In this document: positions 1-55,920 of the stretch, piece after piece
Layout of the letters: each line of letters opens with the position of its first letter
How positions within the stretch are numbered: the stretch's first letter is position 1
NCBI GenBank assembly: GCA_016707895.1
Contig: JADJGV010000034.1
Span: 885,625 to 941,544, forward strand
Reading direction: 5' to 3'
DNA length: 55,920 nt
DNA from: Myxococcales bacterium
Lineage (GTDB): Bacteria; Myxococcota_A; Polyangia; Haliangiales; Haliangiaceae
Notes under the pieces: model-generated
The model's input: only the letters and a program-made list of their open reading frames with translations
What the model was told of the DNA's origin: nothing
The model's database searches: none
Made by a program: the position numbers and the translations under genes

Positions 1-30
1 GCGAGCCTACGCCGAAGGGCGCCTTGTCGC

Positions 31-1095
31 ATGGCCCCACTCGCACGCGTTGCTCCGGCAGTGAGCGACGCGCTGGGCATATGCTCCAGCGTCATGGCAC
101 CGACGTTCCGAGTTCAGCTGACCGAGGCGCTGCGCGGTGCCCACGGACAGCTCCGCACCGAGGTCGGGAAGCAGTCGATCTATGGCTTCGTCGTCTACAC
201 GAGCGGCCAGGCGGAGTTCGACTACGTGTGCGCGTCGGCGAACACGGAGCAGGCGCTGGGCAAGGACGCGGCGCTGCGGTGGAGCGTGCCGGACTGGGAG
301 CACCACGACTTCGCCAAGGCGGTGCGCCAGCTCGCGGTCCCCGGCGACCGCGATGACGCCAAGCTCTACGGCGACATGGTCGCGGCGCTGGCCGCGCTCG
401 ACAAGGAGGGCCGGTTCGGCAAGGGCGCCGCGCGGGCGAAGGTCATCCTCAACGTCGTGTGCGGCGACATGAGCGAGGAGTTCTTCGTTCGGGGGCTGAA
501 GAAGCTCAACCCGGCGCCGGTGGCCAAGCGATGGATCACCGAGAACACGCCCGGTCCCTACCTCGACGCGTTGGAGCAGAAGCTGCCGAAGGGCCAGCGC
601 CTGGAGGCCCTGCTGGTGCTGCGCGAGGCGTTGGCCCTCGACCGCGACACCCCCGCGGTGCGCGCGGCGCGGAGCCGGTACGTCACCCAGTACAACCTGG
701 AGCCGCGCATCGCGCGCTTCGGCAGCGTCGCGATCCCGGCGTTGATCGACGCGATCGAGCGCCACGGCTTCGCTCCGGCGTTCAACAAGCCGGGCTCGCC
801 GGCGTGGAAGAAGCACGGCGCGTTCACGGTGGCGAACCAGCTCGCCACCGGATCCGCATTCCTGATCGGCACGTGCGGCGTCCCCGACGAGGCGTCAGTC
901 CAGCGACTGCTCGACATCGTGCGGCGCAAGGTCGCGCTCGACAAGAAGGTCCGCGGCCACGTCTCGACGCTCGCCGAGAACATCGCGCGCGTTCTGCACC
1001 GGCAGTTCCCCGCGCGGCTCCCCGACACGCGCATGAGCGAGACGACCAACCACCTCCTCAACGCGGAGGACTACCTGGGCGCGCGCAGGGCGTAG
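31..1095 (+). CDS. hypothetical protein (354 aa; may extend upstream of window start)
   Basis: Long ORF with diverse, non-repetitive composition (W/F/Y/K/D/E present) and high GC3. No recognisable motif. The reading frame stays open back to position 1. Confidence 0.5.
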   Translation: MAPLARVAPAVSDALGICSSVMAPTFRVQLTEALRGAHGQLRTEVGKQSIYGFVVYTSGQAEFDYVCASANTEQALGKDAALRWSVPDWEHHDFAKAVRQLAVPGDRDDAKLYGDMVAALAALDKEGRFGKGAARAKVILNVVCGDMSEEFFVRGLKKLNPAPVAKRWITENTPGPYLDALEQKLPKGQRLEALLVLREALALDRDTPAVRAARSRYVTQYNLEPRIARFGSVAIPALIDAIERHGFAPAFNKPGSPAWKKHGAFTVANQLATGSAFLIGTCGVPDEASVQRLLDIVRRKVALDKKVRGHVSTLAENIARVLHRQFPARLPDTRMSETTNHLLNAEDYLGARRA

Positions 1096-1148
1096 CGCGC
1101 CACGGCCGGGCCCCGCAGGTGCGGCGGCGCGCGGGCGATCCGCGCCCG

Positions 1149-2279
1149 TCAGGTCCGGCGGCCGGACAGCACGGTGAGCGCCGGCGCCGACGCCGGATCG
1201 GTGGCGTCGAAGCAGGCCTCGCAGACGCGGTTGACGCCGCGGAACGCGTCGAGCTCGATGCGCGGCGCGAGGTGTTCGGGCAGGGGCGGCTCGTCGCGCA
1301 GCAGATCGGTGGTCAGGTACTTCTTGTTCGAGTCGGGGAACACCGTGACCACGACCGCGGCGTCGCCGAGCTGCTCGCGCAGGCGCACCGCCGCGAGGAA
1401 GTTGGCGCCCGACGAGATGCCGACGCCGAGGCCCTGGTGGGCGAGCGCCTGCGCCATGCGGATCGCGTCGCCGTCGTCGATCGCGATGACGGCGTCGAGG
1501 GCGTCGAGCTGCACGATCGGCGGGATGAACTCGTCGGAGATGCCCTGGATGCGGTGGCGGCCGACCTTGTGCCCGGTCGACAGCGTCGGCGAGTTGGCCG
1601 GCTCGACCGGGTGCACCTTGATCCCGGGCACCTCGCGCTGCAGGTAGCGGCCGACGCCCATGATGGTGCCGCCGGTGCCGACGCCGGCGGTGAACGCGGT
1701 CGGGGCGAGTCCCTGCGAGCGGAGCTGCGCCAGCAACTCAGGGCCGGTGGAGATGGCGTGGGCCACCGGGTTCTCGTCGTTGGCGAACTGGCGGGGCAGG
1801 AACGCCCCCGGCGTCTGCGCGGCCAGCTCCTCGGCTAGCCGGATCGAGCCGAGGAAGCCGCCTTGCTCCTTCGACACCAGGTGGACCGCCGCGCCGAACG
1901 AGCGGATGAGCGCCTTGCGCTCCTCGCTCATCCAGTCGGGCATGAAGATCGCGACCGGGTGACCGAGCGCCCGGCCGATCGCGGCGAACGAGATGCCGGT
2001 GTTGCCGCTGGTCGCCTCGATGATCAGCCCGCCCGGCCGCAGCGCGCCGGTCTCGATGGCGCGGCGCAGGATGTGCAACGCCATCCGGTCCTTGATCGAT
2101 CCGGTGAGGTTGAGGTGCTCGGCCTTGGCGTAGACCGCGCGCAGCGGGCCGCCGTCGAGGCGGTACTCCACCGCGAGCAGCGGCGTGTTGCCGACCAGGA
2201 CGCGCAGCCCGCGCAGGCGGTGGATGGTGCGATCTTCGAGCACGGGGCCTCCGCGGACAGCATACCGCCCCGGGGGCAT
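1149..2279 (-). CDS. cysK: cysteine synthase (PLP-dependent, CysK/CysM family) with a ~60-aa C-terminal extension
   Basis: N-terminal [25 protein letters not shown] matches the PLP-lysine motif region. [10 protein letters not shown], the glycine-rich [15 protein letters not shown] loop and GISSGAN are all present. The extra C-terminal tail contains CEAC. Confidence 0.85.
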
Positions 2280-2325
2280 CGCATCGACGGGCCGGGCTGT
2301 CTCGGCTGCGGGAGGCCGGGGCGGC

Positions 2326-3099
2326 CTACTTCGACGCGCCCGCGTCGGCGGCGCTGTCGTACTGCGCCTCGCAGCTGGCGGCGACCGTCGGGTTGGTGAG
2401 CTTGCACTGCTCGATGCCGAGCCGCCGCACCTGGGCTGGCGTGAACTGGTCGACGCAGAGCACGAGCTTGTCGCCCGACATCGAGCATGCGATCGCTGGC
2501 TTGGTCCAGGCGTCCTCCTTGCAGAGCCGTTCGATCAGCGCGGCGTCGGCGGCGGCCTGCTCCCTCACCCACGCGATCTCGGAGGCGCGCTCGTCCTTCA
2601 GGGCCAGCGCGGCGATCGCCTCGCAAGTGGGCTCGGGCCGCGGCTCGCCGGCGGCGGCGACGGCGCCGAGGACGCCGAGCATGGTCGAGCCGACGTCGAC
2701 CATGTCGCCGAGGACGGCCTGTTGGCCCTCGCCGTAGGCCCGCTGCATCGCGGTGGCGACGTGGTCGCGCTGGGCGGCGGTGAGCATGGCCTGGCAGCGC
2801 GCGGGGGGGGCGCCCGGCTTGACCGCGGCGATGCACGCGCGCAGCTCCGGTGACCATGCGTCGTCCTGACACACCTGGCGCAGGGCCGCCGCGACGCGTT
2901 CCCCGATCAGCGCGGCGTTGCGCTGCTGGCTGGCGGACATGTCCTTGGCGGCCTTGCCCTGGACCTTGACCTGACCAGCCTTGGCGGCGATCTCGTCGCA
3001 GCTCGCCGGCCTGGCGGCGCCGGCCGGGTCGTGCTTCTTGCAGCCCCCGGCGACCGCGCCGGTCAGGAGCCCCACGCTGAGTACCATCGAGAACTTCAT
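2326..3099 (-). CDS. secreted lipoprotein, Cys-rich, unknown function
   Basis: Internal Met start [20 protein letters not shown] gives a signal peptide with a lipobox (AGGC). The mature part has many Cys and charged residues. A C8 run lies in the coding strand at 2803-2810. Confidence 0.55.
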
Positions 3100-3353
3100 C
3101 CGCGCTCCTCCTCCGCCCTCGACGTAGCCGCACGCGCCGCGGTGCATGCGAGGGCGACGCGCACCATCGCGGGTGCGGTCGACGAAGTCAACCGCGACGG
3201 TCGGGCGGCGTGAGGCCTGGGTGCGGCGCTCGCCGACGCCGGTCGGCGCGTCCGTCGGGGCGGTACGCGACCGCACGCGCGGTCTACGCCGGCGACGGTG
3301 CGATCATCGCGCACGAGGACTCCACCGAGCGCATACTCGCGTTGGGGAATCGC

Positions 3354-4469
3354 ATGGACCGGATCCGCGCCGCGCGACGACGCATGCTGACGGCGACCCT
3401 GGCGCTGGTCGTCGCGGCGGGCGCGCCGACGCCCGCGCCGTCGGGGGCTGACGAGCTTGCGCCGCGCGAGGCCCCCGTGAGCCCGGGCGCGCGGCCCGCG
3501 GACGAGCCGGCTCTGCCGCCCGTGACGCCGTCGCTGGCGCAGCCCGACGCGCCGATCCAGCTCGCGTTCGTCGGTGACGTCATGTTCGGTCGCTACGTCG
3601 GAGGGCGCCTGCAGCCGATCCCGGCGAGCCCGCGGCTGCTGACCGGCGCGCGGGGGCCGCTGACCGCGGCCGATCTGGCCATCGCCAACCTCGAGACGCC
3701 GATCGTCGAGGCGCCGCCGCGCCGCGGGCCGCGCGAGCGCCGGCGCTTCGTCGGCCGCGCCGCCCACGTCGCGCTGCTGGCGGCCGCGGGCATCGACGCG
3801 GTCAGCCTCGCCAACAACCACGCCGACGACATGGACGACGCCGGCGCCGCCGCCACGGTCGCGATCCTGGCGCGGCACGGCGTCACCGCGCTCGGCGCCG
3901 CGGTCGCGACGCCGCCCGCGGTCCGCGTCGAGACCCTCGCGGCCAGCGGGTGGCGCCTCGCGATCGTCGCGGTCACGACGGTGCGCAACCGCAGCCAGCG
4001 CGCGGGCGCGCTCGAGTTGCCGTACCTGGCGCCCGCCGACCTGGCCACCGTCGCCGCGCCGGTGATCGCGCGCGCCCGTCAGGACCACCACCGGGTGATC
4101 GTGCTGGTGCACTGGGGCGCCGAGGGGCGCCACCACCCCGCGCCGTGGCAGCGCCAGGCGGCCCACGCGCTGGTCGACGCCGGCGCCGACCTCGTGATCG
4201 GCAGCCACCCGCACGTGTTGCAGCCGATCGAGCGCTACCGCGACGGCGTCATCGCCTACTCGCTGGGCAACTTCGTCTTCGACAACCGCGCGCCGCGGCA
4301 GTCGCGCACCGCGGTGCTGACGATCGGGCTCACGCCGGGCGAGCCCTGCGCCGCCGTGGGGGTCACGCCGATGGCGCTCGGGCCCGGCTACCGGCCGCGC
4401 CCCGCGGGGCGCGCCGACGCGCGGCTGGTGCGCGCGGCGCTGGGCACGGTCGCGCCGTGCGCCCGCTGA
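3354..4469 (+). CDS. CapA/PgsA-family poly-gamma-glutamate synthesis-type metallophosphoesterase
   Basis: Signal-like N-terminus MDRIRAARRRMLTATLALVVAAG. Motifs FVGDVMFGRY, ANLETP, SLANNHADD, LVHWGAEG, GSHPHVLQP and SLGNFVFD are typical of the CapA (PGA_cap) family. Confidence 0.6.
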   Translation: MDRIRAARRRMLTATLALVVAAGAPTPAPSGADELAPREAPVSPGARPADEPALPPVTPSLAQPDAPIQLAFVGDVMFGRYVGGRLQPIPASPRLLTGARGPLTAADLAIANLETPIVEAPPRRGPRERRRFVGRAAHVALLAAAGIDAVSLANNHADDMDDAGAAATVAILARHGVTALGAAVATPPAVRVETLAASGWRLAIVAVTTVRNRSQRAGALELPYLAPADLATVAAPVIARARQDHHRVIVLVHWGAEGRHHPAPWQRQAAHALVDAGADLVIGSHPHVLQPIERYRDGVIAYSLGNFVFDNRAPRQSRTAVLTIGLTPGEPCAAVGVTPMALGPGYRPRPAGRADARLVRAALGTVAPCAR

Positions 4470-4484
4470 TCCACGTCGGAGCGC

Positions 4485-4949
4485 CTACTCGACGCTGACG
4501 CTCACCTCGACGCCCTTGCACGGGACGGTCTCGGTGATCTGCAGGAACGAGCCGCCCTCCTGACCGGTGACGTCGAACACGATCGGCCCGCCGGCGACCT
4601 CGATGTCGCCCTTCATCTGGCCGTCGACCGCGCCGCCGCTGGCCTTCAGGTAGGCCGTGCCCAGGCCGGCGCCCTCGGGGCCGGTGCCGGTGATGATGAT
4701 CTTGACCGGCTCGTCGGTCGGGATGTCGAACTTGGCGTAGCCGGTGGCCCGGCACGGCGCGGTGAACGTGAAGGTGTCGCCCCGGTGATACAGCGGCGCG
4801 TCGGCCATGGTGTCGCCGATGCCCGACGCGGCCTCGCCGCCACCGCCGCCGCCCGCGGTCGCCTTCTTGCCGAGCATGCTGCAGCCCGTGGTCAGAGAGA
4901 TCAGGAGAGCCCCGGCGGCCAGGGCGCGCTTCGCAGTGATGGTCATGCT
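4485..4949 (-). CDS. small lipoprotein, unknown function
   Basis: Start MTITAKRALAAGALLISLTTGC is a lipobox signal. Gly-rich linker GGGGGG. Roughly 150-aa beta-rich mature region. Confidence 0.55.
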   Translation of the reverse strand, partial: SMTITAKRALAAGALLISLTTGCSMLGKKATAGGGGGGEAASGIGDTMADAPLYHRGDTFTFTAPCRATGYAKFDIPTDEPVKIIITGTGPEGAGLGTAYLKASGGAVDGQMKGDIEVAGGPIVFDVTGQEGGSFLQITETVPCKGVEVSVSVE

Positions 4950-5066
4950 CGGGTAGAGGATCGGCTGGCAGAAACGTGACGCGCGGGGCTGCCGATTTCG
5001 GTAAGCCGGGGCGGGCCGCCGGGGCTCTATCATCCGTCGCCTCGCGACGAGGCGCGGAGGTCAACC

Positions 5067-6575
5067 GTGAGGCATCGACGGAGTTGCGGTCGCGCCCGCT
5101 GGGCCCTGGCCGGCGCGCTCACCGCGGCGGCGTGTGCGGGCCAGCCGACGTCGCTGGTGGCCCCCGCCACCGCGCCCGCCCCGCGGCCCGACGAGGCGCG
5201 CGCGGCCGGTGGGTTCATGCTGCTCACCGACGTGCCGGGCGTGGCGCCGGGCGGCATGTGGCCGATCGCGCTCGGCGGCGCGGGCTTCATCGCCGCGGGC
5301 GGCCGCCTGGCGACGGTGTCCGTGGGGCGCGTGGCGCTGGTGGAGCCGGCCCAGGCCGCGGACTGGATGTGCGTCGCCGCCGACGGCCAGCGCACGCTGG
5401 TCGTGGATCGCGAGGCGGTGCTGCAGGCGCCGCGGTTCGGTGCCCCGCTGGCGCGGCTGGGCGAGCTCCGCGATCTCGTCGGCGGCGACACCGTCATCTA
5501 CGAGCAGGACGGCGTGGTGCAGACCGCGACCTGCGCGGGCGAGCCTGCAGGGCCGGCGGAGATGCGCCCCGACCTGGTCGCCGCGCGCGCGGTCACCGCG
5601 ACGTCGATCGTCGCGCCGGCCGCCGACAGCGACGGCGAGCTGATCGGCCTGGACCTCGGCGGGGCCGATCCGGCGGCGCGTCGCTGGACGCGGATCGGCC
5701 GCTATCACGGGTGCGCGCCGATCGCCCTGCGCGCGGCGCTGTTCGAGTGCACGCGCGACGGCCGCGCCGTCGTGGTGCGGGTCGATCCCGACGGCGAGGC
5801 GCGCGAGGAGCGCGCGGTGGTGGAGGACCCCGCGCGCAACGACCTGCGGGCCGGCATCGACGTGGTGTCGCCGGAGGTGGCGATGAGCGGCGACGGCGGC
5901 GTCGCGGGCCTGGGCGGCTGCGACGGGGCGCGGCGCCACGCCGCGTGCGTGCGCCAGCCCGACGGGACCTGGGCGACGGTCGCCGCCCCGGCCGCGCTGC
6001 GCGATGCGATGGTGCGGTTCCACCCGTTCACGCCGGACTACGGCCCCCGCGGCGCCCCGCCGATGCTGCTGCCATCGCCGGCCGGTGAGCTGTTCGCGGT
6101 CTTCACGCCGCGCCGCGATCGCGACCAGCGGGTGATCGCGCGGGTCGGCGGGCGCGCCGCGGTCGCCGTGCGCGGGCTGCCCGACTGGTTCTTCGCCGAC
6201 GGCGCGGCGACCGATCCGGCGAGCTGGACCACGAGCGCCGGCGGGCTCCGCGCCTGGCCGCTGGCCCGGGGCACCGGCGCGGCCGTCGCGACGTGCGGGA
6301 TCGACATCGATCTGCGGGGGGCGGCCACGGCGGCGTGTCGGCCCGGGCCGGTGTGGGCCAGCGGCGCCGACGGCGTGCAGCGGCGGCCCGACGGCAGCTT
6401 CGTCGAGACCACCGACGCCGGCCGCACCTGGCAGCCGCTCACGCTGCCGCCCGGCTGGGACGCGGCCGGGGCACGCGTCGAGTGCTTCGCGCTGGGCTGC
6501 GCCTTCGGGATCTACCTGCGGTTGGGCTGGTCACCGCGCCGCGGGATCGTCGCCGCGCGCCGCGAGGGCGCGTAG
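5067..6575 (+). CDS. putative secreted/lipoprotein, unknown function (502 aa; GTG start)
   Basis: GTG-initiated ORF. N-terminus RWALAGALTAAAC is signal/lipobox-like. Composition is diverse (W, D, E, C). Confidence 0.5.
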   Translation: MRHRRSCGRARWALAGALTAAACAGQPTSLVAPATAPAPRPDEARAAGGFMLLTDVPGVAPGGMWPIALGGAGFIAAGGRLATVSVGRVALVEPAQAADWMCVAADGQRTLVVDREAVLQAPRFGAPLARLGELRDLVGGDTVIYEQDGVVQTATCAGEPAGPAEMRPDLVAARAVTATSIVAPAADSDGELIGLDLGGADPAARRWTRIGRYHGCAPIALRAALFECTRDGRAVVVRVDPDGEAREERAVVEDPARNDLRAGIDVVSPEVAMSGDGGVAGLGGCDGARRHAACVRQPDGTWATVAAPAALRDAMVRFHPFTPDYGPRGAPPMLLPSPAGELFAVFTPRRDRDQRVIARVGGRAAVAVRGLPDWFFADGAATDPASWTTSAGGLRAWPLARGTGAAVATCGIDIDLRGAATAACRPGPVWASGADGVQRRPDGSFVETTDAGRTWQPLTLPPGWDAAGARVECFALGCAFGIYLRLGWSPRRGIVAARREGA

Positions 6576-6595
6576 CGCACGCGCTCGTCGTGGCC

Positions 6596-7078
6596 TCAGC
6601 CCGCGGCCTCGCCGGCGAGGTACTCGGCCAGTTTGTCCATCGTGCCGTTGCCGATCTCGACCGCGCCGAAGCCGATCACCGCGTCGCGCCGCGCCTTGGT
6701 CGGGTGGAGCTGGCGCAGCGTCAGCACGGTCTTGCCGTTGCTCTGGGCGTCGAGCGTGATCGTCACGCGGAACACGTCGGGGGCGTCGTCCCGGTCGGCG
6801 CCGTGATCGAACACCAGCCGCGACGGCGCGGTGATCTCGAGGAAGGTGATCCGGTTGTCGTAGATGACGCCGTTGTCGCCGACGAAGTCGAACCGCAGCG
6901 CGCCGCCGACGCGGATGTCGGCGTGGCGGATCCGGCAGTGGAAGCCGCGCGGCGCGAACCACGCGCCGACCCGCTCGGCCTCGGTCCACGCGCGGAACAC
7001 GCGCTCGCGCGGCGCGTCGAGCACGCGCGTGAGCACCACCTCGCGCGCCATGTCCCAGGTCGGATCGGGGGTCGTCAT
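6596..7078 (-). CDS. SRPBCC / AHSA1 (activator of Hsp90 ATPase homolog)-domain protein
   Basis: About 160 aa. EVVLTRVLDAPRERVFRAWTEAE..WF..FDFVGDNG..LTLRQL is characteristic of the AHSA1/SRPBCC fold. Its ATG overlaps the stop of the upstream arsR gene (ATGA). Confidence 0.6.
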   Translation of the reverse strand: MTTPDPTWDMAREVVLTRVLDAPRERVFRAWTEAERVGAWFAPRGFHCRIRHADIRVGGALRFDFVGDNGVIYDNRITFLEITAPSRLVFDHGADRDDAPDVFRVTITLDAQSNGKTVLTLRQLHPTKARRDAVIGFGAVEIGNGTMDKLAEYLAGEAAG

Positions 7079-7401
7079 GCGTCGGTCTCCTTGAGGTAGT
7101 CGGCCAGGCGATCGAGCCGCTCGTCCCACGCGCGGCGGGTGTGCTCGGCCCACCGGGTGACGTCGTCGAGCGCCGCGGCGCGCAGCGCGCACGGACGCTT
7201 CTTCGCGTCGCGGCTGCGCGTGATCAGGCCCGCGCGCTCGAGCACCTTCAGGTGTCGCGAGATCGCCGGCAGGCTCATCGCGAACGGCGCCGCGAGCTCG
7301 GTCACCGACGCGTCGCCGCGCGCCAGCCGCGCGACGATCGCGCGGCGGGTCGGATCGGCCAGCGCCGCGAACGTGCGGTCGAGCGTGGGGTCGGATTGCA
7401 T
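7075..7401 (-). CDS. ArsR/SmtB-family transcriptional regulator
   Basis: FAALADPTRRAIVARLARGDASVTELAAPFAMSLPAISRHLKVLERAGLI is the canonical ArsR winged-HTH region. Its stop overlaps the start of the downstream AHSA1 gene. Confidence 0.75.
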   Translation of the reverse strand: MQSDPTLDRTFAALADPTRRAIVARLARGDASVTELAAPFAMSLPAISRHLKVLERAGLITRSRDAKKRPCALRAAALDDVTRWAEHTRRAWDERLDRLADYLKETDA

Positions 7402-7500
7402 CGCCTGAATTCCCTGTGTCTTCAAATCAGTTAACGCGATGGTTAAGTCATGTCAAGGACGATCTGGCCCCTGCGCGGCCCGGTGGCGCGCCGCGGCTCC

Positions 7501-8643
7501 TCAGCGGCTGACGACGATCAGCGTGGCGCCGTCGGCGGTCACGGCGGTGCACGCCTCGGGCGCGAGGCGCAGCTCGCCGAGGTCGTCGAGCCGGTCGGCG
7601 CTGGCGTCGCACACCAGCAGGCGCGGGCCGGCCAGCACGACGCGATGGCCGGGCGCGTAGTGGACCCGGCGCTCGTCGATGGCCGGGACCGCGTGGACGG
7701 CGGCGCTGACGGTGCGGCCGTCGCGCGGGTCGAGCCGGCGCGCGATCAGCACGAGCGGCGCGTCGCCGATCGCCGCGTCGAGCTGCGCCGCCAGCGCGGG
7801 CTCCTCCGCGCGCAGGTGCGCGAGCGCGTCGCCGGCGTCCTGAGTCAGCGCCGCGCGCTGCTCAAGACACGCGCTCGTGAGATCGCCCGTGGCCGCGTCG
7901 ACGTGCGCCGCCAGCAGCGTGTTGGAGGCGAGCGGCTCGACGGCGCGGACCAGCGGTAGCGGAAAGCCGGGCGCCGCCGGACCCGCCGCGGCGCCGGCCC
8001 GGGTCCACGGCGTCGCGTCGTAGATGCGCACCTCGTAGGGCCAGGCCCAGACGCAGCCGAACGTCACCAGGCGCGCGCCATCGAGCGCGAGCCGGAAGTC
8101 GACGTGGCAGAAGTCGGTCGACGTCTGCTCGTCGAACCGGCCCAGCACCTCGCCGCCCGCCGCGTCGAGCATGCGCACGCTCATGTAGCCGGGCGCCGCG
8201 ACGAACAGCGCCTCGCGTCCGTCGGGGAGCACGTCGAAGCACGGCCGCGCGGTGCCGTAGCCTGCCTCGAGCTCGCTGACGATCCGCCCGCCGTCGAGAT
8301 CGACCAGCCGGCCGTGGGCGCCGTCGACGAACGCGGAGCGCCCCGACGGCGAGGCGGTGAGCTCCGGCGCCTCGAGCGCCGGCGGGAGCGCGACGCGCGC
8401 CGCGCACCGCCAGCGATCGTCGCCGCGTTCCCAGCGCGCCACGACGCCGGCCGCGTCGAGCGCCACCAGCCCGCGCCGGGTCGCGGCGGCGGCGACGACG
8501 CCGGGCAGCTCGAGCGCCACCGCGGGCTCACCGCGGACGTCGACCACGCGCGCCCCGTCGCCCAGCAGCGCGACGAAGCCGTCGTCGAGCACCACCGGCG
8601 CGGCCGGCGGCCCGCCGCCCGATCGTAGCTCCACGATCCGCAT
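7501..8643 (-). CDS. hypothetical protein (380 aa)
   Basis: Long ORF with non-repetitive composition. No recognisable motif. Co-directional with the OmpW/lipoprotein cluster. Confidence 0.45.
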   Translation of the reverse strand: MRIVELRSGGGPPAAPVVLDDGFVALLGDGARVVDVRGEPAVALELPGVVAAAATRRGLVALDAAGVVARWERGDDRWRCAARVALPPALEAPELTASPSGRSAFVDGAHGRLVDLDGGRIVSELEAGYGTARPCFDVLPDGREALFVAAPGYMSVRMLDAAGGEVLGRFDEQTSTDFCHVDFRLALDGARLVTFGCVWAWPYEVRIYDATPWTRAGAAAGPAAPGFPLPLVRAVEPLASNTLLAAHVDAATGDLTSACLEQRAALTQDAGDALAHLRAEEPALAAQLDAAIGDAPLVLIARRLDPRDGRTVSAAVHAVPAIDERRVHYAPGHRVVLAGPRLLVCDASADRLDDLGELRLAPEACTAVTADGATLIVVSR

Positions 8644-8703
8644 CGCCCTAGCTGACCATGCCAGCGCGCCGCGCGTCGACCGCGGCGCTGCGCGAGTCGA
8701 CGA

Positions 8704-9633
8704 TCAGAAGTTGACGCCGGCGCCGGCGGTCACGAGCACGGGTCGCGCCACGACGTCGACCGAGACCGCGCCGACGTGGACCGACTCGTAGAGCGGGAAC
8801 GCGGGGGTCCGCACGTGGATGTTGTCGACGCGCGCGGCGATGGCGTAGCCGCTGAGCGCCTTGACGTCGAGGGTGGCGTGGACGCGCCCGGCCACCCGCA
8901 CGTCGAGGCCGAGCTGCCCCACCGCCGAGACCGCGTCGTCGATCGCGAGGTGCGGCGTCGCGACCTCGGTCAAGATCGGGTTGGTGATCGTCGCGTCGTA
9001 GGCGTGGAAGTAGCTGACGCCGACGCCGACGTAGGGGCGCACGCGGTGGCCGCGGCGTGCGCGGTACACGACCGTGACGATCGGCGGCAGCGCCTTGGTC
9101 CGGCCGAGCTCGGGGCCCAGCGGCGGGATGCCGGTGGGGACGGTGTCGAGCACCATCGGCGCGAGCGACTGCTCGGCGATGGTGCCCTTGGCCCGCAGCT
9201 CGAACGTCACCGGCGGCGCCAGCACGGTCTCGACGCCGAGCTCGCCCTCCCAGGCCGGGACGGCGTAGCCGACCAGCAGCGCCGGCGTGGTGATCGAGGT
9301 GAGGTCGGTGGACGAGCCCGCGATCGGGCCGTTCTCGACGGCGAGGCTGGCGGGGCCGGCGACGCCGGACAGCACGACCGCCCCGCTCGAGGCGTGCGGC
9401 GTGACGTGCAGGATACCGGCGCGCAGGTGCCAGGTGCCCCGGCGGGGCGTGGGCCCAGCGCCGTGCCGGCGGCGGCGGGGGCCGGGGGCGGGCGCCGGTT
9501 CGGGCGGCCCGGCGTCGACCGCCGGCTGCCCATCCTCGTCCTCGAGGACGATATCGTCGAGGTCGATCGGCGCCTCGGCGAGCGCGGTCGCCGCGGTCGC
9601 CGCCAGCGCGACAAAGATGCCGGCGGCGCGCAT
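8704..9633 (-). CDS. OmpW-family outer-membrane beta-barrel protein with N-terminal extension
   Basis: Signal MRAAGIFVALAATAATALA. RPYVGVGVSYFHAYD, AVGQLGLDVRV and the C-terminal ...VTAGAGVNF (terminal Phe) match OmpW. The start overlaps the upstream gene stop (TGATG). Confidence 0.6.
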   Translation of the reverse strand: MRAAGIFVALAATAATALAEAPIDLDDIVLEDEDGQPAVDAGPPEPAPAPGPRRRRHGAGPTPRRGTWHLRAGILHVTPHASSGAVVLSGVAGPASLAVENGPIAGSSTDLTSITTPALLVGYAVPAWEGELGVETVLAPPVTFELRAKGTIAEQSLAPMVLDTVPTGIPPLGPELGRTKALPPIVTVVYRARRGHRVRPYVGVGVSYFHAYDATITNPILTEVATPHLAIDDAVSAVGQLGLDVRVAGRVHATLDVKALSGYAIAARVDNIHVRTPAFPLYESVHVGAVSVDVVARPVLVTAGAGVNF

Positions 9634-12617
9634 CACCGGCCTCCCTTGGCCGCGTCGCCGACCAGCTGCATCTTCATCTCGCCGGCCGGGATCTCCATCG
9701 CGATCGTCCCGATGCCGATGCCGATGGCCGACAGCTCCACCGCGAGCGGCACCGCGGCGACGTTGGCCAGCGAGATCTGGATCCGGCCGTCGGCGGTGAA
9801 GGCGACCGGGCCGGCGACGTCGACGGTGATGGGCTTGCTCGCCAGGTCGTGGCCGGCCAGCCCGGCGAGCAGCTTCATGCTGGGCGCGTCGAGGTACAGC
9901 GGCAGGCGGGCCCGCAGCGCGGCCTGGCCGTCGGCGCCGACGACGATGTGGCTCATCAGGGGTTGCCCGGCCGGCGTGCGCAGCCGCAACACCAGCTGCT
10001 GGGTGCGCTGGTCCGACAGCGTGCCGATCACCGCGACCGTCGCGTTCATGCTGAGCGACGTCCCGTACAAGATCTGCGGCGACAGCTCGACCGGGATGCA
10101 AGCGGCGACGGTGGCGCCGTCGATCGTGCAGGCGTGCTGCAGCGTCCCCATCGTCACCGGCAGCGCGCCCGACAGGTACATGCAGGCCTCGCGGGCGGGC
10201 GTGCCCGGGACACAGTCGGGGCCGTTCAACGTCGCGCTGCGGACCATGCCGCTGGTGCCGACGATCCGCATCGCCGCGCGGTTGGTGCTGCTGGCCACCT
10301 CGCCCGCGTCGAGGACGCCGTTGCCGTTGCCGTCGGCGACCGGCCACGCGCGGGTGGTCATGGCGTAGCGATCGGCGCTGGCCGGCGCGGCGACGAACGG
10401 CAACACCAGGTCGGCGCCGCCGGCGTCGCCGCGGTCGGCCAGGCCGTCGAGGACGTCGCTGTTGAACGGCAGGCGGTTGCGCCCGCACAGCTCGCCGGCG
10501 TCGCAGTCGCCGTCGTCGCCGCCGTGGATCACGACCCGGTAGCGGGCGCCGGGCTCCCAGCCGCCGTCGGCGATGAAGCTCAGGCGGTCCTCGCCGACCA
10601 CCAGCCGGCCGCGCGCCACGCCGGTGCAGGCGCCGCTCGGGTCCAGGCGCTCGACGCGCACGCTGCCGGTGCCGCACGCCGTGCCCAGCGTGACGGTGCC
10701 GCGATCGAGCGGCTGCTGGAACGTGAGCTCGACCGGCAGGTCGGCCGCCAGCGCGAACGGCGCGTAGCGATCGTCGGACGACGCGCCGTCGCGGCACCGG
10801 CCGGGGCTGGTCGCGGTGGCGCCGTCGAGGGCGCACGGCACGCCGGGCCGCGCCGCGGCCAGCGCCAACGGCGCCGGGGCGCTGGTCGCCAGGTCGACGG
10901 TGCGGAAGCCGAGGCGGGTCGGCGCCGCGGCGGTGCCGGCCAGGTCGCGCACCATGCCGCTGACCTCGAGCGTGTAGGCGGCGCCGTACGCCAGCGGCTG
11001 GCGCGGCGTGACGATCAGCGTGCTGCCGTCGACCCGCACCCGCACCGGCACCGCGGCCGCGCCGGTCAGCGTGACCGCCCCGTCGCGCGTGGCCGCGGCG
11101 GCGTCGAGCCCCTCGGCGAACGTCACGCGCAGCGCGGCGTCGGCGGGGACGTCGCGAGCGCCGTCGGCCGGGAACGTCGACGTGACGCGCGGCGGGGCGT
11201 CGTCGCCCGGCGCGGCGCGCGCGGTGGTGGTGCTGAGCCGCAGCACCATGTTCGACGTCGCGCGATCGAGGCCGAGCAGGTCGAGGTCGAGGCCGCCGAC
11301 GCTGTCGATCTCCAGTCCGCCGTCGTAGATGCGGGCCAGGCCGGTCGCCTGCACGCCGAGCACCTGCTGGTTCAGCGCGGCGTTGCCGACGGCGTCGGAC
11401 GCGGTCACGACGACGTCGAACGCGAGGTAGGCCGCGACCGGCGCGAGTTCGTCGTCGGGGAGCCGCGCGGGATCGCGGAACGGGTTGCGCGCCAGATAGA
11501 CGGTGGCGTCGGCGGCCATCTGGACCTGCAGCGGGCCGGTGGTGAGCGGCGTGGCGATCTCGCCGCCGAGCTTCACCGGCAAGGGTTGCATCGTCAGGCG
11601 TTGGCCCTTGCGCAGGGTCAGCGGGATGAGCGGCCCGAACCCGGCCGGGTTGGCCATCACCGCGGCGAGCGTGTTGTCGACCATCGCGATCGTTGCGTCG
11701 CCGATCAGCGGCGCGGTCAGCTCGACCTGGTTGATGAAGCCGCCGGCGGCGTACGACGGCTCGCGGCCGGGGATGCACGCCAGCACCTGCGCGAGCTCGC
11801 GGCCCCCGACCCGCGACGGCAGCGGCGCCAGCTCGAACGCCACCGGCGCCAGCGCGTCGCCGCTCAGATCGTGCAGCCCCGCGCCGAGCTCGAGCCGGTA
11901 GCGCGGGCTGTTGGTCAGGTCGGCGACCGGATCGATCGTGAGGTGCGGCCCCTGGGTCAGCAGCGCGGCCTCGACCAGCGCGCCGTCGGCGTCGACCAGC
12001 CGGACGGTGTCGCCGTAGACGGCGGTGGCGGGATCGAGCGGCTCGCTGAGCGCGACGCGGATCGTCGTGAAGTCGACGAACGGGAAGCGCGGCGTCGCGC
12101 CGCTGCCGGCGACGTACGCGGCCGGGTCGTCGCCGTTGACGGCGATCACCGTCGGGGCGCGGCCGCCCAGCGACGTCGGGTTGCCGGCGGTGAACCGCAC
12201 GAGCGGCGCCGCCGCGTCGAGGTTCGTCGCCTTGCCCCACAGCACCGCCGGTCGGACGAACACCTCGTACGTCGCGCCAGCCTCCCAGGCCGCGCTCTCC
12301 AGGAGCACCACGTTGTCCTTGGGCCCGGCGACCAGCACCGGCGTCGCCACCAGGCCGCCCGGGCCACGGACGCAGAACGCACCGACGACGCCGCCGTCGG
12401 CGCCGAGCGAGCACCCCGCCGTCACCGCCGCCACGTCGACCGGGTCGGTGAAGCTCACGACCAGCCGGGCGCCCAGCGGGACGTCGCGCTGGCCGTCGTG
12501 GGGATAGCTGAAGATCACGCCCGGCTCGCTGGTCAGCGGCGGCGGGCCGTCCTCCCCGACCTCGCAGCCGGCGGTGGCGATCAGGACGGCAGGCCAGAGA
12601 CGACGCCAGTGGACCAT
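9633..12617 (-). CDS. large secreted lipoprotein with SbsA-type Ig-like domains (994 aa)
   Basis: Signal MVHWRRLWPAVLIATAGC (lipobox). Repeated FSYPHDGQRDVP..VSFTDPVD and TSTFPADGARDVPADAALRVTF modules resemble SbsA Ig-like domains. Long beta-rich body with many Cys. Confidence 0.65.
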   Translation of the reverse strand: MVHWRRLWPAVLIATAGCEVGEDGPPPLTSEPGVIFSYPHDGQRDVPLGARLVVSFTDPVDVAAVTAGCSLGADGGVVGAFCVRGPGGLVATPVLVAGPKDNVVLLESAAWEAGATYEVFVRPAVLWGKATNLDAAAPLVRFTAGNPTSLGGRAPTVIAVNGDDPAAYVAGSGATPRFPFVDFTTIRVALSEPLDPATAVYGDTVRLVDADGALVEAALLTQGPHLTIDPVADLTNSPRYRLELGAGLHDLSGDALAPVAFELAPLPSRVGGRELAQVLACIPGREPSYAAGGFINQVELTAPLIGDATIAMVDNTLAAVMANPAGFGPLIPLTLRKGQRLTMQPLPVKLGGEIATPLTTGPLQVQMAADATVYLARNPFRDPARLPDDELAPVAAYLAFDVVVTASDAVGNAALNQQVLGVQATGLARIYDGGLEIDSVGGLDLDLLGLDRATSNMVLRLSTTTARAAPGDDAPPRVTSTFPADGARDVPADAALRVTFAEGLDAAAATRDGAVTLTGAAAVPVRVRVDGSTLIVTPRQPLAYGAAYTLEVSGMVRDLAGTAAAPTRLGFRTVDLATSAPAPLALAAARPGVPCALDGATATSPGRCRDGASSDDRYAPFALAADLPVELTFQQPLDRGTVTLGTACGTGSVRVERLDPSGACTGVARGRLVVGEDRLSFIADGGWEPGARYRVVIHGGDDGDCDAGELCGRNRLPFNSDVLDGLADRGDAGGADLVLPFVAAPASADRYAMTTRAWPVADGNGNGVLDAGEVASSTNRAAMRIVGTSGMVRSATLNGPDCVPGTPAREACMYLSGALPVTMGTLQHACTIDGATVAACIPVELSPQILYGTSLSMNATVAVIGTLSDQRTQQLVLRLRTPAGQPLMSHIVVGADGQAALRARLPLYLDAPSMKLLAGLAGHDLASKPITVDVAGPVAFTADGRIQISLANVAAVPLAVELSAIGIGIGTIAMEIPAGEMKMQLVGDAAKGGR

Positions 12618-12836
12618 GACGCTCCTCGAGGCAGACGCGCAGCGGCGCGACCGGATCGTCGCGAGGTGCCGCCGCCGCCACGGGCGGTCATTGCACGGCC
12701 CGATCCAGCCGACCGCAGGGCGCCGGCCGCCGTGTTCCAGGCGGTTGCGCGCGGTGGGAACTACCGTGCGGGGAGTGGCGTCCGGGCGCTGAGGACTTGG
12801 CCCCCCATGGCGTCAGTTGCCCCCAGCGTCGCGCGG

Positions 12837-13625
12837 TCAGCGCCGGGCGCCGCTGAGCCAGTCGCGGCACAGATCGATCGCGGCCTGGCCGGCGATCGCG
12901 CGCAGCAGCCGCGCGGCGCGGGGATCGGCGAGCCGACGGTAGATCGGGGTCGCGTGGTCACCCGGCGCCGACGGCGCGCGGCGCGCGCGCGCGACGCTCC
13001 GGTGGAGGCCTGCGTTCCAGGCCCGCACGCAGGCCGGTCGATCCCGCGCGTCGATCGGGTTCGGCGTTGGCTGCGCCGGCGCCCCAGGTTCGCCGGCGCG
13101 CGCGAACAGCGGCGCCGCTTCCGCCGCGTGCCCGAGCGCCACCAGCCGCGCGGCGAGCGCCGACGTCGCGTGCCGCGCCTCCTCGCCCCAGCTCGCTGCG
13201 CGCATGCGCTCGACGATGGCGACCGCGCGCCGGGTCTGCGCCAGCGACAGCGCGCCGGCCACGTCGCAGAACGGGCCGGCGTCGTTGCCGGGCCCGAGCG
13301 GCGTCGGGATCAGCCGCTCGAAGGCGTCGATCGCCAGGTCGAGGACGCGCGCGCGCTCGGCGCGCGGGAGCCGCGGGGCCCACCACCCGAGGCGCCAGCC
13401 GGCGAAGTCGCTCGGGGTCGCCAGCTCGCGCGCGATCTCGGCCCGCGTCCACGCCGCGTCCCACAGCCACTCGGGGATCCACCCGCGCGGCACCGGCGCG
13501 AACAGCGCCATCGCGCGCGCCGCGCGGAGCTGTCGATCGAGCGCGTCCAGGCGGGCCCGCGCGCGCACGGCGCCCGCCAGGTCGCGCGACGCGCGGCGCA
13601 GTTCCTCGACGTGGGCGGCCGCCAC
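12837..13625 (-). CDS. hypothetical protein (~263 aa; GTG start inferred)
   Basis: The ORF shares its frame with junk upstream. A GTG at 13625 sits 8 nt after the stop of the preceding gene. Trp-rich (WIPEWLWDAAW). Confidence 0.4.
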   Translation of the reverse strand: MAAAHVEELRRASRDLAGAVRARARLDALDRQLRAARAMALFAPVPRGWIPEWLWDAAWTRAEIARELATPSDFAGWRLGWWAPRLPRAERARVLDLAIDAFERLIPTPLGPGNDAGPFCDVAGALSLAQTRRAVAIVERMRAASWGEEARHATSALAARLVALGHAAEAAPLFARAGEPGAPAQPTPNPIDARDRPACVRAWNAGLHRSVARARRAPSAPGDHATPIYRRLADPRAARLLRAIAGQAAIDLCRDWLSGARR

Positions 13626-13632
13626 GGGGGAG

Positions 13633-14133
13633 TCAGTCGCTCTCGATGACGCCGAGGTAGCCGGCGCGGCTGTGGTCGACGACGGCGACCCCGCGCTGGA
13701 AGACGTGGGCAGGATCGCCGAGCCCAAGGCCGATGAAGCAGCGCGCCGACGGCGAGAACAGCGCCCGGAATTGCGTCCACAGCGACGCTGCGGTCGCCGG
13801 CGCGATCGTGTCGCGGGCGTGGCCCACGTCGGCGCCGCCGACCAGCATCGCGACCGCGTGCGCGGCGGCGGTGGCCTCGTCGACCTGGCAGTCGGCGCCG
13901 GGGTCGGCCGGGCGCTCGCTCGGTGGCGGCCAGGGTTGGTCGTCGAGCTGTTCGAACAGCCGGTCGAGGCGGGGCGCGTCGTCGACGCCGGCGACCGGGT
14001 CGGCGGCGATCAGCCGGGTCAGGTAGTAGCCGTGCATCCGTGGGGCCTGCGCGAGCAGCGCGCGGATCGCGGCGAGCGCAGGCGCGTCGAGCTCATCGAG
14101 GCGTGGGGCGGCGGTCGGCGCGTTGCGCGACAT
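13633..14133 (-). CDS. hypothetical protein (166 aa)
   Basis: ORF starts 7 nt downstream of the tetR stop, so it is operon-like. No known motif. Confidence 0.4.
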   Translation of the reverse strand: MSRNAPTAAPRLDELDAPALAAIRALLAQAPRMHGYYLTRLIAADPVAGVDDAPRLDRLFEQLDDQPWPPPSERPADPGADCQVDEATAAAHAVAMLVGGADVGHARDTIAPATAASLWTQFRALFSPSARCFIGLGLGDPAHVFQRGVAVVDHSRAGYLGVIESD

Positions 14134-14139
14134 GGCGTC

Positions 14140-14754
14140 CTACGGCGCCTCAGGGCCGATGCCGAGCGTCTGCACGACGCACCGGGACACCTGCGCGATC
14201 AGGCGGTCCTCGGGCGGCCCGAGATCGGGGAACATCAGCGACACCAGCACGGCGCCACGCACCGCCGCGAACGCGACGTAGACCCGCTCCTCGAGATCGG
14301 GCGGGCGGACCGGCAGGCTCCGCTCGAGGTAGCGGACGACCTCGCTCAGGATCTCGCGGTAGGCGGCCTCGGCGACGTCGCGCGACCACTCGAGCGGCAC
14401 GTCGAAGGTGAGGCGGCGGCGATGCGCGATCGGGAGCCGAGGCTCGGTGAGCACGACGCGGCAGATCTCGAGGGTCGCCTCGGCCACCGGCAGGTCCGGG
14501 CGGCTGGTGATCTCGCGGACCTGCCGCAGCAGCGTCCGGTACATCTCGCGCGAGACCTCGGCGAACAGCGCGGCCGTGGTCGGGAAGTAGCGGTGCAGCG
14601 AGGCGACGCCGACCCCCGCGCGCTCGGCGATCGCCGCCAGCGGCGTGTCGGGGCCCAGCTCGATCGCCGCGGCGATCACTGCCGACACGATCTGCTGCGA
14701 GTCGGACCGCCGGGGTGCGGGCGCGGGCGGGCGCTTGATCAACGAGCGAGCCAA
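14140..14754 (-). CDS. TetR-family transcriptional regulator
   Basis: N-terminal HTH: AIAERAGVGVASLHRYFPTTAALFAEV. Total length is about 200 aa. Confidence 0.7.
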   Translation of the reverse strand: MARSLIKRPPAPAPRRSDSQQIVSAVIAAAIELGPDTPLAAIAERAGVGVASLHRYFPTTAALFAEVSREMYRTLLRQVREITSRPDLPVAEATLEICRVVLTEPRLPIAHRRRLTFDVPLEWSRDVAEAAYREILSEVVRYLERSLPVRPPDLEERVYVAFAAVRGAVLVSLMFPDLGPPEDRLIAQVSRCVVQTLGIGPEAP

Positions 14755-14804
14755 CGCCCGACGCTATCATGGCGGGCGCGCGCGCCGCGTCGTCGCGCGC
14801 GACG

Positions 14805-16166
14805 CTACGGCGGCGGGGGACAGGTCGTGGCCTGATCGCCGACGTTGGCGACCGCGCCGATCGCGGTGACGGCTTCGTGGAACAGCGCGATCGGCGCGCT
14901 GGTCGCCAGGGTGGCCGCGGTCGCGGCCATCGTGGCGGGCGCTCGCGCCACCGTGAACGGCACGCCACAGGTCGCGGTGGCGTCCTCGCCGAGCGGGATC
15001 GCGCGCGCGCTGGTGCCCACGCGGCCGACCAGGTACGGCACCGCGTCGCCGAGCCCGAGCGGCAGCGGCGCGCGCAACGGCTGCGACGGCGTGAGCCCGG
15101 CGAGGTCGGTGCCGGTGACGCAGTCGCCGGCGAGGGTCGCGACGAACACGCCGGTGCCGGTCGCGCCGGCGAGCCAGGTGGTCGCGCCGCGACGGTCGAC
15201 GCGGTGCAGCGGCCGGAGCGGCACGCGCCACGACGCGTGGAGTTGCCCGACGCTGTCGAAGCGGAGCAAGACGCCGTCGGCGCCGGCGTTGCCGGCCACC
15301 CACAGGCTCTCGTCGAACCACGCCGCGTCGAACACCTCCATCGGCACCGTCACCGCCCAGCTCGCGTCGCCGTCCCCGGGCGCGCTGTCGATCCGCGCGA
15401 CGAAGGCGGTCTCGGTGCCTCCGCCGACCTGGCCCACCACGAACGGCGCGAAGCTGTCGCCCGGCGCATCGACGACGCGCCGGGGCAACGGCCGGCCCCC
15501 GTCGATCGTGAAGCCGATCCCCGGCAGGTTGGTCGCGGCCGGGGCCAGCCGCGCGAGCAGGCCGTCGCCGTCGCCCGCCGTCCCCGCGAGCCACCACTCA
15601 CCGGCGGTCGCGACGGCGACCGCGCGGATCTGGATCGCCATCCCCGCCCGCAACCGGCGGCTGGTCATCGCGCCGGCCGGGTCGATCCGGAGCAGCAGGC
15701 CCTCGTCGAGGCCCGAGGTCTGGAACGACCGGGTCACGCCGCCAGCCAGGAGCTCGGTGCCGGTGCTCGCGACCGCCCACAGTTGATCGTTCGCGTCGCC
15801 GCCGATGGAGCGCGTCGCCCAGGTCGCGCCGCTGGTGGCGGGCAACGCGATCGCCGCGAGCGCGCCGTCGGTGCCACGGCTGTCGTGCGTGCCGACCAGG
15901 AACACGCGGCTCCCGAACCTGGCCGCCCCGGCCACGCCCCGCGCGAACACGCCGTCGATCGCCGCGCTGCCGGCGACGTCCGCGGCGACGACGGGCTCGC
16001 ACGCCTCCGCACCGTCGATCGGATCGATCGACGCGTCGCCCTGCAGCGCGACCGGATCGAGCCCGAACGCCTGGTTGCACGCGCCGGCGAGCCACGCCGC
16101 GCAGGCGATCGCGACGCGCAGCGAGGAGCGAGGGGGCGGTGGCGTTTGGACGGTTGCGGCGACCAT
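14805..16166 (-). CDS. secreted lipoprotein, beta-propeller-like, unknown function (453 aa)
   Basis: Signal ...LRVAIACAAWLAGAC (lipobox). Gly/Thr/Ala-rich beta-strand repeats (WLAGTAGDGDGLLAR, WVAGNAGADGVLLRF). Confidence 0.5.
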   Translation of the reverse strand: MVAATVQTPPPPRSSLRVAIACAAWLAGACNQAFGLDPVALQGDASIDPIDGAEACEPVVAADVAGSAAIDGVFARGVAGAARFGSRVFLVGTHDSRGTDGALAAIALPATSGATWATRSIGGDANDQLWAVASTGTELLAGGVTRSFQTSGLDEGLLLRIDPAGAMTSRRLRAGMAIQIRAVAVATAGEWWLAGTAGDGDGLLARLAPAATNLPGIGFTIDGGRPLPRRVVDAPGDSFAPFVVGQVGGGTETAFVARIDSAPGDGDASWAVTVPMEVFDAAWFDESLWVAGNAGADGVLLRFDSVGQLHASWRVPLRPLHRVDRRGATTWLAGATGTGVFVATLAGDCVTGTDLAGLTPSQPLRAPLPLGLGDAVPYLVGRVGTSARAIPLGEDATATCGVPFTVARAPATMAATAATLATSAPIALFHEAVTAIGAVANVGDQATTCPPPP

Positions 16167-16365
16167 GGTGGCGGCGCCTCGCGCGGTGATCCGCGCGGTG
16201 GCCCGGCCCGCACGTTAGCCGCGCGGCCCGCGCCGCTCTACTCCTCTCGCCGAGCGCGCAACGCGCGAAGATCGTTGCCGTTGCGCAGCGTGGCCTCGTG
16301 CACGACTCCGCTGCCGCGCCGCGCCGATCAGCCGCGCCGCGGGATATCCTCGGGCGTGGCCAAGC

Positions 16366-17285
16366 CGCTCGCAGGGAAGGTCGCCGTCGTCGCCGGAGCC
16401 ACCCGCGGCGCCGGGCGTGGCATCGCCACCGCGCTCGGCGAGGCCGGCGCCACGGTCTATTGCACCGGGCGCAGCGTCGCCGGCGCGCCGGGCATGCAGG
16501 GCCGCCCCGAGACCATCGACGAGACCGCGGCGATCGTCACCGCCCGCGGCGGCCACGGCATCGCGGTGCGCGTGGATCACACGGTGCCGGCCGAAGCCGC
16601 CGGCCTGTTCGAGCGGGTCGGCGCGTTCGACATCCTGGTGAACGACATCTGGGGCGGCGACGACCTGGTCGAGTGGGGCAAGCGGCTGTGGGAGACCAAG
16701 CTCGACGACGGGCTCACGCTGATCGATCGCGCGATCAAGAGCCACGTCATCACCAGCTACCACGGCCTGCCGCGGCTCCGGCGCGGCGGCGTGGTCTTCG
16801 AGATCACCGACGGCGACGCGTACTTCTACCGCGGCCACTTCTTCTACGACCTCGTGAAGACGACGGTCATCCGCATGGCGTTCGCGCTGTCGCAGGAGCT
16901 GCAGGGGCGCGACGTCACGGCGCTCGCGGTGACGCCCGGCTTCCTGCGGTCGGAGTGGATGCTCGATCACTTCGGTGTCACCGAGGCCACCTGGCGCGAC
17001 GCCGCGGTCAAGGTCCCGGAGTTCATCGCCTCGGAGACCCCGCTGTTCGTCGGGCGGTGCGTCGCCGCGCTGGCGGCCGATCCTGCGATCGCCGCCCGGA
17101 ACGGCCGGGTCTACGCGTCGTGGGACCTCGCCGAGGAGTACGGGGTCGACGACGCCGACGGCTCGCGGCCGCACTTCGTGCGCTGGCTCCGCGAGCACAT
17201 GCCCGCGGTCGCCGCCGGCTGGAAGAAGGCCGACGACGGCTTCTACGCCTACTGGGGCAAGATGCCGTACGCCACGCCGACGTAG
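16366..17285 (+). CDS. SDR-family oxidoreductase (GTG start)
   Basis: Rossmann dinucleotide loop KVAVVAGATRGAGRGIA. The ORF track fuses this to upstream junk. A GTG at 16366 gives a ~306-aa SDR-sized protein. Confidence 0.6.
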
Positions 17286-17315
17286 CCGCGCGCGCGACCG
17301 TCGACCGTCCGCGGC

Positions 17316-17525
17316 TCAGGCGATCTTGACGACGTTCTCGGCGGCCGGCCCCTTGGCGCCCGACACGATGTCGAACTCGACGCGCTCACCCTCGGCCAGG
17401 CTCTTGAAGCCCGTCGCCTGGATCGCCGAGTGGTGCACGAAGCAATCCTTCGAGCCGTCCTCCGGCGTGATGAACCCAAAGCCCTTGGTGTCGTTGAACC
17501 ACTTCACTCGTCCGGTGGTGCGCAT
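17316..17525 (-). CDS. cspA: cold-shock protein (CspA family)
   Basis: 69 aa. [32 protein letters not shown]...[26 protein letters not shown] carries the RNP1/RNP2 motifs. Confidence 0.9.
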
Positions 17526-17595
17526 GCCGTACTCTCGTCGCTCCGGCGGCGTTTGCCCAGCGCCCGCGGCACCAAGTCGACGCAGTCGCGCCGCG

Positions 17596-19821
17596 CTACC
17601 CGGCCGCGAGGTCGCCGGTGGCCCAGCCGGTGAAGACCCGCGCGCCGGCGGCGGCGAACGCGGGGTCGTCCGACGCGACGCCCGCCGCGGCCAGCTCGAG
17701 CCCGCGCAGGTACGGCGCCAGGCGTGCGGCGAGCCCGCCGTCGACCGTCGCGACCTGCGCGCGGGCCCACGGGCCGAAAGCCGCCGCGCGATCGGACAGC
17801 GCCAGGTAGAACACCAGCTGCCGCCAGGCGTACGCGGCGTTCTTGCGGCGGATCAACGCCTCGTGACGGGTCCGGGTCGGGATGCGCAGCTCGCGGACGA
17901 TCCAGCGCCACGTCCGCTCGGCGAGCGCGCCGAGCTCCGGCGCCAGCGCCGCTCGCGCCGCCGGCTGCGCGAACACCAGCGCCAGGTTGTGGGTCGTGAG
18001 GATCTGGCTCTGCTCGATGATCGCGCCGTTGCCCGCGACGCCGCTGAGCGACGGCGCGATCCGCGCGGCGCGGTCGCGGCACAGCGCGGCAAACGCGTCG
18101 GCGAGGCGGCCCGAGGTCGGCAAGGTCGCGACCGCGCGCGCGTCGATCGCGAAGTAGCGCGCGTACAGCGTGCCGGTGAACACCTCCGCCGCCAGGCGGG
18201 CCGACTTCGCGAACTTCTCGGTGAACGAGCCCATGAAGATGTCGGCCGCCAGCTCTTCGACGAACGGCGGCCGGGTCGGCGCGGTGCCCGCGAGCGCGGC
18301 GAGCTCGACGATCAGCTTGTTGGGCATGATCGTGTGCGGGAAGCCGCGCACCGCCGCGGCGCCGACCTGGCTGAACACCGCGGTCGCGACGTCGTGGAGC
18401 GCCGCCGGCTCGCCCGCGCGTGCCACCAGGGTCGCGATCCACGGCACCTCCTCGAGCCGCACCTGGTGCTGGTAGTGCAGGAGCAGGAGCCCGCGGCGGG
18501 CCCGGAACGCGGCGTACAGCGCGGTGTAAAGCGCGCGCGCCGTCGGATCGGCGAACGCCACGGCGCGGACCTGCGCGGTCACCTGCTGGACGACCCGCGC
18601 GAGCTCCTCGGCCGACGGGATCACGCCGCGATCGACCAGGGTATCGAGCGGCGCGTCCCAGCTCCGCGCGACCTTGGCGGCGAAGTAGCTCGGCAGCGCC
18701 GCGCCGGGCGGCACGCGGAAGCGCGCGGCCTCGGTGGCGTCGAGCGGGGCCATCACGTCCTCGAGCGCGAGCCCGCCGTCGCGGGGCAGGGCGCTCAGCC
18801 GGTCCACCAGCGCGCGGCGCAGCGTCTTGTGCAACGGCGCGGCCACCGCGCGGGCCTCGTCGGCGCGGCGCGCGGCCAGCGCCGCGCTCCCCGGGGCGCC
18901 GTGGGCGGTCACGTAGCAGGCCAGCGCCCGCCGGAGCGACGCGTCCGCGGCCAGCGCGTCGCGATCGTCCGCGCCGCGGGCCAGCCGGTCGACCACGCCG
19001 GCGACCTCGCGCGCCCGCCGCGTCGGCGGCGCGCCCGCGCGCCGGACCTCGGCCGCCAGCGCCGCTACCTCGGCGTCCCAGCCGGTGGGGCGTCGGCCGC
19101 CGAGCGCGGCGCCGTGGACCGCGCCGTCGACCAGCCGCGGCAGCGGGCCGTCGACGGTCGCGGCCAGGAGCGCCATGGCGCGATCGCGGAGCGGCGTCCA
19201 CACCTGCAGCGCGGCGTGCTGGGCTTCGAGGCGGGTCTGGCGGCGCGCGACGTCGAGCCCGTCCACCGTCGGGCCGACGTCCTGCAACCGCACGCCGCGG
19301 GCCAGCGGGCGCGGGCCGTCGGCCGGGCGCGGATAGAACCGCAGCGCGTGCATCCACGGCGCGAGGATCGCCAGGAGCGGGCCGCTGCCGTCGAGCCCGT
19401 GGGCCCGCAGCCACGCCACGACCAAGAGCGCGCCCTCCTCGGGCACGTCGATGCGATACGCGCCGCTGGCCAGGAGCTCGGCTGCGCGCCCCTCGAGGTG
19501 CGCCAGGTTGAGCGCGAGCCGGGTCGCCGGCACGCGCAGCGCGGCGGCCAGCGCGACCTCCCACGGCGCCAGCGGGCCGCCCGCGTGGTAGCCGCCGGTC
19601 GCGAAGCCGCCGGTGACGACCTCGAGCGTGACCCACGCCGGCGCCGCGGTCGGCGTGCGCGAGCCGACCGCGATCGACCCGTCGCGCATCCCGGCCAGCA
19701 CCGCGCGCCAGCGCGCGACCTCGGCCGCGGCCCGGTCGCGCACCGCCGGATCGGCGTGCGCGCTGCTGGTCCGCTCGGCAGCGACCAGCTGACTCCATGC
19801 GTATTCGATGCTCACGTCCAT
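17596..19821 (-). CDS. large alpha-helical hypothetical protein (741 aa)
   Basis: Long intact ORF, Ala/Leu/Arg-rich but with W/Y/F/H spread throughout. No identifiable catalytic motif. Start codon lies 12 nt after the tRNA-like element. Confidence 0.5.
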
Positions 19822-19832
19822 GACAGGCCTCG

Positions 19833-19904
19833 ACCTGGTGGCACGACTTGCACGTGCGCCCGCCCGGTATCAAGCCGGGTGCTCTGCTGCTGAGCTACAC
19901 CAGG
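19833..19904 (-). tRNA. tRNA-like element (72 nt, class I cloverleaf, anticodon UGA; atypical D- and T-loops; possible pseudo-tRNA)
   Basis: On the minus strand the sequence reads CCTGGTG-UA-GCUC-AGCAGCA-GAGC-A-CCCGG-CUUGAUA-CCGGG-CGGGC-GCACG-UGCAAGU-CGUGC-CACCAGG-U. All four stems are perfect Watson-Crick. U8, A14, G15, C48, T54, C56 and C61 are conserved. G19 and U55 are missing, position 37 is U, and there is no encoded CCA. Confidence 0.45.
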
Positions 19905-20157
19905 GCACGAGGCTGTGGCCTCGCGATCCGCGCGCGGTGGCTGCCCCGCAGCCACACCACGCACCGATGCACGCTAGCTAACACGACGCCCGGCGCGCAC
20001 GCGAGCGAAATCGCCGCGCCGGTCGCCGGTGGCGCGTCGCGGCAGAAGGCGGCAGCGGTGGGCGCGGCGCGGGACGAACGGCCGGCCGGCACTCCATCCA
20101 CGCGTCGACGGCGGGCCCGGGGAATGGACCTCGGGCCACGCCGCCTTGGAGCCACCC

Positions 20158-22059
20158 ATGCAACGCACCATCCTCCTCTCCGTGCTCGCCGCCGCCGCCA
20201 CCGTCGGCGCCGCCGGCACCGCCCGCGCCCAGAGCGCGACCGTCGAGTGCTACTTCTCGCCCGCGAGCACGCTCGCCCCGCTGGCGACCGCTGGCGCCAA
20301 CGGCTCGTTCGCCGCCAACGGCGGCGCGACGATCGCGGGCTACCAGCCGTACTACGAGACGACCTACGCGATCGACGTCGGCGTCTGGGTCGACGACGCG
20401 TTCCTCGCCACCACCCCCGACGCTGCGTCGCTGGCGCTGCGGTACTTCGAGCACGCCAACTGCGTGTTCGCCGCCGGCGCGAACCAGGACACCGGCGACG
20501 GCGTCAACGAGGCATCGCTGCGCCTGGCCGGCAACCGCATCCGCTACTACGCGCACACGACGCCCAACGCGCCCGGCTCGACCGCGCCGTGGGGCCAGCA
20601 GTACAACTGGGACTGGGCGCAGGCGATGAAGGGGATGAGCGGCATCCCCAAGGTCAACATCCTGTTCACGACCAACCTGGCCGCCGATGCCAACGCCGCC
20701 GGCGCCTACAACCGGCTGACCTGGGGCGGCGCGGCGAACGGCATCGGCCAGGGCAACGCGATCATCGCCGTCGATCCCGCCTGGTTCCAGAACGGCATGA
20801 CCTCGGGCATCTTGCGCGACCTCGCCGAGGACTGGTGGGGGCTGATCGCCGCCCACGAGGCCGGGCACGCGCTCGGCGGCGTCCACCTGCCGACGCAGTA
20901 CGACACGATGTGCTGCGACACCCCGGCCAACAACTACCCCGGCAGCGTCATGGGCACGACCCCGTCCGAGGACTTCACGGTGGCGCAGTCGACGTGGGAC
21001 CTGATCACGGCGAACGACGCCAGCGACGTCGACAGCTACAGCGACCCGTACAAGACCACGGCCAACCCGGTGACCAACGTCACCTGGAGCTTCGACGACA
21101 TCTCCGACTTCCTGTTCGATCGCGCCGGCGGTGACGTCTGGGTCGCGCCGTCGACCGGGGCGTCGTTCCTGGCGCGGACGCTGCGCCACGACTGGTTCTG
21201 CATCAACAGCGAGACCTGCCTGACCGGCGACGTCAACGGCGACGGCCGCGCCGATCTGATCGCGTTCACCCGCGGCACCACCGGCGACGTCTACGTCGCG
21301 CTCGGCACCGCCAACGGCGGCTTCGCCGGCACCGGCATCAAGTGGCACGACTTCTTCGCGATCAACAGCGAGACGCCGCTCGTCGGCGACTGGAACGGCG
21401 ACGGCAAGGACGACATCGCGGCGTTCACCGGCGGCACCACCGGCGACGTCTACGTCGCGCTGTCGACCGGCAGCTCGTTCAGCGGCACCGGCGTGGTGTG
21501 GCACACGTACTTCGCCCCCAACGGCGAGGTGCCGCTGGCCGGCGACTGGAACGGCGACGGCAAGGACGACATCGCCGGGCTCACCCGCGGCACCACCGGC
21601 GACGTCTTCGTCGCGCTGTCGAGCGGCGCCGGCTTCGGCGCCCGCACCAAGTGGCACGAGTTCTTCAGCATCAACAGCGAGATGCCGCTGGCTGGCGACT
21701 GGAACGGCGACGGCAAGGACGACCTCGCGACCTTGACCCGCGGCACCACCGGCGACGTCTACGTCACCTTCTCGACCGGCGCGGCCTTCAACGGCACCGG
21801 CCTCAAGTGGCATGACTTCTTCTGCATCAACGCCGAGGTGCCGTTCGCCGGCGACGTCAACCACGACGGCAAGGACGATCTGGTGTCGTTCGCCCGCGAC
21901 GCCGGCGGTCACGTCTACGCCGCGCGCTCGAACGGCGCCGCCTTCGTCGGCACCAACTGGGTGTGGACCACCGGCCTGTGCATCGGCGACGACGTCTGCG
22001 GGCTGGCCGACGTCACCGGCGACGGCCGCGCCGACGCCCTGGCGTTCGGCCGCAACTGA
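20158..22059 (+). CDS. secreted zinc metalloprotease (HEAGH zincin) fused to a 7-repeat FG-GAP/integrin-alpha beta-propeller
   Basis: Signal MQRTILLSVLAAAATVGAAGTARA. HEXXH motif IAAHEAGHALGGVH. C-terminal seven ~60-aa repeats of the form GDxNGDGKDDxxxxTxGTTGDVYVALSTG..F...W. Confidence 0.6.
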   Translation: MQRTILLSVLAAAATVGAAGTARAQSATVECYFSPASTLAPLATAGANGSFAANGGATIAGYQPYYETTYAIDVGVWVDDAFLATTPDAASLALRYFEHANCVFAAGANQDTGDGVNEASLRLAGNRIRYYAHTTPNAPGSTAPWGQQYNWDWAQAMKGMSGIPKVNILFTTNLAADANAAGAYNRLTWGGAANGIGQGNAIIAVDPAWFQNGMTSGILRDLAEDWWGLIAAHEAGHALGGVHLPTQYDTMCCDTPANNYPGSVMGTTPSEDFTVAQSTWDLITANDASDVDSYSDPYKTTANPVTNVTWSFDDISDFLFDRAGGDVWVAPSTGASFLARTLRHDWFCINSETCLTGDVNGDGRADLIAFTRGTTGDVYVALGTANGGFAGTGIKWHDFFAINSETPLVGDWNGDGKDDIAAFTGGTTGDVYVALSTGSSFSGTGVVWHTYFAPNGEVPLAGDWNGDGKDDIAGLTRGTTGDVFVALSSGAGFGARTKWHEFFSINSEMPLAGDWNGDGKDDLATLTRGTTGDVYVTFSTGAAFNGTGLKWHDFFCINAEVPFAGDVNHDGKDDLVSFARDAGGHVYAARSNGAAFVGTNWVWTTGLCIGDDVCGLADVTGDGRADALAFGRN

Positions 22060-22210
22060 GTTCCTGGAGGGCGTGTCGCCACGCCCTCCCCCGTCGGGTC
22101 ATGCCCCGACGGGGCCCCCTCCCAAGACGCGAAACGCCTGGCGCATGGGTCGGTGCTCGGCCGAAGGACTTACAGGCTCTGAATCTCAGGGGGCTGGGTC
22201 GCCCACCCCC

Positions 22211-25200
22211 TCAGGCGCGGCGCAGCGCCTCGAGGTCGCGGATCAGCTCGGAGTAGGCGACCGGGTCGACGTCGCCGAAGGTCGCGCCGGCCGAGAGGTG
22301 GAGCTCGCCGAGCGTCTGGGGTCGCGCACCGTCGGCGAGGTCGGCGATCTCGAAGCCCGGCGACAGCTCGATGGTGGCCACGGCCACGCCGCCGCGGGTC
22401 GCGACGGTCCGCCGGTACGCGGCGACGCTGCCCGGGCTGCTGCGCTCGAACCCGCGCGCCTCCAGGACGCCGAGCAGCGTGACGGTCGGCACGCCGAGGC
22501 CGGCGAAGCGCGACGAGCGCGCGGCCGCCACCTCGGTCGGCGGGCACGCGTAGGTCTCGCGCGTCAGCTGGGCGAAGGGCTGGATGAGCTCGTAGTCGGC
22601 GAACACCCCGGCCCAGGCGCGCACGTCGTCCGCGAGCTCGAGCGGATGCGCCACGCTGACCCGGCAGGCCGGCCCCAGCGTGAGCAGCGCGTCGTCGACG
22701 GTGGCGAACGTACCGTCCTCGGCGACGCGGTAGGTCGCGGCGCGGTCGCCATCGACGGCGCGCCACACCAGCGCGCGCGCGAGCGCGGCCAGCAGCGGAT
22801 GCGCCACGACGCGCTGCTGGAAGTCCGGCAGGCTCCAGCGTCGGCCGCGCACCATCGCGTGCTCGAGGCGCCGGAGCTGGCGATCCGCGGTGGCGGCGGC
22901 GTCGGCCTTGAGCGCCTTGAGTCGCGCGAGCGCCGCGTCGGCCAGCGCCGGGTCGTCGTCCTTGGTCTTGCGCGGCAGGCCGCGGAGCGTGGTGCCGCGC
23001 TCGTCCTTGACGACCAGGGCGAGCCCGGCGTCCAGCGACGCCGTGAAGGTCCGCGCGCCGAACGACACCCGCAGGCGCCCGTCGCCATCGAGCCCGAGGT
23101 CGGGCACGGTGCGATCTTCCAGCGCGTCGCGGTCGAGCCCCCGCGCCGCGGCGGCTTCGTCGAGCAGCGCGTTGACCACGCCGCGCAGGTCGTGGAACCG
23201 CGACGTCGCGGCGATGTGGCCGAGGTGCATGATCGCCGCGTCGCTGGCCAGCGCGGCGAGCGCCACGCAGGCGCGCTCGGCCTTGGCCTTGTCGCGCCGC
23301 GCCCAGTCCCGCGCCAGGGCGGGCAGGCGTCGCTCGCTCTCGGGGCTGGGGAAGTAGACGACGGCGTGCAGCATCCACGCGTGGCGCCCGGGGCTGTCGG
23401 CCAGGAGCCACTGCTCGAGGAGGCCATGGGCGAACGCCCCGAGCGACGCCAGATCGAGCGCGGCGAGGCGCGCCAGCCCTGGATACGGCGCGTCGAGGGA
23501 AGAGATCGAGACCATCTCGACCAGCGCGGCGATCGCCGGCGCTGGCAGGGGTTCGCCGCTCGCCAGGCGCACGCGCGGCAGCCGCTCCAGCCGCAGGAAC
23601 GCGGGCAGCTTGGGCGGCGCCAAGCGCACGCGCAGCGGATCGCGCTCGAGCAGCGCGTCGATGACGCCGGCCGCGTCGGCGCCGTAGCGCGCGGCGGCGG
23701 CGGTGACGACGGCGGCGTGCCCGGCGGTCGCGAGGAAGGCCAGCGCCGCCTCGGCGTCGTCGCGATCCGGCCCCAGCGCCCCCACCGCGGCGGGGATCAA
23801 GCCGAGCGCGGCGGTCTCGGCGTGCGCCGCCAGCCAGGCGCGCGCCGCGCGGCGGTGGGCCTTGCGCCGCGCCGCGATGCGCGCGAACAGCGGGGCCGCC
23901 CGCGGCGACACGAAGCTCACGATGGCCGCCAGGAAGTCGTCGGCGCCTTCGTAGTCGAGGTTGCCGAGCCGGTCCTTGTGCAGGAAGCCAGGGAGGGCCG
24001 CCAGCCCGTGGCGTGCCACCCAGGCGACCGCCTCCGTGTCGAGCCACCCGCCCCCCTGGTTCCAGGTGTCGAGGCTGAGCCGGGCAGGGCGCGCGTCGTC
24101 GTCGCGCTCGTGGTCGTGGGCAGCGGGGGGCAGTTCGACGTGCTCCTCGAGGCCCGGCAACAGCGCGACACCCTCGAGCACGCGCCCCTTGGGGGGCGGC
24201 TGGCGCCACGGCCGCTCGCGCAGCACCGCTGGCAGCGCCACCTCGGGAGCCGGCGCCGTATCGTCACCGGCGGCGGCCGTGACGACGCGCTTGGCCAGCG
24301 CCTTGCCCTTGGGGCCGGTGGCCAGCGCCTCGGCCAGCTCGGGATGATCCTGGAAGTAGCCGGCGACGATCGCGTTGAGGATGGGGTGCCCCGCGTAGGC
24401 CGCGAGGATCCGCGCCGCGGCCTCGCTCGCGAAGCAGGTCAGCGCCGTCGCCAGGTCGCGTGGCGGGGTCTTTAGGACCGGGCCGTAGCCGGGCTTGGCG
24501 AGCGCCCCGGGGATCGCGGCGCCGAGGAGCGCCAGCGCGTCCGCCTCCGGCACGCTGACGGCGATCTCCGCGGCGTAGAGCCCCAGCGTGAATGGCGCGA
24601 CGCTCCCGCCGAAGCGGCGTACCAGCGCGGGCTCGCGGCAACAGCTGAGCAGGAACTCGACGTCGCGCCGCGGGTCGTCGGGCGGCTCGCCGAGCCAGGC
24701 CGTCAGCGCCGCGTCGCCCCAAGGCTCGTCGGGGAACGCGTACGCCAGGTGCGCCGCGATCCACGGCGCGGCGCCGGCGCCGAGCGCGCGCGCGCGGTCC
24801 CGCGCGGCCGCGTAGTCCGCGTCGCGCGCTGCGCACACCGCGCTGCGGATCGGGCGCCACGCCTCGCCGACCCACGAGGCCTTCGTCGCGTCCTTGCGGA
24901 GGTAGATCTCCTGGGTCCAGTTGCCGGGCGAGTCGACGCTCAGGTCGAGCGCGAGGCGCGCCGCCTCGACCAGATCGGCGACGCCGCGGGCCTCTGCCAG
25001 CGCCGGCGCGATGGGCAGGTCGCGATCCAGCCGATGCGCCATGCACATGAACGCCGCCAGCGTCTCGAGGCTGGCGTCGGCCAGCCGCGCGCGCGTCAGG
25101 TCGTCGATCAGCGCATGGGCCGCGGCCCGCAGCGGCGCGAGCTCGGGCAGGTAGCTCGACTGGACGCCGCGCGCCAGCGCCGCGCGATACGTGAACCGCC

Positions 25201-25318
25201 CGTGCGTGAGCTTGGCGCGCAGCGCCTCGATCGGCTTGCGCGCGGGCGCGGCGATCGTCGCCGGGATGGCCCGGCGTGGCCTGAGCGAGCGCAGCACCGC
25301 GTCCGGGATCGTCTGCAT
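22211..25318 (-). CDS. large helical-repeat protein, DUF4132-like C-terminal domain (1035 aa)
   Basis: Intact 1035-aa ORF starting MQTIPDAVLRSL. The C-terminal region (...LRRLEHAMVRGRRWSLPDFQQRVVAHPLLAALARALVWRAVDGD...) resembles DUF4132 (the MolR-like family) as I recall it. I could not verify the match. Confidence 0.45.
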   Translation of the reverse strand: MQTIPDAVLRSLRPRRAIPATIAAPARKPIEALRAKLTHGRFTYRAALARGVQSSYLPELAPLRAAAHALIDDLTRARLADASLETLAAFMCMAHRLDRDLPIAPALAEARGVADLVEAARLALDLSVDSPGNWTQEIYLRKDATKASWVGEAWRPIRSAVCAARDADYAAARDRARALGAGAAPWIAAHLAYAFPDEPWGDAALTAWLGEPPDDPRRDVEFLLSCCREPALVRRFGGSVAPFTLGLYAAEIAVSVPEADALALLGAAIPGALAKPGYGPVLKTPPRDLATALTCFASEAAARILAAYAGHPILNAIVAGYFQDHPELAEALATGPKGKALAKRVVTAAAGDDTAPAPEVALPAVLRERPWRQPPPKGRVLEGVALLPGLEEHVELPPAAHDHERDDDARPARLSLDTWNQGGGWLDTEAVAWVARHGLAALPGFLHKDRLGNLDYEGADDFLAAIVSFVSPRAAPLFARIAARRKAHRRAARAWLAAHAETAALGLIPAAVGALGPDRDDAEAALAFLATAGHAAVVTAAAARYGADAAGVIDALLERDPLRVRLAPPKLPAFLRLERLPRVRLASGEPLPAPAIAALVEMVSISSLDAPYPGLARLAALDLASLGAFAHGLLEQWLLADSPGRHAWMLHAVVYFPSPESERRLPALARDWARRDKAKAERACVALAALASDAAIMHLGHIAATSRFHDLRGVVNALLDEAAAARGLDRDALEDRTVPDLGLDGDGRLRVSFGARTFTASLDAGLALVVKDERGTTLRGLPRKTKDDDPALADAALARLKALKADAAATADRQLRRLEHAMVRGRRWSLPDFQQRVVAHPLLAALARALVWRAVDGDRAATYRVAEDGTFATVDDALLTLGPACRVSVAHPLELADDVRAWAGVFADYELIQPFAQLTRETYACPPTEVAAARSSRFAGLGVPTVTLLGVLEARGFERSSPGSVAAYRRTVATRGGVAVATIELSPGFEIADLADGARPQTLGELHLSAGATFGDVDPVAYSELIRDLEALRRA

Positions 25319-25433
25319 GCCAGTCCGGACTCTCGCCCATCCGGCGGCGCCGCGGAAGCGCCGCCGCGCGTCCGACGGTGCCGCGACGAGCGGCGCGACC
25401 ACCGATGGCCCGCGCTCGGCCGATTCAGGCGGC

Positions 25434-25444
25434 GGGGGGGGGGG
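25434..25444. repeat. G11 homopolymer tract in intergenic/promoter region
   Basis: Eleven consecutive G at 25434-25444, about 115 bp upstream of the DUF4132-like gene start and 90 bp downstream of the MpaB stop. Confidence 0.9.
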
Positions 25445-25532
25445 CGGTTAGACGGGTCACCGTGCACAGACGACCCAGCGCGAGCCAGCCCGTCGCGGCG
25501 CGCCGGCGGCGACCACGTTCAGCGCGCCGACG

Positions 25533-26849
25533 TCAGGGCCGCGGCGCTGGACCGGGGGCCGCGCAGGTGGCCTGGGCCAGCGAGCGGGCCAGGTGCTGCA
25601 CCGGCGTGAACGTGGTGTCGGCGCGGGTCTGGCGGATGGCCTGCGGGAACTGCGTCGCGGCGAGGTGCTCGCCCCAGCGGACGTAGAGGCGGTTGACGAG
25701 CGGCACGCTGGCGCGCACCGCCTCGAGGCCGAGGCGCAGCGGCACCTGCGCGGGCCACAGGTACTTGGCGGCGGTGCGCGGCAGGCCCAGCGCGTCGCCG
25801 GCGCGATCGCCGAGCACGTAGCGGGTGTAGCCGATGCGCAGCGTACGCTCGAGCCGGGCCCCGCGCTGCCGCAGCCAGCCGTCGCCGGCGCGCTGCAGCG
25901 GCACGTCGGCCAGGGCCTGACCGAGCGCCCGGGTGTCGTCGTCGGCGGGCGGGATGGTCGCCGCCATCAGGTACATGGCGCGGTTGGCGTCGTCCTCGCA
26001 CGTGGGCAGGATGCGCTCGTCGACGCCGAGCAGGTAGCCGACGTAGCGCCACAGGTGCACGACGGCCTCGCGCTCGCGCTTGCTGAAGACGAAGCCGAGC
26101 GCGCGCAGGCCGAACAGGTAGATCGACGAGAACTCGAGGATCGTCGCCATCGAGTCGGCCTGGTTGAGCGGGTGGCCCCACGCGGGATCCCACTTGCCCG
26201 AGCGCAGCAGCATCGCGCGCACCTGCGCGTGCATGACGCGCACGCGCACCGCGCTCTGCCAGCCCGCGGCGAAGCGCTCGAGGCCGCCGGGCGTGGTCAC
26301 GTCCAGCCAGAACTTGCCGGTCTCGACGAGGCGCCGCGGCGTCACCCGCTCGAGCTGGCCGGTGAAGACCAGCGGCTTGGCGGCCGCGGCCCCGAGGTAG
26401 CCGCCCATGAGCGACAGGTTGCGCAGCGCCAGCTCGCCCCATGGGCCGACGCGGCGCGACACCTCGCACGCGAGCGCCAGCTTGTCGCGGTCGAGCCAGA
26501 TCGGCTCGCGATCGAGCTGCGCGAACAGCGCGACCAGCGCCGCTGGGGCGTCGGCGACGGTCGCGATGCCGTGGGCCAGCGCCTGATCGAGCAGCGCGCG
26601 GCCGTGGCCGTCGGTCCTGGCTTGCGCGACCACCGCGTCGGCCAGCGGGTCACCCATGACCAGGTAGCCCTTGAGCGCCTCGACCTGCGCGTCCGTCGGG
26701 TGCGGGTCGGAGCCGACGACCCAGCGGAACAGCTGGCGGTGCCACCGCAGCGTCGGGCGGTGGTGGTCGCCGACGCGGTCGAGCGCGGCGATCGCCGCGG
26801 CCTCGGACGGGGGCATCGGCGGGGGCATCGGGCGGGAGGCCGGGGGCAT
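25533..26849 (-). CDS. MpaB-family (DUF2236) putative oxygenase
   Basis: About 438 aa starting MPPASRPMPPPMPP. Size and the divergent arrangement with a TetR gene are typical of MpaB/DUF2236. The family assignment is from memory. Confidence 0.45.
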   Translation of the reverse strand: MPPASRPMPPPMPPSEAAAIAALDRVGDHHRPTLRWHRQLFRWVVGSDPHPTDAQVEALKGYLVMGDPLADAVVAQARTDGHGRALLDQALAHGIATVADAPAALVALFAQLDREPIWLDRDKLALACEVSRRVGPWGELALRNLSLMGGYLGAAAAKPLVFTGQLERVTPRRLVETGKFWLDVTTPGGLERFAAGWQSAVRVRVMHAQVRAMLLRSGKWDPAWGHPLNQADSMATILEFSSIYLFGLRALGFVFSKREREAVVHLWRYVGYLLGVDERILPTCEDDANRAMYLMAATIPPADDDTRALGQALADVPLQRAGDGWLRQRGARLERTLRIGYTRYVLGDRAGDALGLPRTAAKYLWPAQVPLRLGLEAVRASVPLVNRLYVRWGEHLAATQFPQAIRQTRADTTFTPVQHLARSLAQATCAAPGPAPRP

Positions 26850-26861
26850 GCTACAACCATA

Positions 26862-26897
26862 ATCCGAGCAAACGCTCGGTTCTACTCGGGTTCGGAT
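26862..26897. promoter_or_regulatory. nested inverted repeat (putative TetR operator) in the mpaB-tetR divergent spacer
   Basis: ATCCGAGCaaacGCTCGGttctactcgggTTCGGAT. Inner palindrome CCGAGC-N4-GCTCGG; outer ATCCGA...TCGGAT. Ends 2 nt before the tetR ATG. Confidence 0.4.
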
Positions 26898-26898
26898 C

Positions 26899-27591
26899 AT
26901 GGCCTCCAGACGCGCGATCCCGGAGCTGGCTCCTCGGAAGCGGCCCACGCAGGCGCGGGCGCAGCGGACCTACCGCGCGATCGTCGAGGCCGGGGCTCGG
27001 GTCCTGGAGCGCCACGGCTACGAGGCGCTGACCACCAACCGGGTCGCCGAGCTGGCCGGCGTCGGGATCGCGTCGCTGTACGAGTACTTCCCCAACAAGC
27101 ACGCGCTGACCGCCGAGGTCGTGCGCCATGTCCTCGACGGCTTGCTCGCCGAGCTCGGCGCGAGCACGCAGCTCATCACCGGCGCGCCGCCCGAGGACGC
27201 GATGCGGGCGTGGCTCGGGGCCATGTACGCCGCCGTCGCGAAGCGCCGCGCGGTGGTCCGGGTGATCGTCCAGGAGGTGCCGTTCCTGTGGGCCATCCCG
27301 GCCGTCGATCAGGCGCGCGCGCTCCTGCTCGCCCTCGCGCGCTCGACCCGCGACCTCGACGCCCGCGCCCGCCGCGCGCCGCCGCTGTCCGACGCGACGG
27401 TCTACCTGCTCGCGACGATGACCGGCGCCGCCGTGCTCGAGGCCGTGCTGCGCCCGCCCGCCGATCACACGCCTGACGAGCTGATCACCGCGCTGGCCGA
27501 GGTCATCCTGCGCGCCACGGGCCAGCCGCCCGCGCCGCGCCGCGCGCCGCCCCGGCGTGGTCCACGGACGACGGGCGCGCGCCGCGCCTGA
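26899..27591 (+). CDS. TetR-family transcriptional regulator
   Basis: HTH: TNRVAELAGVGIASLYEYFPNKHALTAEVV. 230 aa. Divergent from the MpaB gene, with a palindromic operator-like sequence in the 50-bp spacer. Confidence 0.75.
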   Translation: MASRRAIPELAPRKRPTQARAQRTYRAIVEAGARVLERHGYEALTTNRVAELAGVGIASLYEYFPNKHALTAEVVRHVLDGLLAELGASTQLITGAPPEDAMRAWLGAMYAAVAKRRAVVRVIVQEVPFLWAIPAVDQARALLLALARSTRDLDARARRAPPLSDATVYLLATMTGAAVLEAVLRPPADHTPDELITALAEVILRATGQPPAPRRAPPRRGPRTTGARRA

Positions 27592-27683
27592 GCCCCACGC
27601 CCGCGGCGAAGTTGGCGTCCCGCCCCGCCTCACGTGACGCCCGCGAATGGAAGCGCGGCAGCGGGCGTTCTGGTGAAGACGAG

Positions 27684-28106
27684 ATGCGAACAAGGACGAA
27701 GATGATGCAGGCACGTGCGACGTTGCTCGCGGTCGCGATGCTCGGTGGCTGCGAGGCCTCGCCGTCCCGATCGGAGCGAACGCCGGTGAACCGTCCGGCT
27801 CCCACCACCACGCCGAGCGTGACCGCTGACGGTGAGGACGGTGGCCGGGTCACGATCGAGCAGCGCCGGCTAGCCGCGGTGTTCGGGAGCCCGGACTTCC
27901 ATGACGTCGAGTACGGCACCCGCGCGGCGGTCTCGAGCGACGGCACGTTGGTCGCGGCGCTCGTCCACGAGATGCCGGACTTCGGGGCACGAGGCGCCCG
28001 ACAGGGGGGCCGCGGCGGCGTCGCCAGCCATGCCGGGTCCACCCCGGGCTCCAGGCCGGAGGACGAGGGCGCGGACGTCGCGCTGCCCGACAACGGGCCG
28101 CCCTAG
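27684..28106 (+). CDS. small lipoprotein (paralog of 32182-33012, shorter)
   Basis: MRTRTKMMQARATLLAVAMLGGC is a lipobox signal. Nucleotide-level similarity of the signal region and upstream leader to the 32.1 kb copy. Confidence 0.45.
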   Translation: MRTRTKMMQARATLLAVAMLGGCEASPSRSERTPVNRPAPTTTPSVTADGEDGGRVTIEQRRLAAVFGSPDFHDVEYGTRAAVSSDGTLVAALVHEMPDFGARGARQGGRGGVASHAGSTPGSRPEDEGADVALPDNGPP

Positions 28107-28373
28107 TCGAGGGCAGCCCCGTCCGACGGCGGCACGCACCTCCTCGTTCCGCGCGCCTGGGAAGACGCCCACCTTGGCGGGGGGCTGCGGCTCCATCTTA
28201 CTCAGGTGCTGGCCAGCGGCGACGGGGGGGGCCGGGCGGGGCCCCTCTGTTGGCTGGTGGCGGGCTGGGGCCGGCTTCGCTGGCAGGTTCAGGCGGCGCG
28301 CCGCGCCGGGGGGCAGCCACGCGGCAACAGCCCGCCGTTCCGCCGTCGAGAAGGCGGCACGGCGCGTGCTTCA

Positions 28374-28712
28374 ATGGCGGCCATGAGGACCAGCATCCTG
28401 GTGATGGTGACGCTGCTGGCCAACGGCGCGTGCGCGTTGTACGGCGAGGATGGCGGCGACGATGGTGACAGCGGCAGCGGGCAGCTGTGCGGTGGCCTCA
28501 CCGGCCGCGGCTGTCCGAGCGACGAGTTCTGCGACTACCCGGTCGAGCACGCGTGCGGCATCGCGGACGGCGGCGGCGCGTGTCGCACGCGCCCATCCGC
28601 GTGTCCCGAGAACTACGCCCCGGTGATCGGCAGCGACGGGCAACGCTACGACAACGCGTGCTTCGCCCACGCGGCGGGCGCCGACGACTGCGAGCCCGCG
28701 CCGGCGCCTTGA
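28374..28712 (+). CDS. small secreted Cys-rich protein with Kazal-like protease-inhibitor motif
   Basis: Signal MAAMRTSILVMVTLLANGACA. 8 Cys. CPENYAPVIGSDGQRYDNACFAHAAGADDC fits the Kazal pattern CPxxYxPV(C)GSDGxTYxNxC...C, with the third Cys replaced by Ile. Confidence 0.5.
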   Translation: MAAMRTSILVMVTLLANGACALYGEDGGDDGDSGSGQLCGGLTGRGCPSDEFCDYPVEHACGIADGGGACRTRPSACPENYAPVIGSDGQRYDNACFAHAAGADDCEPAPAP

Positions 28713-28732
28713 CGGCGCGCGAGCCGCACCGA

Positions 28733-28748
28733 ACCTGGCCGCGCGGCC
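28733..28748. other. perfect 16-bp palindrome CTGGCCGCGCGGCCAG between the Kazal-like gene and the SDR gene
   Basis: Read directly. Could be a short hairpin terminator or a protein-binding site. Confidence 0.3.
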
Positions 28749-28778
28749 AGATCGCCTCTTGTCCGCTACGCTCAGGCG

Positions 28779-29672
28779 ATGTCACTCGTCTCGTTGGTCA
28801 AGGGCCGCCGCGGCGCCAGCGGCTTCGGCTACGCGTCCACCGCCATGGAGGTCACCGCCGGCCTGGATCTCACCGGCCGCAACCTGCTCGTCACCGGCGT
28901 CACGTCGGGGCTCGGGCTGGAGACGGCGCGGGTGCTGGCCCACCGGGGCGCGCGCATCTTCGGGTGTGCGCGCGACCAGGGGCGCGCGGCCGCCGCGCTG
29001 GCGCCGCTCGGCGACGGTCACGTGCCGCTGGCGTGCGAGTTGGCCGACCCGGCGTCGGTGCGCGCGTGCGTCGACGCGCTGGCGCAGCGCGGCGACCGCC
29101 TCCATGGCCTGATCGCCAACGCGGGCATCATGGCGCTGCCAGCCCGCGAGGTCCGGCACGGTCACGAGCTGCAGTTCCTGACCAACCATCTCGGCCACGC
29201 CATCCTGGTGCTCGGCGCGGTCGGTCGCGACCTCCTCGCCGACGACGCGCGCGTGGTCATCTTGTCGAGCAGCGCCCACCGGCGGGCTCCCCGGCGCGGG
29301 ATCGAGTTCGACGACCTGTCGCTCGAGCGCAGCTACACGCCCTGGGGCGCCTACGGCCAGTCCAAGCTGGCGAACCTGCTGTTCGCGCGGGCGCTCGCCC
29401 GCCGCTTCGCCGGCACCCGGCGGACCGCCAACGCGGTCCACCCCGGCGTCATCTTCACCAACCTCGGCCGCCACATGGGGTTGGCGGCGCGCGTGCTCGG
29501 CCCGGTGGCGGCCGCGATCGCGCTCAAGAGCGTCCACCAGGGCGCCGCCACGCAGTGCTACGTGGCCGTGCATCCGAGCGTCGCGACGCGCAACGGCGAG
29601 TACTTCGCCGACTGCGACGTCGCCACCTCCTCGGCGCTCGGCCGCGACCCGGCGCTCGCCGAGCGGCTGTAA
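28779..29672 (+). CDS. SDR-family oxidoreductase (retinol/WW-domain oxidoreductase-like)
   Basis: LVTGVTSGLGLETARVLAHRGARIFGCARD (TGxxxGxG). NAGIMA. Catalytic YGQSKLANLLF (YxxxK). 297 aa. Confidence 0.8.
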   Translation: MSLVSLVKGRRGASGFGYASTAMEVTAGLDLTGRNLLVTGVTSGLGLETARVLAHRGARIFGCARDQGRAAAALAPLGDGHVPLACELADPASVRACVDALAQRGDRLHGLIANAGIMALPAREVRHGHELQFLTNHLGHAILVLGAVGRDLLADDARVVILSSSAHRRAPRRGIEFDDLSLERSYTPWGAYGQSKLANLLFARALARRFAGTRRTANAVHPGVIFTNLGRHMGLAARVLGPVAAAIALKSVHQGAATQCYVAVHPSVATRNGEYFADCDVATSSALGRDPALAERL

Positions 29673-29785
29673 ACTGTCACCGAGACGCTGCTGCAGACGC
29701 TGCGGTGATGAGCCGCGCGGCCCGCGCTGATCGGAGGCGAACGCTGCGACCTGTTACGGCGCGGCAGGGGCCGCGGGTCGGGGCG

Positions 29786-29953
29786 ATGTCCGCCGCGGTC
29801 GCGAAGCGCCGCGCCGTGGTCACGGTGATCGTGCCCCCGACGCGCTGATCGCCGCGCTCGCGGAGATCGTCCTGCGCGCCACCGGCCAACCGCCCGCGCC
29901 GGGCCGCGCGCCGCCCCGGCGTGCCCGGACGCCGCGGACCCGAGATCGCGTAA
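29786..29953 (+). pseudogene. TetR-regulator remnant (internally deleted copy of the 3' half of the 26899-27591 tetR)
   Basis: Nucleotide similarity to tetR regions ~27224-27270 and ~27470-27590 (..AVAKRRAVV..IVLRATGQPPAPRRAPPRR..) joined with a frame change. Too short to be functional. Confidence 0.45.
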
Positions 29954-30007
29954 TCCCCCTGTAATGGCCCGCGCGTGCGCCGTCGACGAAGCTCATCGCT
30001 GCGACAC

Positions 30008-31600
30008 ATGTCCGATGACACGTTCGACAAGCGCGCTTGGCACCCCGGGCGGGCGGACCACGTCGGTGCGTTCTTGGCCTGGGCCGCGGCCCGCGACCTG
30101 GCCCGGGGCGCGGTCGCCGAGCTGAGCGCCATCCATCGACCGCTGACCTTGGCCCTGGCGCGGCGCCTCGGCGCGGAGGTCGGCGGCGTGTTCGGCCACG
30201 ACCTCACCGCGACCGGCGCGGCCTTCGCGGCCGCGTGCTACTCGCTCTACCTCGAGGGGTGCGAGGAGCTCTCGGTCGCCGGCGCGGCGCTACGTTCGGC
30301 CGGCGCGTTGCGCGACGTGGTCGCGTGGCTCGACGAGCTGTTCGCGGACTGGTCCGCGGCGGGGCGCCCCGCGACCGCGCCGGTCAGCAGCGAAGAGCGG
30401 CTCGTGGGCCTGTCGCCACCGCTGCCCGAGGCGACGCGCGTGGTCGGCACCATCGCCGAGTTGACCGCGCTGCTAGCGGCGCGCGACGTCGTCGCCGGCG
30501 GCGAGGACGCGACCGCCGATCAGCAGTGGCTCGCCGACGTCACGGCCGCCGCGGCCGCCCTGCGCCGGCACCCCGCGCTCGACGCGACGTTGCTGGGGTG
30601 CGTGGCCCACGGCGCGTGGCATCGCGCGGTGCCGGTGGCGCGATGCCTGCTAGCGCTTCGCCCAGCCGCGGGCGCCGCCATCGTGCGCGCGTTCGAAGCG
30701 CGACCGCCGGCGGACCTCCTCGGCGACGCCGGCGCGCTCACCGTGGAGCTGCGGCGCGCGTTCGGCGACGCCTGGGCCGCCAGCCTGGAGCAGGCCGCGT
30801 TCGCCGCGCTCGACGCCGGTCGGGTGCCGCACCAGGTGCTGTCGCTGGTCGCCGCGCGCTGCACCGGCGCCGAGCGGGACCGCATCGTGCGCGCGTGCGT
30901 GGACCGGGTCAGCGACGACCGCGCCCGACCGCAGCTGCTCGCCGAGCTGGTCGAAGCCTGGGCCCAAACGGACGTCGGCGCCGGCCAGCCGAGCGGGGCG
31001 CTCACGGACGACCAGGTCTGCCAGGCGCTCGCGGCGGGCGCGTCGCCGCGCCTGCTCGCCAGCATCCGGCTGATGACGGCCCTCGACGCCGACGCGACGA
31101 TGAGCGCCGCGCGCGCACGGCGCGTGGCGGACGCGGTGGCGCGCGATCTGGCGCTGATCGCGACGATCCCGAGCCCGCGCCACCGGTACGAGGCCGCGCG
31201 CGAGCTCGCGGCCGAGGTCAGCGTCCTGGCGAAGGCCCCGGGCCTCGCCGACCTCCACCGACGTGCGGCCGCGATGCGCGACGAGCTCCAGCGGACCGTC
31301 GAGATCCGCAACGAGTTGCTGGCGGCCGCGCGGTCCGCGCACCCGATCCCGGCCGACACGCTGCGCGCCGGCCGCGAGTGGCTCCACGCAGCCGCGAGCC
31401 CAGCGGACATCCAGAGGATCGTCGACACGACATCGCTGGCGCGCAACCCCGGCAACGCCGCCGCGCTGTGGTCGCTGCTGGCCGCCTTCGAGCCCACCAA
31501 CCGCGAGTACGTCGAGCACGCGGCCGCCGGGGTCGCGGCGGCCCGGGCTGCCGGCCACGAGGTGCCTGGCGTCCCGGGTGACCGCCCATCCGAGCGGTGA
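30008..31600 (+). CDS. hypothetical protein (530 aa)
   Basis: Start MSDDTFDKRAWHPGRADHVGAFLAWAAARDL. Diverse composition. The overlapping minus-strand 515-aa ORF is an artefact beyond its first ~110 codons. Confidence 0.5.
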   Translation: MSDDTFDKRAWHPGRADHVGAFLAWAAARDLARGAVAELSAIHRPLTLALARRLGAEVGGVFGHDLTATGAAFAAACYSLYLEGCEELSVAGAALRSAGALRDVVAWLDELFADWSAAGRPATAPVSSEERLVGLSPPLPEATRVVGTIAELTALLAARDVVAGGEDATADQQWLADVTAAAAALRRHPALDATLLGCVAHGAWHRAVPVARCLLALRPAAGAAIVRAFEARPPADLLGDAGALTVELRRAFGDAWAASLEQAAFAALDAGRVPHQVLSLVAARCTGAERDRIVRACVDRVSDDRARPQLLAELVEAWAQTDVGAGQPSGALTDDQVCQALAAGASPRLLASIRLMTALDADATMSAARARRVADAVARDLALIATIPSPRHRYEAARELAAEVSVLAKAPGLADLHRRAAAMRDELQRTVEIRNELLAAARSAHPIPADTLRAGREWLHAAASPADIQRIVDTTSLARNPGNAAALWSLLAAFEPTNREYVEHAAAGVAAARAAGHEVPGVPGDRPSER

Positions 31601-31730
31601 CCGACGCGGCGTCGGCAGGGCTTGGCGGCGCAGCGAGCTCGAGCCCGGCACCGCGGTCGACGCTGCCGCCCAGGTGCGCCTCGCCGAAGATCGTCGCAGC
31701 GTACGAGTCGGGGGCGGGTGTCGCCGCCGT

Positions 31731-32055
31731 CGTAGCGCTCGCCATCGCTGCCGAGCAATGGGTCGTAGTTCTCCGGGCAGGCGGTCGGCCGCGACTGGCA
31801 GACCCCGGCACCATCGGCGATGCCGCACCTGAACTCTACCGGGTAATCGCAGAACTCATCGCTGGGGCAGGTCCCGCCAGCGAGCCCACCGCATTGTTGT
31901 CCGCTGGCGTCGTCGTCGGCACTGTCCAGGTAGAAGTCACAGCCGCCGGCGCTCCACAGCATCGCCACCATCGCAAGACGGGTCCGCACGGACCACTGCG
32001 CGAGCAGGAAGCGTGCCGAGCGCGCGGTGCGCCGCGACGCGCTGGCCGAGGTCAT
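31731..32055 (-). pseudogene. 3'-truncated/diverged paralog of the Kazal-like small secreted protein
   Basis: Encodes ..MVAMLWSAGGCDFY..QQCGGLAGGTCPSDEFCDYPVEFRCGIADGAGVCQSRPTACPENYDPLLGSDGERYD, about 70% identical to 28374-28712. Homology stops after YD (NAC lost). The frame runs on without a stop into antisense of the 30008-31600 gene. Confidence 0.35.
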
Positions 32056-32181
32056 CCTGCGCGCCACGGGCCGGGCCGCCGCGTCGCGGTAATGGTTCGC
32101 GCCGGGGTCGTCGCGCAGGCTGCGTGGACGATGAGTTCAACCGCGAATGGACGCGCCGCACCGGGCGTTCTGGAGGCCAAG

Positions 32182-33012
32182 ATGTCAGCCAGGATGAAGA
32201 TGCTGAAGGCCAGCACGACGTTGTGCGCGGTCGCGATGTTCGGTGGCTCGATGCTCGCCGCGTGCGCCGGTCCGCGCACGCCGCCGTCCGTCGGCGACGG
32301 CGCGGCCGCCTCCTCGCGCCTCGACGCCGCCGCGGCGCGGTCGAGCGGCGCCGCGCCCGACGGCGGCGTGGGTGGTGCCGGCGCCATCGACGGTGGCGGC
32401 GCGCCCGCGCTCGACGGACCCGCCATCGCGTGGTCGGGCGGCGTCCCCGCCGACGGTGGCGACTTCGTGGTGGTCGGGTTCCCCGCGGTGTCGCCCGACG
32501 GGGCCCGGGTGCTCGTGGCGCAAATCGGGGAGGACGGTGGCCGTGGCGCACCGAACCTGGTCCTCGAGGTCCGCGGCCGCGACGATCGCACGGTCGCGCG
32601 ACGGGTCGTGCTCGACGCCGACGACGTATTCGGACCTCCCCCGGCGGCGGCGCCGGATGTGGCCGCCGCCAACGCGTGGATCGCGACGCAAGGGCAGGGC
32701 GCCGCGTGGCGCTCGCTCGCCGCCGTCGAGGCCGAGGCCGCGTCGCTCGACGCCGGACCGTGGCGGTTCCGGCAGGGGGACGCCGAGCTGTCGGTCGACG
32801 GCGCGGCGCGGGTCCGCGTCCGGGTGGGGCAGCGCGCGGTCGTCAGCGCCGTGCGGCGCGGGTGGCTCAAGCCCAGCCCCGACTGCGTCCGCCCGCTGAA
32901 GGCCGACCGCGGGTTCGTCGATGCGGGGCTCCGGATCGCGGTGGTGGACGTCTGGTACCTGACCAGCGATCTGTGCGACGTCGACGGTGAGGCCCACGTG
33001 GTCGCGTGGTGA
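32182..33012 (+). CDS. lipoprotein (276 aa; paralog of 27684-28106)
   Basis: MSARMKMLKASTTLCAVAMFGGSMLAAC is a signal with lipobox. It is preceded by a TetR 3' fragment and a leader duplicated from 27.5-27.7 kb. Shares the SPDGARVLVAQIGEDGGRGAP segment with the short paralog. Confidence 0.5.
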   Translation: MSARMKMLKASTTLCAVAMFGGSMLAACAGPRTPPSVGDGAAASSRLDAAAARSSGAAPDGGVGGAGAIDGGGAPALDGPAIAWSGGVPADGGDFVVVGFPAVSPDGARVLVAQIGEDGGRGAPNLVLEVRGRDDRTVARRVVLDADDVFGPPPAAAPDVAAANAWIATQGQGAAWRSLAAVEAEAASLDAGPWRFRQGDAELSVDGAARVRVRVGQRAVVSAVRRGWLKPSPDCVRPLKADRGFVDAGLRIAVVDVWYLTSDLCDVDGEAHVVAW

Positions 33013-33022
33013 GGCGCGCGCG

Positions 33023-34933
33023 TCACGCCGACGCGCTGGCGGGGCCGTACTTGCGCGCGAAGAACGGGGCCATCGCCGCGAGGAGGCCGGGGACGTCGGC
33101 GTGCTCGGGCACCGAGATGCGGCAGATCTGGACGTTGTCCTTCTTCTGCGCGTTCTTGACCGCGGCCGACAGCGCGCCCTGGGTCGACTCCTCGGGGTTG
33201 ATGACGTAGAAGACGTCGGGCTTGCCGCCACCGGTCGACTGGCCGTAGCTCACGCGGCTCTTCACCAGCGCGGGGGCCGCCGCCAGCAGGTGCGCGACGA
33301 ACTCGTCGACCAGGTCGGCGTAGGTCGTCGGCGCGGGCGGCAGATAGAACGACAGCAGGCCGCTGGCGAGGCCGTCGGTGATCTGCTGTTCGGTGATCGC
33401 GTACAGCGTGATCGCGTGGCCGTAGGCGCCCAGCGCCGCGCGCAGGCCGTCGGCGAGCCGGGTGGTGTGCGCCGCGATGGTCGCCATGCGCGGGGCCAGA
33501 TCGGCCAGCCCGGTCGCCAGCTCGGCGAGCTGCTCGGGGCGGGCGAACGAGTCGGCGTCGCGGCCCAGCTCTCGCGCGCGCTCGACGATGCGGCCGGCGA
33601 GCGCGTCGCTCGCGCACGCGACCACGCCGAGGGTCGCCTTGCCCTTGGTGAAGTACTTGGACCCGCTCTTCACCAGGATGAACGGCCAGTCCTGCGCGAA
33701 GGCCTTGGCGAAGATGGGGTAGAGGGGCGCGAGGGTCGTGTCGACGAGCACCGGCACGCGGTGGCCGGTGCGATCGGCGTAGGCCCGCAGCCCGGCGAGC
33801 AGCGCGGGGAAGTCGTGGGCCTGCAGCTCGGGGTTGGTCGGCGTCTCGAGGAACACCACCGCCGGCCCGGTCTCGGAGGCGAGGCGGGCGACGATGCGGT
33901 CGACGATCGTCGCCGGTCGCCCGGCGGCGTCGGTGCCGAGCACCGGGAGCGGGGCCGGGCGGACGTTGGTCTGCGCGGGGAGCAGGTCGCCGATCAGCTG
34001 GCCGGTACCGCCGTAGCCGTTCTGCGCGTAGAACAGCGTCACCGGCGCGGGCCCGAGCACCTCCGCGGCGCCCGTGAACAGCGCGGCCTCGGCGGCCAGC
34101 CCGGTGCAGAAGTACAGGCTGTCGGTGACCTGCGGGAACAGGCTGGTCAGGCGCGCCTGGCAGGTCGCCGCGTCGGAGGTCGCGAGCACCGGCGGCGTCA
34201 GGCCGGCCGCGCGCGCCAGCTCGTGCTGGGCGTCGGCGGCGAGCAGCGCGGCGACGGTGCGCTTGCGGATGACCTGGATCGGCCCCGGCGCGATGCGCGC
34301 GGTGTCGCGCAGGAGCAGCACCCCGCCCTGGTGCACCGGGTAGCAGATCGCGTCGGCGGCGCTGGCTTGGACGTCGCCCTCGAACCGGCCGCTGGCGACC
34401 CACACCGTCAGCACGTCCGGACGCGCGGGCGGGAGCTCGTGGGCGTGCTCGTGCAGCGTCACCCCGGCGGCGACCAGTTCGGCCTGCTTGCGCGCCGACA
34501 GCGGCAGCGCGCCCTCGGCGAACACCCGCACCGGCAGCGCTCGCCGCGGCGCCTCGATGACCGCGAGCCACGGCTTGGTCACCGACGCGAACGAGAGGCA
34601 CCGCGCGGCGTTGGTGCGGACCTGCTCGGCGAGCTCGAACACCGTCGACAGTGGCTGCCCGAGCCGGGCGTAGTCGAACGGCAGGCCGCACGCCACGAGC
34701 CGCTCGCGGATGGCGGCGGCGCTGGTGATGTCCTCGACGGCGATGCCGGCGACCGCGCGCGCGAAGCGCTCGGCGAACTTGTCGTCCGAGTCGAAGCGGA
34801 ACAGATCGTACGTGGTCGCGCGGTGGTCCCAGTCATCGGGGAGCGCGCCCGGCTGACTCAGGAGGCGCGGGAGCACCTGCGCGAGCTGTGCGGAGAAGCT
34901 GGAGCCCAGGACGATTCGGCCGTCGGCGGTCAT
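33023..34933 (-). CDS. PLP-dependent Cys/Met-metabolism-family enzyme (cystathionine gamma-synthase/lyase fold) with ~250-aa N-terminal extension
   Basis: VFLETPTNPELQAHDF..VPVLVDTTLAP and LVKSGSKYFTKGKATLGVV align with the ESPSNP..VDNTFA and SATKYLNGH (PLP-Lys) motifs of the PF01053 family. The N-terminal 250 aa have no match. Confidence 0.6.
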   Translation of the reverse strand: MTADGRIVLGSSFSAQLAQVLPRLLSQPGALPDDWDHRATTYDLFRFDSDDKFAERFARAVAGIAVEDITSAAAIRERLVACGLPFDYARLGQPLSTVFELAEQVRTNAARCLSFASVTKPWLAVIEAPRRALPVRVFAEGALPLSARKQAELVAAGVTLHEHAHELPPARPDVLTVWVASGRFEGDVQASAADAICYPVHQGGVLLLRDTARIAPGPIQVIRKRTVAALLAADAQHELARAAGLTPPVLATSDAATCQARLTSLFPQVTDSLYFCTGLAAEAALFTGAAEVLGPAPVTLFYAQNGYGGTGQLIGDLLPAQTNVRPAPLPVLGTDAAGRPATIVDRIVARLASETGPAVVFLETPTNPELQAHDFPALLAGLRAYADRTGHRVPVLVDTTLAPLYPIFAKAFAQDWPFILVKSGSKYFTKGKATLGVVACASDALAGRIVERARELGRDADSFARPEQLAELATGLADLAPRMATIAAHTTRLADGLRAALGAYGHAITLYAITEQQITDGLASGLLSFYLPPAPTTYADLVDEFVAHLLAAAPALVKSRVSYGQSTGGGKPDVFYVINPEESTQGALSAAVKNAQKKDNVQICRISVPEHADVPGLLAAMAPFFARKYGPASASA

Positions 34934-35085
34934 GCGCGCGCAGCATATCCCGCGGGCCGCGGTCCGCGAGGGCCCGTGCGCCGCGGGCTGGTCGGCCGCG
35001 CAACCCCGCGTGCCGGCGCGCGGTGACGCGGACGTCTCGAAGCGCGCGCGTCGATCTCGCCGGCGGCGCCGCGCGCGACCGCACC

Positions 35086-36060
35086 GTGATAGATGGGCCC
35101 GTGGTCGAGCGCACTTGGTCGCACACCGTCCTGGCGGTGATCCTCGCGGTGGTGGCGTGTGGTGGCGAGCGCGCGCGGGAGCCCGCGCCTCGGGCGGCGG
35201 CGCCTGCGACGCGCCCGGCGCCGGCGGTGGGCGAGGCCGCCGCCGCGCCGCCGCCGCGCTCGCCGCTCGCCCCGGCGTTCGCGCTGCTGCCGACGGCGAT
35301 CGTCGCGGCCGAGCCGACGCCGATCGCGTGGCTCAACGATCAGCTCGTCGCCGCGGTGGCGCCGGTGTTCGACGCGGCGTGCTGGCGCGCGCTCGCCGCC
35401 ACGATCGACGGCTACTACGCGATCGACCTGGTCGGCGCGCCCGAGCGGGTGGTGTTCCATCCGCACCTGATCCACGGCCAGGTCGAGCTCGCCGCGCTGC
35501 GGGCGTGTCGCGTGCCGGCGGCGCGGCGCCGCGAGGCGACGCACGCCCGCGTCCTCGTGGCGTCCGACGGCGGCTTCTTCCCGGTCGTGTTCGCCGACCT
35601 GGGCCACGGCTGGTTCCTGATGATCGACGGCGAGATCGCCCCGATCCTCGCCGCGGCCGAGGCGCTGGCCGCCGCCGCCCCCGCGACCGCCAACCCGCTG
35701 GCCGACCTGGTCGGCCGGTCCGCGACGCCCGGCTGGCGCGCGCTGGCGGGCGACGTGACCCGCGCGTCGCTCGGCGTCCCCGCGCTGGGCGCGCGCGCCG
35801 AGTTCACCCCGTTCACCGGCCTCGGCCCGCCCCCCGGACCGGTGACCGTCACCGTCTTCTTCGCCAGCGCCGCCGACGCGCAGCGCGCCCTGGCGGCCGC
35901 GACCGCGTCGGGCGGCTCGATCGACCGCGAGGCGGTGGGCGACGTCGTGGCCCTGGCCGGCACGCTCGGGGAGGTCCGCGTCGACGGCGCGACCGTCGTC
36001 TACCGCGGGCCGGTCTCCGCAGCGCTGTTCGACAGCCTGGGGCTGTTCCGGGTGCCGTGA
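35086..36060 (+). CDS. lipoprotein, unknown function (GTG start inferred)
   Basis: The in-frame segment VIDGPVVERTWSHTVLAVILAVVACGGE gives a signal with lipobox. There is no ATG upstream, so GTG at 35086 or 35101 is the likely start. Confidence 0.45.
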   Translation: MIDGPVVERTWSHTVLAVILAVVACGGERAREPAPRAAAPATRPAPAVGEAAAAPPPRSPLAPAFALLPTAIVAAEPTPIAWLNDQLVAAVAPVFDAACWRALAATIDGYYAIDLVGAPERVVFHPHLIHGQVELAALRACRVPAARRREATHARVLVASDGGFFPVVFADLGHGWFLMIDGEIAPILAAAEALAAAAPATANPLADLVGRSATPGWRALAGDVTRASLGVPALGARAEFTPFTGLGPPPGPVTVTVFFASAADAQRALAAATASGGSIDREAVGDVVALAGTLGEVRVDGATVVYRGPVSAALFDSLGLFRVP

Positions 36061-36137
36061 TCGCGGCGCCGCGGAAGGGCGGCGTTGGTGACCCGCCGCG
36101 CCGCGGCCCACGCCCGGCCGACCGAGCTGGGTGATCG

Positions 36138-39089
36138 TCAGTCCGCGGCGATCGCGGTGAGCGAGCGCTCGACGCCGCGCGCGAGGCCGACCGTCACGGT
36201 GGTGCCGGCGGGCACCTGGAGCAGGTCCCAGCCGAGCTCGAGGCGCAGGCCCTTCACGTCGTGGCCGTCGACGGTGACGATGGTGTCGCCCGCGACGAGG
36301 CCGGCCTGCGCGGCGGGCCCAGGGCTCACTTCGCTGATCGTGAGCGCGCGCGTCCGCGGATCGGCGTCGGGCGCGGGCTGCACGAACGCCCAACCGAAGT
36401 CGCCCGGCCTGCCGTCGTCGCCGCCCCGGCGCTCGACCATGGGCACGTCGCCGACGTCGTGCACGGGGCCGCCGGTGAGCTCGACGATCCAGCGGACCAA
36501 GGGCCACCGCGCGTCGCGCTCGGCGTTCAGGCCGACGACGTAGACGAGGCCCGCGGGCGCGTTCGGCACGGTGAAACGGCCGCCGGCGTCGCTCAGCTCG
36601 GCGCCGTCGCCCCCCGCCGCGATGGACGGCACGCCGGCGCCCGCGCCGGCGGTCGGGGTGACGTGCGCGCGGACGCCGGGCACCGGCGCGCCCGTCGCGA
36701 GGTCGACGAACCGGCCGGTCACGACGCGCTTCGACTCGAGGACGAGCGCGACGCCGGTCCGGTCCTCGCCGGCGGCGAGCGGCACCGTCGCCTGCACGCG
36801 GCCCGCGGCGCTGTCGACGGCGACGACGAACGCGCCGGCCGGCAGGTCGCGCACGACGAACGCGCCGCCGGTGCGGGAGAAGCGCTCGCGCCGCTCGAAG
36901 CCGGTCTGCACGTCGGAGACGGCGAGCTCGAACGTCTCGGGCGCGCCGCTGCTCGCGACCGTGACGGTGCCGGCGATCGAGCCGGTGCTCAGGATCGTGA
37001 GCGTCGTGTCGCTGCCGGTCGCGACGTGCTCGACCGCGGCCTCGCCGCCGCCGCGCCGGTACGCGCGCACCGTGTGGCGCCCCCGGCCGAGGCCGCCGAC
37101 GGTGAAGCGGCCATCGGTGCGGGTGAGCACCGGCCGATCGGTGCGGCCCCACGTCCAGCGGGTCTGGCGCACGCCGGCACCCGCCGCGACCCCCGGTCCG
37201 TCCGGCTCGCGCACGGCGACGACCCACGCGTCGCCCACCGGTTCGCCGCGCGCGTCCTGCACGACCCCGGTGATCGCGCCGTCCTGCGCCTCGACGACGA
37301 GCCGCACGGTCGCGGTCTGCCCCGCGGCCACCGTGACCGGCTCGCCGCGGTCATCGCCAGCGGCCGCGCCCGGGCGTTGCACGGGCTCGAACCTGCCGCG
37401 CGACACGGTCACGCGGTGCGGGCCCGGCTCGACGCCGTCGATGCGGAACGTGCCGTCATCACCGGTCGCGACCCCGCCGTCGAGCATCCGGATCTCGGTC
37501 GAGACCCGCACGCCGGCCACCGGCTGGCCCGCCGGATCGACGACGATCCCGGCGACGGCGCCGCTCGCCGGAAAGACGATGTCGGCGGTGGAGCCGCCGC
37601 CCGGCGCGACGGTCACCGTCAGGGGCGGCGCTGCGTCGACCTGACCGTTCACGCTAGCCTCGAGCTGGTAGGTCCCGCCTCGCAGGCCGGTCAGGCGATA
37701 GACGCCGTCGTCGCCCGAGCGCGCGAACGCGCCCGGGAAGAACTCGCCCGCGTCCGTGGCCCGCGCCGACACCCACGCGTCGCCGAACGGCGCGCCGGCG
37801 GCGGTCCTGACCGTGCCGGTGATGACGGCGCCCGGCGTCACCGTGAGGATCAGGTCCGCGTGGTCGGCGCCGGCGGCGACCTCGACGGGCGGGTACTTCT
37901 GCTGCGCGGCCTGGTCGTTGCACCTGACGCGCACCTCGTAGCGCCCCGGCACGAGGGACAGGATCGCGAAGGTCCCGTCGAGCTCGATCGAATCGGTCGC
38001 GCGTGCCCGCGATGCCGCATCGGCCAGCATCACGGCGCCGCGCGGACACGGCTCGACCTTGCCCCCGCCGCGATCGATCACCACGGTGCCGCGCACGCGG
38101 CTCGCCGGGTGTACGACGACCACGACGCCGTCCACGTGCTGGCCCAGGCCGAGCAGCACGCTCTCGCCGGCTTCGCCGCGGTAGCCGTCGCCCGACGCGA
38201 CCGGCTTGTAGCGCCCGGGGACCAGCCGCGTCAGACGGAAGCGGCCCTGCGCGTCGCTGCGCGTGCTCGCCCCCGGCTCGTCGTCGTCGAGCGCGACGGC
38301 GACGATCGCGCCGTCGACCGGCCGCGCGTCGCCCGCCGTGACGACCGTGCCCGACAGGCTCGACTCCGGCGTCAGCAGGATCTGCGCGCGCGCGGTCGGC
38401 GCCGACACGTCGCTGTCGCCCGGGGCGTATCCGTCTGCGTGCGCGCCGAGGTGGGCCGGACCCGGCGCGGTCCACAAGGCAAAGCGTCCCTGTTCGTCGG
38501 TGCGAGTGGTCGCGGCGACACCGACCACGGTCCCCGCCGAGATCGCCACCAGCGCGCCGACGATCGGCCCCCCGCTCACGTCCTCGACGGTGCCGCTCAC
38601 CTTCACGCCGCCGGGCGGCAGCGCGAAGTCCACGCCGGTGCGCACCTCGCCTGGCGCGAGTCGAAAGCTGTCGAGCTCGCCCAGCGCGTTGAGCCACGGC
38701 CGCGCGAGGTGCCCGGCGGCGCTCGCGGCGAGCGCGTGGCGCACCGGCAGGAGGTCCTCGAGCGCGTACGCGCCGGCGGCGTCGGTCGTCGCGCACGGCG
38801 GCGCGCGCCACTCGTCGGAGGCGAGGCCATCGGTCGCGAAGCGCGAGCACACCTGCGCGCCGGCGATCGGTCCGCCGCCCGCCGTGCGTACCGTGCCGCG
38901 GACCGCGGCGCGCGGCTGCGTGCGTGGATCGTTCGGCGCGGTCTTCCCGGCCGCGCCGCGCGCGCGACCTCCCGCGACCTCGGCGCCGGCCGCGCCGCGC
39001 GGCTTCGACGAGCGAGCGCGATCGCGCCGCCACCACAGCGCGACCAGGACGACGATCAGGGCGACCACGACCGCAGCGATCCGCTTCAC
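36138..39089 (-). CDS. membrane-anchored protein with ~9 carboxypeptidase-regulatory-like (CarbopepD_reg) domains and a C-terminal PDZ domain
   Basis: N-terminal TM helix MKRIAAVVVALIVVLVALWW. Repeated ~80-aa modules (GTVxxxxGxPxxGAxVxxxx...TDxxGxFxLxxLxPGxYxL). C-terminal PDZ-like LTISEVSPGPAAQAGLVAGDTIVTVDGHDVKGL. Confidence 0.65.
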   Translation of the reverse strand: MKRIAAVVVALIVVLVALWWRRDRARSSKPRGAAGAEVAGGRARGAAGKTAPNDPRTQPRAAVRGTVRTAGGGPIAGAQVCSRFATDGLASDEWRAPPCATTDAAGAYALEDLLPVRHALAASAAGHLARPWLNALGELDSFRLAPGEVRTGVDFALPPGGVKVSGTVEDVSGGPIVGALVAISAGTVVGVAATTRTDEQGRFALWTAPGPAHLGAHADGYAPGDSDVSAPTARAQILLTPESSLSGTVVTAGDARPVDGAIVAVALDDDEPGASTRSDAQGRFRLTRLVPGRYKPVASGDGYRGEAGESVLLGLGQHVDGVVVVVHPASRVRGTVVIDRGGGKVEPCPRGAVMLADAASRARATDSIELDGTFAILSLVPGRYEVRVRCNDQAAQQKYPPVEVAAGADHADLILTVTPGAVITGTVRTAAGAPFGDAWVSARATDAGEFFPGAFARSGDDGVYRLTGLRGGTYQLEASVNGQVDAAPPLTVTVAPGGGSTADIVFPASGAVAGIVVDPAGQPVAGVRVSTEIRMLDGGVATGDDGTFRIDGVEPGPHRVTVSRGRFEPVQRPGAAAGDDRGEPVTVAAGQTATVRLVVEAQDGAITGVVQDARGEPVGDAWVVAVREPDGPGVAAGAGVRQTRWTWGRTDRPVLTRTDGRFTVGGLGRGRHTVRAYRRGGGEAAVEHVATGSDTTLTILSTGSIAGTVTVASSGAPETFELAVSDVQTGFERRERFSRTGGAFVVRDLPAGAFVVAVDSAAGRVQATVPLAAGEDRTGVALVLESKRVVTGRFVDLATGAPVPGVRAHVTPTAGAGAGVPSIAAGGDGAELSDAGGRFTVPNAPAGLVYVVGLNAERDARWPLVRWIVELTGGPVHDVGDVPMVERRGGDDGRPGDFGWAFVQPAPDADPRTRALTISEVSPGPAAQAGLVAGDTIVTVDGHDVKGLRLELGWDLLQVPAGTTVTVGLARGVERSLTAIAAD

Positions 39090-39317
39090 CGGTCGACCCT
39101 AGCGCGGCTCCCGCGCGCGCCGGATCGCGAACGCCGCGACGCAGGGGGCGACCGTGGATCGGTCACATCAGGCTCCCTTCCTACCGAGTGGCAGCCGATC
39201 GGCGCGGCCGCGCCAGCGCGTCGCCGCGCCGGTCACCGCGCGCGCAACCACGCCGCGTAGCGCGCGCGTCCATCGCCGCCTTCGAGCGCGGCGACGAGCA
39301 TCGCCCCCTCCTCGCAC

Positions 39318-39509
39318 ATGGCGACGAGCCCGACGAACATCCCCGCGGGCAGCACACTCTTTGTGGATGCCTACGACGAAGACATCGCGGAGGACGACCC
39401 CATCATGCGTTGCCAGTTCGCTCCCCTCACGGCCGACTTGCTGCACGTCGGCGAAGGGGTCTGCTCCGGTGCGATCGGTACGCTGACCGTCCGCTTCTCG
39501 ACCAACTGA
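39318..39509 (+). CDS. candidate small acidic protein (63 aa)
   Basis: ORF MATSPTNIPAGSTLFVDAYDEDIAEDDPIMRCQFAPLTADLLHVGEGVCSGAIGTLTVRFSTN lies in a 500-bp intergenic region. GC3 is about 85% although local GC is lower, so codon usage supports coding. No homology is inferable. Confidence 0.25.
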   Translation: MATSPTNIPAGSTLFVDAYDEDIAEDDPIMRCQFAPLTADLLHVGEGVCSGAIGTLTVRFSTN

Positions 39510-39595
39510 CGCATCGTCGACGGTCGATCTGGACCCGCCCAGTCGCAGCCACCCGGATCGGGGCTGATGCCGCGCGAGCCGGGCCGAGGGCGTCG

Positions 39596-42500
39596 TCAGC
39601 CCGGCGCCAGCAACGCGAACGCCTCGTAGAGGACGGCGGGCAGCGGCGCGTCGAGGTGCCAGGTGATGGCGATCGGTCGATCGCCGTCGTGGCTGCGGTA
39701 GGTCGCGCCGCCCAGGAAGACGTAGGGCTCGTCCTTCGCGGTCTGCACGAACAGGAAGAAGCGCCAGCCATTGGTCGCGCTGTCGAGGTACCGCCGCCCG
39801 GCGGCGCTGGCCACCCGCGTGCGACCTTGGGTCTCCCACAGGAACAGGTCGCGGCTGATCGCGCGATCGCGGTAGCTGGTGGTCGGTGAGAAGTTCCCGC
39901 TCGACTTGTCGAGCGTCACGAACAGGAGCTCACGGCGCGACGCGTCGAGCTTGAGGATGCCGGCCTGCGGCACGCTGATCTTGTCGCCGCTGGCGCGATC
40001 GCCGACCGCGGTGACGATCTCGTAGCGGCTGTAGCGCCGGTGCAGCGCCAGCGGCCAGTCGGCCTCGGGGTAGACGTCGCCCGCGAGCCCGGGCTTGTCC
40101 TCGAGCACGGCGGTCAGCTCGCGCAGCTCGGCCCGGACCGCCGGGCGCGCTCGGTACCAGTCGGCCACCTCCTCGGCCGCGCGCAGGACGCCGCGCTTCT
40201 GGAGCTGCGCGTCGAGCATGGCCAGGCGGCGCGCGTCGAGCGGCCCCGGGGGTGGCGCGCCGTCGTCGGTGAGCGCGCGGTAGCGGCGGAGCCGCGTCGG
40301 TTCGTCGACGTGGCACAGCCGGCCGAGCCCGCGGCTCGCGAGGTCGGCATCGACATCGGGGGCCGCGAGGCCGGCGGCGACCTGGACGTCGCGCCAGCCG
40401 GCGTCGCCGGTGTACACGTCATCGAGGGGGCGCCCGGTCTCGCGCAGGAACCGCGTCAGCGTGACCGGCGCGCCGTCCGGCTCGGCGGTCGCCCGCTCGT
40501 GCAGCTCGTGCAGCTCCCGCAGCTCGCGGCCGAGGCGCGCCACGCCTCGGCCCAGCGTGCGGCGCAGCGAGTCGAGCACCTGGTCGCGGGCCACTCGATC
40601 GAGCTCGAGCGCGCAGCCGCTGGGCAGGTGCGGGAAGCCGTGCTCGATGGCCTCGCGTAGCCGCGGCCGCGGCAGGCCGGTCAGCGTCGCCAGGATCGCG
40701 TCGTACCGGTACTCCTCGCGGTGCTGGCCGATGAAGTCGAGCACCAGGCACGCGGTCTTGCCCGGGAACAAGCGCAGGCCGCGGCCGAGCTGCTGCTGGA
40801 ACAAGGTCGCGCTGGCGGTCGGGCGGAGGAGCAACAGCACGTCGACGAACGGCAGGTCGACGCCCTCGTTGTACAGGTCGCACGTGAAGACCAGGTTCAC
40901 CTCGCGGTCACGGAGCCGGCGCCGCACGTCGTCGCGCAGCGCCGCGGGGCTGCCGCCATGGACCGCCACCGCCGGCACGCCGAGCGCGGTGGCCTGCGCG
41001 GCCATGTACTCGGCGTGCTCGACGCTCACGCAGAAGCCCAGCCCCCGCACCGCGCGCAGGTCGGCGACGCGGCGCGCGAGCTGCGCCACCACCAGGCGCG
41101 CCCGCGCCTCGTTGCCGGTGTAGAGCCCGGCCAGCGCCGCGGCGTCGTAGCCAGTGCGGGTCCAGCGCACGCGCCGCAGGTCGGTGCCGTCGGTCAGGCC
41201 GTAGTACTCGAACGGCGCGAGGAGCTGCTGCGCCAGCGCGTCGGGCAAGCGCAGCTCGGCGGCGATGCGATCGTCGAAGTCCGGCAGCAGCGACTGCCCG
41301 TCGCTGCGCTCGGGGGTGGCGGTGAGGCCGAGCAGCAGCTGCGGGCGCAGCGCCCGCAGGACCGCCTGGTACGAGGGCGCGGGCAGGTGATGGCACTCGT
41401 CGATCACCACGTAAGCGAAGTGCTCGGCGCCGAGCTGGTCGAGCAGGCGCCCCGCGCTCTGGATGGTCGCGAACACGTGGTCGCCGCGCGCGATCGTCGC
41501 GCCGCCGGCGATCAGCTCGCCGAACCCGCCATCGAGCAGGACCTCGCGGAACGTGTCGCGCGCCTGCTCGACGATCTCCACCCGGTGCGCCAGGTACAGG
41601 AGCCGCGGCGGCGCCGCGGGCGCCTGACGCGCGTAGTCGAACGCGGCGATGACGGTCTTGCCCGTACCGGTGGCGGCGACCACGAGGTTGCGCGTGTGGC
41701 CGCGCTCGACGCGCTCGGCGCGCAAGCGGTCGAGGATGATCTGCTGATACGGGTACGGCTGTGGCGCCAGGCGGCGCGGCGCGGGGCGCGGCGCGGCGTC
41801 GCGTTGGAGCGCGCCGGCCAGCTGGTCTCGGTGGGTCGGGTCCCGCGGATCGTAGCGCTGGAATTCCGGATCCTGCCAGAGGGTCTCGAAGGTGCCGGCG
41901 AAGTGGTCGATCACGTGCGGCAGGTCGCCGCTGGACACCTTCACCACCCACTCGTGGCCGGCGCCGAGCGCCGTGGCGGTGAGGTTGGCCGAACCGACGT
42001 ACGCCGTGGACAGGCCGTTGGCGCGGTGGAACAACCACGCCTTCGCGTGTAGCCGCGTCCGGCGCGTGTCGAACGACACCTTCACTTCGGCGCCGGGCAG
42101 CTCGGCCAGGCGGTGCACCGCCTCGACCTCGGTGGTGCCGGTGAAGGTCGTGGTCAGCACGCGCAGGCGGGTGCCGCTCGACGCCAGCGCCAGCTGTCCG
42201 AGCGCGTCGGCCAGCACGCGCACCCCGCCGATGGTGATGAACGCGACGATGACGTCGACCCGATCGGCGCTGGCGATCTCGCGACGCAGCTCGGAGGCCA
42301 GCCCGGGCTCGAGCGGGCCGCGGGTGAACAGGGTCGAGGCGGTGAACGTCGAGTCGGGACGCAGCGGCCTCGGCCCCGTCCCCACGGCCCACAGCTGGCG
42401 CGGCGGTGGCAGCAGCCGCTGCGCGCGGATGGGCCCGGCGTCGCCATCGTCGAACGCCAGGGTCGTCGCGATCTCCGCCAGCACGCGCTCGACCAGCGCC

Positions 42501-42691
42501 GAGCTCGCCGCGACGCGCGCGTGCTCGTCGAGCGCCGCCAGCGCCCGTCGCACCTCGGTGGCGACCAGCCGCGCGACCTCGCCCGGCAGCTGATCGGGCC
42601 GCAGGTCGCGCAGCTCGGCCACGGACTCGCCGAGCGCCTCGGCGAGCGCCTCCGTCAGCGGATGCTCGTACAGCCCTGGCGCCAGCGGCAT
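39596..42691 (-). CDS. PLD-family nuclease / SF2 (ResIII-type, DEAH) helicase / DUF3427-like C-terminal domain fusion protein (1031 aa)
   Basis: N-terminal PLD-like HxK motif (RLHAKAWLFHRANGLSTAYVGSANLT). Helicase motif I VVAATGTGKT, motif II VIDECHHL, motif III LGLTATPER, motif VI QQLGRGLR. About 300-aa C-terminal domain after the helicase. Start chosen at MPLAPGLYEHP (42691). Confidence 0.75.
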   Translation of the reverse strand: MPLAPGLYEHPLTEALAEALGESVAELRDLRPDQLPGEVARLVATEVRRALAALDEHARVAASSALVERVLAEIATTLAFDDGDAGPIRAQRLLPPPRQLWAVGTGPRPLRPDSTFTASTLFTRGPLEPGLASELRREIASADRVDVIVAFITIGGVRVLADALGQLALASSGTRLRVLTTTFTGTTEVEAVHRLAELPGAEVKVSFDTRRTRLHAKAWLFHRANGLSTAYVGSANLTATALGAGHEWVVKVSSGDLPHVIDHFAGTFETLWQDPEFQRYDPRDPTHRDQLAGALQRDAAPRPAPRRLAPQPYPYQQIILDRLRAERVERGHTRNLVVAATGTGKTVIAAFDYARQAPAAPPRLLYLAHRVEIVEQARDTFREVLLDGGFGELIAGGATIARGDHVFATIQSAGRLLDQLGAEHFAYVVIDECHHLPAPSYQAVLRALRPQLLLGLTATPERSDGQSLLPDFDDRIAAELRLPDALAQQLLAPFEYYGLTDGTDLRRVRWTRTGYDAAALAGLYTGNEARARLVVAQLARRVADLRAVRGLGFCVSVEHAEYMAAQATALGVPAVAVHGGSPAALRDDVRRRLRDREVNLVFTCDLYNEGVDLPFVDVLLLLRPTASATLFQQQLGRGLRLFPGKTACLVLDFIGQHREEYRYDAILATLTGLPRPRLREAIEHGFPHLPSGCALELDRVARDQVLDSLRRTLGRGVARLGRELRELHELHERATAEPDGAPVTLTRFLRETGRPLDDVYTGDAGWRDVQVAAGLAAPDVDADLASRGLGRLCHVDEPTRLRRYRALTDDGAPPPGPLDARRLAMLDAQLQKRGVLRAAEEVADWYRARPAVRAELRELTAVLEDKPGLAGDVYPEADWPLALHRRYSRYEIVTAVGDRASGDKISVPQAGILKLDASRRELLFVTLDKSSGNFSPTTSYRDRAISRDLFLWETQGRTRVASAAGRRYLDSATNGWRFFLFVQTAKDEPYVFLGGATYRSHDGDRPIAITWHLDAPLPAVLYEAFALLAPG

Positions 42692-42898
42692 CGCCCGATG
42701 ATAGGAGCTCGCGGCGCTGCCGTCAGGGGTCGGCGCGCCTGTTGGCGCAGCGTCTGCGGTGATGGACGCCGGCGGCGACAGGGCGCGCGCTGCATGCTCA
42801 GGCCGTCGGGCCGGCTTGTTGCCACCGCTGGCAGCCGATCGGAATGGCGGCGCCACCCGCGCCGCATCACCCGGCATGGGGCTGCCACCCGCGTGGCG

Positions 42899-44206
42899 TC
42901 AACCGCGCTCACCCATCCAGTCTTCGGGCAACCCGGCGCGCAGCCGCGTGGCCAGCGCGCGGAGGCCGTCGATCGCGTCGGCCACGTCGTCATCGGCGCG
43001 CGCGGAGAGCACCTCGCCGAAGGTGAAGCCGATCGCGTCCGGCGCCCGTGGCGGTGGACCCGGGGCGCTCGCGCCGCGCCGATGGGCCAGGTCGCTGGTG
43101 GTCGATCGCAGCGCCGCGGCCAGGTACGCGTGGGACTCGCGGCGGTCCTCGGCCAGCGCCGCCGCGAGCTCGCGGTGGCACCAGCGCTGATCGATCGCCG
43201 CGAGCAGCGACGCCATCTCGCACACCGCGATCGGCACGTCACTCCGCAGCGCGCGGCGCACCAGCGGCAGCGCGCGGTCGGGCAGCCGCTCGAGGGCGAG
43301 GGTCGCGAAGTCGGCGAGGAGCGGGTGCCCGCCGTAGCCCGCGACCCGCGAGAGCCCGGCCCAGGCGTCGAAGCGCTCGCGCACGAGCTCGCGCTCGAGG
43401 TCGCGTTCGAGCAGGTAGGCGCAGGCCTGGTACGGCGAGAACGGATGATCGACCGCGACGTCGGCGCGGCGGAGCGCCTCGGCGACCGCCGCCGTCACGT
43501 CGACGTCGGGCCGCGCGCGCAAGAGCTCGATGGCGCGACCCTCGTGCCAGTCCTTACGGCCGAACAGCGGCCGGCACAGGCCCACGGCCTCCTCGGCGGT
43601 GGTCCCGCGCAGGGCCAGGGGTAGCAGGTCGCCGGGGCGCTCCGACGCGTGGACCCTCATCGACAACCACGCCCGGTGGGCGGCGACGTGGGCCTCGTCA
43701 CCGCCCGGTTCGATGATGGCCAGCCAGCGCGCCCGGCCGTCCGCGGTGTCGAGCTCGGCGGCGACCTCGCCGGCGCGCGCCTCGAGCTCCGGCGCCAGCG
43801 TGACGTGGTTCTTGTACTTCGTCGTGTACCGCACCAGCCCGACGGCGGCGAGCTCGTGGATCCCATCAACGATCACGTCGTCCGATGGGCGCCAGCGCCA
43901 GAGGCGCGGCTCGGCGATGCGGGTCGGCGACGTCGCGAGCGACGCGACCCGGGCCGTGAAGAACCACGTGTCGATCACCTCGCCGGTCTCGGTCAGGAAG
44001 TCGGCGTCGAGCAGCTCGCCGTCGGGGCCGGTCAAGCACAGGCCGATGCCGTGGCGGCGGTAGGTCCAGCCTGCATGCCCCGGCAGGTCGCCGTCGTCGT
44101 CGTCGCGGTCGAGGGCCGCGCGCGCGACCGCGTGGTGCCAGCGCTGGCGCTCGCGCTGCACGAGGAGCGCGACGACCAGCCAGCTCAGGTGCGGTGGGCC
44201 CCACAT
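42899..44206 (-). CDS. hypothetical protein (435 aa), immediately upstream of the nuclease-helicase gene
   Basis: Intact ORF with diverse composition. Acidic run DRDDDDGD near the N-terminus. No motif recognised. Confidence 0.45.
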   Translation of the reverse strand: MWGPPHLSWLVVALLVQRERQRWHHAVARAALDRDDDDGDLPGHAGWTYRRHGIGLCLTGPDGELLDADFLTETGEVIDTWFFTARVASLATSPTRIAEPRLWRWRPSDDVIVDGIHELAAVGLVRYTTKYKNHVTLAPELEARAGEVAAELDTADGRARWLAIIEPGGDEAHVAAHRAWLSMRVHASERPGDLLPLALRGTTAEEAVGLCRPLFGRKDWHEGRAIELLRARPDVDVTAAVAEALRRADVAVDHPFSPYQACAYLLERDLERELVRERFDAWAGLSRVAGYGGHPLLADFATLALERLPDRALPLVRRALRSDVPIAVCEMASLLAAIDQRWCHRELAAALAEDRRESHAYLAAALRSTTSDLAHRRGASAPGPPPRAPDAIGFTFGEVLSARADDDVADAIDGLRALATRLRAGLPEDWMGERG

Positions 44207-44333
44207 CGCGAGAGCATACGGCCAGTGGTGTCCCGTCAGGCCGCATGACCGGCCTCGCCGCGATCACCGTCCCGGCCGTCGCCGCGCCCAGCGCCGGGCA
44301 GATCGAATCGGCCGGCGAGGCGTCGACACGGAC

Positions 44334-44765
44334 ATGCGGTGTTCGACGGTCCGGTTGCGTGCGCTCGGCCTCGCGCTCCTGGTCCTCGGCTGCCGGGCCA
44401 CCGGCCCGCCGTCGCGCGCGGTCCCCGCACCGGCGAGCGAGGCGGCCGTGGCGGTAGCCGGGGCACCGGCCGGGACGCCGGTCGATCCATGGCAGGCGTG
44501 CGCGGTCGACGACGACTGTGCCGTGGTGGAGATCGACCGCGGCGCGTGCGACCTCTGCGCGAACACGTACGCGGTCGCGCGCGGGCGAGCCGACGAGGCG
44601 CGCGCGCGCGCCGCGCTGACAGAGCCGGTCGAGGTCTGCACGGATCGCGATCACTCGTGCCCGGCGGCGACCGCCGCCTGCGTCGACGGCGCCTGCGCGC
44701 TGCAGGTCCCCGCCGACCCGCCACGCGCGGCGCGCCGCTGGTTCAACCCGCTGCCGGCCCGCTGA
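44334..44765 (+). CDS. small Cys-rich lipoprotein (143 aa)
   Basis: MRCSTVRLRALGLALLVLGC is a lipobox signal. 10 Cys in the mature part (CAVDDDCAVVEIDRGACDLC...CVDGAC). Lies 40 bp upstream of CotH. Confidence 0.45.
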   Translation: MRCSTVRLRALGLALLVLGCRATGPPSRAVPAPASEAAVAVAGAPAGTPVDPWQACAVDDDCAVVEIDRGACDLCANTYAVARGRADEARARAALTEPVEVCTDRDHSCPAATAACVDGACALQVPADPPRAARRWFNPLPAR

Positions 44766-44805
44766 CCTTCGGCTGGTCGCGGCCGCCGCTCGTGTACGAT
44801 GGAGA

Positions 44806-46642
44806 GATGCGTCCTCGCCGCGGCTCGACACGATCAGGCGCTGGCGCGCTCGCGGCCATGGCGGCCGCGACCGCGGTGGTGGCGTGCAGCGGCGGGGCGC
44901 CGAACACGCCGGACGGGGCTCCGGACACGGCGGCCGACGCGGTCGCGGGCAGCTGCGGCGACGGGGTGGTCGACCCGGGCGAGGCGTGCGACGACGGCCG
45001 CAACGACGCCCTGGGCGGTGGCTGCCTGCCGGGGTGCCAGGCGAGCGACGACAGCGACCAGGTGTTCGCCCGCCCGCTGGTCGAGGTGGCGCTGACCTTG
45101 CCGGCGTCCGAGTGGGAGCTGCTGCGCCACGAGCGCAAGCCCCGCCACGTCATCTTCGGCGGCGCTGACTGCCGCAACGTCAGCTTGCCGAGCCCGTACC
45201 AGTGGCACGCGGCCGAGGTCACGATCGACGGCGTCGCGCTCGGCGCGGTCGGCCTGCGCAAGAAGGGGCACATCGGGTCGCAGACCGACCTGCGGCCGGC
45301 TCTCAAGCTCGACTTCGATCGCGTCTCGCCGGGCGGCCGCTACCACGGCCTCGAGGGGGTGGCGCTCAACAACGACCGGAGCGACCCCTCGCATGCGCGT
45401 GCCTGCGTCAGCTACCAGGTGTTCCGCGCTGCCGGCGTCCCGGCGCCGCGCTGCACGCTGGCCCACGTGACGGTCAACGGCGAGGATCAGGGCGTGTACG
45501 GCCTGGTCGAGGAGATCGACGCGCACTTCCTGGCCCGGCAGTTCGCGCAACCCGGCGGCAACCTGTACGAGGGCACCGCCAACGACTTCCGGCCCGACGC
45601 CATCGGCGGGTTCGATCGCGAGACCAACCAAGGCGACCCGTCGCGGGCCGACCTCGACGCCGTGCTGGCGGCGCTGGACGCGGCCGACGCCGAGGTCGAG
45701 GCGGCGCTGGCGGCGGTGATCGATCTCGATCAGTTCTACCGGTTCTGGGCGACCGAGATCGTGGTGTGGCACCGCGACGGCTACAGCGGCAACGCCAACA
45801 ACTTCTACCTGTACGCCGACCCGGCCCGGGGCGGCCGGATGGTGTTCCTGCCGTGGGGCACCGACGCTGCCCTCTCGGTCGACAACCGACCCGAGGTGCC
45901 CGACTCGGTGCTGGCGTTCTCGGCGCTCAGCCGGCGCCTGATCCTGCTCGCCAGCGGACGCGCTCGGCTGAACGCCGAGGTCGACGCCGTGCTGACCGAG
46001 GCGTGGCGCCCGGCCGAGCTGATGGCGGACGTCGATCGCATCGGCCAGGTCGCCGATCCGGTGCTGCTGCCGGCCCGCGCCGCCGAGCGCGCGAGCGTGG
46101 CCGCGCAGATCAAGGCGATGATCCTCGGTCGCGCCGACGCCATCACCGCCGCCCGCGCCGCGGGCGATGCGTGGAGCCTGCCGCTGCGTACCCTGCCGTG
46201 TCGCGTCGAGGCCGAGGCCATCACGGGCACAGTCACCACCAGCTGGGACACCCTCGGGCAGACCACCTACGCCACCGGCGCGCTCACGCTGACGGTGGCC
46301 GGGCAGCCGGTCGTCGCCGTGCGGTCGGGCGCCCGGGCCGGCCTGGCCGGCGTGGACGGCCGGATCCTGGCCACCCTCGACAGCGCGACCCGGCGCTACG
46401 CCATCACCCTCAACTTCCCCGACCCCGAGTGGTTCGATCGCTTCGACGTCGTCGGCCCGCACGACATCGCCAGCCCGCCGTTGACGATCACGGTGATCGA
46501 GTCCGACCTGACCGTGACCCCCGCGGCCGTGCTGCGCCGGCTCGAGCTCGGCGGCGGGACCTGGACCTTCTCGGCCGCCAGCCGCATGGCAGGCGCGCCG
46601 ATCGTCGCCAGCTTCACCAGCACGCTGTACCTCCCGCTGTGA
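44806..46642 (+). CDS. CotH-family (atypical kinase fold) lipoprotein
   Basis: Signal ...AAMAAATAVVACSGG (lipobox). LRKKGHIGS, LKLDFDR, NLYEGT and NNFYLYADPARGGRMVFLPWGTDAALS resemble CotH kinase-family signatures. Confidence 0.55.
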
Positions 46643-46702
46643 TCTCCCGTGCGATGCAGACCGTTCGAACGAGCGGCGCGACGGGCAGTGGGGACGCGAC
46701 GA

Positions 46703-48985
46703 TCATTGCAGGATGCCGCCGTCGTTGCGCGCGACGCCGTAGTAGCCACCCCAGACGACCATCCACGCGCCCGTCCAGACCGCCGCGTGTTCAGCGCGGG
46801 CCGGTCCGCCGGCGAGAATCGGGATCCAGGCGCTCGTCAGCGGGGCGTAGCGACCGCCGTCGTCCGGGATGTCCCGGCCGCCCCAGACGATCATCTCCGT
46901 CCCGGTCCAGACCCCGGTGTGTTCCTCTCGGGCCACTGGGCCCCCGCTCAGAATCGGGTTCCACTGCGCCGTCGACGGGCGGAAGCGGCCCCCATCGTTC
47001 AGCTTGACGCCGGTGCTCACTCCACCCCACACGAGCATCTCGGTCCCGGTCCACACCGCCGTATGACTATGACGAGCTGACGGGCCGGCGGCAGGCAGTG
47101 GGGTCCACTGCCCGGTCGCGGGATCGAAGCGAGCGCCGTCGTTGCGGTCCGCGCCGTCATGCCCGCCCCAGACGATCATCTCGGTCCCGGTCCACACCGC
47201 CGCGTGATTGACCCGCGCCGAAGGACCTCCACTCGAGATCAGGGTCCACTGCCCCGTCGCGGGGTCGTAGCGGCCCCCGTCGTCGTGGTTGCCCCCCGCC
47301 CCATAGCCGCCCCAGACGATCATCTCGGTGCCGGTCCACACGGCCGTGTGCCCGCTGCGCACCGACGGGCCGCCCGCAGGGATGAGGGTCCATTGGCCGG
47401 TCGCGGGATTGTAGCGCCCCCCGTTGTTGAGCTCGGCACCCCCGCCCCAGCCGCCCCAGACGATCATCTCGGTGCCGGTCCACACGGCCGTGTGCCCGTA
47501 GCGCGCCGAGGGGCCGCCGGCAGGAATCGGAATCCAGCGGCTGCAGTGACCGGCGTTGCAACCGATGGCACAGGTCTCGTCGGTGTGTGGATAGCTGCAC
47601 GTTCCACCGGCGCAGCTGCCTGGGGTGGTCGACGTCCGCAGCGTGAACACGTTCACGCAGATCGGCGGCGGCGGCTGCGTACAACCCGTCGGCGCGCACG
47701 CCCCGGCAAACGCGGCCGTGACCGTCGTCGCCGTCGCCAGCGTGACGACGCAATCGCCGGTACCGGTGCAACCGCCGCCGCTCCAGCCGCCGAAGGCATC
47801 AGCGCCGGTCGGACTGGCCCGCAACGTGATGCTCGTGCCGCCCGGAAAGGGCCGACTGCACGCCGCGCCGCAGTCGATTCCCGCCGGTATCGACGTCACC
47901 GTGCCCGCTCCCGTCCCAACCTTGACCACCGTCAGGACGGGCGCCGTCATGCACGCGTTGGCGCTGCAGATCTGGTCGGCCCCGCACGCGACGGCGGGCC
48001 CCCACTCGGCGCAGGCGTCGGTGTCGAAATCGCCACACAGCTGCTCGGCCCCTGTCCCCGCGCAGCGCGTTGCACCGCGCGTGCATTCGTCGGTGCACGC
48101 GCCGCCGAACGCGGCGGTCACCGTCGCCGCCGCCGACATCGTCACAGCGCAGGTCCCGGTGCCGCTGCAGCCACCGCCGCTCCAGCCGTCGAACGTCGCG
48201 CCGGCCCCTGGCGTCGCGATCAGCTGCACGCTGGTCCCGGCCGGGTACGTCGCCGTGCAGTCTGCCCCGCAGCTGATGCCAGGCGGCGTCGACGTAACGA
48301 GCCCTCCCCCAGTGCCGGTCGTCACCACCGTCAAGGCATACGCCGCCGTGCACGCGCTCGCCGCACAGAGCTCGCCTGGGGGGCACGCCTCCGCCGCCCC
48401 CCACTCAAGGCACGGATCCGTGTCGTGATTCCCGCACGTCCGCACCGCCTCGGCGCCTTCGCACACCGAGGCACCGGGCATGCAGTCGTCCGCACACGAC
48501 GAGGCGCACGCGCCGCCGACGCAGAACGGCGCAGCGGCGGGGCAGGCCATCGCCATGCCCCACGCCGGGCACCCATCGGTCACGACGCACGTCTCGACGG
48601 CCTGGTCGGTGCACCGCGTCGCCCCCGGCTCGCAGCTCGCCGGACAATCCGTGCGCACCAGCGTCACCCGCGCGACCACCTCCTCACCGCGCACCGGGGT
48701 CACCTGCGTCCGGCCGTCCGCCACCGGCACGCCGAGCTGGAGCCCCGCCACGGTCAAGGCGTGCGCGTCCCCAGCCCAGGCGTCCGGCACCTGCAGCATC
48801 AACTCGGGACCAACCGCCCGCGTCACCGGGGCTGCGCCGTCGAGCGTCACGACGAGCGCGTCCACGTTCACGCCCGCCGCGATGGTGACCTCGAGCCGTA
48901 TCGAGGTTGGGGCGGAACTACATGCCGCCGCCATCAGGCACAGCCACGGCAGGACGGTCGTTCGCAAACTCGCTCGCGGTCGCAT
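46703..48985 (-). CDS. lipoprotein with Cys-rich repeats, two InlB-B-repeat-like Ig domains and a C-terminal 6-bladed Kelch propeller (760 aa)
   Basis: Signal MRPRASLRTTVLPWLCLMAAAC. Cys-rich C..C..G.C modules. YALTVVTTGTGGGLVTSTPPGISCGADC...FDGWSGGGCSGTGTCAVT appears twice. Six repeats of GHTAVWTGTEMIVWGG. Confidence 0.65.
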   Translation of the reverse strand: MRPRASLRTTVLPWLCLMAAACSSAPTSIRLEVTIAAGVNVDALVVTLDGAAPVTRAVGPELMLQVPDAWAGDAHALTVAGLQLGVPVADGRTQVTPVRGEEVVARVTLVRTDCPASCEPGATRCTDQAVETCVVTDGCPAWGMAMACPAAAPFCVGGACASSCADDCMPGASVCEGAEAVRTCGNHDTDPCLEWGAAEACPPGELCAASACTAAYALTVVTTGTGGGLVTSTPPGISCGADCTATYPAGTSVQLIATPGAGATFDGWSGGGCSGTGTCAVTMSAAATVTAAFGGACTDECTRGATRCAGTGAEQLCGDFDTDACAEWGPAVACGADQICSANACMTAPVLTVVKVGTGAGTVTSIPAGIDCGAACSRPFPGGTSITLRASPTGADAFGGWSGGGCTGTGDCVVTLATATTVTAAFAGACAPTGCTQPPPPICVNVFTLRTSTTPGSCAGGTCSYPHTDETCAIGCNAGHCSRWIPIPAGGPSARYGHTAVWTGTEMIVWGGWGGGAELNNGGRYNPATGQWTLIPAGGPSVRSGHTAVWTGTEMIVWGGYGAGGNHDDGGRYDPATGQWTLISSGGPSARVNHAAVWTGTEMIVWGGHDGADRNDGARFDPATGQWTPLPAAGPSARHSHTAVWTGTEMLVWGGVSTGVKLNDGGRFRPSTAQWNPILSGGPVAREEHTGVWTGTEMIVWGGRDIPDDGGRYAPLTSAWIPILAGGPARAEHAAVWTGAWMVVWGGYYGVARNDGGILQ

Positions 48986-49095
48986 GGCGCGGGAGGTTGG
49001 CAGCGGCCGGCCACGCGGGGAATGACGCCGCGCTTTCACCGACGTGTGCCGTCGCGCACATCGCGTCGTCCCGCCGAGATCTTCGACGTCGTGAA

Positions 49096-49317
49096 TCACC
49101 GCCGTGGCGTGAGGTGCGCGAGTGCCTTGCGGATGGCCGTGCGGACCTCGCGGTCGGGCTCGAGCGCTCGCCGCCGCTTGAGCGCGGCGCGACTCGGCGC
49201 GGGGCCGAGGTCGATCATCGCGACGACCGTGGCGCACCTGACGCGCTGGTCGGCGTGGTCGAGCAGCGCCTCCAGGGTGGCGCGGGCCGCGGCGCCGCCG
49301 CGGGCGCCGAGGGCCAT
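49096..49317 (-). CDS. small HEAT-repeat-like protein or fragment (73 aa)
   Basis: LLDHADQRVRCATVVAMIDLG...EPDREVRTAIRKAL resembles two PBS-lyase/HEAT-like repeats. Confidence 0.3.
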   Translation of the reverse strand: MALGARGGAAARATLEALLDHADQRVRCATVVAMIDLGPAPSRAALKRRRALEPDREVRTAIRKALAHLTPRR

Positions 49318-49354
49318 CGCGGCGGCCTGGACCGTCGGCGCGTCGTTCTTGGGG

Positions 49355-49392
49355 CCCGGCGATCCGATCGGCGCCCGGCGATCCGATCGGCT
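49355..49392. repeat. tandem direct repeat, 2 x 19 bp (CCCGGCGATCCGATCGGCG/T) followed by CTGCGACTCG
   Basis: Two copies read directly from the sequence. Related to the 54.7 kb repeat (CGATCCGrTyGGCTGCGACTCG shared). Confidence 0.75.
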
Positions 49393-49409
49393 GCGACTCG
49401 TCTCGCAGG

Positions 49410-50096
49410 GTGGCGGGCACTCGGTCGCCGACGGGCGGTGGCTTACCGATCGGGTGTGGGCCGTCGATCGAGGTCCGCCTCAGCCTGTGCGCGTCGGTCG
49501 CCGACCACGAGCTGGCGGTCGACCTGGCGACGGCGTTGGCGGAGCAAGCCGAACCGCTGATCGCCTGGGAGGACGACGCGGGGCCGATCTCGCCGGCGGC
49601 GCTCCAGGCGCGACGTGCGGCCTGGGTCGCCGAACAGGCCGCGTGGGCGCCCGCGATCGCGGCGTCGATGGTCGATGCCGAGGGGCAGACCTCGCTGATG
49701 GCCGGCCCGCGCCGCGCGTTCGCGCTCGGCCCGCGGTTCCTGGCGGCGCTGCGCGCCAGCGGCGCGCCGCTCGAGGACGCGCTGCTGGCGGCGATGGTGA
49801 CGCTGCAAGGTCTCGACGAGTACTACCCCGCGATGGCGCTCGGCCTCAGCGACGGCGCGACCACGACCACGCACGCGGTCTGGGGGCCGCGCAGCGCGTA
49901 CTTGTTCCACCGCGTCGACACGCTGGTGCTGCGCGACGACGACGAGCGGATCGTGATCCCGTGGGCGTGCGGCCCCGAGGTCGCCGGCGACGGCTGGTGC
50001 TGGCGCGACGAGGACCACGCGACGGTCGAACGCATGGACGCCGATGGCTGGCGCGCTCGGCTGGCGCGCGCGCGCCGGGTGGCGCTGCCCGCGTGA
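49410..50096 (+). CDS. hypothetical protein (228 aa; start uncertain)
   Basis: ORF with W/Y/D/E-containing composition. Tandem repeat and GCAGCCGATCGG-type motif lie immediately upstream. Confidence 0.35.
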   Translation: MAGTRSPTGGGLPIGCGPSIEVRLSLCASVADHELAVDLATALAEQAEPLIAWEDDAGPISPAALQARRAAWVAEQAAWAPAIAASMVDAEGQTSLMAGPRRAFALGPRFLAALRASGAPLEDALLAAMVTLQGLDEYYPAMALGLSDGATTTTHAVWGPRSAYLFHRVDTLVLRDDDERIVIPWACGPEVAGDGWCWRDEDHATVERMDADGWRARLARARRVALPA

Positions 50097-50114
50097 GCCG
50101 CGCGAGGCGCGTGG

Positions 50115-50474
50115 CTACCGGAACGCCAGGTCGAGCCCGGCGAACATGCGGATGTCATCAGCGGCTGAGCGTGCGTGCCCGCGGACGTGCCCCGAGGCAT
50201 CGGTGAAGCCCGTGCGGATGATGTTCTCGTCGCCGGGACTCACCTTGCCAAACAGCCTCGCCAGGTGGCCGAACCCGAGGATGGCGTTGCCGCGGACGTA
50301 CTCGTCGCGGTGGCCGCTGAGCGCCACGCACATGCGATGCACAACCTCGTAGTCCGCTTCGTTGAGCGCGGCGGCGACGATGCCGGTCTGCAGGTACGCG
50401 ACGTCGTCACGCGCGATGGCCGCCCAGAGCGCCTGCGGCCCGTCGTACGTCGGGTCGTCGTAGACGTCGGTCAT
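50115..50474 (-). CDS. hypothetical protein (119 aa)
   Basis: MTDVYDDPTYDGPQALWAAIARDD... A genuine-looking 3' portion of a longer artefactual ORF. ATG at 50474. Confidence 0.4.
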   Translation of the reverse strand: MTDVYDDPTYDGPQALWAAIARDDVAYLQTGIVAAALNEADYEVVHRMCVALSGHRDEYVRGNAILGFGHLARLFGKVSPGDENIIRTGFTDASGHVRGHARSAADDIRMFAGLDLAFR

Positions 50475-50530
50475 GCGGCGTAGCCTAGCCTGGGGCCGCC
50501 GTGGCAGCCGATCGGATCGCCGGCTCCGCG

Positions 50531-51338
50531 TCAGCCGCCGGCCGCCCACGCGTCGTCGCCGACCGCCTCGCTCACCACAGCGATCGCCCGCGGCGCGCCC
50601 ACCAGGCGCGGGGGGGCGCCGGTCACCGTGACGCGCAGGCCGGGCGCGGCGCCGAGCACGATGGCGCCGGCGGGGCCGAGCTCGTCGAGCACGTGGGCGT
50701 CGCGCTCGGGGGACGCCCCTTCCCAGCGGCAGACCAGCACGGGCGTCGTCAGGTGCGGGTGCCCCGCCGGTGCGGCCAGGGCGCAGCGCAACGTGAGCGT
50801 CGTGGCCCGGGCCTGTGGCAGCCGGCCCTCGGCGAGCGTCGGGCACACCACGGCGTCGGCTGTCACGTCGACCACGACCGCGTCGCCGTCGGCGCGCCAG
50901 CGCCCGGCGAACCCCGCCTGTTCCCGGAACTGGTCGTCGGTGTGGACCCGCGGCCCGTCGTTCGTCATCGCGTAGCGCCAGCCGCGACAGGCCTGCGCGG
51001 TGCCGTCGTCGGCCAGCGTCAGCGCCAGCGAGGCCGCGGAGGTCTCGCGCACGAGCTGGCGCGCGTGGGTGCCGCTGAGGTCGCGGTGGATCACGGTCGC
51101 GTAGCGGCCGGGGACGAACGGCACGCGCCCGCAGCCCCGCGCCAAGCTCGATGGTCGCGCCGGTGGGCGTGGCGACCGGTGCTGCGTCGGCGGCCAGCGC
51201 TTGCGCGTTCGTGGTGCCAGGCGAAGGGCGCGCGGGTGGCATCTCGGGCGGCCTCCCGCACGCGGCGCTGCCGGCGAGCGCGGCCAGCACCGCGGCGGTT
51301 GGAGCAGCGCATCGCTCAGTCGGGGAACGCACTGACAT
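50531..51338 (-). pseudogene. lipoprotein gene interrupted by a frameshift
   Basis: The lipobox signal MSVRSPTERCAAPTAAVLAALAGSAAC (from 51338) is in one frame. The ~200-aa body (VPFVPGRYATVIHRDLSGTHARQLV...) continues in another frame from about 51130. Both flanking frames are arginine/proline-rich junk. Confidence 0.35.
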
Positions 51339-52052
51339 ATCGGTGGTCGAGGACGGTACCCCAATCGATCGGTGCGGCGGCGGGGCTCGGTCACCGGCGC
51401 AGCGCCTTGCGGGGCCGGGCTCCTCGTCGGGCGCGGCGACCGGCGAGCGGCGCCCACGCGAAAGGACGACGTGGCGATCGGCGGCGATGGCGATCGCGCC
51501 GCGCGGGCGACCCGCTCCTCCGGACCACCGCCAGGCGCGGCGCCCGACGCCGACCAGCGCTTCGCCCACCCGTCGCGCGAGCCCCGCCGATCGGATCGCG
51601 GTCCGCGGCCGCGCGCCGGCTGGACGCAGCCGCGATCGTCGCAGGTGTCGCGCGCTAGCCGGGAATCCCATTGGTGGAGCTTCCTGCCAACTGGAGCGGG
51701 GGGCGGTCGGCCCCCCGTTCCTCACCGCCTGTCGGCGGCGGGAGGCCCGCGGGGGGAGCGGCGAGCAGGCGGGCGAAGAGGAGCAGCGCGTCACCCTGGA
51801 TGCACGCAAGGCCGATGTCGCCGGCGGCGAACTCGCCGATGACCGGCGTGGACGTGTCGAGACGCCGGCGCCGCCCGTCCTCGAACTCGACGGTGATCGT
51901 GCGATCGATCCCGAGCCGGCCCGGGCCGTCATGGTCGTGATCGTCGTGGACGACGTAGGTGCCGCCGCCGACGTCGACGACGTACACGAGGTGACGCGTA
52001 ATCGGCACGCCGGACGCACGCCAGGCGACCCGCAGGTCGAAGAAGAGCGGGA

Positions 52053-52436
52053 TCAGGTCATCATCACCGGCGCCAGCGCGGCCAGCGTGAACCACGGCCC
52101 GCCCAACGCCCAGCAGCCCACGATGCTCGCCAGCCCGACGCCCATCCTGACGACGCAGCGCGCGTAGAACCGCGCGCCCAGCGGCGGCCGCATGATCGGG
52201 GCCTCCATGGCGAGGTTCAGGCGCGGATCCTGGCGCGCCAGCGCGAAGCGCGGCGCGTGGGCCGACGCGGGTGCTGGCGGGGCGGTCGCCATCGCTGACA
52301 ACCGCTCGCCGCGTCCGCTCACCACGATCGCGACCGGCAGCGACCCCGTTCCGACGCCGTGCATCGCGCGCCCGCAGTTCGGACAGGTCGCGCCCGGCGT
52401 CTCGAGGATCGTGGCGTCGCAGTGCGGACAATTCAT
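52053..52436 (-). CDS. small zinc-ribbon protein with C-terminal transmembrane segment (127 aa)
   Basis: MNCPHCDATILETPGATCPNCGRAMHG is a CPxC...CPxC zinc ribbon. C-terminal hydrophobic stretch VRMGVGLASIVGCWALGGPWFTLAALAPVMM. Confidence 0.4.
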   Translation of the reverse strand: MNCPHCDATILETPGATCPNCGRAMHGVGTGSLPVAIVVSGRGERLSAMATAPPAPASAHAPRFALARQDPRLNLAMEAPIMRPPLGARFYARCVVRMGVGLASIVGCWALGGPWFTLAALAPVMMT

Positions 52437-52563
52437 CGATGCGCCTGATGCTACCCCGTCGGCGCGTACGCGCGCGGCACGCCGACGCTCCCCGGAGGCC
52501 GGGTGCAGCTCCGTCCGGTCAGGGTCGAGGGCGGCGCGCATCCACGCGTGGCCTTCGACGCGC

Positions 52564-53868
52564 TCAGGTGCGCCGCGCGTCGCGCGCGTCGCGCGCGGCC
52601 CGGCGGCGGGCGTACCCGCGGTAGAGCCACAGGAGCAGCATCGCGCCCAGCACCGAGGCGAGGAAGCCCGACGTCTCGTTCGTGCGATACCAGCCGCCGG
52701 CGACGCCGATGAGGCGCGCGGTCGCCGCGCCGAGCACGCCGAGCAGCGACGTGAGCAACAGGCCAGGGGATCGGCGACGTAGATCTCGTCCAGGCCGCCT
52801 TCGCGCCGCGCCGTGAACACCGTCGCGGCGCCGTCGTCGATCCACTCGGTGATCGAGTACATGTCTTGAAACGTCCCGGGCGGGTTCAGCATCGTCGAGG
52901 TCCAGCTCGGGGCCTCGGCGTAGCCTAGGTCCCAGCGGGGCCACTCGCCGAGCGGCGTTGCCTGCAGGCGCACGCTGCGGCTCGCGAGGTTCCCCGCGAT
53001 GCGGCGCCAGGTGCCGAGGTGCCAGTCGGGGCTCGCCGATTCAGGGACCGCGATGGGCGCCAGCGAAGGAAGCGCACGCCAGAACGTCGCCAGGTCGCCC
53101 GTGGTGGTCGTCGTCATCACGTAGGCGACCACCTCGCCGTCGAGATCGAACCCGACGCCGAACACATCGGGATCGACGCCCGCGATCGCGGGCGAGTTCA
53201 CGCGCACCGCTGGTCCTGGTACCGACCGCTCACGTCGACCAGGTAGGCATCATCCAGGGGTGGTCGAACTGTCCCGCGAACGCGACGAGCGTTCCCGCCG
53301 AGTTCATCGCCACCTGGGGCTGGGTCTGCAGTGTGAGCCCGGGCGGGATCAGCGAGATCGGTGGTAGCGGGACGCCGTCGTTGATCGCCACCCAGAGGAC
53401 ATCATGAAACGCCACGAACAGCATGCCGTGGCCGTCTGGGGTGAAGGGGTGAGGTGTTGTTGGGTTCGAACCCGGCGTGCCCAGATCCACCGGCGCGGAC
53501 GTCGGCCGGCGTAGATCGAGGCCCCAGGCGTTGCTCGAGGTGAACAACGTCGGGCGACACGCGGCGAAGCTGCCGTCCGGGGCGATCCAAGCGCGCTCGC
53601 AGCTCCCGGTCGGATAGGGCGGGTTGATCGCCCGGGTCGACGCGGTCCCGGCCGCGTCGAACGACGTGACGTAGCCGCCGCGGTTGGGGCCCAGCGCGAC
53701 GAAGTGATCGCCGGCGGTGCTCCAGGCGCCGTAGACTGTATCGAAGGCCCCGGCACATGGATCGGCGGCTGCGCCGGCGGGATCTGCGCGAGGTCGTACA
53801 CCGCGACCCCAGGCGACGGGCTCTCCGTCGGCCAGGCCAGCCGCGGTCGGCTCGCCGCCATCCGCCAC
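52564..53868 (-). pseudogene. beta-propeller-like secreted protein broken into three frames (in-frame stop plus frameshift)
   Basis: Three consecutive ORF pieces: 53868-53230 (IAPDGSFAA..FTPDGHGMLFVA), 53207-~52790 (MRVNSPAIAGVDPDVFGVGFDLDGEVVAYVMT...) and ~52790-52564 (two TM helices). Each continues the previous one in a different frame. Confidence 0.35.
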
Positions 53869-54553
53869 CCATCGGTGACCTGCGAGGTCTCGTCCGCGAT
53901 CACGGTTGGCGGTGCAAGCGGGAGGCCGTCAGGTCGGTTGCCATGAGCACGTGACGCTGGCCCGCCGACTGCGCGACGACGAGGTGTCGTCGATCCGGCG
54001 TCGGGCCGGCGTGCGACCAGAGGAGCGCATCGTGGATCACCCTGACGTGGACGGGAACCGCCGGACAGTATGCGGCGTCGAGCGGGACGACCATGGTCGA
54101 CCGGACGGCCGTGACCTCGTTGATATGCCAGCCAGTAGCGGGGCGCACCACTGCAAGAGACGACGATCGGCGGCGTCGTGTCGCTCACCACGCCCGTCGC
54201 GCCGCTCCGCACCGTGCAGGTCTGTACCGGCGCGGTCGGCTGCGATGCCACGCTGACCGAGTAGCTCGCCCCCGCGGGGAGCGGGAACGTGAAGCGCCCG
54301 TCAGCGCCCGGCACCGACGGTGGTCGTGCCGTCCGTCAGCGTCAGGCCCGAGCCGGCGAGGCCCGGACCTCGCCGGCGAGCATCGCCATCCCGCGTCGAC
54401 CGGCGTGTCGACGGGCGCGCCATCGATGACCGCGTCGGGAGCATCGAGCGTCGGCGCCGCGTCGACGCCTGGGTCGCCGTGGCCGCCACAGGCCACGAGG
54501 CTCAGCGCCACAGTGCAGCGCATGACGTAGTGAGTGAGATCCCGCGAGGCCAC
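53349..54553 (-). pseudogene. lipoprotein gene with multiple frameshifts
   Basis: The lipobox signal MRCTVALSLVACGG (54185-54553 frame) is followed by Ig-like segments GSGLTLTDGTTTVGAGR and ADGRFTFPLPAGASYSVSVASQPTAPVQTCTVRSG in two further frames. Confidence 0.3.
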
Positions 54554-54722
54554 GGCGCGACTATCGCACGGTGCTGCCGCGTGGCGCTGCCGCTCGGTGG
54601 ATCGCGAACCCGTGCCCAGCGAGCGGGCAGCCCCTCAGGTCGGCGGCTCACCCCTCCGGGGTGTCGCGGCGCGACGCGTGCGCCGGGCGGACGTCGAGCG
54701 TGTCAGCCGCCGGTTGGCCCCC

Positions 54723-54797
54723 GGCGCCCGATCCGGTTGGCTGCGACTCGAACCGTCGGCGGCGCCCGATCCGGTTGGCTGCGACTCGAACCGTCGG
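54723..54797. repeat. tandem direct repeat, 2 x 37 bp (GGCGCCCGATCCGGTTGGCTGCGACTCGAACCGTCGG)
   Basis: Two near-identical copies separated by 1 nt, followed at 54798 by TGGCAGTCGATCGG. Upstream of the frameshifted metallopeptidase gene. Confidence 0.8.
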
Positions 54798-54961
54798 TGG
54801 CAGTCGATCGGGCGACGGGACCTCGCGCGGTGACGGCCCGGCCGCGCCGACTGGGATCTTCGATCGGTCGCGACTCGATGTGCTGACCGCGGCCGAGCGG
54901 GATCGTGCCGGTCGACGCGCCCGGCCACCCAACCGCCGCTGCGGCGGTCTACGCTCGCGCC

Positions 54962-55920
54962 ATGAGGCTGCCCCACGTCGTCGCGTTTCTGCTCGCCGCG
55001 GTGAGCGTGGCGTATCCTGGGCACCGGGCCGCGCGCGCGCCGGTCGGACCGCGTTGGTCACCCGCGCCGAGCCGGCGCCGGACCTCGGCCCGCCGGCCAC
55101 CACAGGCGGCAGGTCCCCGGCGGAGAAGTTCGCCGCCGGCGAGCTCGTGTTCGGCGTCTACACCATCCACGACGCCGCGCACTGCGGGCGCTCGCGAGCT
55201 GGGACGCGACCGCGGCCGCGCTCGGCCTCGACGGCGCGCGCGTGCTCGATCGTGAGCTCACGATCGGCGACACCGCCGTCGCGGTCGGCGCGATGGCCGA
55301 CGGCGTCGTCGGCGATCTCACGCCCATCATGACCGCGCTGCGGGACGCCGGCGGCAGCGACATCGACGGCCACCACGTCTGCGTCGTGCCCGCGACCGGG
55401 GTGGGGCGTCGCCCTGTCGACGTCCAACGGCTTCATCGCGTTCGAGCCCGCGGCGATCATCCAGATCAACGAGCTCGTGCCCGACGCCGAACGCAGCATG
55501 TACAGCGTCGTCGTCGTGTTCGCGCACGAGTTCGCGCACCAGCTCCAGTACTGGTACGGCAACCCGTTCGAGGGCGACAGAGCATGCGGCGGACCGAGCT
55601 CGCGGCCGACTGCATGGGCTCGGCCTTCGTCGCGATGACCCAGCCCAGCGGGTGGATCATGGAACAGGTCCACAAAGGTGTCGTCGGCGCGCTCCAAGCC
55701 TACGCCGATCTCAAGTTCAGGAGCGTCATGCATCACGGCACCCGCGTCGATCGCGCGCAGCTCGCCCACGCCGGCGTCGAGCTGGTGACGTCGCGGCGGG
55801 CCAGCAGCAGCCGCCCGATCTCGCGACGATCAAGCGCACATGCGACGCCGCCGTCGAGGCCTGGGACGCGTCGCTGACGCTGACGCCGCCGGATCAGCTC
55901 TGGGGTGGCACCGAGCCGTG
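54962..55920 (+). pseudogene. YpfJ-like neutral zinc metallopeptidase (PF04228-type HExxH...ELxADC) with at least 3 frameshifts; 3' end outside window
   Basis: Signal MRLPHVVAFLLAAVSVA. The pieces ..FAAGELVFGVYTIHDAA.. / LRALASWDATAAALG.. / ..VVVVFAHEFAHQLQYWYGNPFEGD / RTELAADCMGSAFVAMTQPSGW.. / ..IKRTCDAAVEAWDASL fall in three different frames. Confidence 0.4.

What the first reader, a model, noticed from the sequence alone, without database searches (positions are those of the whole stretch)
19833..19904. Perfect tRNA cloverleaf with non-canonical loops and a Ser (UGA) anticodon in a class-I frame, 12 nt upstream of a 741-aa ORF
On the minus strand, 72 nt fold into a flawless cloverleaf: 7-bp acceptor, 4-bp D stem, 5-bp anticodon stem and 5-bp T stem, all Watson-Crick. 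U8, A14, G15-C48, T54, C56 and C61 are retained. However, G19 and U55 are absent (D loop AGCAGCA, T loop UGCAAGU), position 37 is U, and the anticodon UGA (Ser) sits in a short-variable-arm class-I tRNA, whereas bacterial tRNA-Ser is class II. The 3' end lies only 12 nt from the ATG of the 741-aa gene on the same strand. This suggests a pseudo-tRNA or tRNA-like 5' leader that could be processed by RNase P/Z to generate the mRNA 5' end. It could also be a relic attachment site.
Basis: seen in the sequence. Interest (0 to 1): 0.6.

Follow-up and report, generated by a model that had tools for sequence, protein, structure and literature searches.

The report
Private tRNA-shaped leader of unknown protein
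The odd "tRNA" belongs to a conserved family of tRNA-shaped RNAs with a freely drifting anticodon, sitting just before the start codon of a large uncharacterised protein of unknown fold in several bacterial phyla, so it looks like an undescribed RNA-protein module, not a broken tRNA.

Summary
Window 19833-19904(-) is a perfect 21-bp cloverleaf called by ARAGORN and by Rfam tRNA (54.9 bits, cut-off 29). It is not a pseudo-tRNA or an attachment-site relic. Of 86 homologue loci with upstream DNA (Myxococcota, Actinomycetota, Planctomycetota and others), 75 carry one or two RNAs of the same scaffold. These lie on the same strand, 3-36 nt before the start codon in most loci. No other neighbouring gene is conserved.

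The scaffold is nearly frozen: 0-4 changes in 64 nt between loci whose proteins are only 45-80% identical. 17 of 21 base pairs show compensatory changes, and the D-loop/T-loop elbow contact covaries. Positions 34-37 drift at about the synonymous rate: 28 triplets, loops of 5-7 nt, and a pyrimidine at position 37 in 26%.

The protein (about 1,820 clusters at 50% identity; AF2 pLDDT 94) matches no family or solved fold.

Best reading, at about 0.5 confidence: tRNA-processing enzymes excise the RNA from the leader, leaving a nearly leaderless mRNA, and the protein binds the tRNA body as a ligand or substrate mimic. The function is unknown. I found no prior description.

The parts
19833..19904 (-). 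tRNA-shaped RNA. It is a 72-nt class-I cloverleaf including discriminator U73, with loop CUUGAUA, D loop AGCAGCA, T loop UGCAAGU and no encoded CCA. It is a member of the family modelled by R1.
   Evidence: ARAGORN. Rfam tRNA 54.9 bits. Family covariance model R1 87.5 bits. 21 of 21 pairs.
19822..19832 (-). 11-nt trailer CGAGGCCUGUC between the discriminator and the AUG. It contains a GAGG Shine-Dalgarno-like motif and would become the whole 5' UTR after RNase Z-type cleavage.
   Evidence: Sequence. The same TCGAGGnnnGTCATG junction occurs in L001, L005, L006 and L008.
17596..19821 (-). Gene for a 741-aa protein of an uncharacterised, mostly alpha-helical family that co-occurs with the RNA.
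   Evidence: GC3 0.966. Over 610 homologues and 1,820 clusters at 50% identity. AF2 pLDDT 94.4. No hit in Pfam, NCBIfam, PADLOC, PHROGs or the PDB.
19906..19925 (-). GC-rich 8-bp hairpin (CGCGAGGC-CACA-GCCUCGUG) ending 1 nt before the RNA. It is conserved in L001 with a different loop. Its role is unknown and it may not belong to the module.
   Evidence: Fold. L001 sequence. Not seen in other clades.
19926..20028 (.). The rest of the divergent intergenic region up to the FG-GAP gene (20029-22059, plus strand). The promoter is presumed to lie here but was not identified.
   Evidence: No sigma-70-like match. Frame analysis.

Best explanation
The element is one member of a conserved family of tRNA-shaped RNAs. 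These RNAs make up essentially the whole 5' leader of the mRNA for a 720-840-aa protein family of unknown fold. RNA and protein are inherited together as a two-part module.

Proposed mechanism:
1. A promoter fires a few nucleotides upstream of the RNA. This is inferred from conserved -10-like boxes.
2. The host's tRNA-processing enzymes excise the RNA: RNase P at the 5' end, and RNase Z or an equivalent after the discriminator. This releases an mRNA with a leader of only 2-12 nt in many loci, so translation depends on tRNA-type processing. This step is inferred from anatomy and from the known substrate rules of these enzymes.
3. Selection acts on the tRNA body (the four stems, the D/T elbow, C32, U33, A38 and often an encoded CCA) and not on the anticodon. 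The most likely reason is that the co-encoded protein is a tRNA-binding protein. The RNA would then be its private ligand: a substrate mimic through which the protein senses or represses its own mRNA at the acceptor end next to the start codon, and/or a dedicated substrate or cofactor once excised. This step is inference.

The RNA is not used to decode a particular codon.
For: Association: 75 of 86 homologue loci with upstream DNA carry 1-2 family RNAs, all on the same strand directly upstream. All R1 hits of 64 bits or more in about 750 kb lie at that position, while ordinary tRNAs in the same loci score 41-63 bits. No other conserved neighbour exists.

Structure: 99.8% of cells are paired, 17 of 21 pairs carry compensatory changes, and 0 of 500 shuffles reach the observed values. 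The elbow contact covaries, G18/U55 with A18/G55.

Selection: the scaffold shows 0-4 differences in 64 nt where proteins are 45-80% identical and four-fold sites are 30-75% diverged. Positions 34-37 diverge at about the neutral rate.

Loop: there are 28 triplets among 66 seven-nt loops, 15 loops of 5-6 nt, and a pyrimidine at position 37 in 26%. There is no link between the 'anticodon' and codon use in the gene.

Leader anatomy: start codon 3 nt after the discriminator in Streptomycetaceae, and overlapping the CCA in L061; -10 boxes.

Co-inheritance: RNA subtypes and RNA loss follow protein clades.

Protein: a confident model, many invariant polar and charged residues, and no known relatives.
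Against: There is no transcript, processing or binding data. The protein's fold gives no hint of RNA binding or catalysis. One protein clade (9 loci, including Frigoriglobus) lacks the linked RNA yet keeps every residue that is conserved elsewhere, so the linked RNA is not indispensable, at least not in cis. RNase P and RNase Z alone could account for part of the constraint on the acceptor/T arm and elbow. An encoded CCA (44% of copies) normally inhibits RNase Z, so the processing route must differ between clades. The loop composition is skewed, with few NNC triplets, which pure neutrality does not predict.
Confidence: 0.5

Rival explanations
1. The RNA is a purely cis-acting processing and translation-control element ('tRNA punctuation'). 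It exists only so that RNase P and RNase Z cut the transcript and release a leaderless mRNA. It has no function after excision and does not interact with the protein.
For: The spacing to the start codon is tight. The RNA-less clade keeps an unchanged protein. This mechanism is established for mitochondrial transcripts and for MALAT1/mascRNA (my own knowledge).
Against: RNase P and RNase Z need only the acceptor/T arm and the elbow. Here the anticodon stem sequence, C32, U33 and A38 are also nearly invariant. 44% of copies encode CCA, which is an RNase Z anti-determinant. Some clades keep two distinct paralogous RNAs. A processing signal would not need to be linked to a single protein family across phyla.
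Confidence: 0.2
2. The RNA is an antitoxin or decoy, as in type III toxin-antitoxin or abortive-infection systems. The protein would be a toxin that acts on tRNAs, and the co-transcribed tRNA mimic upstream would hold it in check until transcription stops.
For: The order RNA gene then protein gene in one transcript, with 1-2 tandem RNA copies, resembles type III toxin-antitoxin operons. The module sits alone in variable contexts and on large plasmids. A generic tRNA-like body with an irrelevant anticodon would suit a decoy.
Against: There are no PADLOC or PHROGs hits. No terminator lies between RNA and gene. The protein is 741 aa, against about 170-200 aa for known type III toxins. The RNA-less clade keeps all conserved residues, which would be lethal for an unopposed toxin unless the RNA is encoded elsewhere. 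In close relatives (window and L001) the module looks like a stable chromosomal single-copy gene.
Confidence: 0.12
3. The RNAs are genuine decoding tRNAs. They would be spare, anticodon-switched or deliberately mistranslating tRNAs (as with allo-tRNA or tRNAProX) that merely share an operon with the protein.
For: They pass tRNA detectors. Many encode CCA. Some loops are canonical, such as CUCUUAA. The depletion of NNC triplets and of A34 hints at some translation-related constraint. L025 has ordinary tRNAs at the same position.
Against: 15 of 81 loops have 5-6 nt and position 37 is a pyrimidine in 26%. Positions 34-37 drift at the neutral rate on a frozen body. The discriminator (U, C or G) and the 1:72 pair do not follow the anticodon. 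The window's 'tRNA-Ser' lacks the class II long arm that SerRS needs. Amber- and ochre-like loops occur without in-frame stop codons in the gene.
Confidence: 0.07
4. It is a decayed tRNA pseudogene, a relic of a tRNA attachment site for a mobile element, or a chance cloverleaf.
For: The loops are non-canonical, and tRNA genes are common integration sites.
Against: The Rfam E-value is 3.9e-9. The full-length scaffold is conserved with compensatory changes in 75 loci across phyla, at a fixed position and orientation. There is no integrase nearby and no conserved neighbour.
Confidence: 0.01

Closest known systems
Canonical bacterial tRNA (Rfam RF00005)
   Same: 7/4/5/5 cloverleaf with a 5-nt variable region. 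U8, A14, G15:C48, U33, G19:C56 and C61 are present. The L-shape is implied by elbow covariation. Many copies encode CCA, and the promoter is placed as for a tRNA gene.
   Different: The anticodon triplet and position 37 are unconstrained, and loops run from 5 to 7 nt. Position 1 is a pyrimidine in 96% of copies. One scaffold carries 28 'anticodons'. The RNA is always the leader of one particular protein gene. The window copy has A18/G55, U37 and a Ser anticodon without the class II arm.
allo-tRNAs (Mukai et al. 2017, PMC5389517)
   Same: A non-canonical tRNA family from soil bacteria with highly diverse anticodons (35 codons). Many members are probably not used in translation, and some lie near toxin-antitoxin genes.
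   Different: allo-tRNAs are defined by an 8/4 or 9/3 acceptor/T-stem arrangement, a long variable arm and Ser identity. The RNAs here are 7/5 with a short variable region. No single partner protein is described for allo-tRNAs.
tRNAProX with ProRSx (Schuntermann et al. 2023, PMC10404621)
   Same: A non-canonical tRNA family with a C1:G72 pair and changed anticodons, encoded next to a dedicated protein and found sporadically in Streptomycetaceae.
   Different: There the partner is a prolyl-tRNA synthetase paralogue, while here the partner has no recognisable domain. tRNAProX has three defined anticodons and decodes (mistranslates). Here the loop drifts and is often not 7 nt.
Bacterial Y RNA (YrlA) with Ro60/Rsr (my own knowledge: Chen et al. 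2013 and 2014)
   Same: A non-coding RNA with a tRNA-like module is encoded next to a largely alpha-helical RNA-binding protein, and the RNA is a ligand that modulates the protein.
   Different: YrlA mimics only part of a tRNA and has a Ro-binding stem. Ro60 has TROVE and vWA domains, and none is detected here. The RNA here is a complete cloverleaf fused to the mRNA.
tRNA punctuation and tRNA-like processing signals: mitochondrial transcripts, MALAT1 mascRNA, bacterial tRNA-mRNA co-transcripts such as the tufB operon (my own knowledge)
   Same: A tRNA-shaped element in a longer transcript recruits RNase P and RNase Z, and the cut defines the end of the neighbouring RNA. Mitochondrial mRNAs released in this way are also leaderless.
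   Different: Those systems use real tRNAs or poorly conserved mimics. Here a dedicated, non-decoding scaffold is conserved across phyla and tied to one protein family.
Substrate-mimic autoregulatory leaders, such as the E. coli thrS operator that mimics the tRNA-Thr anticodon arm (my own knowledge)
   Same: A tRNA mimic placed next to the translation start of the mRNA of a tRNA-binding protein would allow feedback by competition with real substrate.
   Different: The thrS operator mimics only the anticodon arm and depends on the anticodon. Here the whole tRNA is mimicked and the anticodon is irrelevant. Binding has not been shown.
Type III toxin-antitoxin systems such as ToxIN (my own knowledge)
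   Same: An RNA gene or genes lie directly upstream of the protein gene in one operon, sometimes in tandem.
   Different: ToxI consists of short repeats processed by the toxin itself, followed by a terminator. The toxins are small endoribonucleases. None of these features is found here.

Membership tests
tRNA (Rfam RF00005) | Covariance-model score at or above the gathering threshold | tested here: met
   54.9 bits against 29.
tRNA (Rfam RF00005) | Cloverleaf with conserved tertiary nucleotides (U8, A14, G18-G19 pairing with U55-C56, U33) | tested here: inconclusive
   The cloverleaf is perfect. U8, A14, U33 and G19:C56 are present. G18:U55 is replaced by A18:G55 in the window, but this covaries across the family, so the contact is probably kept in another form.
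tRNA (functional decoder) | 7-nt anticodon loop with a purine at position 37 and an anticodon under selection | tested here: not met
   The window copy has U37. Across the family 15 of 81 loops have 5-6 nt, position 37 is a pyrimidine in 26%, and positions 34-37 drift at about the synonymous rate.
tRNA-Ser (bacterial) | Class II long variable arm, the main SerRS identity element | tested here: not met
   The variable region is 5 nt (CGGGC).
tRNA (functional decoder) | Aminoacylation and use on the ribosome | not testable with these tools
   This needs charging assays or tRNA sequencing.
allo-tRNA | 8/4 or 9/3 acceptor/T-stem arrangement with a long variable arm | tested here: not met
   The arrangement is 7/5 with a short variable region in all 81 RNAs. 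Definition taken from PMC5389517.
tRNAProX | Encoded next to a ProRSx (prolyl-tRNA synthetase paralogue) gene | tested here: not met
   The adjacent protein has no aaRS domain. Definition taken from PMC10404621.
tRNAProX | C1:G72 signature pair | tested here: met
   The window copy has C1:G72, as do 52 of 81 family members. This feature alone does not establish membership.
Y RNA / Ro60 | Partner protein with a TROVE domain, and a Ro-binding stem in the RNA | tested here: not met
Type III toxin-antitoxin | Short tandem RNA repeats, a terminator before the toxin gene, and a small endoribonuclease toxin | tested here: not met
   1-2 full tRNA-like units are present. No terminator was found, and the gap is often 12 nt or less. 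The protein is 741 aa with no PADLOC hit.
New family: tRNA-shaped leader RNA (model R1) with the 741-aa protein family | R1 score of about 64 bits or more, same strand, within about 250 nt upstream of a family protein gene | tested here: met
   The window copy scores 87.5 bits and ends 11 nt before the ATG.

The most novel reading that the evidence does not exclude
This is a previously unrecognised ribonucleoprotein or enzyme system found in large-genome soil and freshwater bacteria (Myxococcota, Actinomycetota, Planctomycetota, Chloroflexota and others). A protein of novel fold uses a private tRNA-shaped RNA that does not decode. The RNA serves as the protein's substrate, carrier or regulatory ligand. 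Expression is coupled through bacterial 'tRNA punctuation' that releases a leaderless mRNA. This would be a new non-translational use of the tRNA fold, together with a new family of tRNA-binding proteins.
Probability: 0.45. Interest if true: 0.9.

Novelty: new variant of a known kind. Interest (0 to 1): 0.8.

Why it matters
If the reading holds, three things follow.

1. A protein family of about 1,800 clusters at 50% identity, currently annotated only as 'hypothetical', gains a concrete and testable handle: a tRNA-shaped RNA partner.
2. It would be a clear bacterial example of a tRNA body kept under very strong selection while its anticodon is free. That means the tRNA fold is being used for something other than decoding.
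3. It would show mitochondria-like tRNA punctuation producing leaderless mRNAs in bacteria.

There is also a practical consequence. These RNAs are called as ordinary tRNAs with arbitrary isotypes (Ser, Lys, Gln, 'Pyl', 'Stop' and so on), which inflates and distorts tRNA gene sets and apparent suppressor-tRNA counts in genome and MAG annotation. A dedicated covariance model would correct this.

Tried and rejected
- **Dedicated decoder for rare codons of its own gene (bldA-like):** rejected. Several genes contain no cognate codon, and the amber-like locus has no in-frame TAG.
- **Hypermutation or diversifying selection of the loop:** not needed. Divergence at positions 34-37 (about 0.44) matches four-fold-site divergence (about 0.38) in the closer pairs.
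- **Loop pairs with the neighbouring start region or upstream leader:** rejected. Complementary 4-mers are no more frequent than in permuted locus pairs, and are if anything fewer.
- **A conserved third component:** none. All-against-all clustering of ORFs from 87 loci finds only the family gene. The neighbourhoods in Frigoriglobus, Archangium and the Streptomyces plasmid differ.
- **Phage origin or defence island:** no protein homologue in viral contigs or phage records. The RNA scaffold has no match in viral contigs. No PADLOC or PHROGs family matches.
- **An alternative RNA in the RNA-less clade:** none found with R1 with filters off or by inspecting the upstream regions.
- **Residues that track RNA presence:** none.
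- **Sigma-70 promoter or terminator scan in the window:** nothing found.
- **Literature:** six full-text searches found no description of this module.

Full report
**1. The observation**

The minus strand of window 19833-19904 reads CCTGGTG-TA-GCTC-AGCAGCA-GAGC-A-CCCGG-CTTGATA-CCGGG-CGGGC-GCACG-TGCAAGT-CGTGC-CACCAGG-T. All 21 pairs of the cloverleaf are Watson-Crick.

ARAGORN reports it as tRNA-Ser(tga), the only tRNA in the 55.9-kb window. The Rfam tRNA model gives 54.9 bits against a gathering score of 29, with E = 3.9e-9. Aligned to its relatives, the D loop AGCAGCA has A in place of G18 and keeps G19. The T loop UGCAAGU has G in place of U55 and keeps C56.

The window is about 75% G+C, so long ORFs occur in every frame. 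Codon-position GC shows that the 741-aa ORF (17596-19821, minus strand) is real, with GC3 of 0.966. The same test supports the diverging FG-GAP gene (20029-22059, plus strand) and a converging short-chain dehydrogenase gene (about 16300-17285, plus strand). The RNA and the 741-aa gene therefore form an isolated unit. The AUG lies 11 nt after the discriminator base and is preceded by GAGG.

**2. It is a family, tied to one protein**

The 741-aa protein has no Pfam, NCBIfam or PADLOC family, but it has hundreds of full-length homologues, all named 'hypothetical'. An exhaustive profile search finds 1,820 clusters at 50% identity (1,007 at E of 1e-30 or better). Lengths are uniform at 720-840 aa and there are no domain fusions.

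I collected 90 homologue loci:
- 4 from reference genomes: Kofleriaceae, Polyangiales, Nocardia jejuensis and a Curtobacterium plasmid.
- 80 from metagenomes.
- Frigoriglobus and Archangium.
- 4 Streptomycetaceae plasmids.

ARAGORN finds one or two tRNA-like genes on the same strand just upstream of the homologue in most loci, with very varied 'anticodons'. I built a covariance model (R1) from 48 of them. It scores family members at 64-94 bits (the window copy at 87.5), and all of them lie at that position. Ordinary tRNAs that happen to lie in the same loci score 41-63 bits. R1 also recovers copies ARAGORN missed, in L004, L041, L066, L082 and L089.

Of the 86 loci with upstream DNA:
- 75 carry the family RNA.
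- One (L025) has five ordinary-looking tRNAs in its place.
- Ten have nothing, even with the search filters off.

Clustering all ORFs from 87 loci shows that no other gene is shared, and annotated neighbourhoods differ completely. The family is absent from viral contigs and phage records, and so is the RNA scaffold.

**3. Anatomy and selection on the RNA**

The 81 distinct RNAs share one scaffold. Its consensus is CCUGGAG-UA-GCUC-AGnGGnA-GAGC-G-CCCGG-CU-nnn-GA-CCGGG-AGGGC-GCnGG-UUCGAnU-CCnGC-CUCCAGG-U.

*Secondary structure.* On the 48-sequence alignment 99.8% of cells are paired. 17 of 21 pairs show changes on both sides. No shuffle out of 500 and no slid register comes close.

*Tertiary structure.* A D loop containing GG goes with U55, and a D loop with AG goes with G55 (61/4/2/14; Fisher p = 2e-10, not corrected for phylogeny). 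This swap recurs in several protein clades. That argues for a real L-shaped fold.

*The anticodon loop.* C32 and U33 are invariant and A38 is 97% conserved. Positions 34-37 are different:
- They show 28 different triplets among 66 seven-nt loops.
- 13 loops have 6 nt and 2 have 5 nt.
- Position 37 is a pyrimidine in 26% of copies.

*Other features.* Position 1 is a pyrimidine in 96% of copies (C1:G72 in 52, U1:A72 in 25). The discriminator varies between U, C and G. 36 of 81 copies encode N-CCA.

*Rates.* Comparing locus pairs gives the clearest result. RNAs that differ at 0-4 of 64 scaffold positions belong to proteins only 45-80% identical, with four-fold degenerate sites 30-75% diverged. 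For example, L047 and L059 have 0 scaffold differences at 50% protein identity. L076 and L083 also have 0 scaffold differences, but their loops read CAGG and CUUA. Positions 34-37 diverge at about the same rate as synonymous sites (0.44 against 0.38 in the closer pairs). So the body is almost frozen and the 'anticodon' is essentially unconstrained, and no hypermutation is needed to explain the variation.

*Decoding.* The triplet is unrelated to the codon content of the adjacent gene. Loci with suppressor-like loops have no in-frame stop codons.

**4. The RNA is the mRNA leader**

The longest ORF starts 3-36 nt after the RNA in most loci. Many junctions leave no room for a Shine-Dalgarno sequence:
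- L061: G-CCAUG, where the start codon overlaps the CCA
- L012 and L027: UCCCAUG
- L022: CCAAAUG
- L014: UUCCGAUG

In four Streptomycetaceae plasmids from cultured strains the junction is G-CUU-AUG or G-CCU-AUG. NCBI's independent CDS start in NZ_CP102515.1 falls 4 nt after the RNA. A -10-like TANNNT box ends 8-12 nt upstream of the RNA's first base in 26 of 69 loci, against about 3 expected by chance. L088 and L090 also have a TTGCAC -35 box. The window has no terminator.

The primary transcript is therefore the tRNA-like RNA or RNAs followed directly by the ORF. Given what is established about RNase P and RNase Z, which recognise the acceptor/T arm and the elbow, excision would leave an mRNA with a leader of about 2-12 nt in many loci. 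In the window that leader would be CGAGGCCUGUC-AUG. This step is inferred and has not been observed.

**5. The protein**

AlphaFold2 with a 94-sequence alignment gives a confident model (pLDDT 94.4, pTM 0.89). It is mostly helical, with a small beta region near residues 66-78 and 229-236.

- Foldseek against the PDB has a best E of 0.27.
- Foldseek against viral structures has a best E of 0.11.
- A profile search of PDB sequences finds nothing at E up to 1.

About 55 positions are invariant across 94 sequences. They include many polar and charged residues (R55, E128, R442, R443, N501, K502, E523, D527, E603, Q604, Q606, N612, R667, Q668) and no histidine. That pattern suggests an enzyme or a precise binding site, but the fold gives no lead.

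**6. Co-inheritance**

In a protein distance tree, RNA subtypes follow the protein clades and not the anticodon. The subtypes include:
- CCUGGWG with a UGCAAGU T loop and a UCGAGG trailer, in the window's Kofleriaceae-like clade.
- A conserved pair, CAUGGAG plus CUUGGAG, in an actinobacterial-type clade.
- UCCGGGG ending in C-CCA, in a large clade.
- CGNCGUG with a GGCGGAA T loop, ending in G-CCA, in Streptomycetaceae and Curtobacterium.

Nine of the ten RNA-less loci form one clade that includes Frigoriglobus. Yet no residue conserved in the RNA-bearing clades is changed there, and 90 alignment columns are at least 95% identical overall. In that clade the RNA is either encoded elsewhere or dispensable.

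**7. Interpretation**

Shown:
- A cross-phylum, co-inherited pairing of a tRNA-shaped RNA with one protein family.
- A fixed position and orientation.
- A body under very strong purifying selection.
- An unconstrained anticodon.

Inferred:
- Co-transcription.
- Excision by tRNA-processing enzymes, producing a nearly leaderless mRNA.
- Recognition of the tRNA body by the protein.

I favour the last inference, at about 0.5 confidence for the composite explanation, for four reasons. The anticodon stem, C32, U33 and A38 are conserved, and often CCA as well, although RNase P and RNase Z do not need them. Some clades maintain two distinct RNA paralogues. The RNA is tied to one protein family. The acceptor end abuts or overlaps the start codon, which is an ideal arrangement for feedback by a protein that binds tRNA acceptor ends.

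A substrate-mimic leader would also explain two further observations. The RNA resembles an idealised consensus tRNA. A clade can lose the RNA without any change in the protein, and L025 has real tRNAs in its place.

Rivals:
- A purely cis-acting processing signal (0.2).
- An RNA antitoxin or decoy for a toxin directed at tRNA (0.12).
- A genuine decoding or mistranslating tRNA (0.07).
- A pseudogene, attachment-site relic or chance cloverleaf (0.01).

The biochemical activity of the protein remains unknown.

**8. Comparison with known systems**

The RNA meets the Rfam tRNA threshold but fails the features of a functional decoder, and of tRNA-Ser in particular. It is not any of the following:
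- An allo-tRNA: those are 8/4 or 9/3 with a long variable arm (PMC5389517).
- A tRNAProX: that family's partner is ProRSx (PMC10404621).
- A Y RNA with Ro60: there is no TROVE domain.
- A type III toxin-antitoxin pair: there are no short repeats, no terminator and no small endoribonuclease.

In mechanism it most resembles tRNA punctuation combined with a substrate-mimic leader. Six full-text literature searches found no description of this module. Rfam 15 has no dedicated family, since only RF00005 matches.

**9. Verdict**

The finding is much more than an odd tRNA. It is the window's copy of a widespread RNA-protein module that appears to be undescribed. I rate it as a new variant of a known kind: a tRNA-like leader or non-canonical tRNA with a dedicated partner. 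There is a substantial chance (about 0.45) that it represents a new system altogether. Interest: 0.8.

Noticed in passing
L025:13-516: This metagenomic homologue has five canonical-looking tRNAs upstream on the same strand (Thr-UGU, Met-CAU, Asn-GUU, Ile-GAU, Gln-UUG, all with N-CCA ends) in place of the family scaffold. Their R1 scores are 42-63 bits. This suggests ordinary tRNAs can occupy the same position.
   Followed up: partly
L018, L034, L046, L051, L055, L057, L075, L079, L085 (Frigoriglobus tundricola): These loci form one protein clade that lacks the linked RNA within about 4 kb. The upstream regions are heterogeneous, yet the clade keeps every residue conserved in the RNA-bearing clades.
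   Followed up: yes
family-wide (loop positions 34-37): The variable loop positions are skewed to U and G (33% each; C 22%, A 12%) even though the hosts are G+C-rich. Triplets ending in C, which would read GNN codons, number only 3 of 66, and A34 also occurs in only 3 of 66. Pure drift does not predict this.
   Followed up: partly
window:19906-19925 (-) and L001:5898-5917: A GC-rich 8-bp hairpin (CGCGAGGC-nnnn-GCCUCGUG) ends 1 nt before the RNA. It is conserved between the two Kofleriaceae loci with different loop sequences and is not seen in other clades.
   Followed up: partly
window:22211-25402 (-): A 1,063-aa protein with a C-terminal DUF4132 domain (MolR-like; E = 3.5e-47), itself of unknown function, lies 2.3 kb upstream. 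One search found no gene shared across the loci other than the family gene, so this one is not part of the module.
   Followed up: no
window:20029-22059 (+): The divergently transcribed 676-aa protein has FG-GAP repeats and a weak reprolysin-like metallopeptidase match. It shares the 207-bp intergenic region with the RNA.
   Followed up: no
L087 (NZ_CP102515.1 26463-27347): An IS982-family transposase lies about 80 nt upstream of the RNA in the S. yangpuensis plasmid. The locus tags skip RS33905 between the IS element and the family gene, so PGAP probably annotated the RNA as a tRNA gene. PLSDB tables omit RNA genes, so this could not be checked.
   Followed up: partly
L003, L038, L044, L048, L052, L063, L072, L073, L084: In the actinobacterial-type clade the CAUGGAG/CACGGAG-type RNA (the distal copy in all of these loci except L003) mostly keeps a Pro-like loop (CGG or UGG) or one-base deletions of it (CUCGGA, CUGGGA), on a C1:G72 body. 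This may be a trace of the family's ancestry.
   Followed up: no
AF2 model of window:17596-19821 (-): Ribosomal protein uS7 recurs among the Foldseek PDB hits (8 of the top 50), but only at noise level (E about 2, probability about 0.1, TM about 0.2). It should not be treated as evidence.
   Followed up: no
L086:7827-7981 (Archangium lansingense): Two nearly identical tandem copies of the RNA are present, both with loop CUCUUAA. A 402-aa ORF with no known domain follows the family gene after 23 nt.
   Followed up: no

Follow-up and report, generated by a model that had tools for sequence, protein, structure and literature searches.

A recurrent upstream motif in an uncultured Myxococcota genome is probably the core of a dispersed intergenic repeat

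Background

A short, near-identical word recurs ahead of several neighbouring genes in the MAG of an uncultured member of the Myxococcota, and the question is whether it marks a transcription factor site or promoter element shared by a small regulon, or a miniature dispersed repeat, the two readings that the original prediction placed side by side. Much work has been devoted to short dispersed repeats of Proteobacteria (REP/REPIN, NIME, Correia) and mycobacteria (MIRU). The literature searched holds no description of a short dispersed repeat of such kind for the Myxococcota. Here we examined the word in a stretch of 55,920 nucleotides (the window) and in DNA of related genomes.

Results

All the words listed in the original prediction were recovered, namely the 14-mer TGGCAGCCGATCGG at 39189, 42829 and 50502 (plus strand), CCGATCGGCTGC at 49383 and the variant TGGCAGTCGATCGG at 54798. 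The full unit around the motif GGCAGCCGATCGG is an oriented 22-mer, G-M-T-CCGATCGGCTGC-S-AC-Y-CGG, in which an 8-bp palindrome (core CCGATCGG) is followed by an asymmetric tail. With up to one mismatch, the 13-mer GGCAGCCGATCGG has six matches in the window against 0.70 expected, a count that none of 100 shuffles reached, and the 18-mer CCGATCGGCTGCSACTCG with up to three mismatches has nine against 1.09 expected. A 22-nt PWM with a cut-off of at least 12 bits gave 11 matches in the window versus 0.8 in shuffles, and the bare palindrome is weakly enriched (10 matches versus 4.8). Across 53 copies, 16 of the 22 positions are at least 85% conserved and two states are tolerated at M2, S16 and Y19; the information content of the 22-mer is much above that of a typical operator. 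The signal of linked substitutions among copies is weak, and tandem and orthologous copies account for part of it.

The window carries nine full and two half copies (Table 1). They occupy six intergenic gaps, all between 39 and 55 kb, in agreement with the predicted recurrence in at least five intergenic regions. The PWM found no copy in the first 39 kb, despite at least nine gaps of at least 100 nt there, and no strong copy in the coding DNA of the window. A one-mismatch 13-mer within the helicase coding sequence (42585..42597, plus strand) fell short of 12 bits with the PWM; it matches by chance and does not belong to the family.

Table 1. Copies, partial copies and tandem or strain-variable segments of the repeat in the window
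Feature	Sequence	Position	Strand	PWM score (bits)	Remarks
Full copy A	GCGCCGATCGGCTGCCACTCGG	39184..39205	-	27.2	Exact 18-mer
Degenerate copy	GATCCGGGTGGCTGCGACTGGG	39538..39559	-	17.9	12-mer match, 1 mismatch
Full copy B	ATTCCGATCGGCTGCCAGCGGT	42824..42845	-	23.1	
Tandem duplication of the 5' half of the unit, 19 nt x 2	GCCCGGCGATCCGATCGGC	49354..49391	+		TRF: period 19, 2.0 copies, 100% matches, score 76
Copy D (best copy)	GATCCGATCGGCTGCGACTCGT	49380..49401	+	32.7	
Full copy C	GATCCGATCGGCTGCCACGGCG	50497..50518	-	24.7	Aligned with two L245 paralog promoters
Half copy	GATCCGATCGGC only	51586..51597	-		Gap between 236-aa and 260-aa genes; 12-mer count
3' half-unit	CGCTGCCGCTCGG	54585..54597	+		Left edge of the strain-variable segment
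Strain-variable 241-bp segment		54610..54850	.		Three repeat copies inside; blastn breakpoints
Tandem array, 38 nt x 2.1		54722..54801	+		TRF score 153, 97% matches
Copy E	CGCCCGATCGACTGCCACCGAC (TGGCAGTCGATCGG of the original prediction)	54793..54814	-	13.9	
Copy G	TCTTCGATCGGTCGCGACTCGA	54857..54878	+	22.2	

The predicted distances to gene starts (30-140 bp) proved roughly right. The 14-mers of copies A, B and C lie 100, 138 and 28 nt before the starts of the CarboxypepD_reg/PDZ gene (GTG 39089), the nuclease-helicase gene (ATG 42691) and the 119-aa gene (ATG 50474), respectively, and the motif at 49383 lies 16 nt before the 228-aa gene (GTG 49410). Copy A as a whole is 94 nt upstream of its gene and shares the gap with the degenerate copy, which follows the helicase stop codon by 37 nt. 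Copy B is placed between the stop of a 435-aa gene (42899) and the helicase ATG, a start that a 1031-aa database protein of 100% identity confirms, and the -35/-10 boxes of the helicase (promoter-like site 42726-42698) follow about 100 nt downstream of the copy. Copy D occupies the divergent gap between the 228-aa gene and a 73-aa HEAT_2 gene (start 49317, minus strand), and is identical in strain contigs L001, L002, L004, L307 and L375. The 236-aa gene ends 16 nt before copy C, and the 119-aa gene, which is leaderless, has its TAGGCT box 9 nt beyond the copy. Copy G precedes the TACGCT box of the HEXXH gene (ATG 54962) by about 70 nt; by alignment it is present in L001 and missing from L245.

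TRF confirmed both of the tandem repeats that had been predicted. The longer one contains two GGTT-variant copies, GATCCGGTTGGCTGCGACTCGA, at 54730-54751 and 54768-54789 (26.9 bits each), and has a related counterpart in L310. Copy E is inverted relative to this adjacent array and orthologous to L245 3717-3738, its region showing 90% identity over 50 nt with L245 3695-3742.

In 87 kb of lineage DNA, 38 copies were counted, none of them convincingly within a coding sequence; the evidence as a whole comes from about 90 kb of such DNA, some of it chosen through the motif itself. Among the close relatives, L245 was fetched through a protein and is therefore not motif-selected, and its 11.9 kb carry 10 copies scoring 16 bits or more, with nearly every gap occupied. 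L340 has 12 copies in 8.2 kb, L316 has five in 10.9 kb and L310 has seven in 1 kb. The unit fills most intergenic gaps of close relatives, and the genes beside it are unrelated to one another and mostly without a Pfam family. Suggestive of common descent, an extended unit of 42 nt was found in three separate gaps of L245, its copies being 74-88% identical. The regions in which copies cluster are alike in gene content (HEAT-like small proteins, eCIS_core and HEXXH proteins, and secreted repeat proteins), and 80 kb around helicase orthologs (76-92% identity) contain no copy of at least 18 bits. No regulator gene was found in the motif-rich loci, nor any transposase or recombinase in the approximately 90 kb of lineage DNA. 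The unit is almost exclusively intergenic and patchy, with many copies in ORFan-rich, strain-variable regions and none in the regions next to them, and it is arranged as singlets, direct tandem arrays of whole or partial units, and occasional inverted pairs.

Between orthologous gaps of close genomes, the copy number of arrays changes and whole modules appear or disappear. The 241-bp segment of the window, with its three copies, is absent from the 99%-identical strain contig L001, and a 280-bp segment with one copy is present in L001-L003 and missing from the window. Upstream of the HEXXH gene, the window carries modules E and G, L245 only E and L001 only G. At the 119-aa gene, the motif abuts a conserved promoter block in the window, is 70 nt further off in the first L245 paralog and is missing from the second. 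In both of these promoters the proximal 30-65 nt are kept, and repeat modules are gained or lost. The gap upstream of CotH has copies in L316 and none in the window. The 19-nt unit at one and the same promoter is present once in L245 and four times in L340, and other arrays were seen in L264 (34 nt x 2) and L340 (47 nt x 3). Array periods are irregular (19, 38, 34, 47, 22 and 9 nt) and mostly not multiples of three, and half-units also stand alone. At the indel boundaries (54609/54851, 49458 and 52766) there is only microhomology of 1-4 nt and no TIRs, and the junctions fall at no constant position within the unit. Neither TIR nor TSD was found.

By a hand count based partly on crude gene calls, approximately 26 of 33 copies face the 5' end of the next gene, including all nine in the window, and the co-directional gaps number about 10 in sense versus three in antisense. 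Copies are also present in convergent 3'-3' gaps (L316 5011, L340 2239 and L245 2618), and five of the 10 L245 copies face the 3' end of a gene. Some copies are as close as 9 nt to a -10-like box or start codon, and others are more than 130 nt away. With a -10-like box only 6-7 nt ahead of the ATG, several of the flanked genes appear leaderless. Folding of 10 copies or arrays gave neither a stable nor a shared structure (z-scores from -1.72 to +0.76). A known RNA family is rejected by the lack of any Rfam covariance-model match in 39000-55920 at E up to 1; over the whole window, only a single tRNA reaches the gathering score.

Discussion

Our assessment, at a probability of about 60%, is that this uncultured Myxococcota lineage has a dispersed intergenic repeat family of its own, non-coding and prone to indels, and that the motif forms its core. 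Because it litters the gaps of one narrow lineage and is gained and lost between close strains, it resembles a genomic repeat of the REP/NIME type and not a control site for a small set of genes. The part of the original prediction that proposed a miniature dispersed repeat is accordingly supported, with copies beside unrelated genes, in both orientations, in convergent gaps, and variable in number and presence among strains. Its other part, the small-regulon site or promoter element, is not favoured, since there is no fixed distance to a start or -10 box and orthologs of the flanked genes often come without the motif. Local multiplication of the repeat would proceed by replication slippage or unequal exchange, and its spread from gap to gap by ectopic recombination, gene conversion or a putative sequence-specific enzyme, with selection presumably keeping genes free of it. 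The main consequence would be indel polymorphism and recombination breakpoints in accessory regions, and any effect on neighbouring promoters may be secondary.

The closest analogues are the dRS3/NTS-NIME arrays of Neisseria, MIRU-VNTR and REP, and the unit belongs to none of these. The dRS3/NTS-NIME elements are short intergenic repeats, rare in genes and near variable genes, with strain-dynamic arrays (PMC11893778, PMC1797815). Like these 20-28 nt, high-copy elements, which have a palindromic core with asymmetric flanks that give orientation, the 22-mer is oriented, rare inside genes, dynamic and clustered non-randomly by variable surface or secreted-protein genes, with arrays whose length and repeat number depend on the strain. 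However, the Neisseria unit is a hairpin (ATTCCC-N8-GGGAAT), whereas the 22-mer is a loopless 8-bp palindrome without a significant fold, and no hairpin was seen in the 10 folded copies or arrays. There is also no sequence similarity, the phylum is different, the spacers between 22-mer copies are not recognisable RS families, and the lineage DNA yielded neither a cognate Ssn nuclease nor a phage recombinase. REPs are short, extragenic, many-copy and lineage-specific repeats, sometimes tandem or clustered and of strain-variable presence (PMC3116915), all of which is also true of the 22-mer. But REPs are imperfect palindromes that replicate as a hairpin-forming inverted doublet, whereas the 22-mer mostly stands alone or in direct tandem, and the 10 folds show no hairpin. 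REP/REPIN elements are mobilised by RAYT (Y1) transposases, whose gene the repeats flank, and the loci analysed here contain no transposase. The likeness to MIRU-VNTR lies in dispersed intergenic loci, short strain-variable tandem arrays, a high-GC genome and an orientation that tends to follow the flanking genes. MIRUs, in the description attributed to Supply et al., are reportedly units of 46-101 bp with small ORFs, in frame with the flanking genes, that overlap the stop and start codons of their neighbours; here, by contrast, the core is 22 nt, the periods of 9-47 nt are irregular and mostly not multiples of three, and many loci hold a single copy. We also rejected a MITE, which would be a unit of 50-500 bp with TIRs and a target-site duplication (the indel boundaries show no TIRs and only microhomology), and a CRISPR array of identical, regularly spaced repeats with unique spacers of similar length, as copies lie in separate gaps with genes between them and the tandem arrays have no spacers.

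A doubtful alternative, which broadens the main reading of the original prediction, is that the 22-mer is bound by a lineage-specific DNA-binding regulator. Acting globally or on particular islands, this regulator would control the ORFan, secreted-protein and effector-like genes of these variable regions, with tandem and partial units giving cooperative binding. Transcription factor operators are likewise short conserved words, sometimes in tandem, upstream of several genes. The copies are intergenic and mostly upstream of and facing a gene start, an orientation bias that would also fit a cis-regulatory role, and they cluster in regions of similar gene content. Their very high conservation with three two-state positions is as expected of a protein contact pattern, and 16 near-invariant positions across genomes differing by 6-18% in coding DNA suggest recognition by some protein. 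Yet the unit is not confined to promoters, as the copies in convergent gaps or facing 3' ends attest, its neighbours are unrelated and its spacing to -10 boxes is loose. The site is lost or gained at orthologous promoters even at 99% identity and is absent around the helicase orthologs, there are half-units as well as VNTR arrays of irregular period (9-47 nt), the 22-mer carries far more information than operators usually do, and the loci contain no regulator gene. For an operator or promoter element of a small regulon in particular, the 3'-3' gap copies, the unconstrained promoter distance and the orthologous promoters that do not conserve the site led us to reject it. Sigma-54 promoters have an invariant GG at -24 and GC at -12 (TGGCAC-N5-TTGC) and face the gene. 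The misfit to this consensus that had been predicted is borne out, because, on the TGGCAG strand, about half of the 53 copies have C in place of the first G of the GG (position 16: C 25, G 24), the -12 position reads TCGG[A/C] and not TTGC, and TGGCAG is on the strand opposite to the gene in most window copies. The sense bias relative to the downstream gene might instead reflect an RNA-level 5'-UTR or intercistronic element affecting mRNA processing, stability or translation, and in one subfamily (L311, L315, L245 7935/7965 and window copy A) the unit is followed by the purine-rich, SD-like GGAGAAGGGG. We consider this very improbable, given the folding and Rfam results, the roughly one fifth of copies that are antisense or in 3'-3' gaps, and the leaderless-looking flanked genes, which would put the unit upstream of the transcript.

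By analogy with dRS3/NTS in Neisseria, which a phage recombinase and SsnA recognise, the 22-mer might also be a putative oriented recognition site of a dedicated recombinase or nuclease. Such an enzyme would mark variable islands and influence how they recombine or exchange cassettes; we judge this improbable. Orientation would be conferred by the palindromic core and asymmetric flank, and rarity in genes, proximity to variable genes and strain-dynamic arrays are as described for NTS/dRS3-NIME (PMC11893778, PMC1797815). Copies are also near synteny breakpoints and duplication junctions: the L316 5011 copy comes after the end of homology to window 29727, and the L316 10634/10657 copies precede a duplicated 70-nt CotH 3' end. 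In addition, inverted copies (49380, plus; 50497, minus) bracket a module of two genes, the 228-aa and 119-aa genes. However, no hairpin is possible, unlike in NTS, no candidate enzyme gene was found in the lineage DNA, indel junctions show only short microhomology at no constant position in the unit, and spacer DNA would in any case be expected to harbour breakpoints as well as repeats. There is a similarly slim chance that the family would be a hairpin-less myxobacterial counterpart of the NTS-SsnA/dRS3-recombinase systems, marking ORFan and effector-like islands and controlling the exchange, duplication and loss of modules bracketed by the unit, such as that of the 228-aa and 119-aa genes.

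Conclusions

As a dispersed repeat family, the unit marks the most plastic genome parts of a myxobacterium from activated sludge, those in which near-identical strains show a shuffling of ORFan and effector-like genes. It offers a VNTR handle for strain typing and a marker for variable islands in MAGs, and it cautions annotators that a word recurring upstream of several neighbouring genes is not necessarily the signature of a regulon. If a cognate protein exists, the family would provide a tractable case of repeat-guided recombination outside Neisseria.

Occurrence and anatomy of the repeat

In this G+C-rich window (72-77%), the 13-mer GGCAGCCGATCGG occurs exactly on the + strand at 39190, 42830 and 50503, and with one mismatch at 49383 (-), 54799 (+) and 42585 (+). 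These six matches at up to one mismatch compare with 0.70 expected, and none of 100 shuffles reached six. The match at 42585 is a chance match because it lies within a gene and falls below the threshold of the profile scan described below. The bare palindrome CCGATCGG is only mildly enriched in the window (10 matches against 4.8), and the longer word CCGATCGGCTGCSACTCG, common to the copies on the opposite strand, gave nine matches at up to three mismatches against 1.09 expected. TRF identified tandem repeats of 19 nt x 2 at 49354-49391 and of 38 nt x 2.1 at 54722-54801. The motif positions and descriptions of the original prediction were thus correct, as were both of its tandem repeats. Enriched k-mers were mostly codon-bias words and added little on the repeat.

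Aligning the window copies with copies from relatives defined an oriented 22-mer unit with the consensus G-M-T-C-C-G-A-T-C-G-G-C-T-G-C-S-A-C-Y-C-G-G. Across 53 copies, 16 positions are at least 85% conserved and three (M2, S16 and Y19) are two-state. A profile of 17 copies, applied at a threshold of at least 12 bits, found 11 sites in the window compared with 0.8 in shuffles. The non-coding sites are listed in the table; the two in coding DNA (4213 and 14684) are the weakest, at 14 bits. All real copies fall within 39-55 kb, and the first 39 kb hold none despite at least nine gaps of at least 100 nt. The repeat is a genuine feature with solid statistical support. Inverted pairs are rare (54768+/54793- and 49380+/50497-), the latter pair bracketing the module of the 228-aa and 119-aa genes. 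A linked-substitution test returned a single clear pair, positions 7 and 9 (the GGTT variant), a signal largely accounted for by tandem or orthologous copies.

Repeat copies and genes of the window, with copy-bearing loci of relatives
Feature	Position or accession	Strand	Remark
Repeat copy	39184	-	profile scan, non-coding
Repeat copy	39538	-	profile scan, non-coding
Repeat copy	42824	-	profile scan, non-coding
Repeat copy	49380	+	profile scan, non-coding
Repeat copy	50497	-	profile scan, non-coding
Repeat copy	54730	+	profile scan, non-coding
Repeat copy	54768	+	profile scan, non-coding
Repeat copy	54793	-	profile scan, non-coding
Repeat copy	54857	+	profile scan, non-coding
Half-units	51586-51597 and 54585-54597		
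Secreted CarboxypepD_reg x7 + PDZ protein	36138-39089	-	
PLD-nuclease / ResIII-helicase / DUF3427 protein	39596-42691	-	
435-aa protein	42899-44206	-	
CotH	44339-46642	+	
Kelch protein	46703-48985	-	
73-aa HEAT_2 protein	49096-49317	-	
228-aa protein	49410-50096	+	
119-aa protein	50115-50474	-	
236-aa protein	50531-51241	-	
ORFans	beyond the 236-aa gene	-	
HEXXH protein	from 54962	+	
Single-base indels (examples)	51127, 52053, 53225, 53253, 53446, 53470, 54115, 54314, 54362, 54389		
Locus L245	JAEUJY010000160.1, GCA_016794525.1		11.9 kb; 10 copies at 16 bits or more, in nearly every gap
Locus L340			8.2 kb; 12 copies; ~82% nt identity to window in one alignable gene
Locus L316			10.9 kb; 5 copies; CotH 93% aa identity
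Locus L310			1 kb; 7 copies
Loci L264, L311, L315, L322, L344			2 copies each
Locus L375			via 119-aa homolog (92% aa); the window's own two copies

Gene content of the window

The gene map of the repeat region draws on codon-position G+C, on Pfam and on genes called in identical metagenome contigs. The helicase start is confirmed by a 100%-identical 1031-aa database protein on a 1.74-Mb contig of a 'Myxococcales bacterium' MAG, and close homologs of the 119-aa protein are likewise found in Myxococcales MAGs. The sole RNA gene detected in the window is tRNA-Ser (anticodon TGA) at 19832-19904 (-). In several genes, -10-like boxes (TAGGCT, TACGCT, TATCAT and TACCAT) end 6-7 nt before the ATG or GTG with no Shine-Dalgarno sequence (window 50475-50490, 54945-54961 and 42692-42726; 2262-2275 and 6220-6235 in the relative's contig L245), which suggests that leaderless transcripts are common in this organism.

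Other repetition in the window is of a different kind. In-frame tandem repeats of 156-nt FG-GAP units (21262-21954, within a 676-aa protein) and of 144/285-nt Kelch-blade units (46878-47524, within the Kelch protein) are ordinary protein repeats with no relation to the motif. Paralogous segments with 62-86% identity (27463-27559 / 29827-29923 / 32012-32108; 27675-27750 / 32173-32248; and, inverted, 28467-28652 versus 31729-31914) adjoin a TetR gene (26899-27591) and point to a locally duplicated gene family at 27-32 kb. Neither a motif copy nor an ORF showing the codon-position G+C pattern of the organism occurs in a 1.4-kb stretch (16166-17596).

Distribution among relatives

Six short-read contigs from activated-sludge-type samples (L001-L006) carry the window locus at >99% identity. 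The L245 contig, whose shared genes are 92-94% identical to the window at the nucleotide level, was retrieved through the 119-aa protein and is therefore unbiased for the motif. L340, L316, L310, L264, L311, L315, L322 and L344 were found by scanning metagenomes with the 18-mer CCGATCGGCTGCSACTCG and are thus motif-selected; the matches of that scan were for the most part due to chance, with about one in ten loci being a contig of the lineage with several copies. The same 18-mer gave scattered single chance matches in many phyla in the genome-contig collection, with the G-M-T prefix in none of the 117 matches listed, and a 14-mer scan of viral contigs gave chance matches alone among the matches listed.

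No copies were found in 80 kb around helicase orthologs of 92%, 78% and 76% identity (L370-L373; 73-74% G+C), on the contig with a 72%-identical 119-aa homolog, or at the loci of 46-52%-identical homologs, and a search of these motif-free relatives for an alternative repeat found none. Because copies are dense in close relatives and absent from these ortholog loci, the repeat family is restricted to one narrow lineage, with patchy occurrence within its genomes.

Arrays, strain turnover and rearrangement

The arrays are built from complete or incomplete units, and their irregular periods are not divisible by three. The window has periods of 19 and 38 nt, L264 has 34 nt x 2 and L340 has 47 nt x 3, and sub-repeats of 22 and 17 nt occur in L315 and L272. 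At an orthologous promoter, L245 has one copy of the 19-nt unit GGCTGCGACTCGGTCGCGC and L340 has four. Three different gaps of L245 share a 42-nt extended form of the unit at 74-88% identity, which suggests copying rather than convergence.

Turnover is also seen between nearly identical strains. A 241-bp segment with three copies (54610-54850) differs between 99%-identical strains, and a 280-bp segment that runs from the end of a 614-aa gene through an intergenic repeat copy into the start of a 93-aa Transgly_assoc gene is present in L001 (2703-2982), L002 and L003 and missing from the window at 52766, either by real deletion or by assembly collapse. At the indel junctions microhomology amounts to 1-4 nt, and there are neither terminal inverted repeats nor target-site duplications. 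Many further differences between window 51000-55920 and six independent short-read contigs of the same population are single-base indels; these account for the broken frames beyond 51 kb (the 236-aa, 260-aa, 614-aa and HEXXH genes) and look like homopolymer-type long-read assembly error rather than pseudogenes. The strain contig L307 carries 1,427 extra bases (130-1556) at window 49458, including two minus-strand ORFs, one lipoprotein-like. Because of these bases and a longer in-frame N-terminus of its 228-aa protein, the window gene is probably an N-terminally truncated deletion derivative.

In L316, positions 4013-4976 and 7587-9452 match window 28765-29727 and 44778-46642 at 93-94% nucleotide identity, placing the SDR gene (window 28779-29672) just 2.6 kb from CotH, compared with 15 kb in the window, and a second copy of the final 70 nt of CotH lies 1.2 kb downstream (10686-10755). 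Gene order among close relatives is thus extensively rearranged. One repeat copy follows the end of homology in L316 and two more precede the duplicated CotH 3' end; spacer DNA is where both breakpoints and repeats lie, so such an association with synteny breaks is suggestive only.

The 119-aa HEAT-like ORFan is itself duplicated in L245 (6236-6595 and 10888-11247). In distant relatives its homolog closes a contractile-injection-system operon with CIS_tube, Phage_GPD, PAAR and gp25 members, directly after an eCIS_core-domain protein (L248, 7848-10393), and eCIS_core proteins are also encoded in the motif-rich L316 (5498-7330) and in L370 (5846-7690). The arrangement may represent an effector with an immunity or accessory protein.

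Nature of the repeat

The original prediction allowed either a transcription-factor site or promoter element shared by a small regulon, or a miniature dispersed repeat. The latter is borne out by the intergenic and patchy occurrence, the tandem arrays and the gain and loss between strains, and we put the probability at about 0.6 that the unit is a bacterial dispersed intergenic repeat that is lineage-specific, non-hairpin, oriented and prone to VNTR behaviour. The small-regulon reading did not hold up, given copies in 3'-3' gaps, variable spacing, turnover at orthologous promoters and unrelated neighbours. Copies lie in convergent 3'-3' gaps at L316 5011, L340 2239 and L245 2618, and five of the ten copies in L245 are directed at the 3' end of the following gene. 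The repeat lies from 9 nt to >130 nt upstream of the -10-like box (TAGGCT, TACGCT or TATCAT), and for the helicase ~100 nt beyond the -35. At orthologous promoters the proximal 30-65 nt are kept and the repeat is not: in the window it abuts the conserved block of the 119-aa gene, in L245 paralog 1 it is 70 nt further off, and in paralog 2 there is none, and for the HEXXH gene the window has both module E (54793..54814 (-)) and module G (54857..54878 (+)), L245 has E alone and L001 has G alone. The genes beside copies are unrelated, the majority without a Pfam family, and motif-rich loci contain no regulator gene.

Orientation and conservation keep two other explanations alive. About 26/33 copies point to the next gene's 5' end, and in co-directional gaps sense exceeds antisense by roughly 10 gaps to 3, figures from a hand count in which gene calls are partly crude and tandem copies are not independent. 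Because of this bias, and because 16 positions stay near-invariant while coding DNA differs by 6-18%, some protein probably recognises the 22-mer word. It could be a regulatory protein, for which the unit would serve as binding site, a reading that we consider rather unlikely. The same two features would suit the recognition site of an enzyme, which we hold to be improbable. A role at the RNA level is very improbable, since ten copies or arrays gave folding z-scores of -1.72 to +0.76 with no common structure and Rfam had no match to the repeat even at E up to 1.

Several specific candidates were rejected. As originally predicted, the unit is not a sigma-54 promoter: in half of the copies the variable S replaces the obligatory GG with CG, and TTGC is missing. 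A sigma-70 -35 element was rejected because of the spacing and, again, the variable S. A phage-type (T7-like) promoter, prompted by CGACTC in a 22-nt asymmetric word, is contradicted by the tandem copies, the copies in 3'-3' gaps, and the lack of a single-subunit RNA polymerase gene and of phage genes nearby. Xer/dif-like sites, integron attC and CRISPR were dismissed for want of matching arms or regular spacing, and a HIP1- or DUS-like genome-wide word because neither coding DNA nor 39 kb of this window contains the unit.

Among known systems, MIRU-VNTR loci are likewise dispersed and tandem with variable copy number, but their units are longer and bear ORFs. The closest description in the literature is that of the Neisseria dRS3/NTS and NIME repeats, in which a short oriented repeat with a palindromic core has ~2% of its copies within genes, clusters by variable surface-protein genes and forms arrays that change between strains (PMC11893778, PMC1797815). 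The myxobacterial unit shares the oriented palindromic core, rarity in genes, clustering and array dynamics, but differs from dRS3/NTS in having no hairpin and no identified enzyme. REP/REPIN elements need hairpin-forming inverted doublets and a RAYT gene (PMC3116915), and the myxobacterial unit lacks such doublets. The literature searched held no myxobacterial equivalent of the repeat and no relevant paper on CCGATCGG as a word.

The repeat is concentrated in strain-variable, ORFan-rich regions of this uncultured myxobacterium. It would propagate there by slippage and ectopic recombination, or through an enzyme, and indels and rearrangements would be the consequence.
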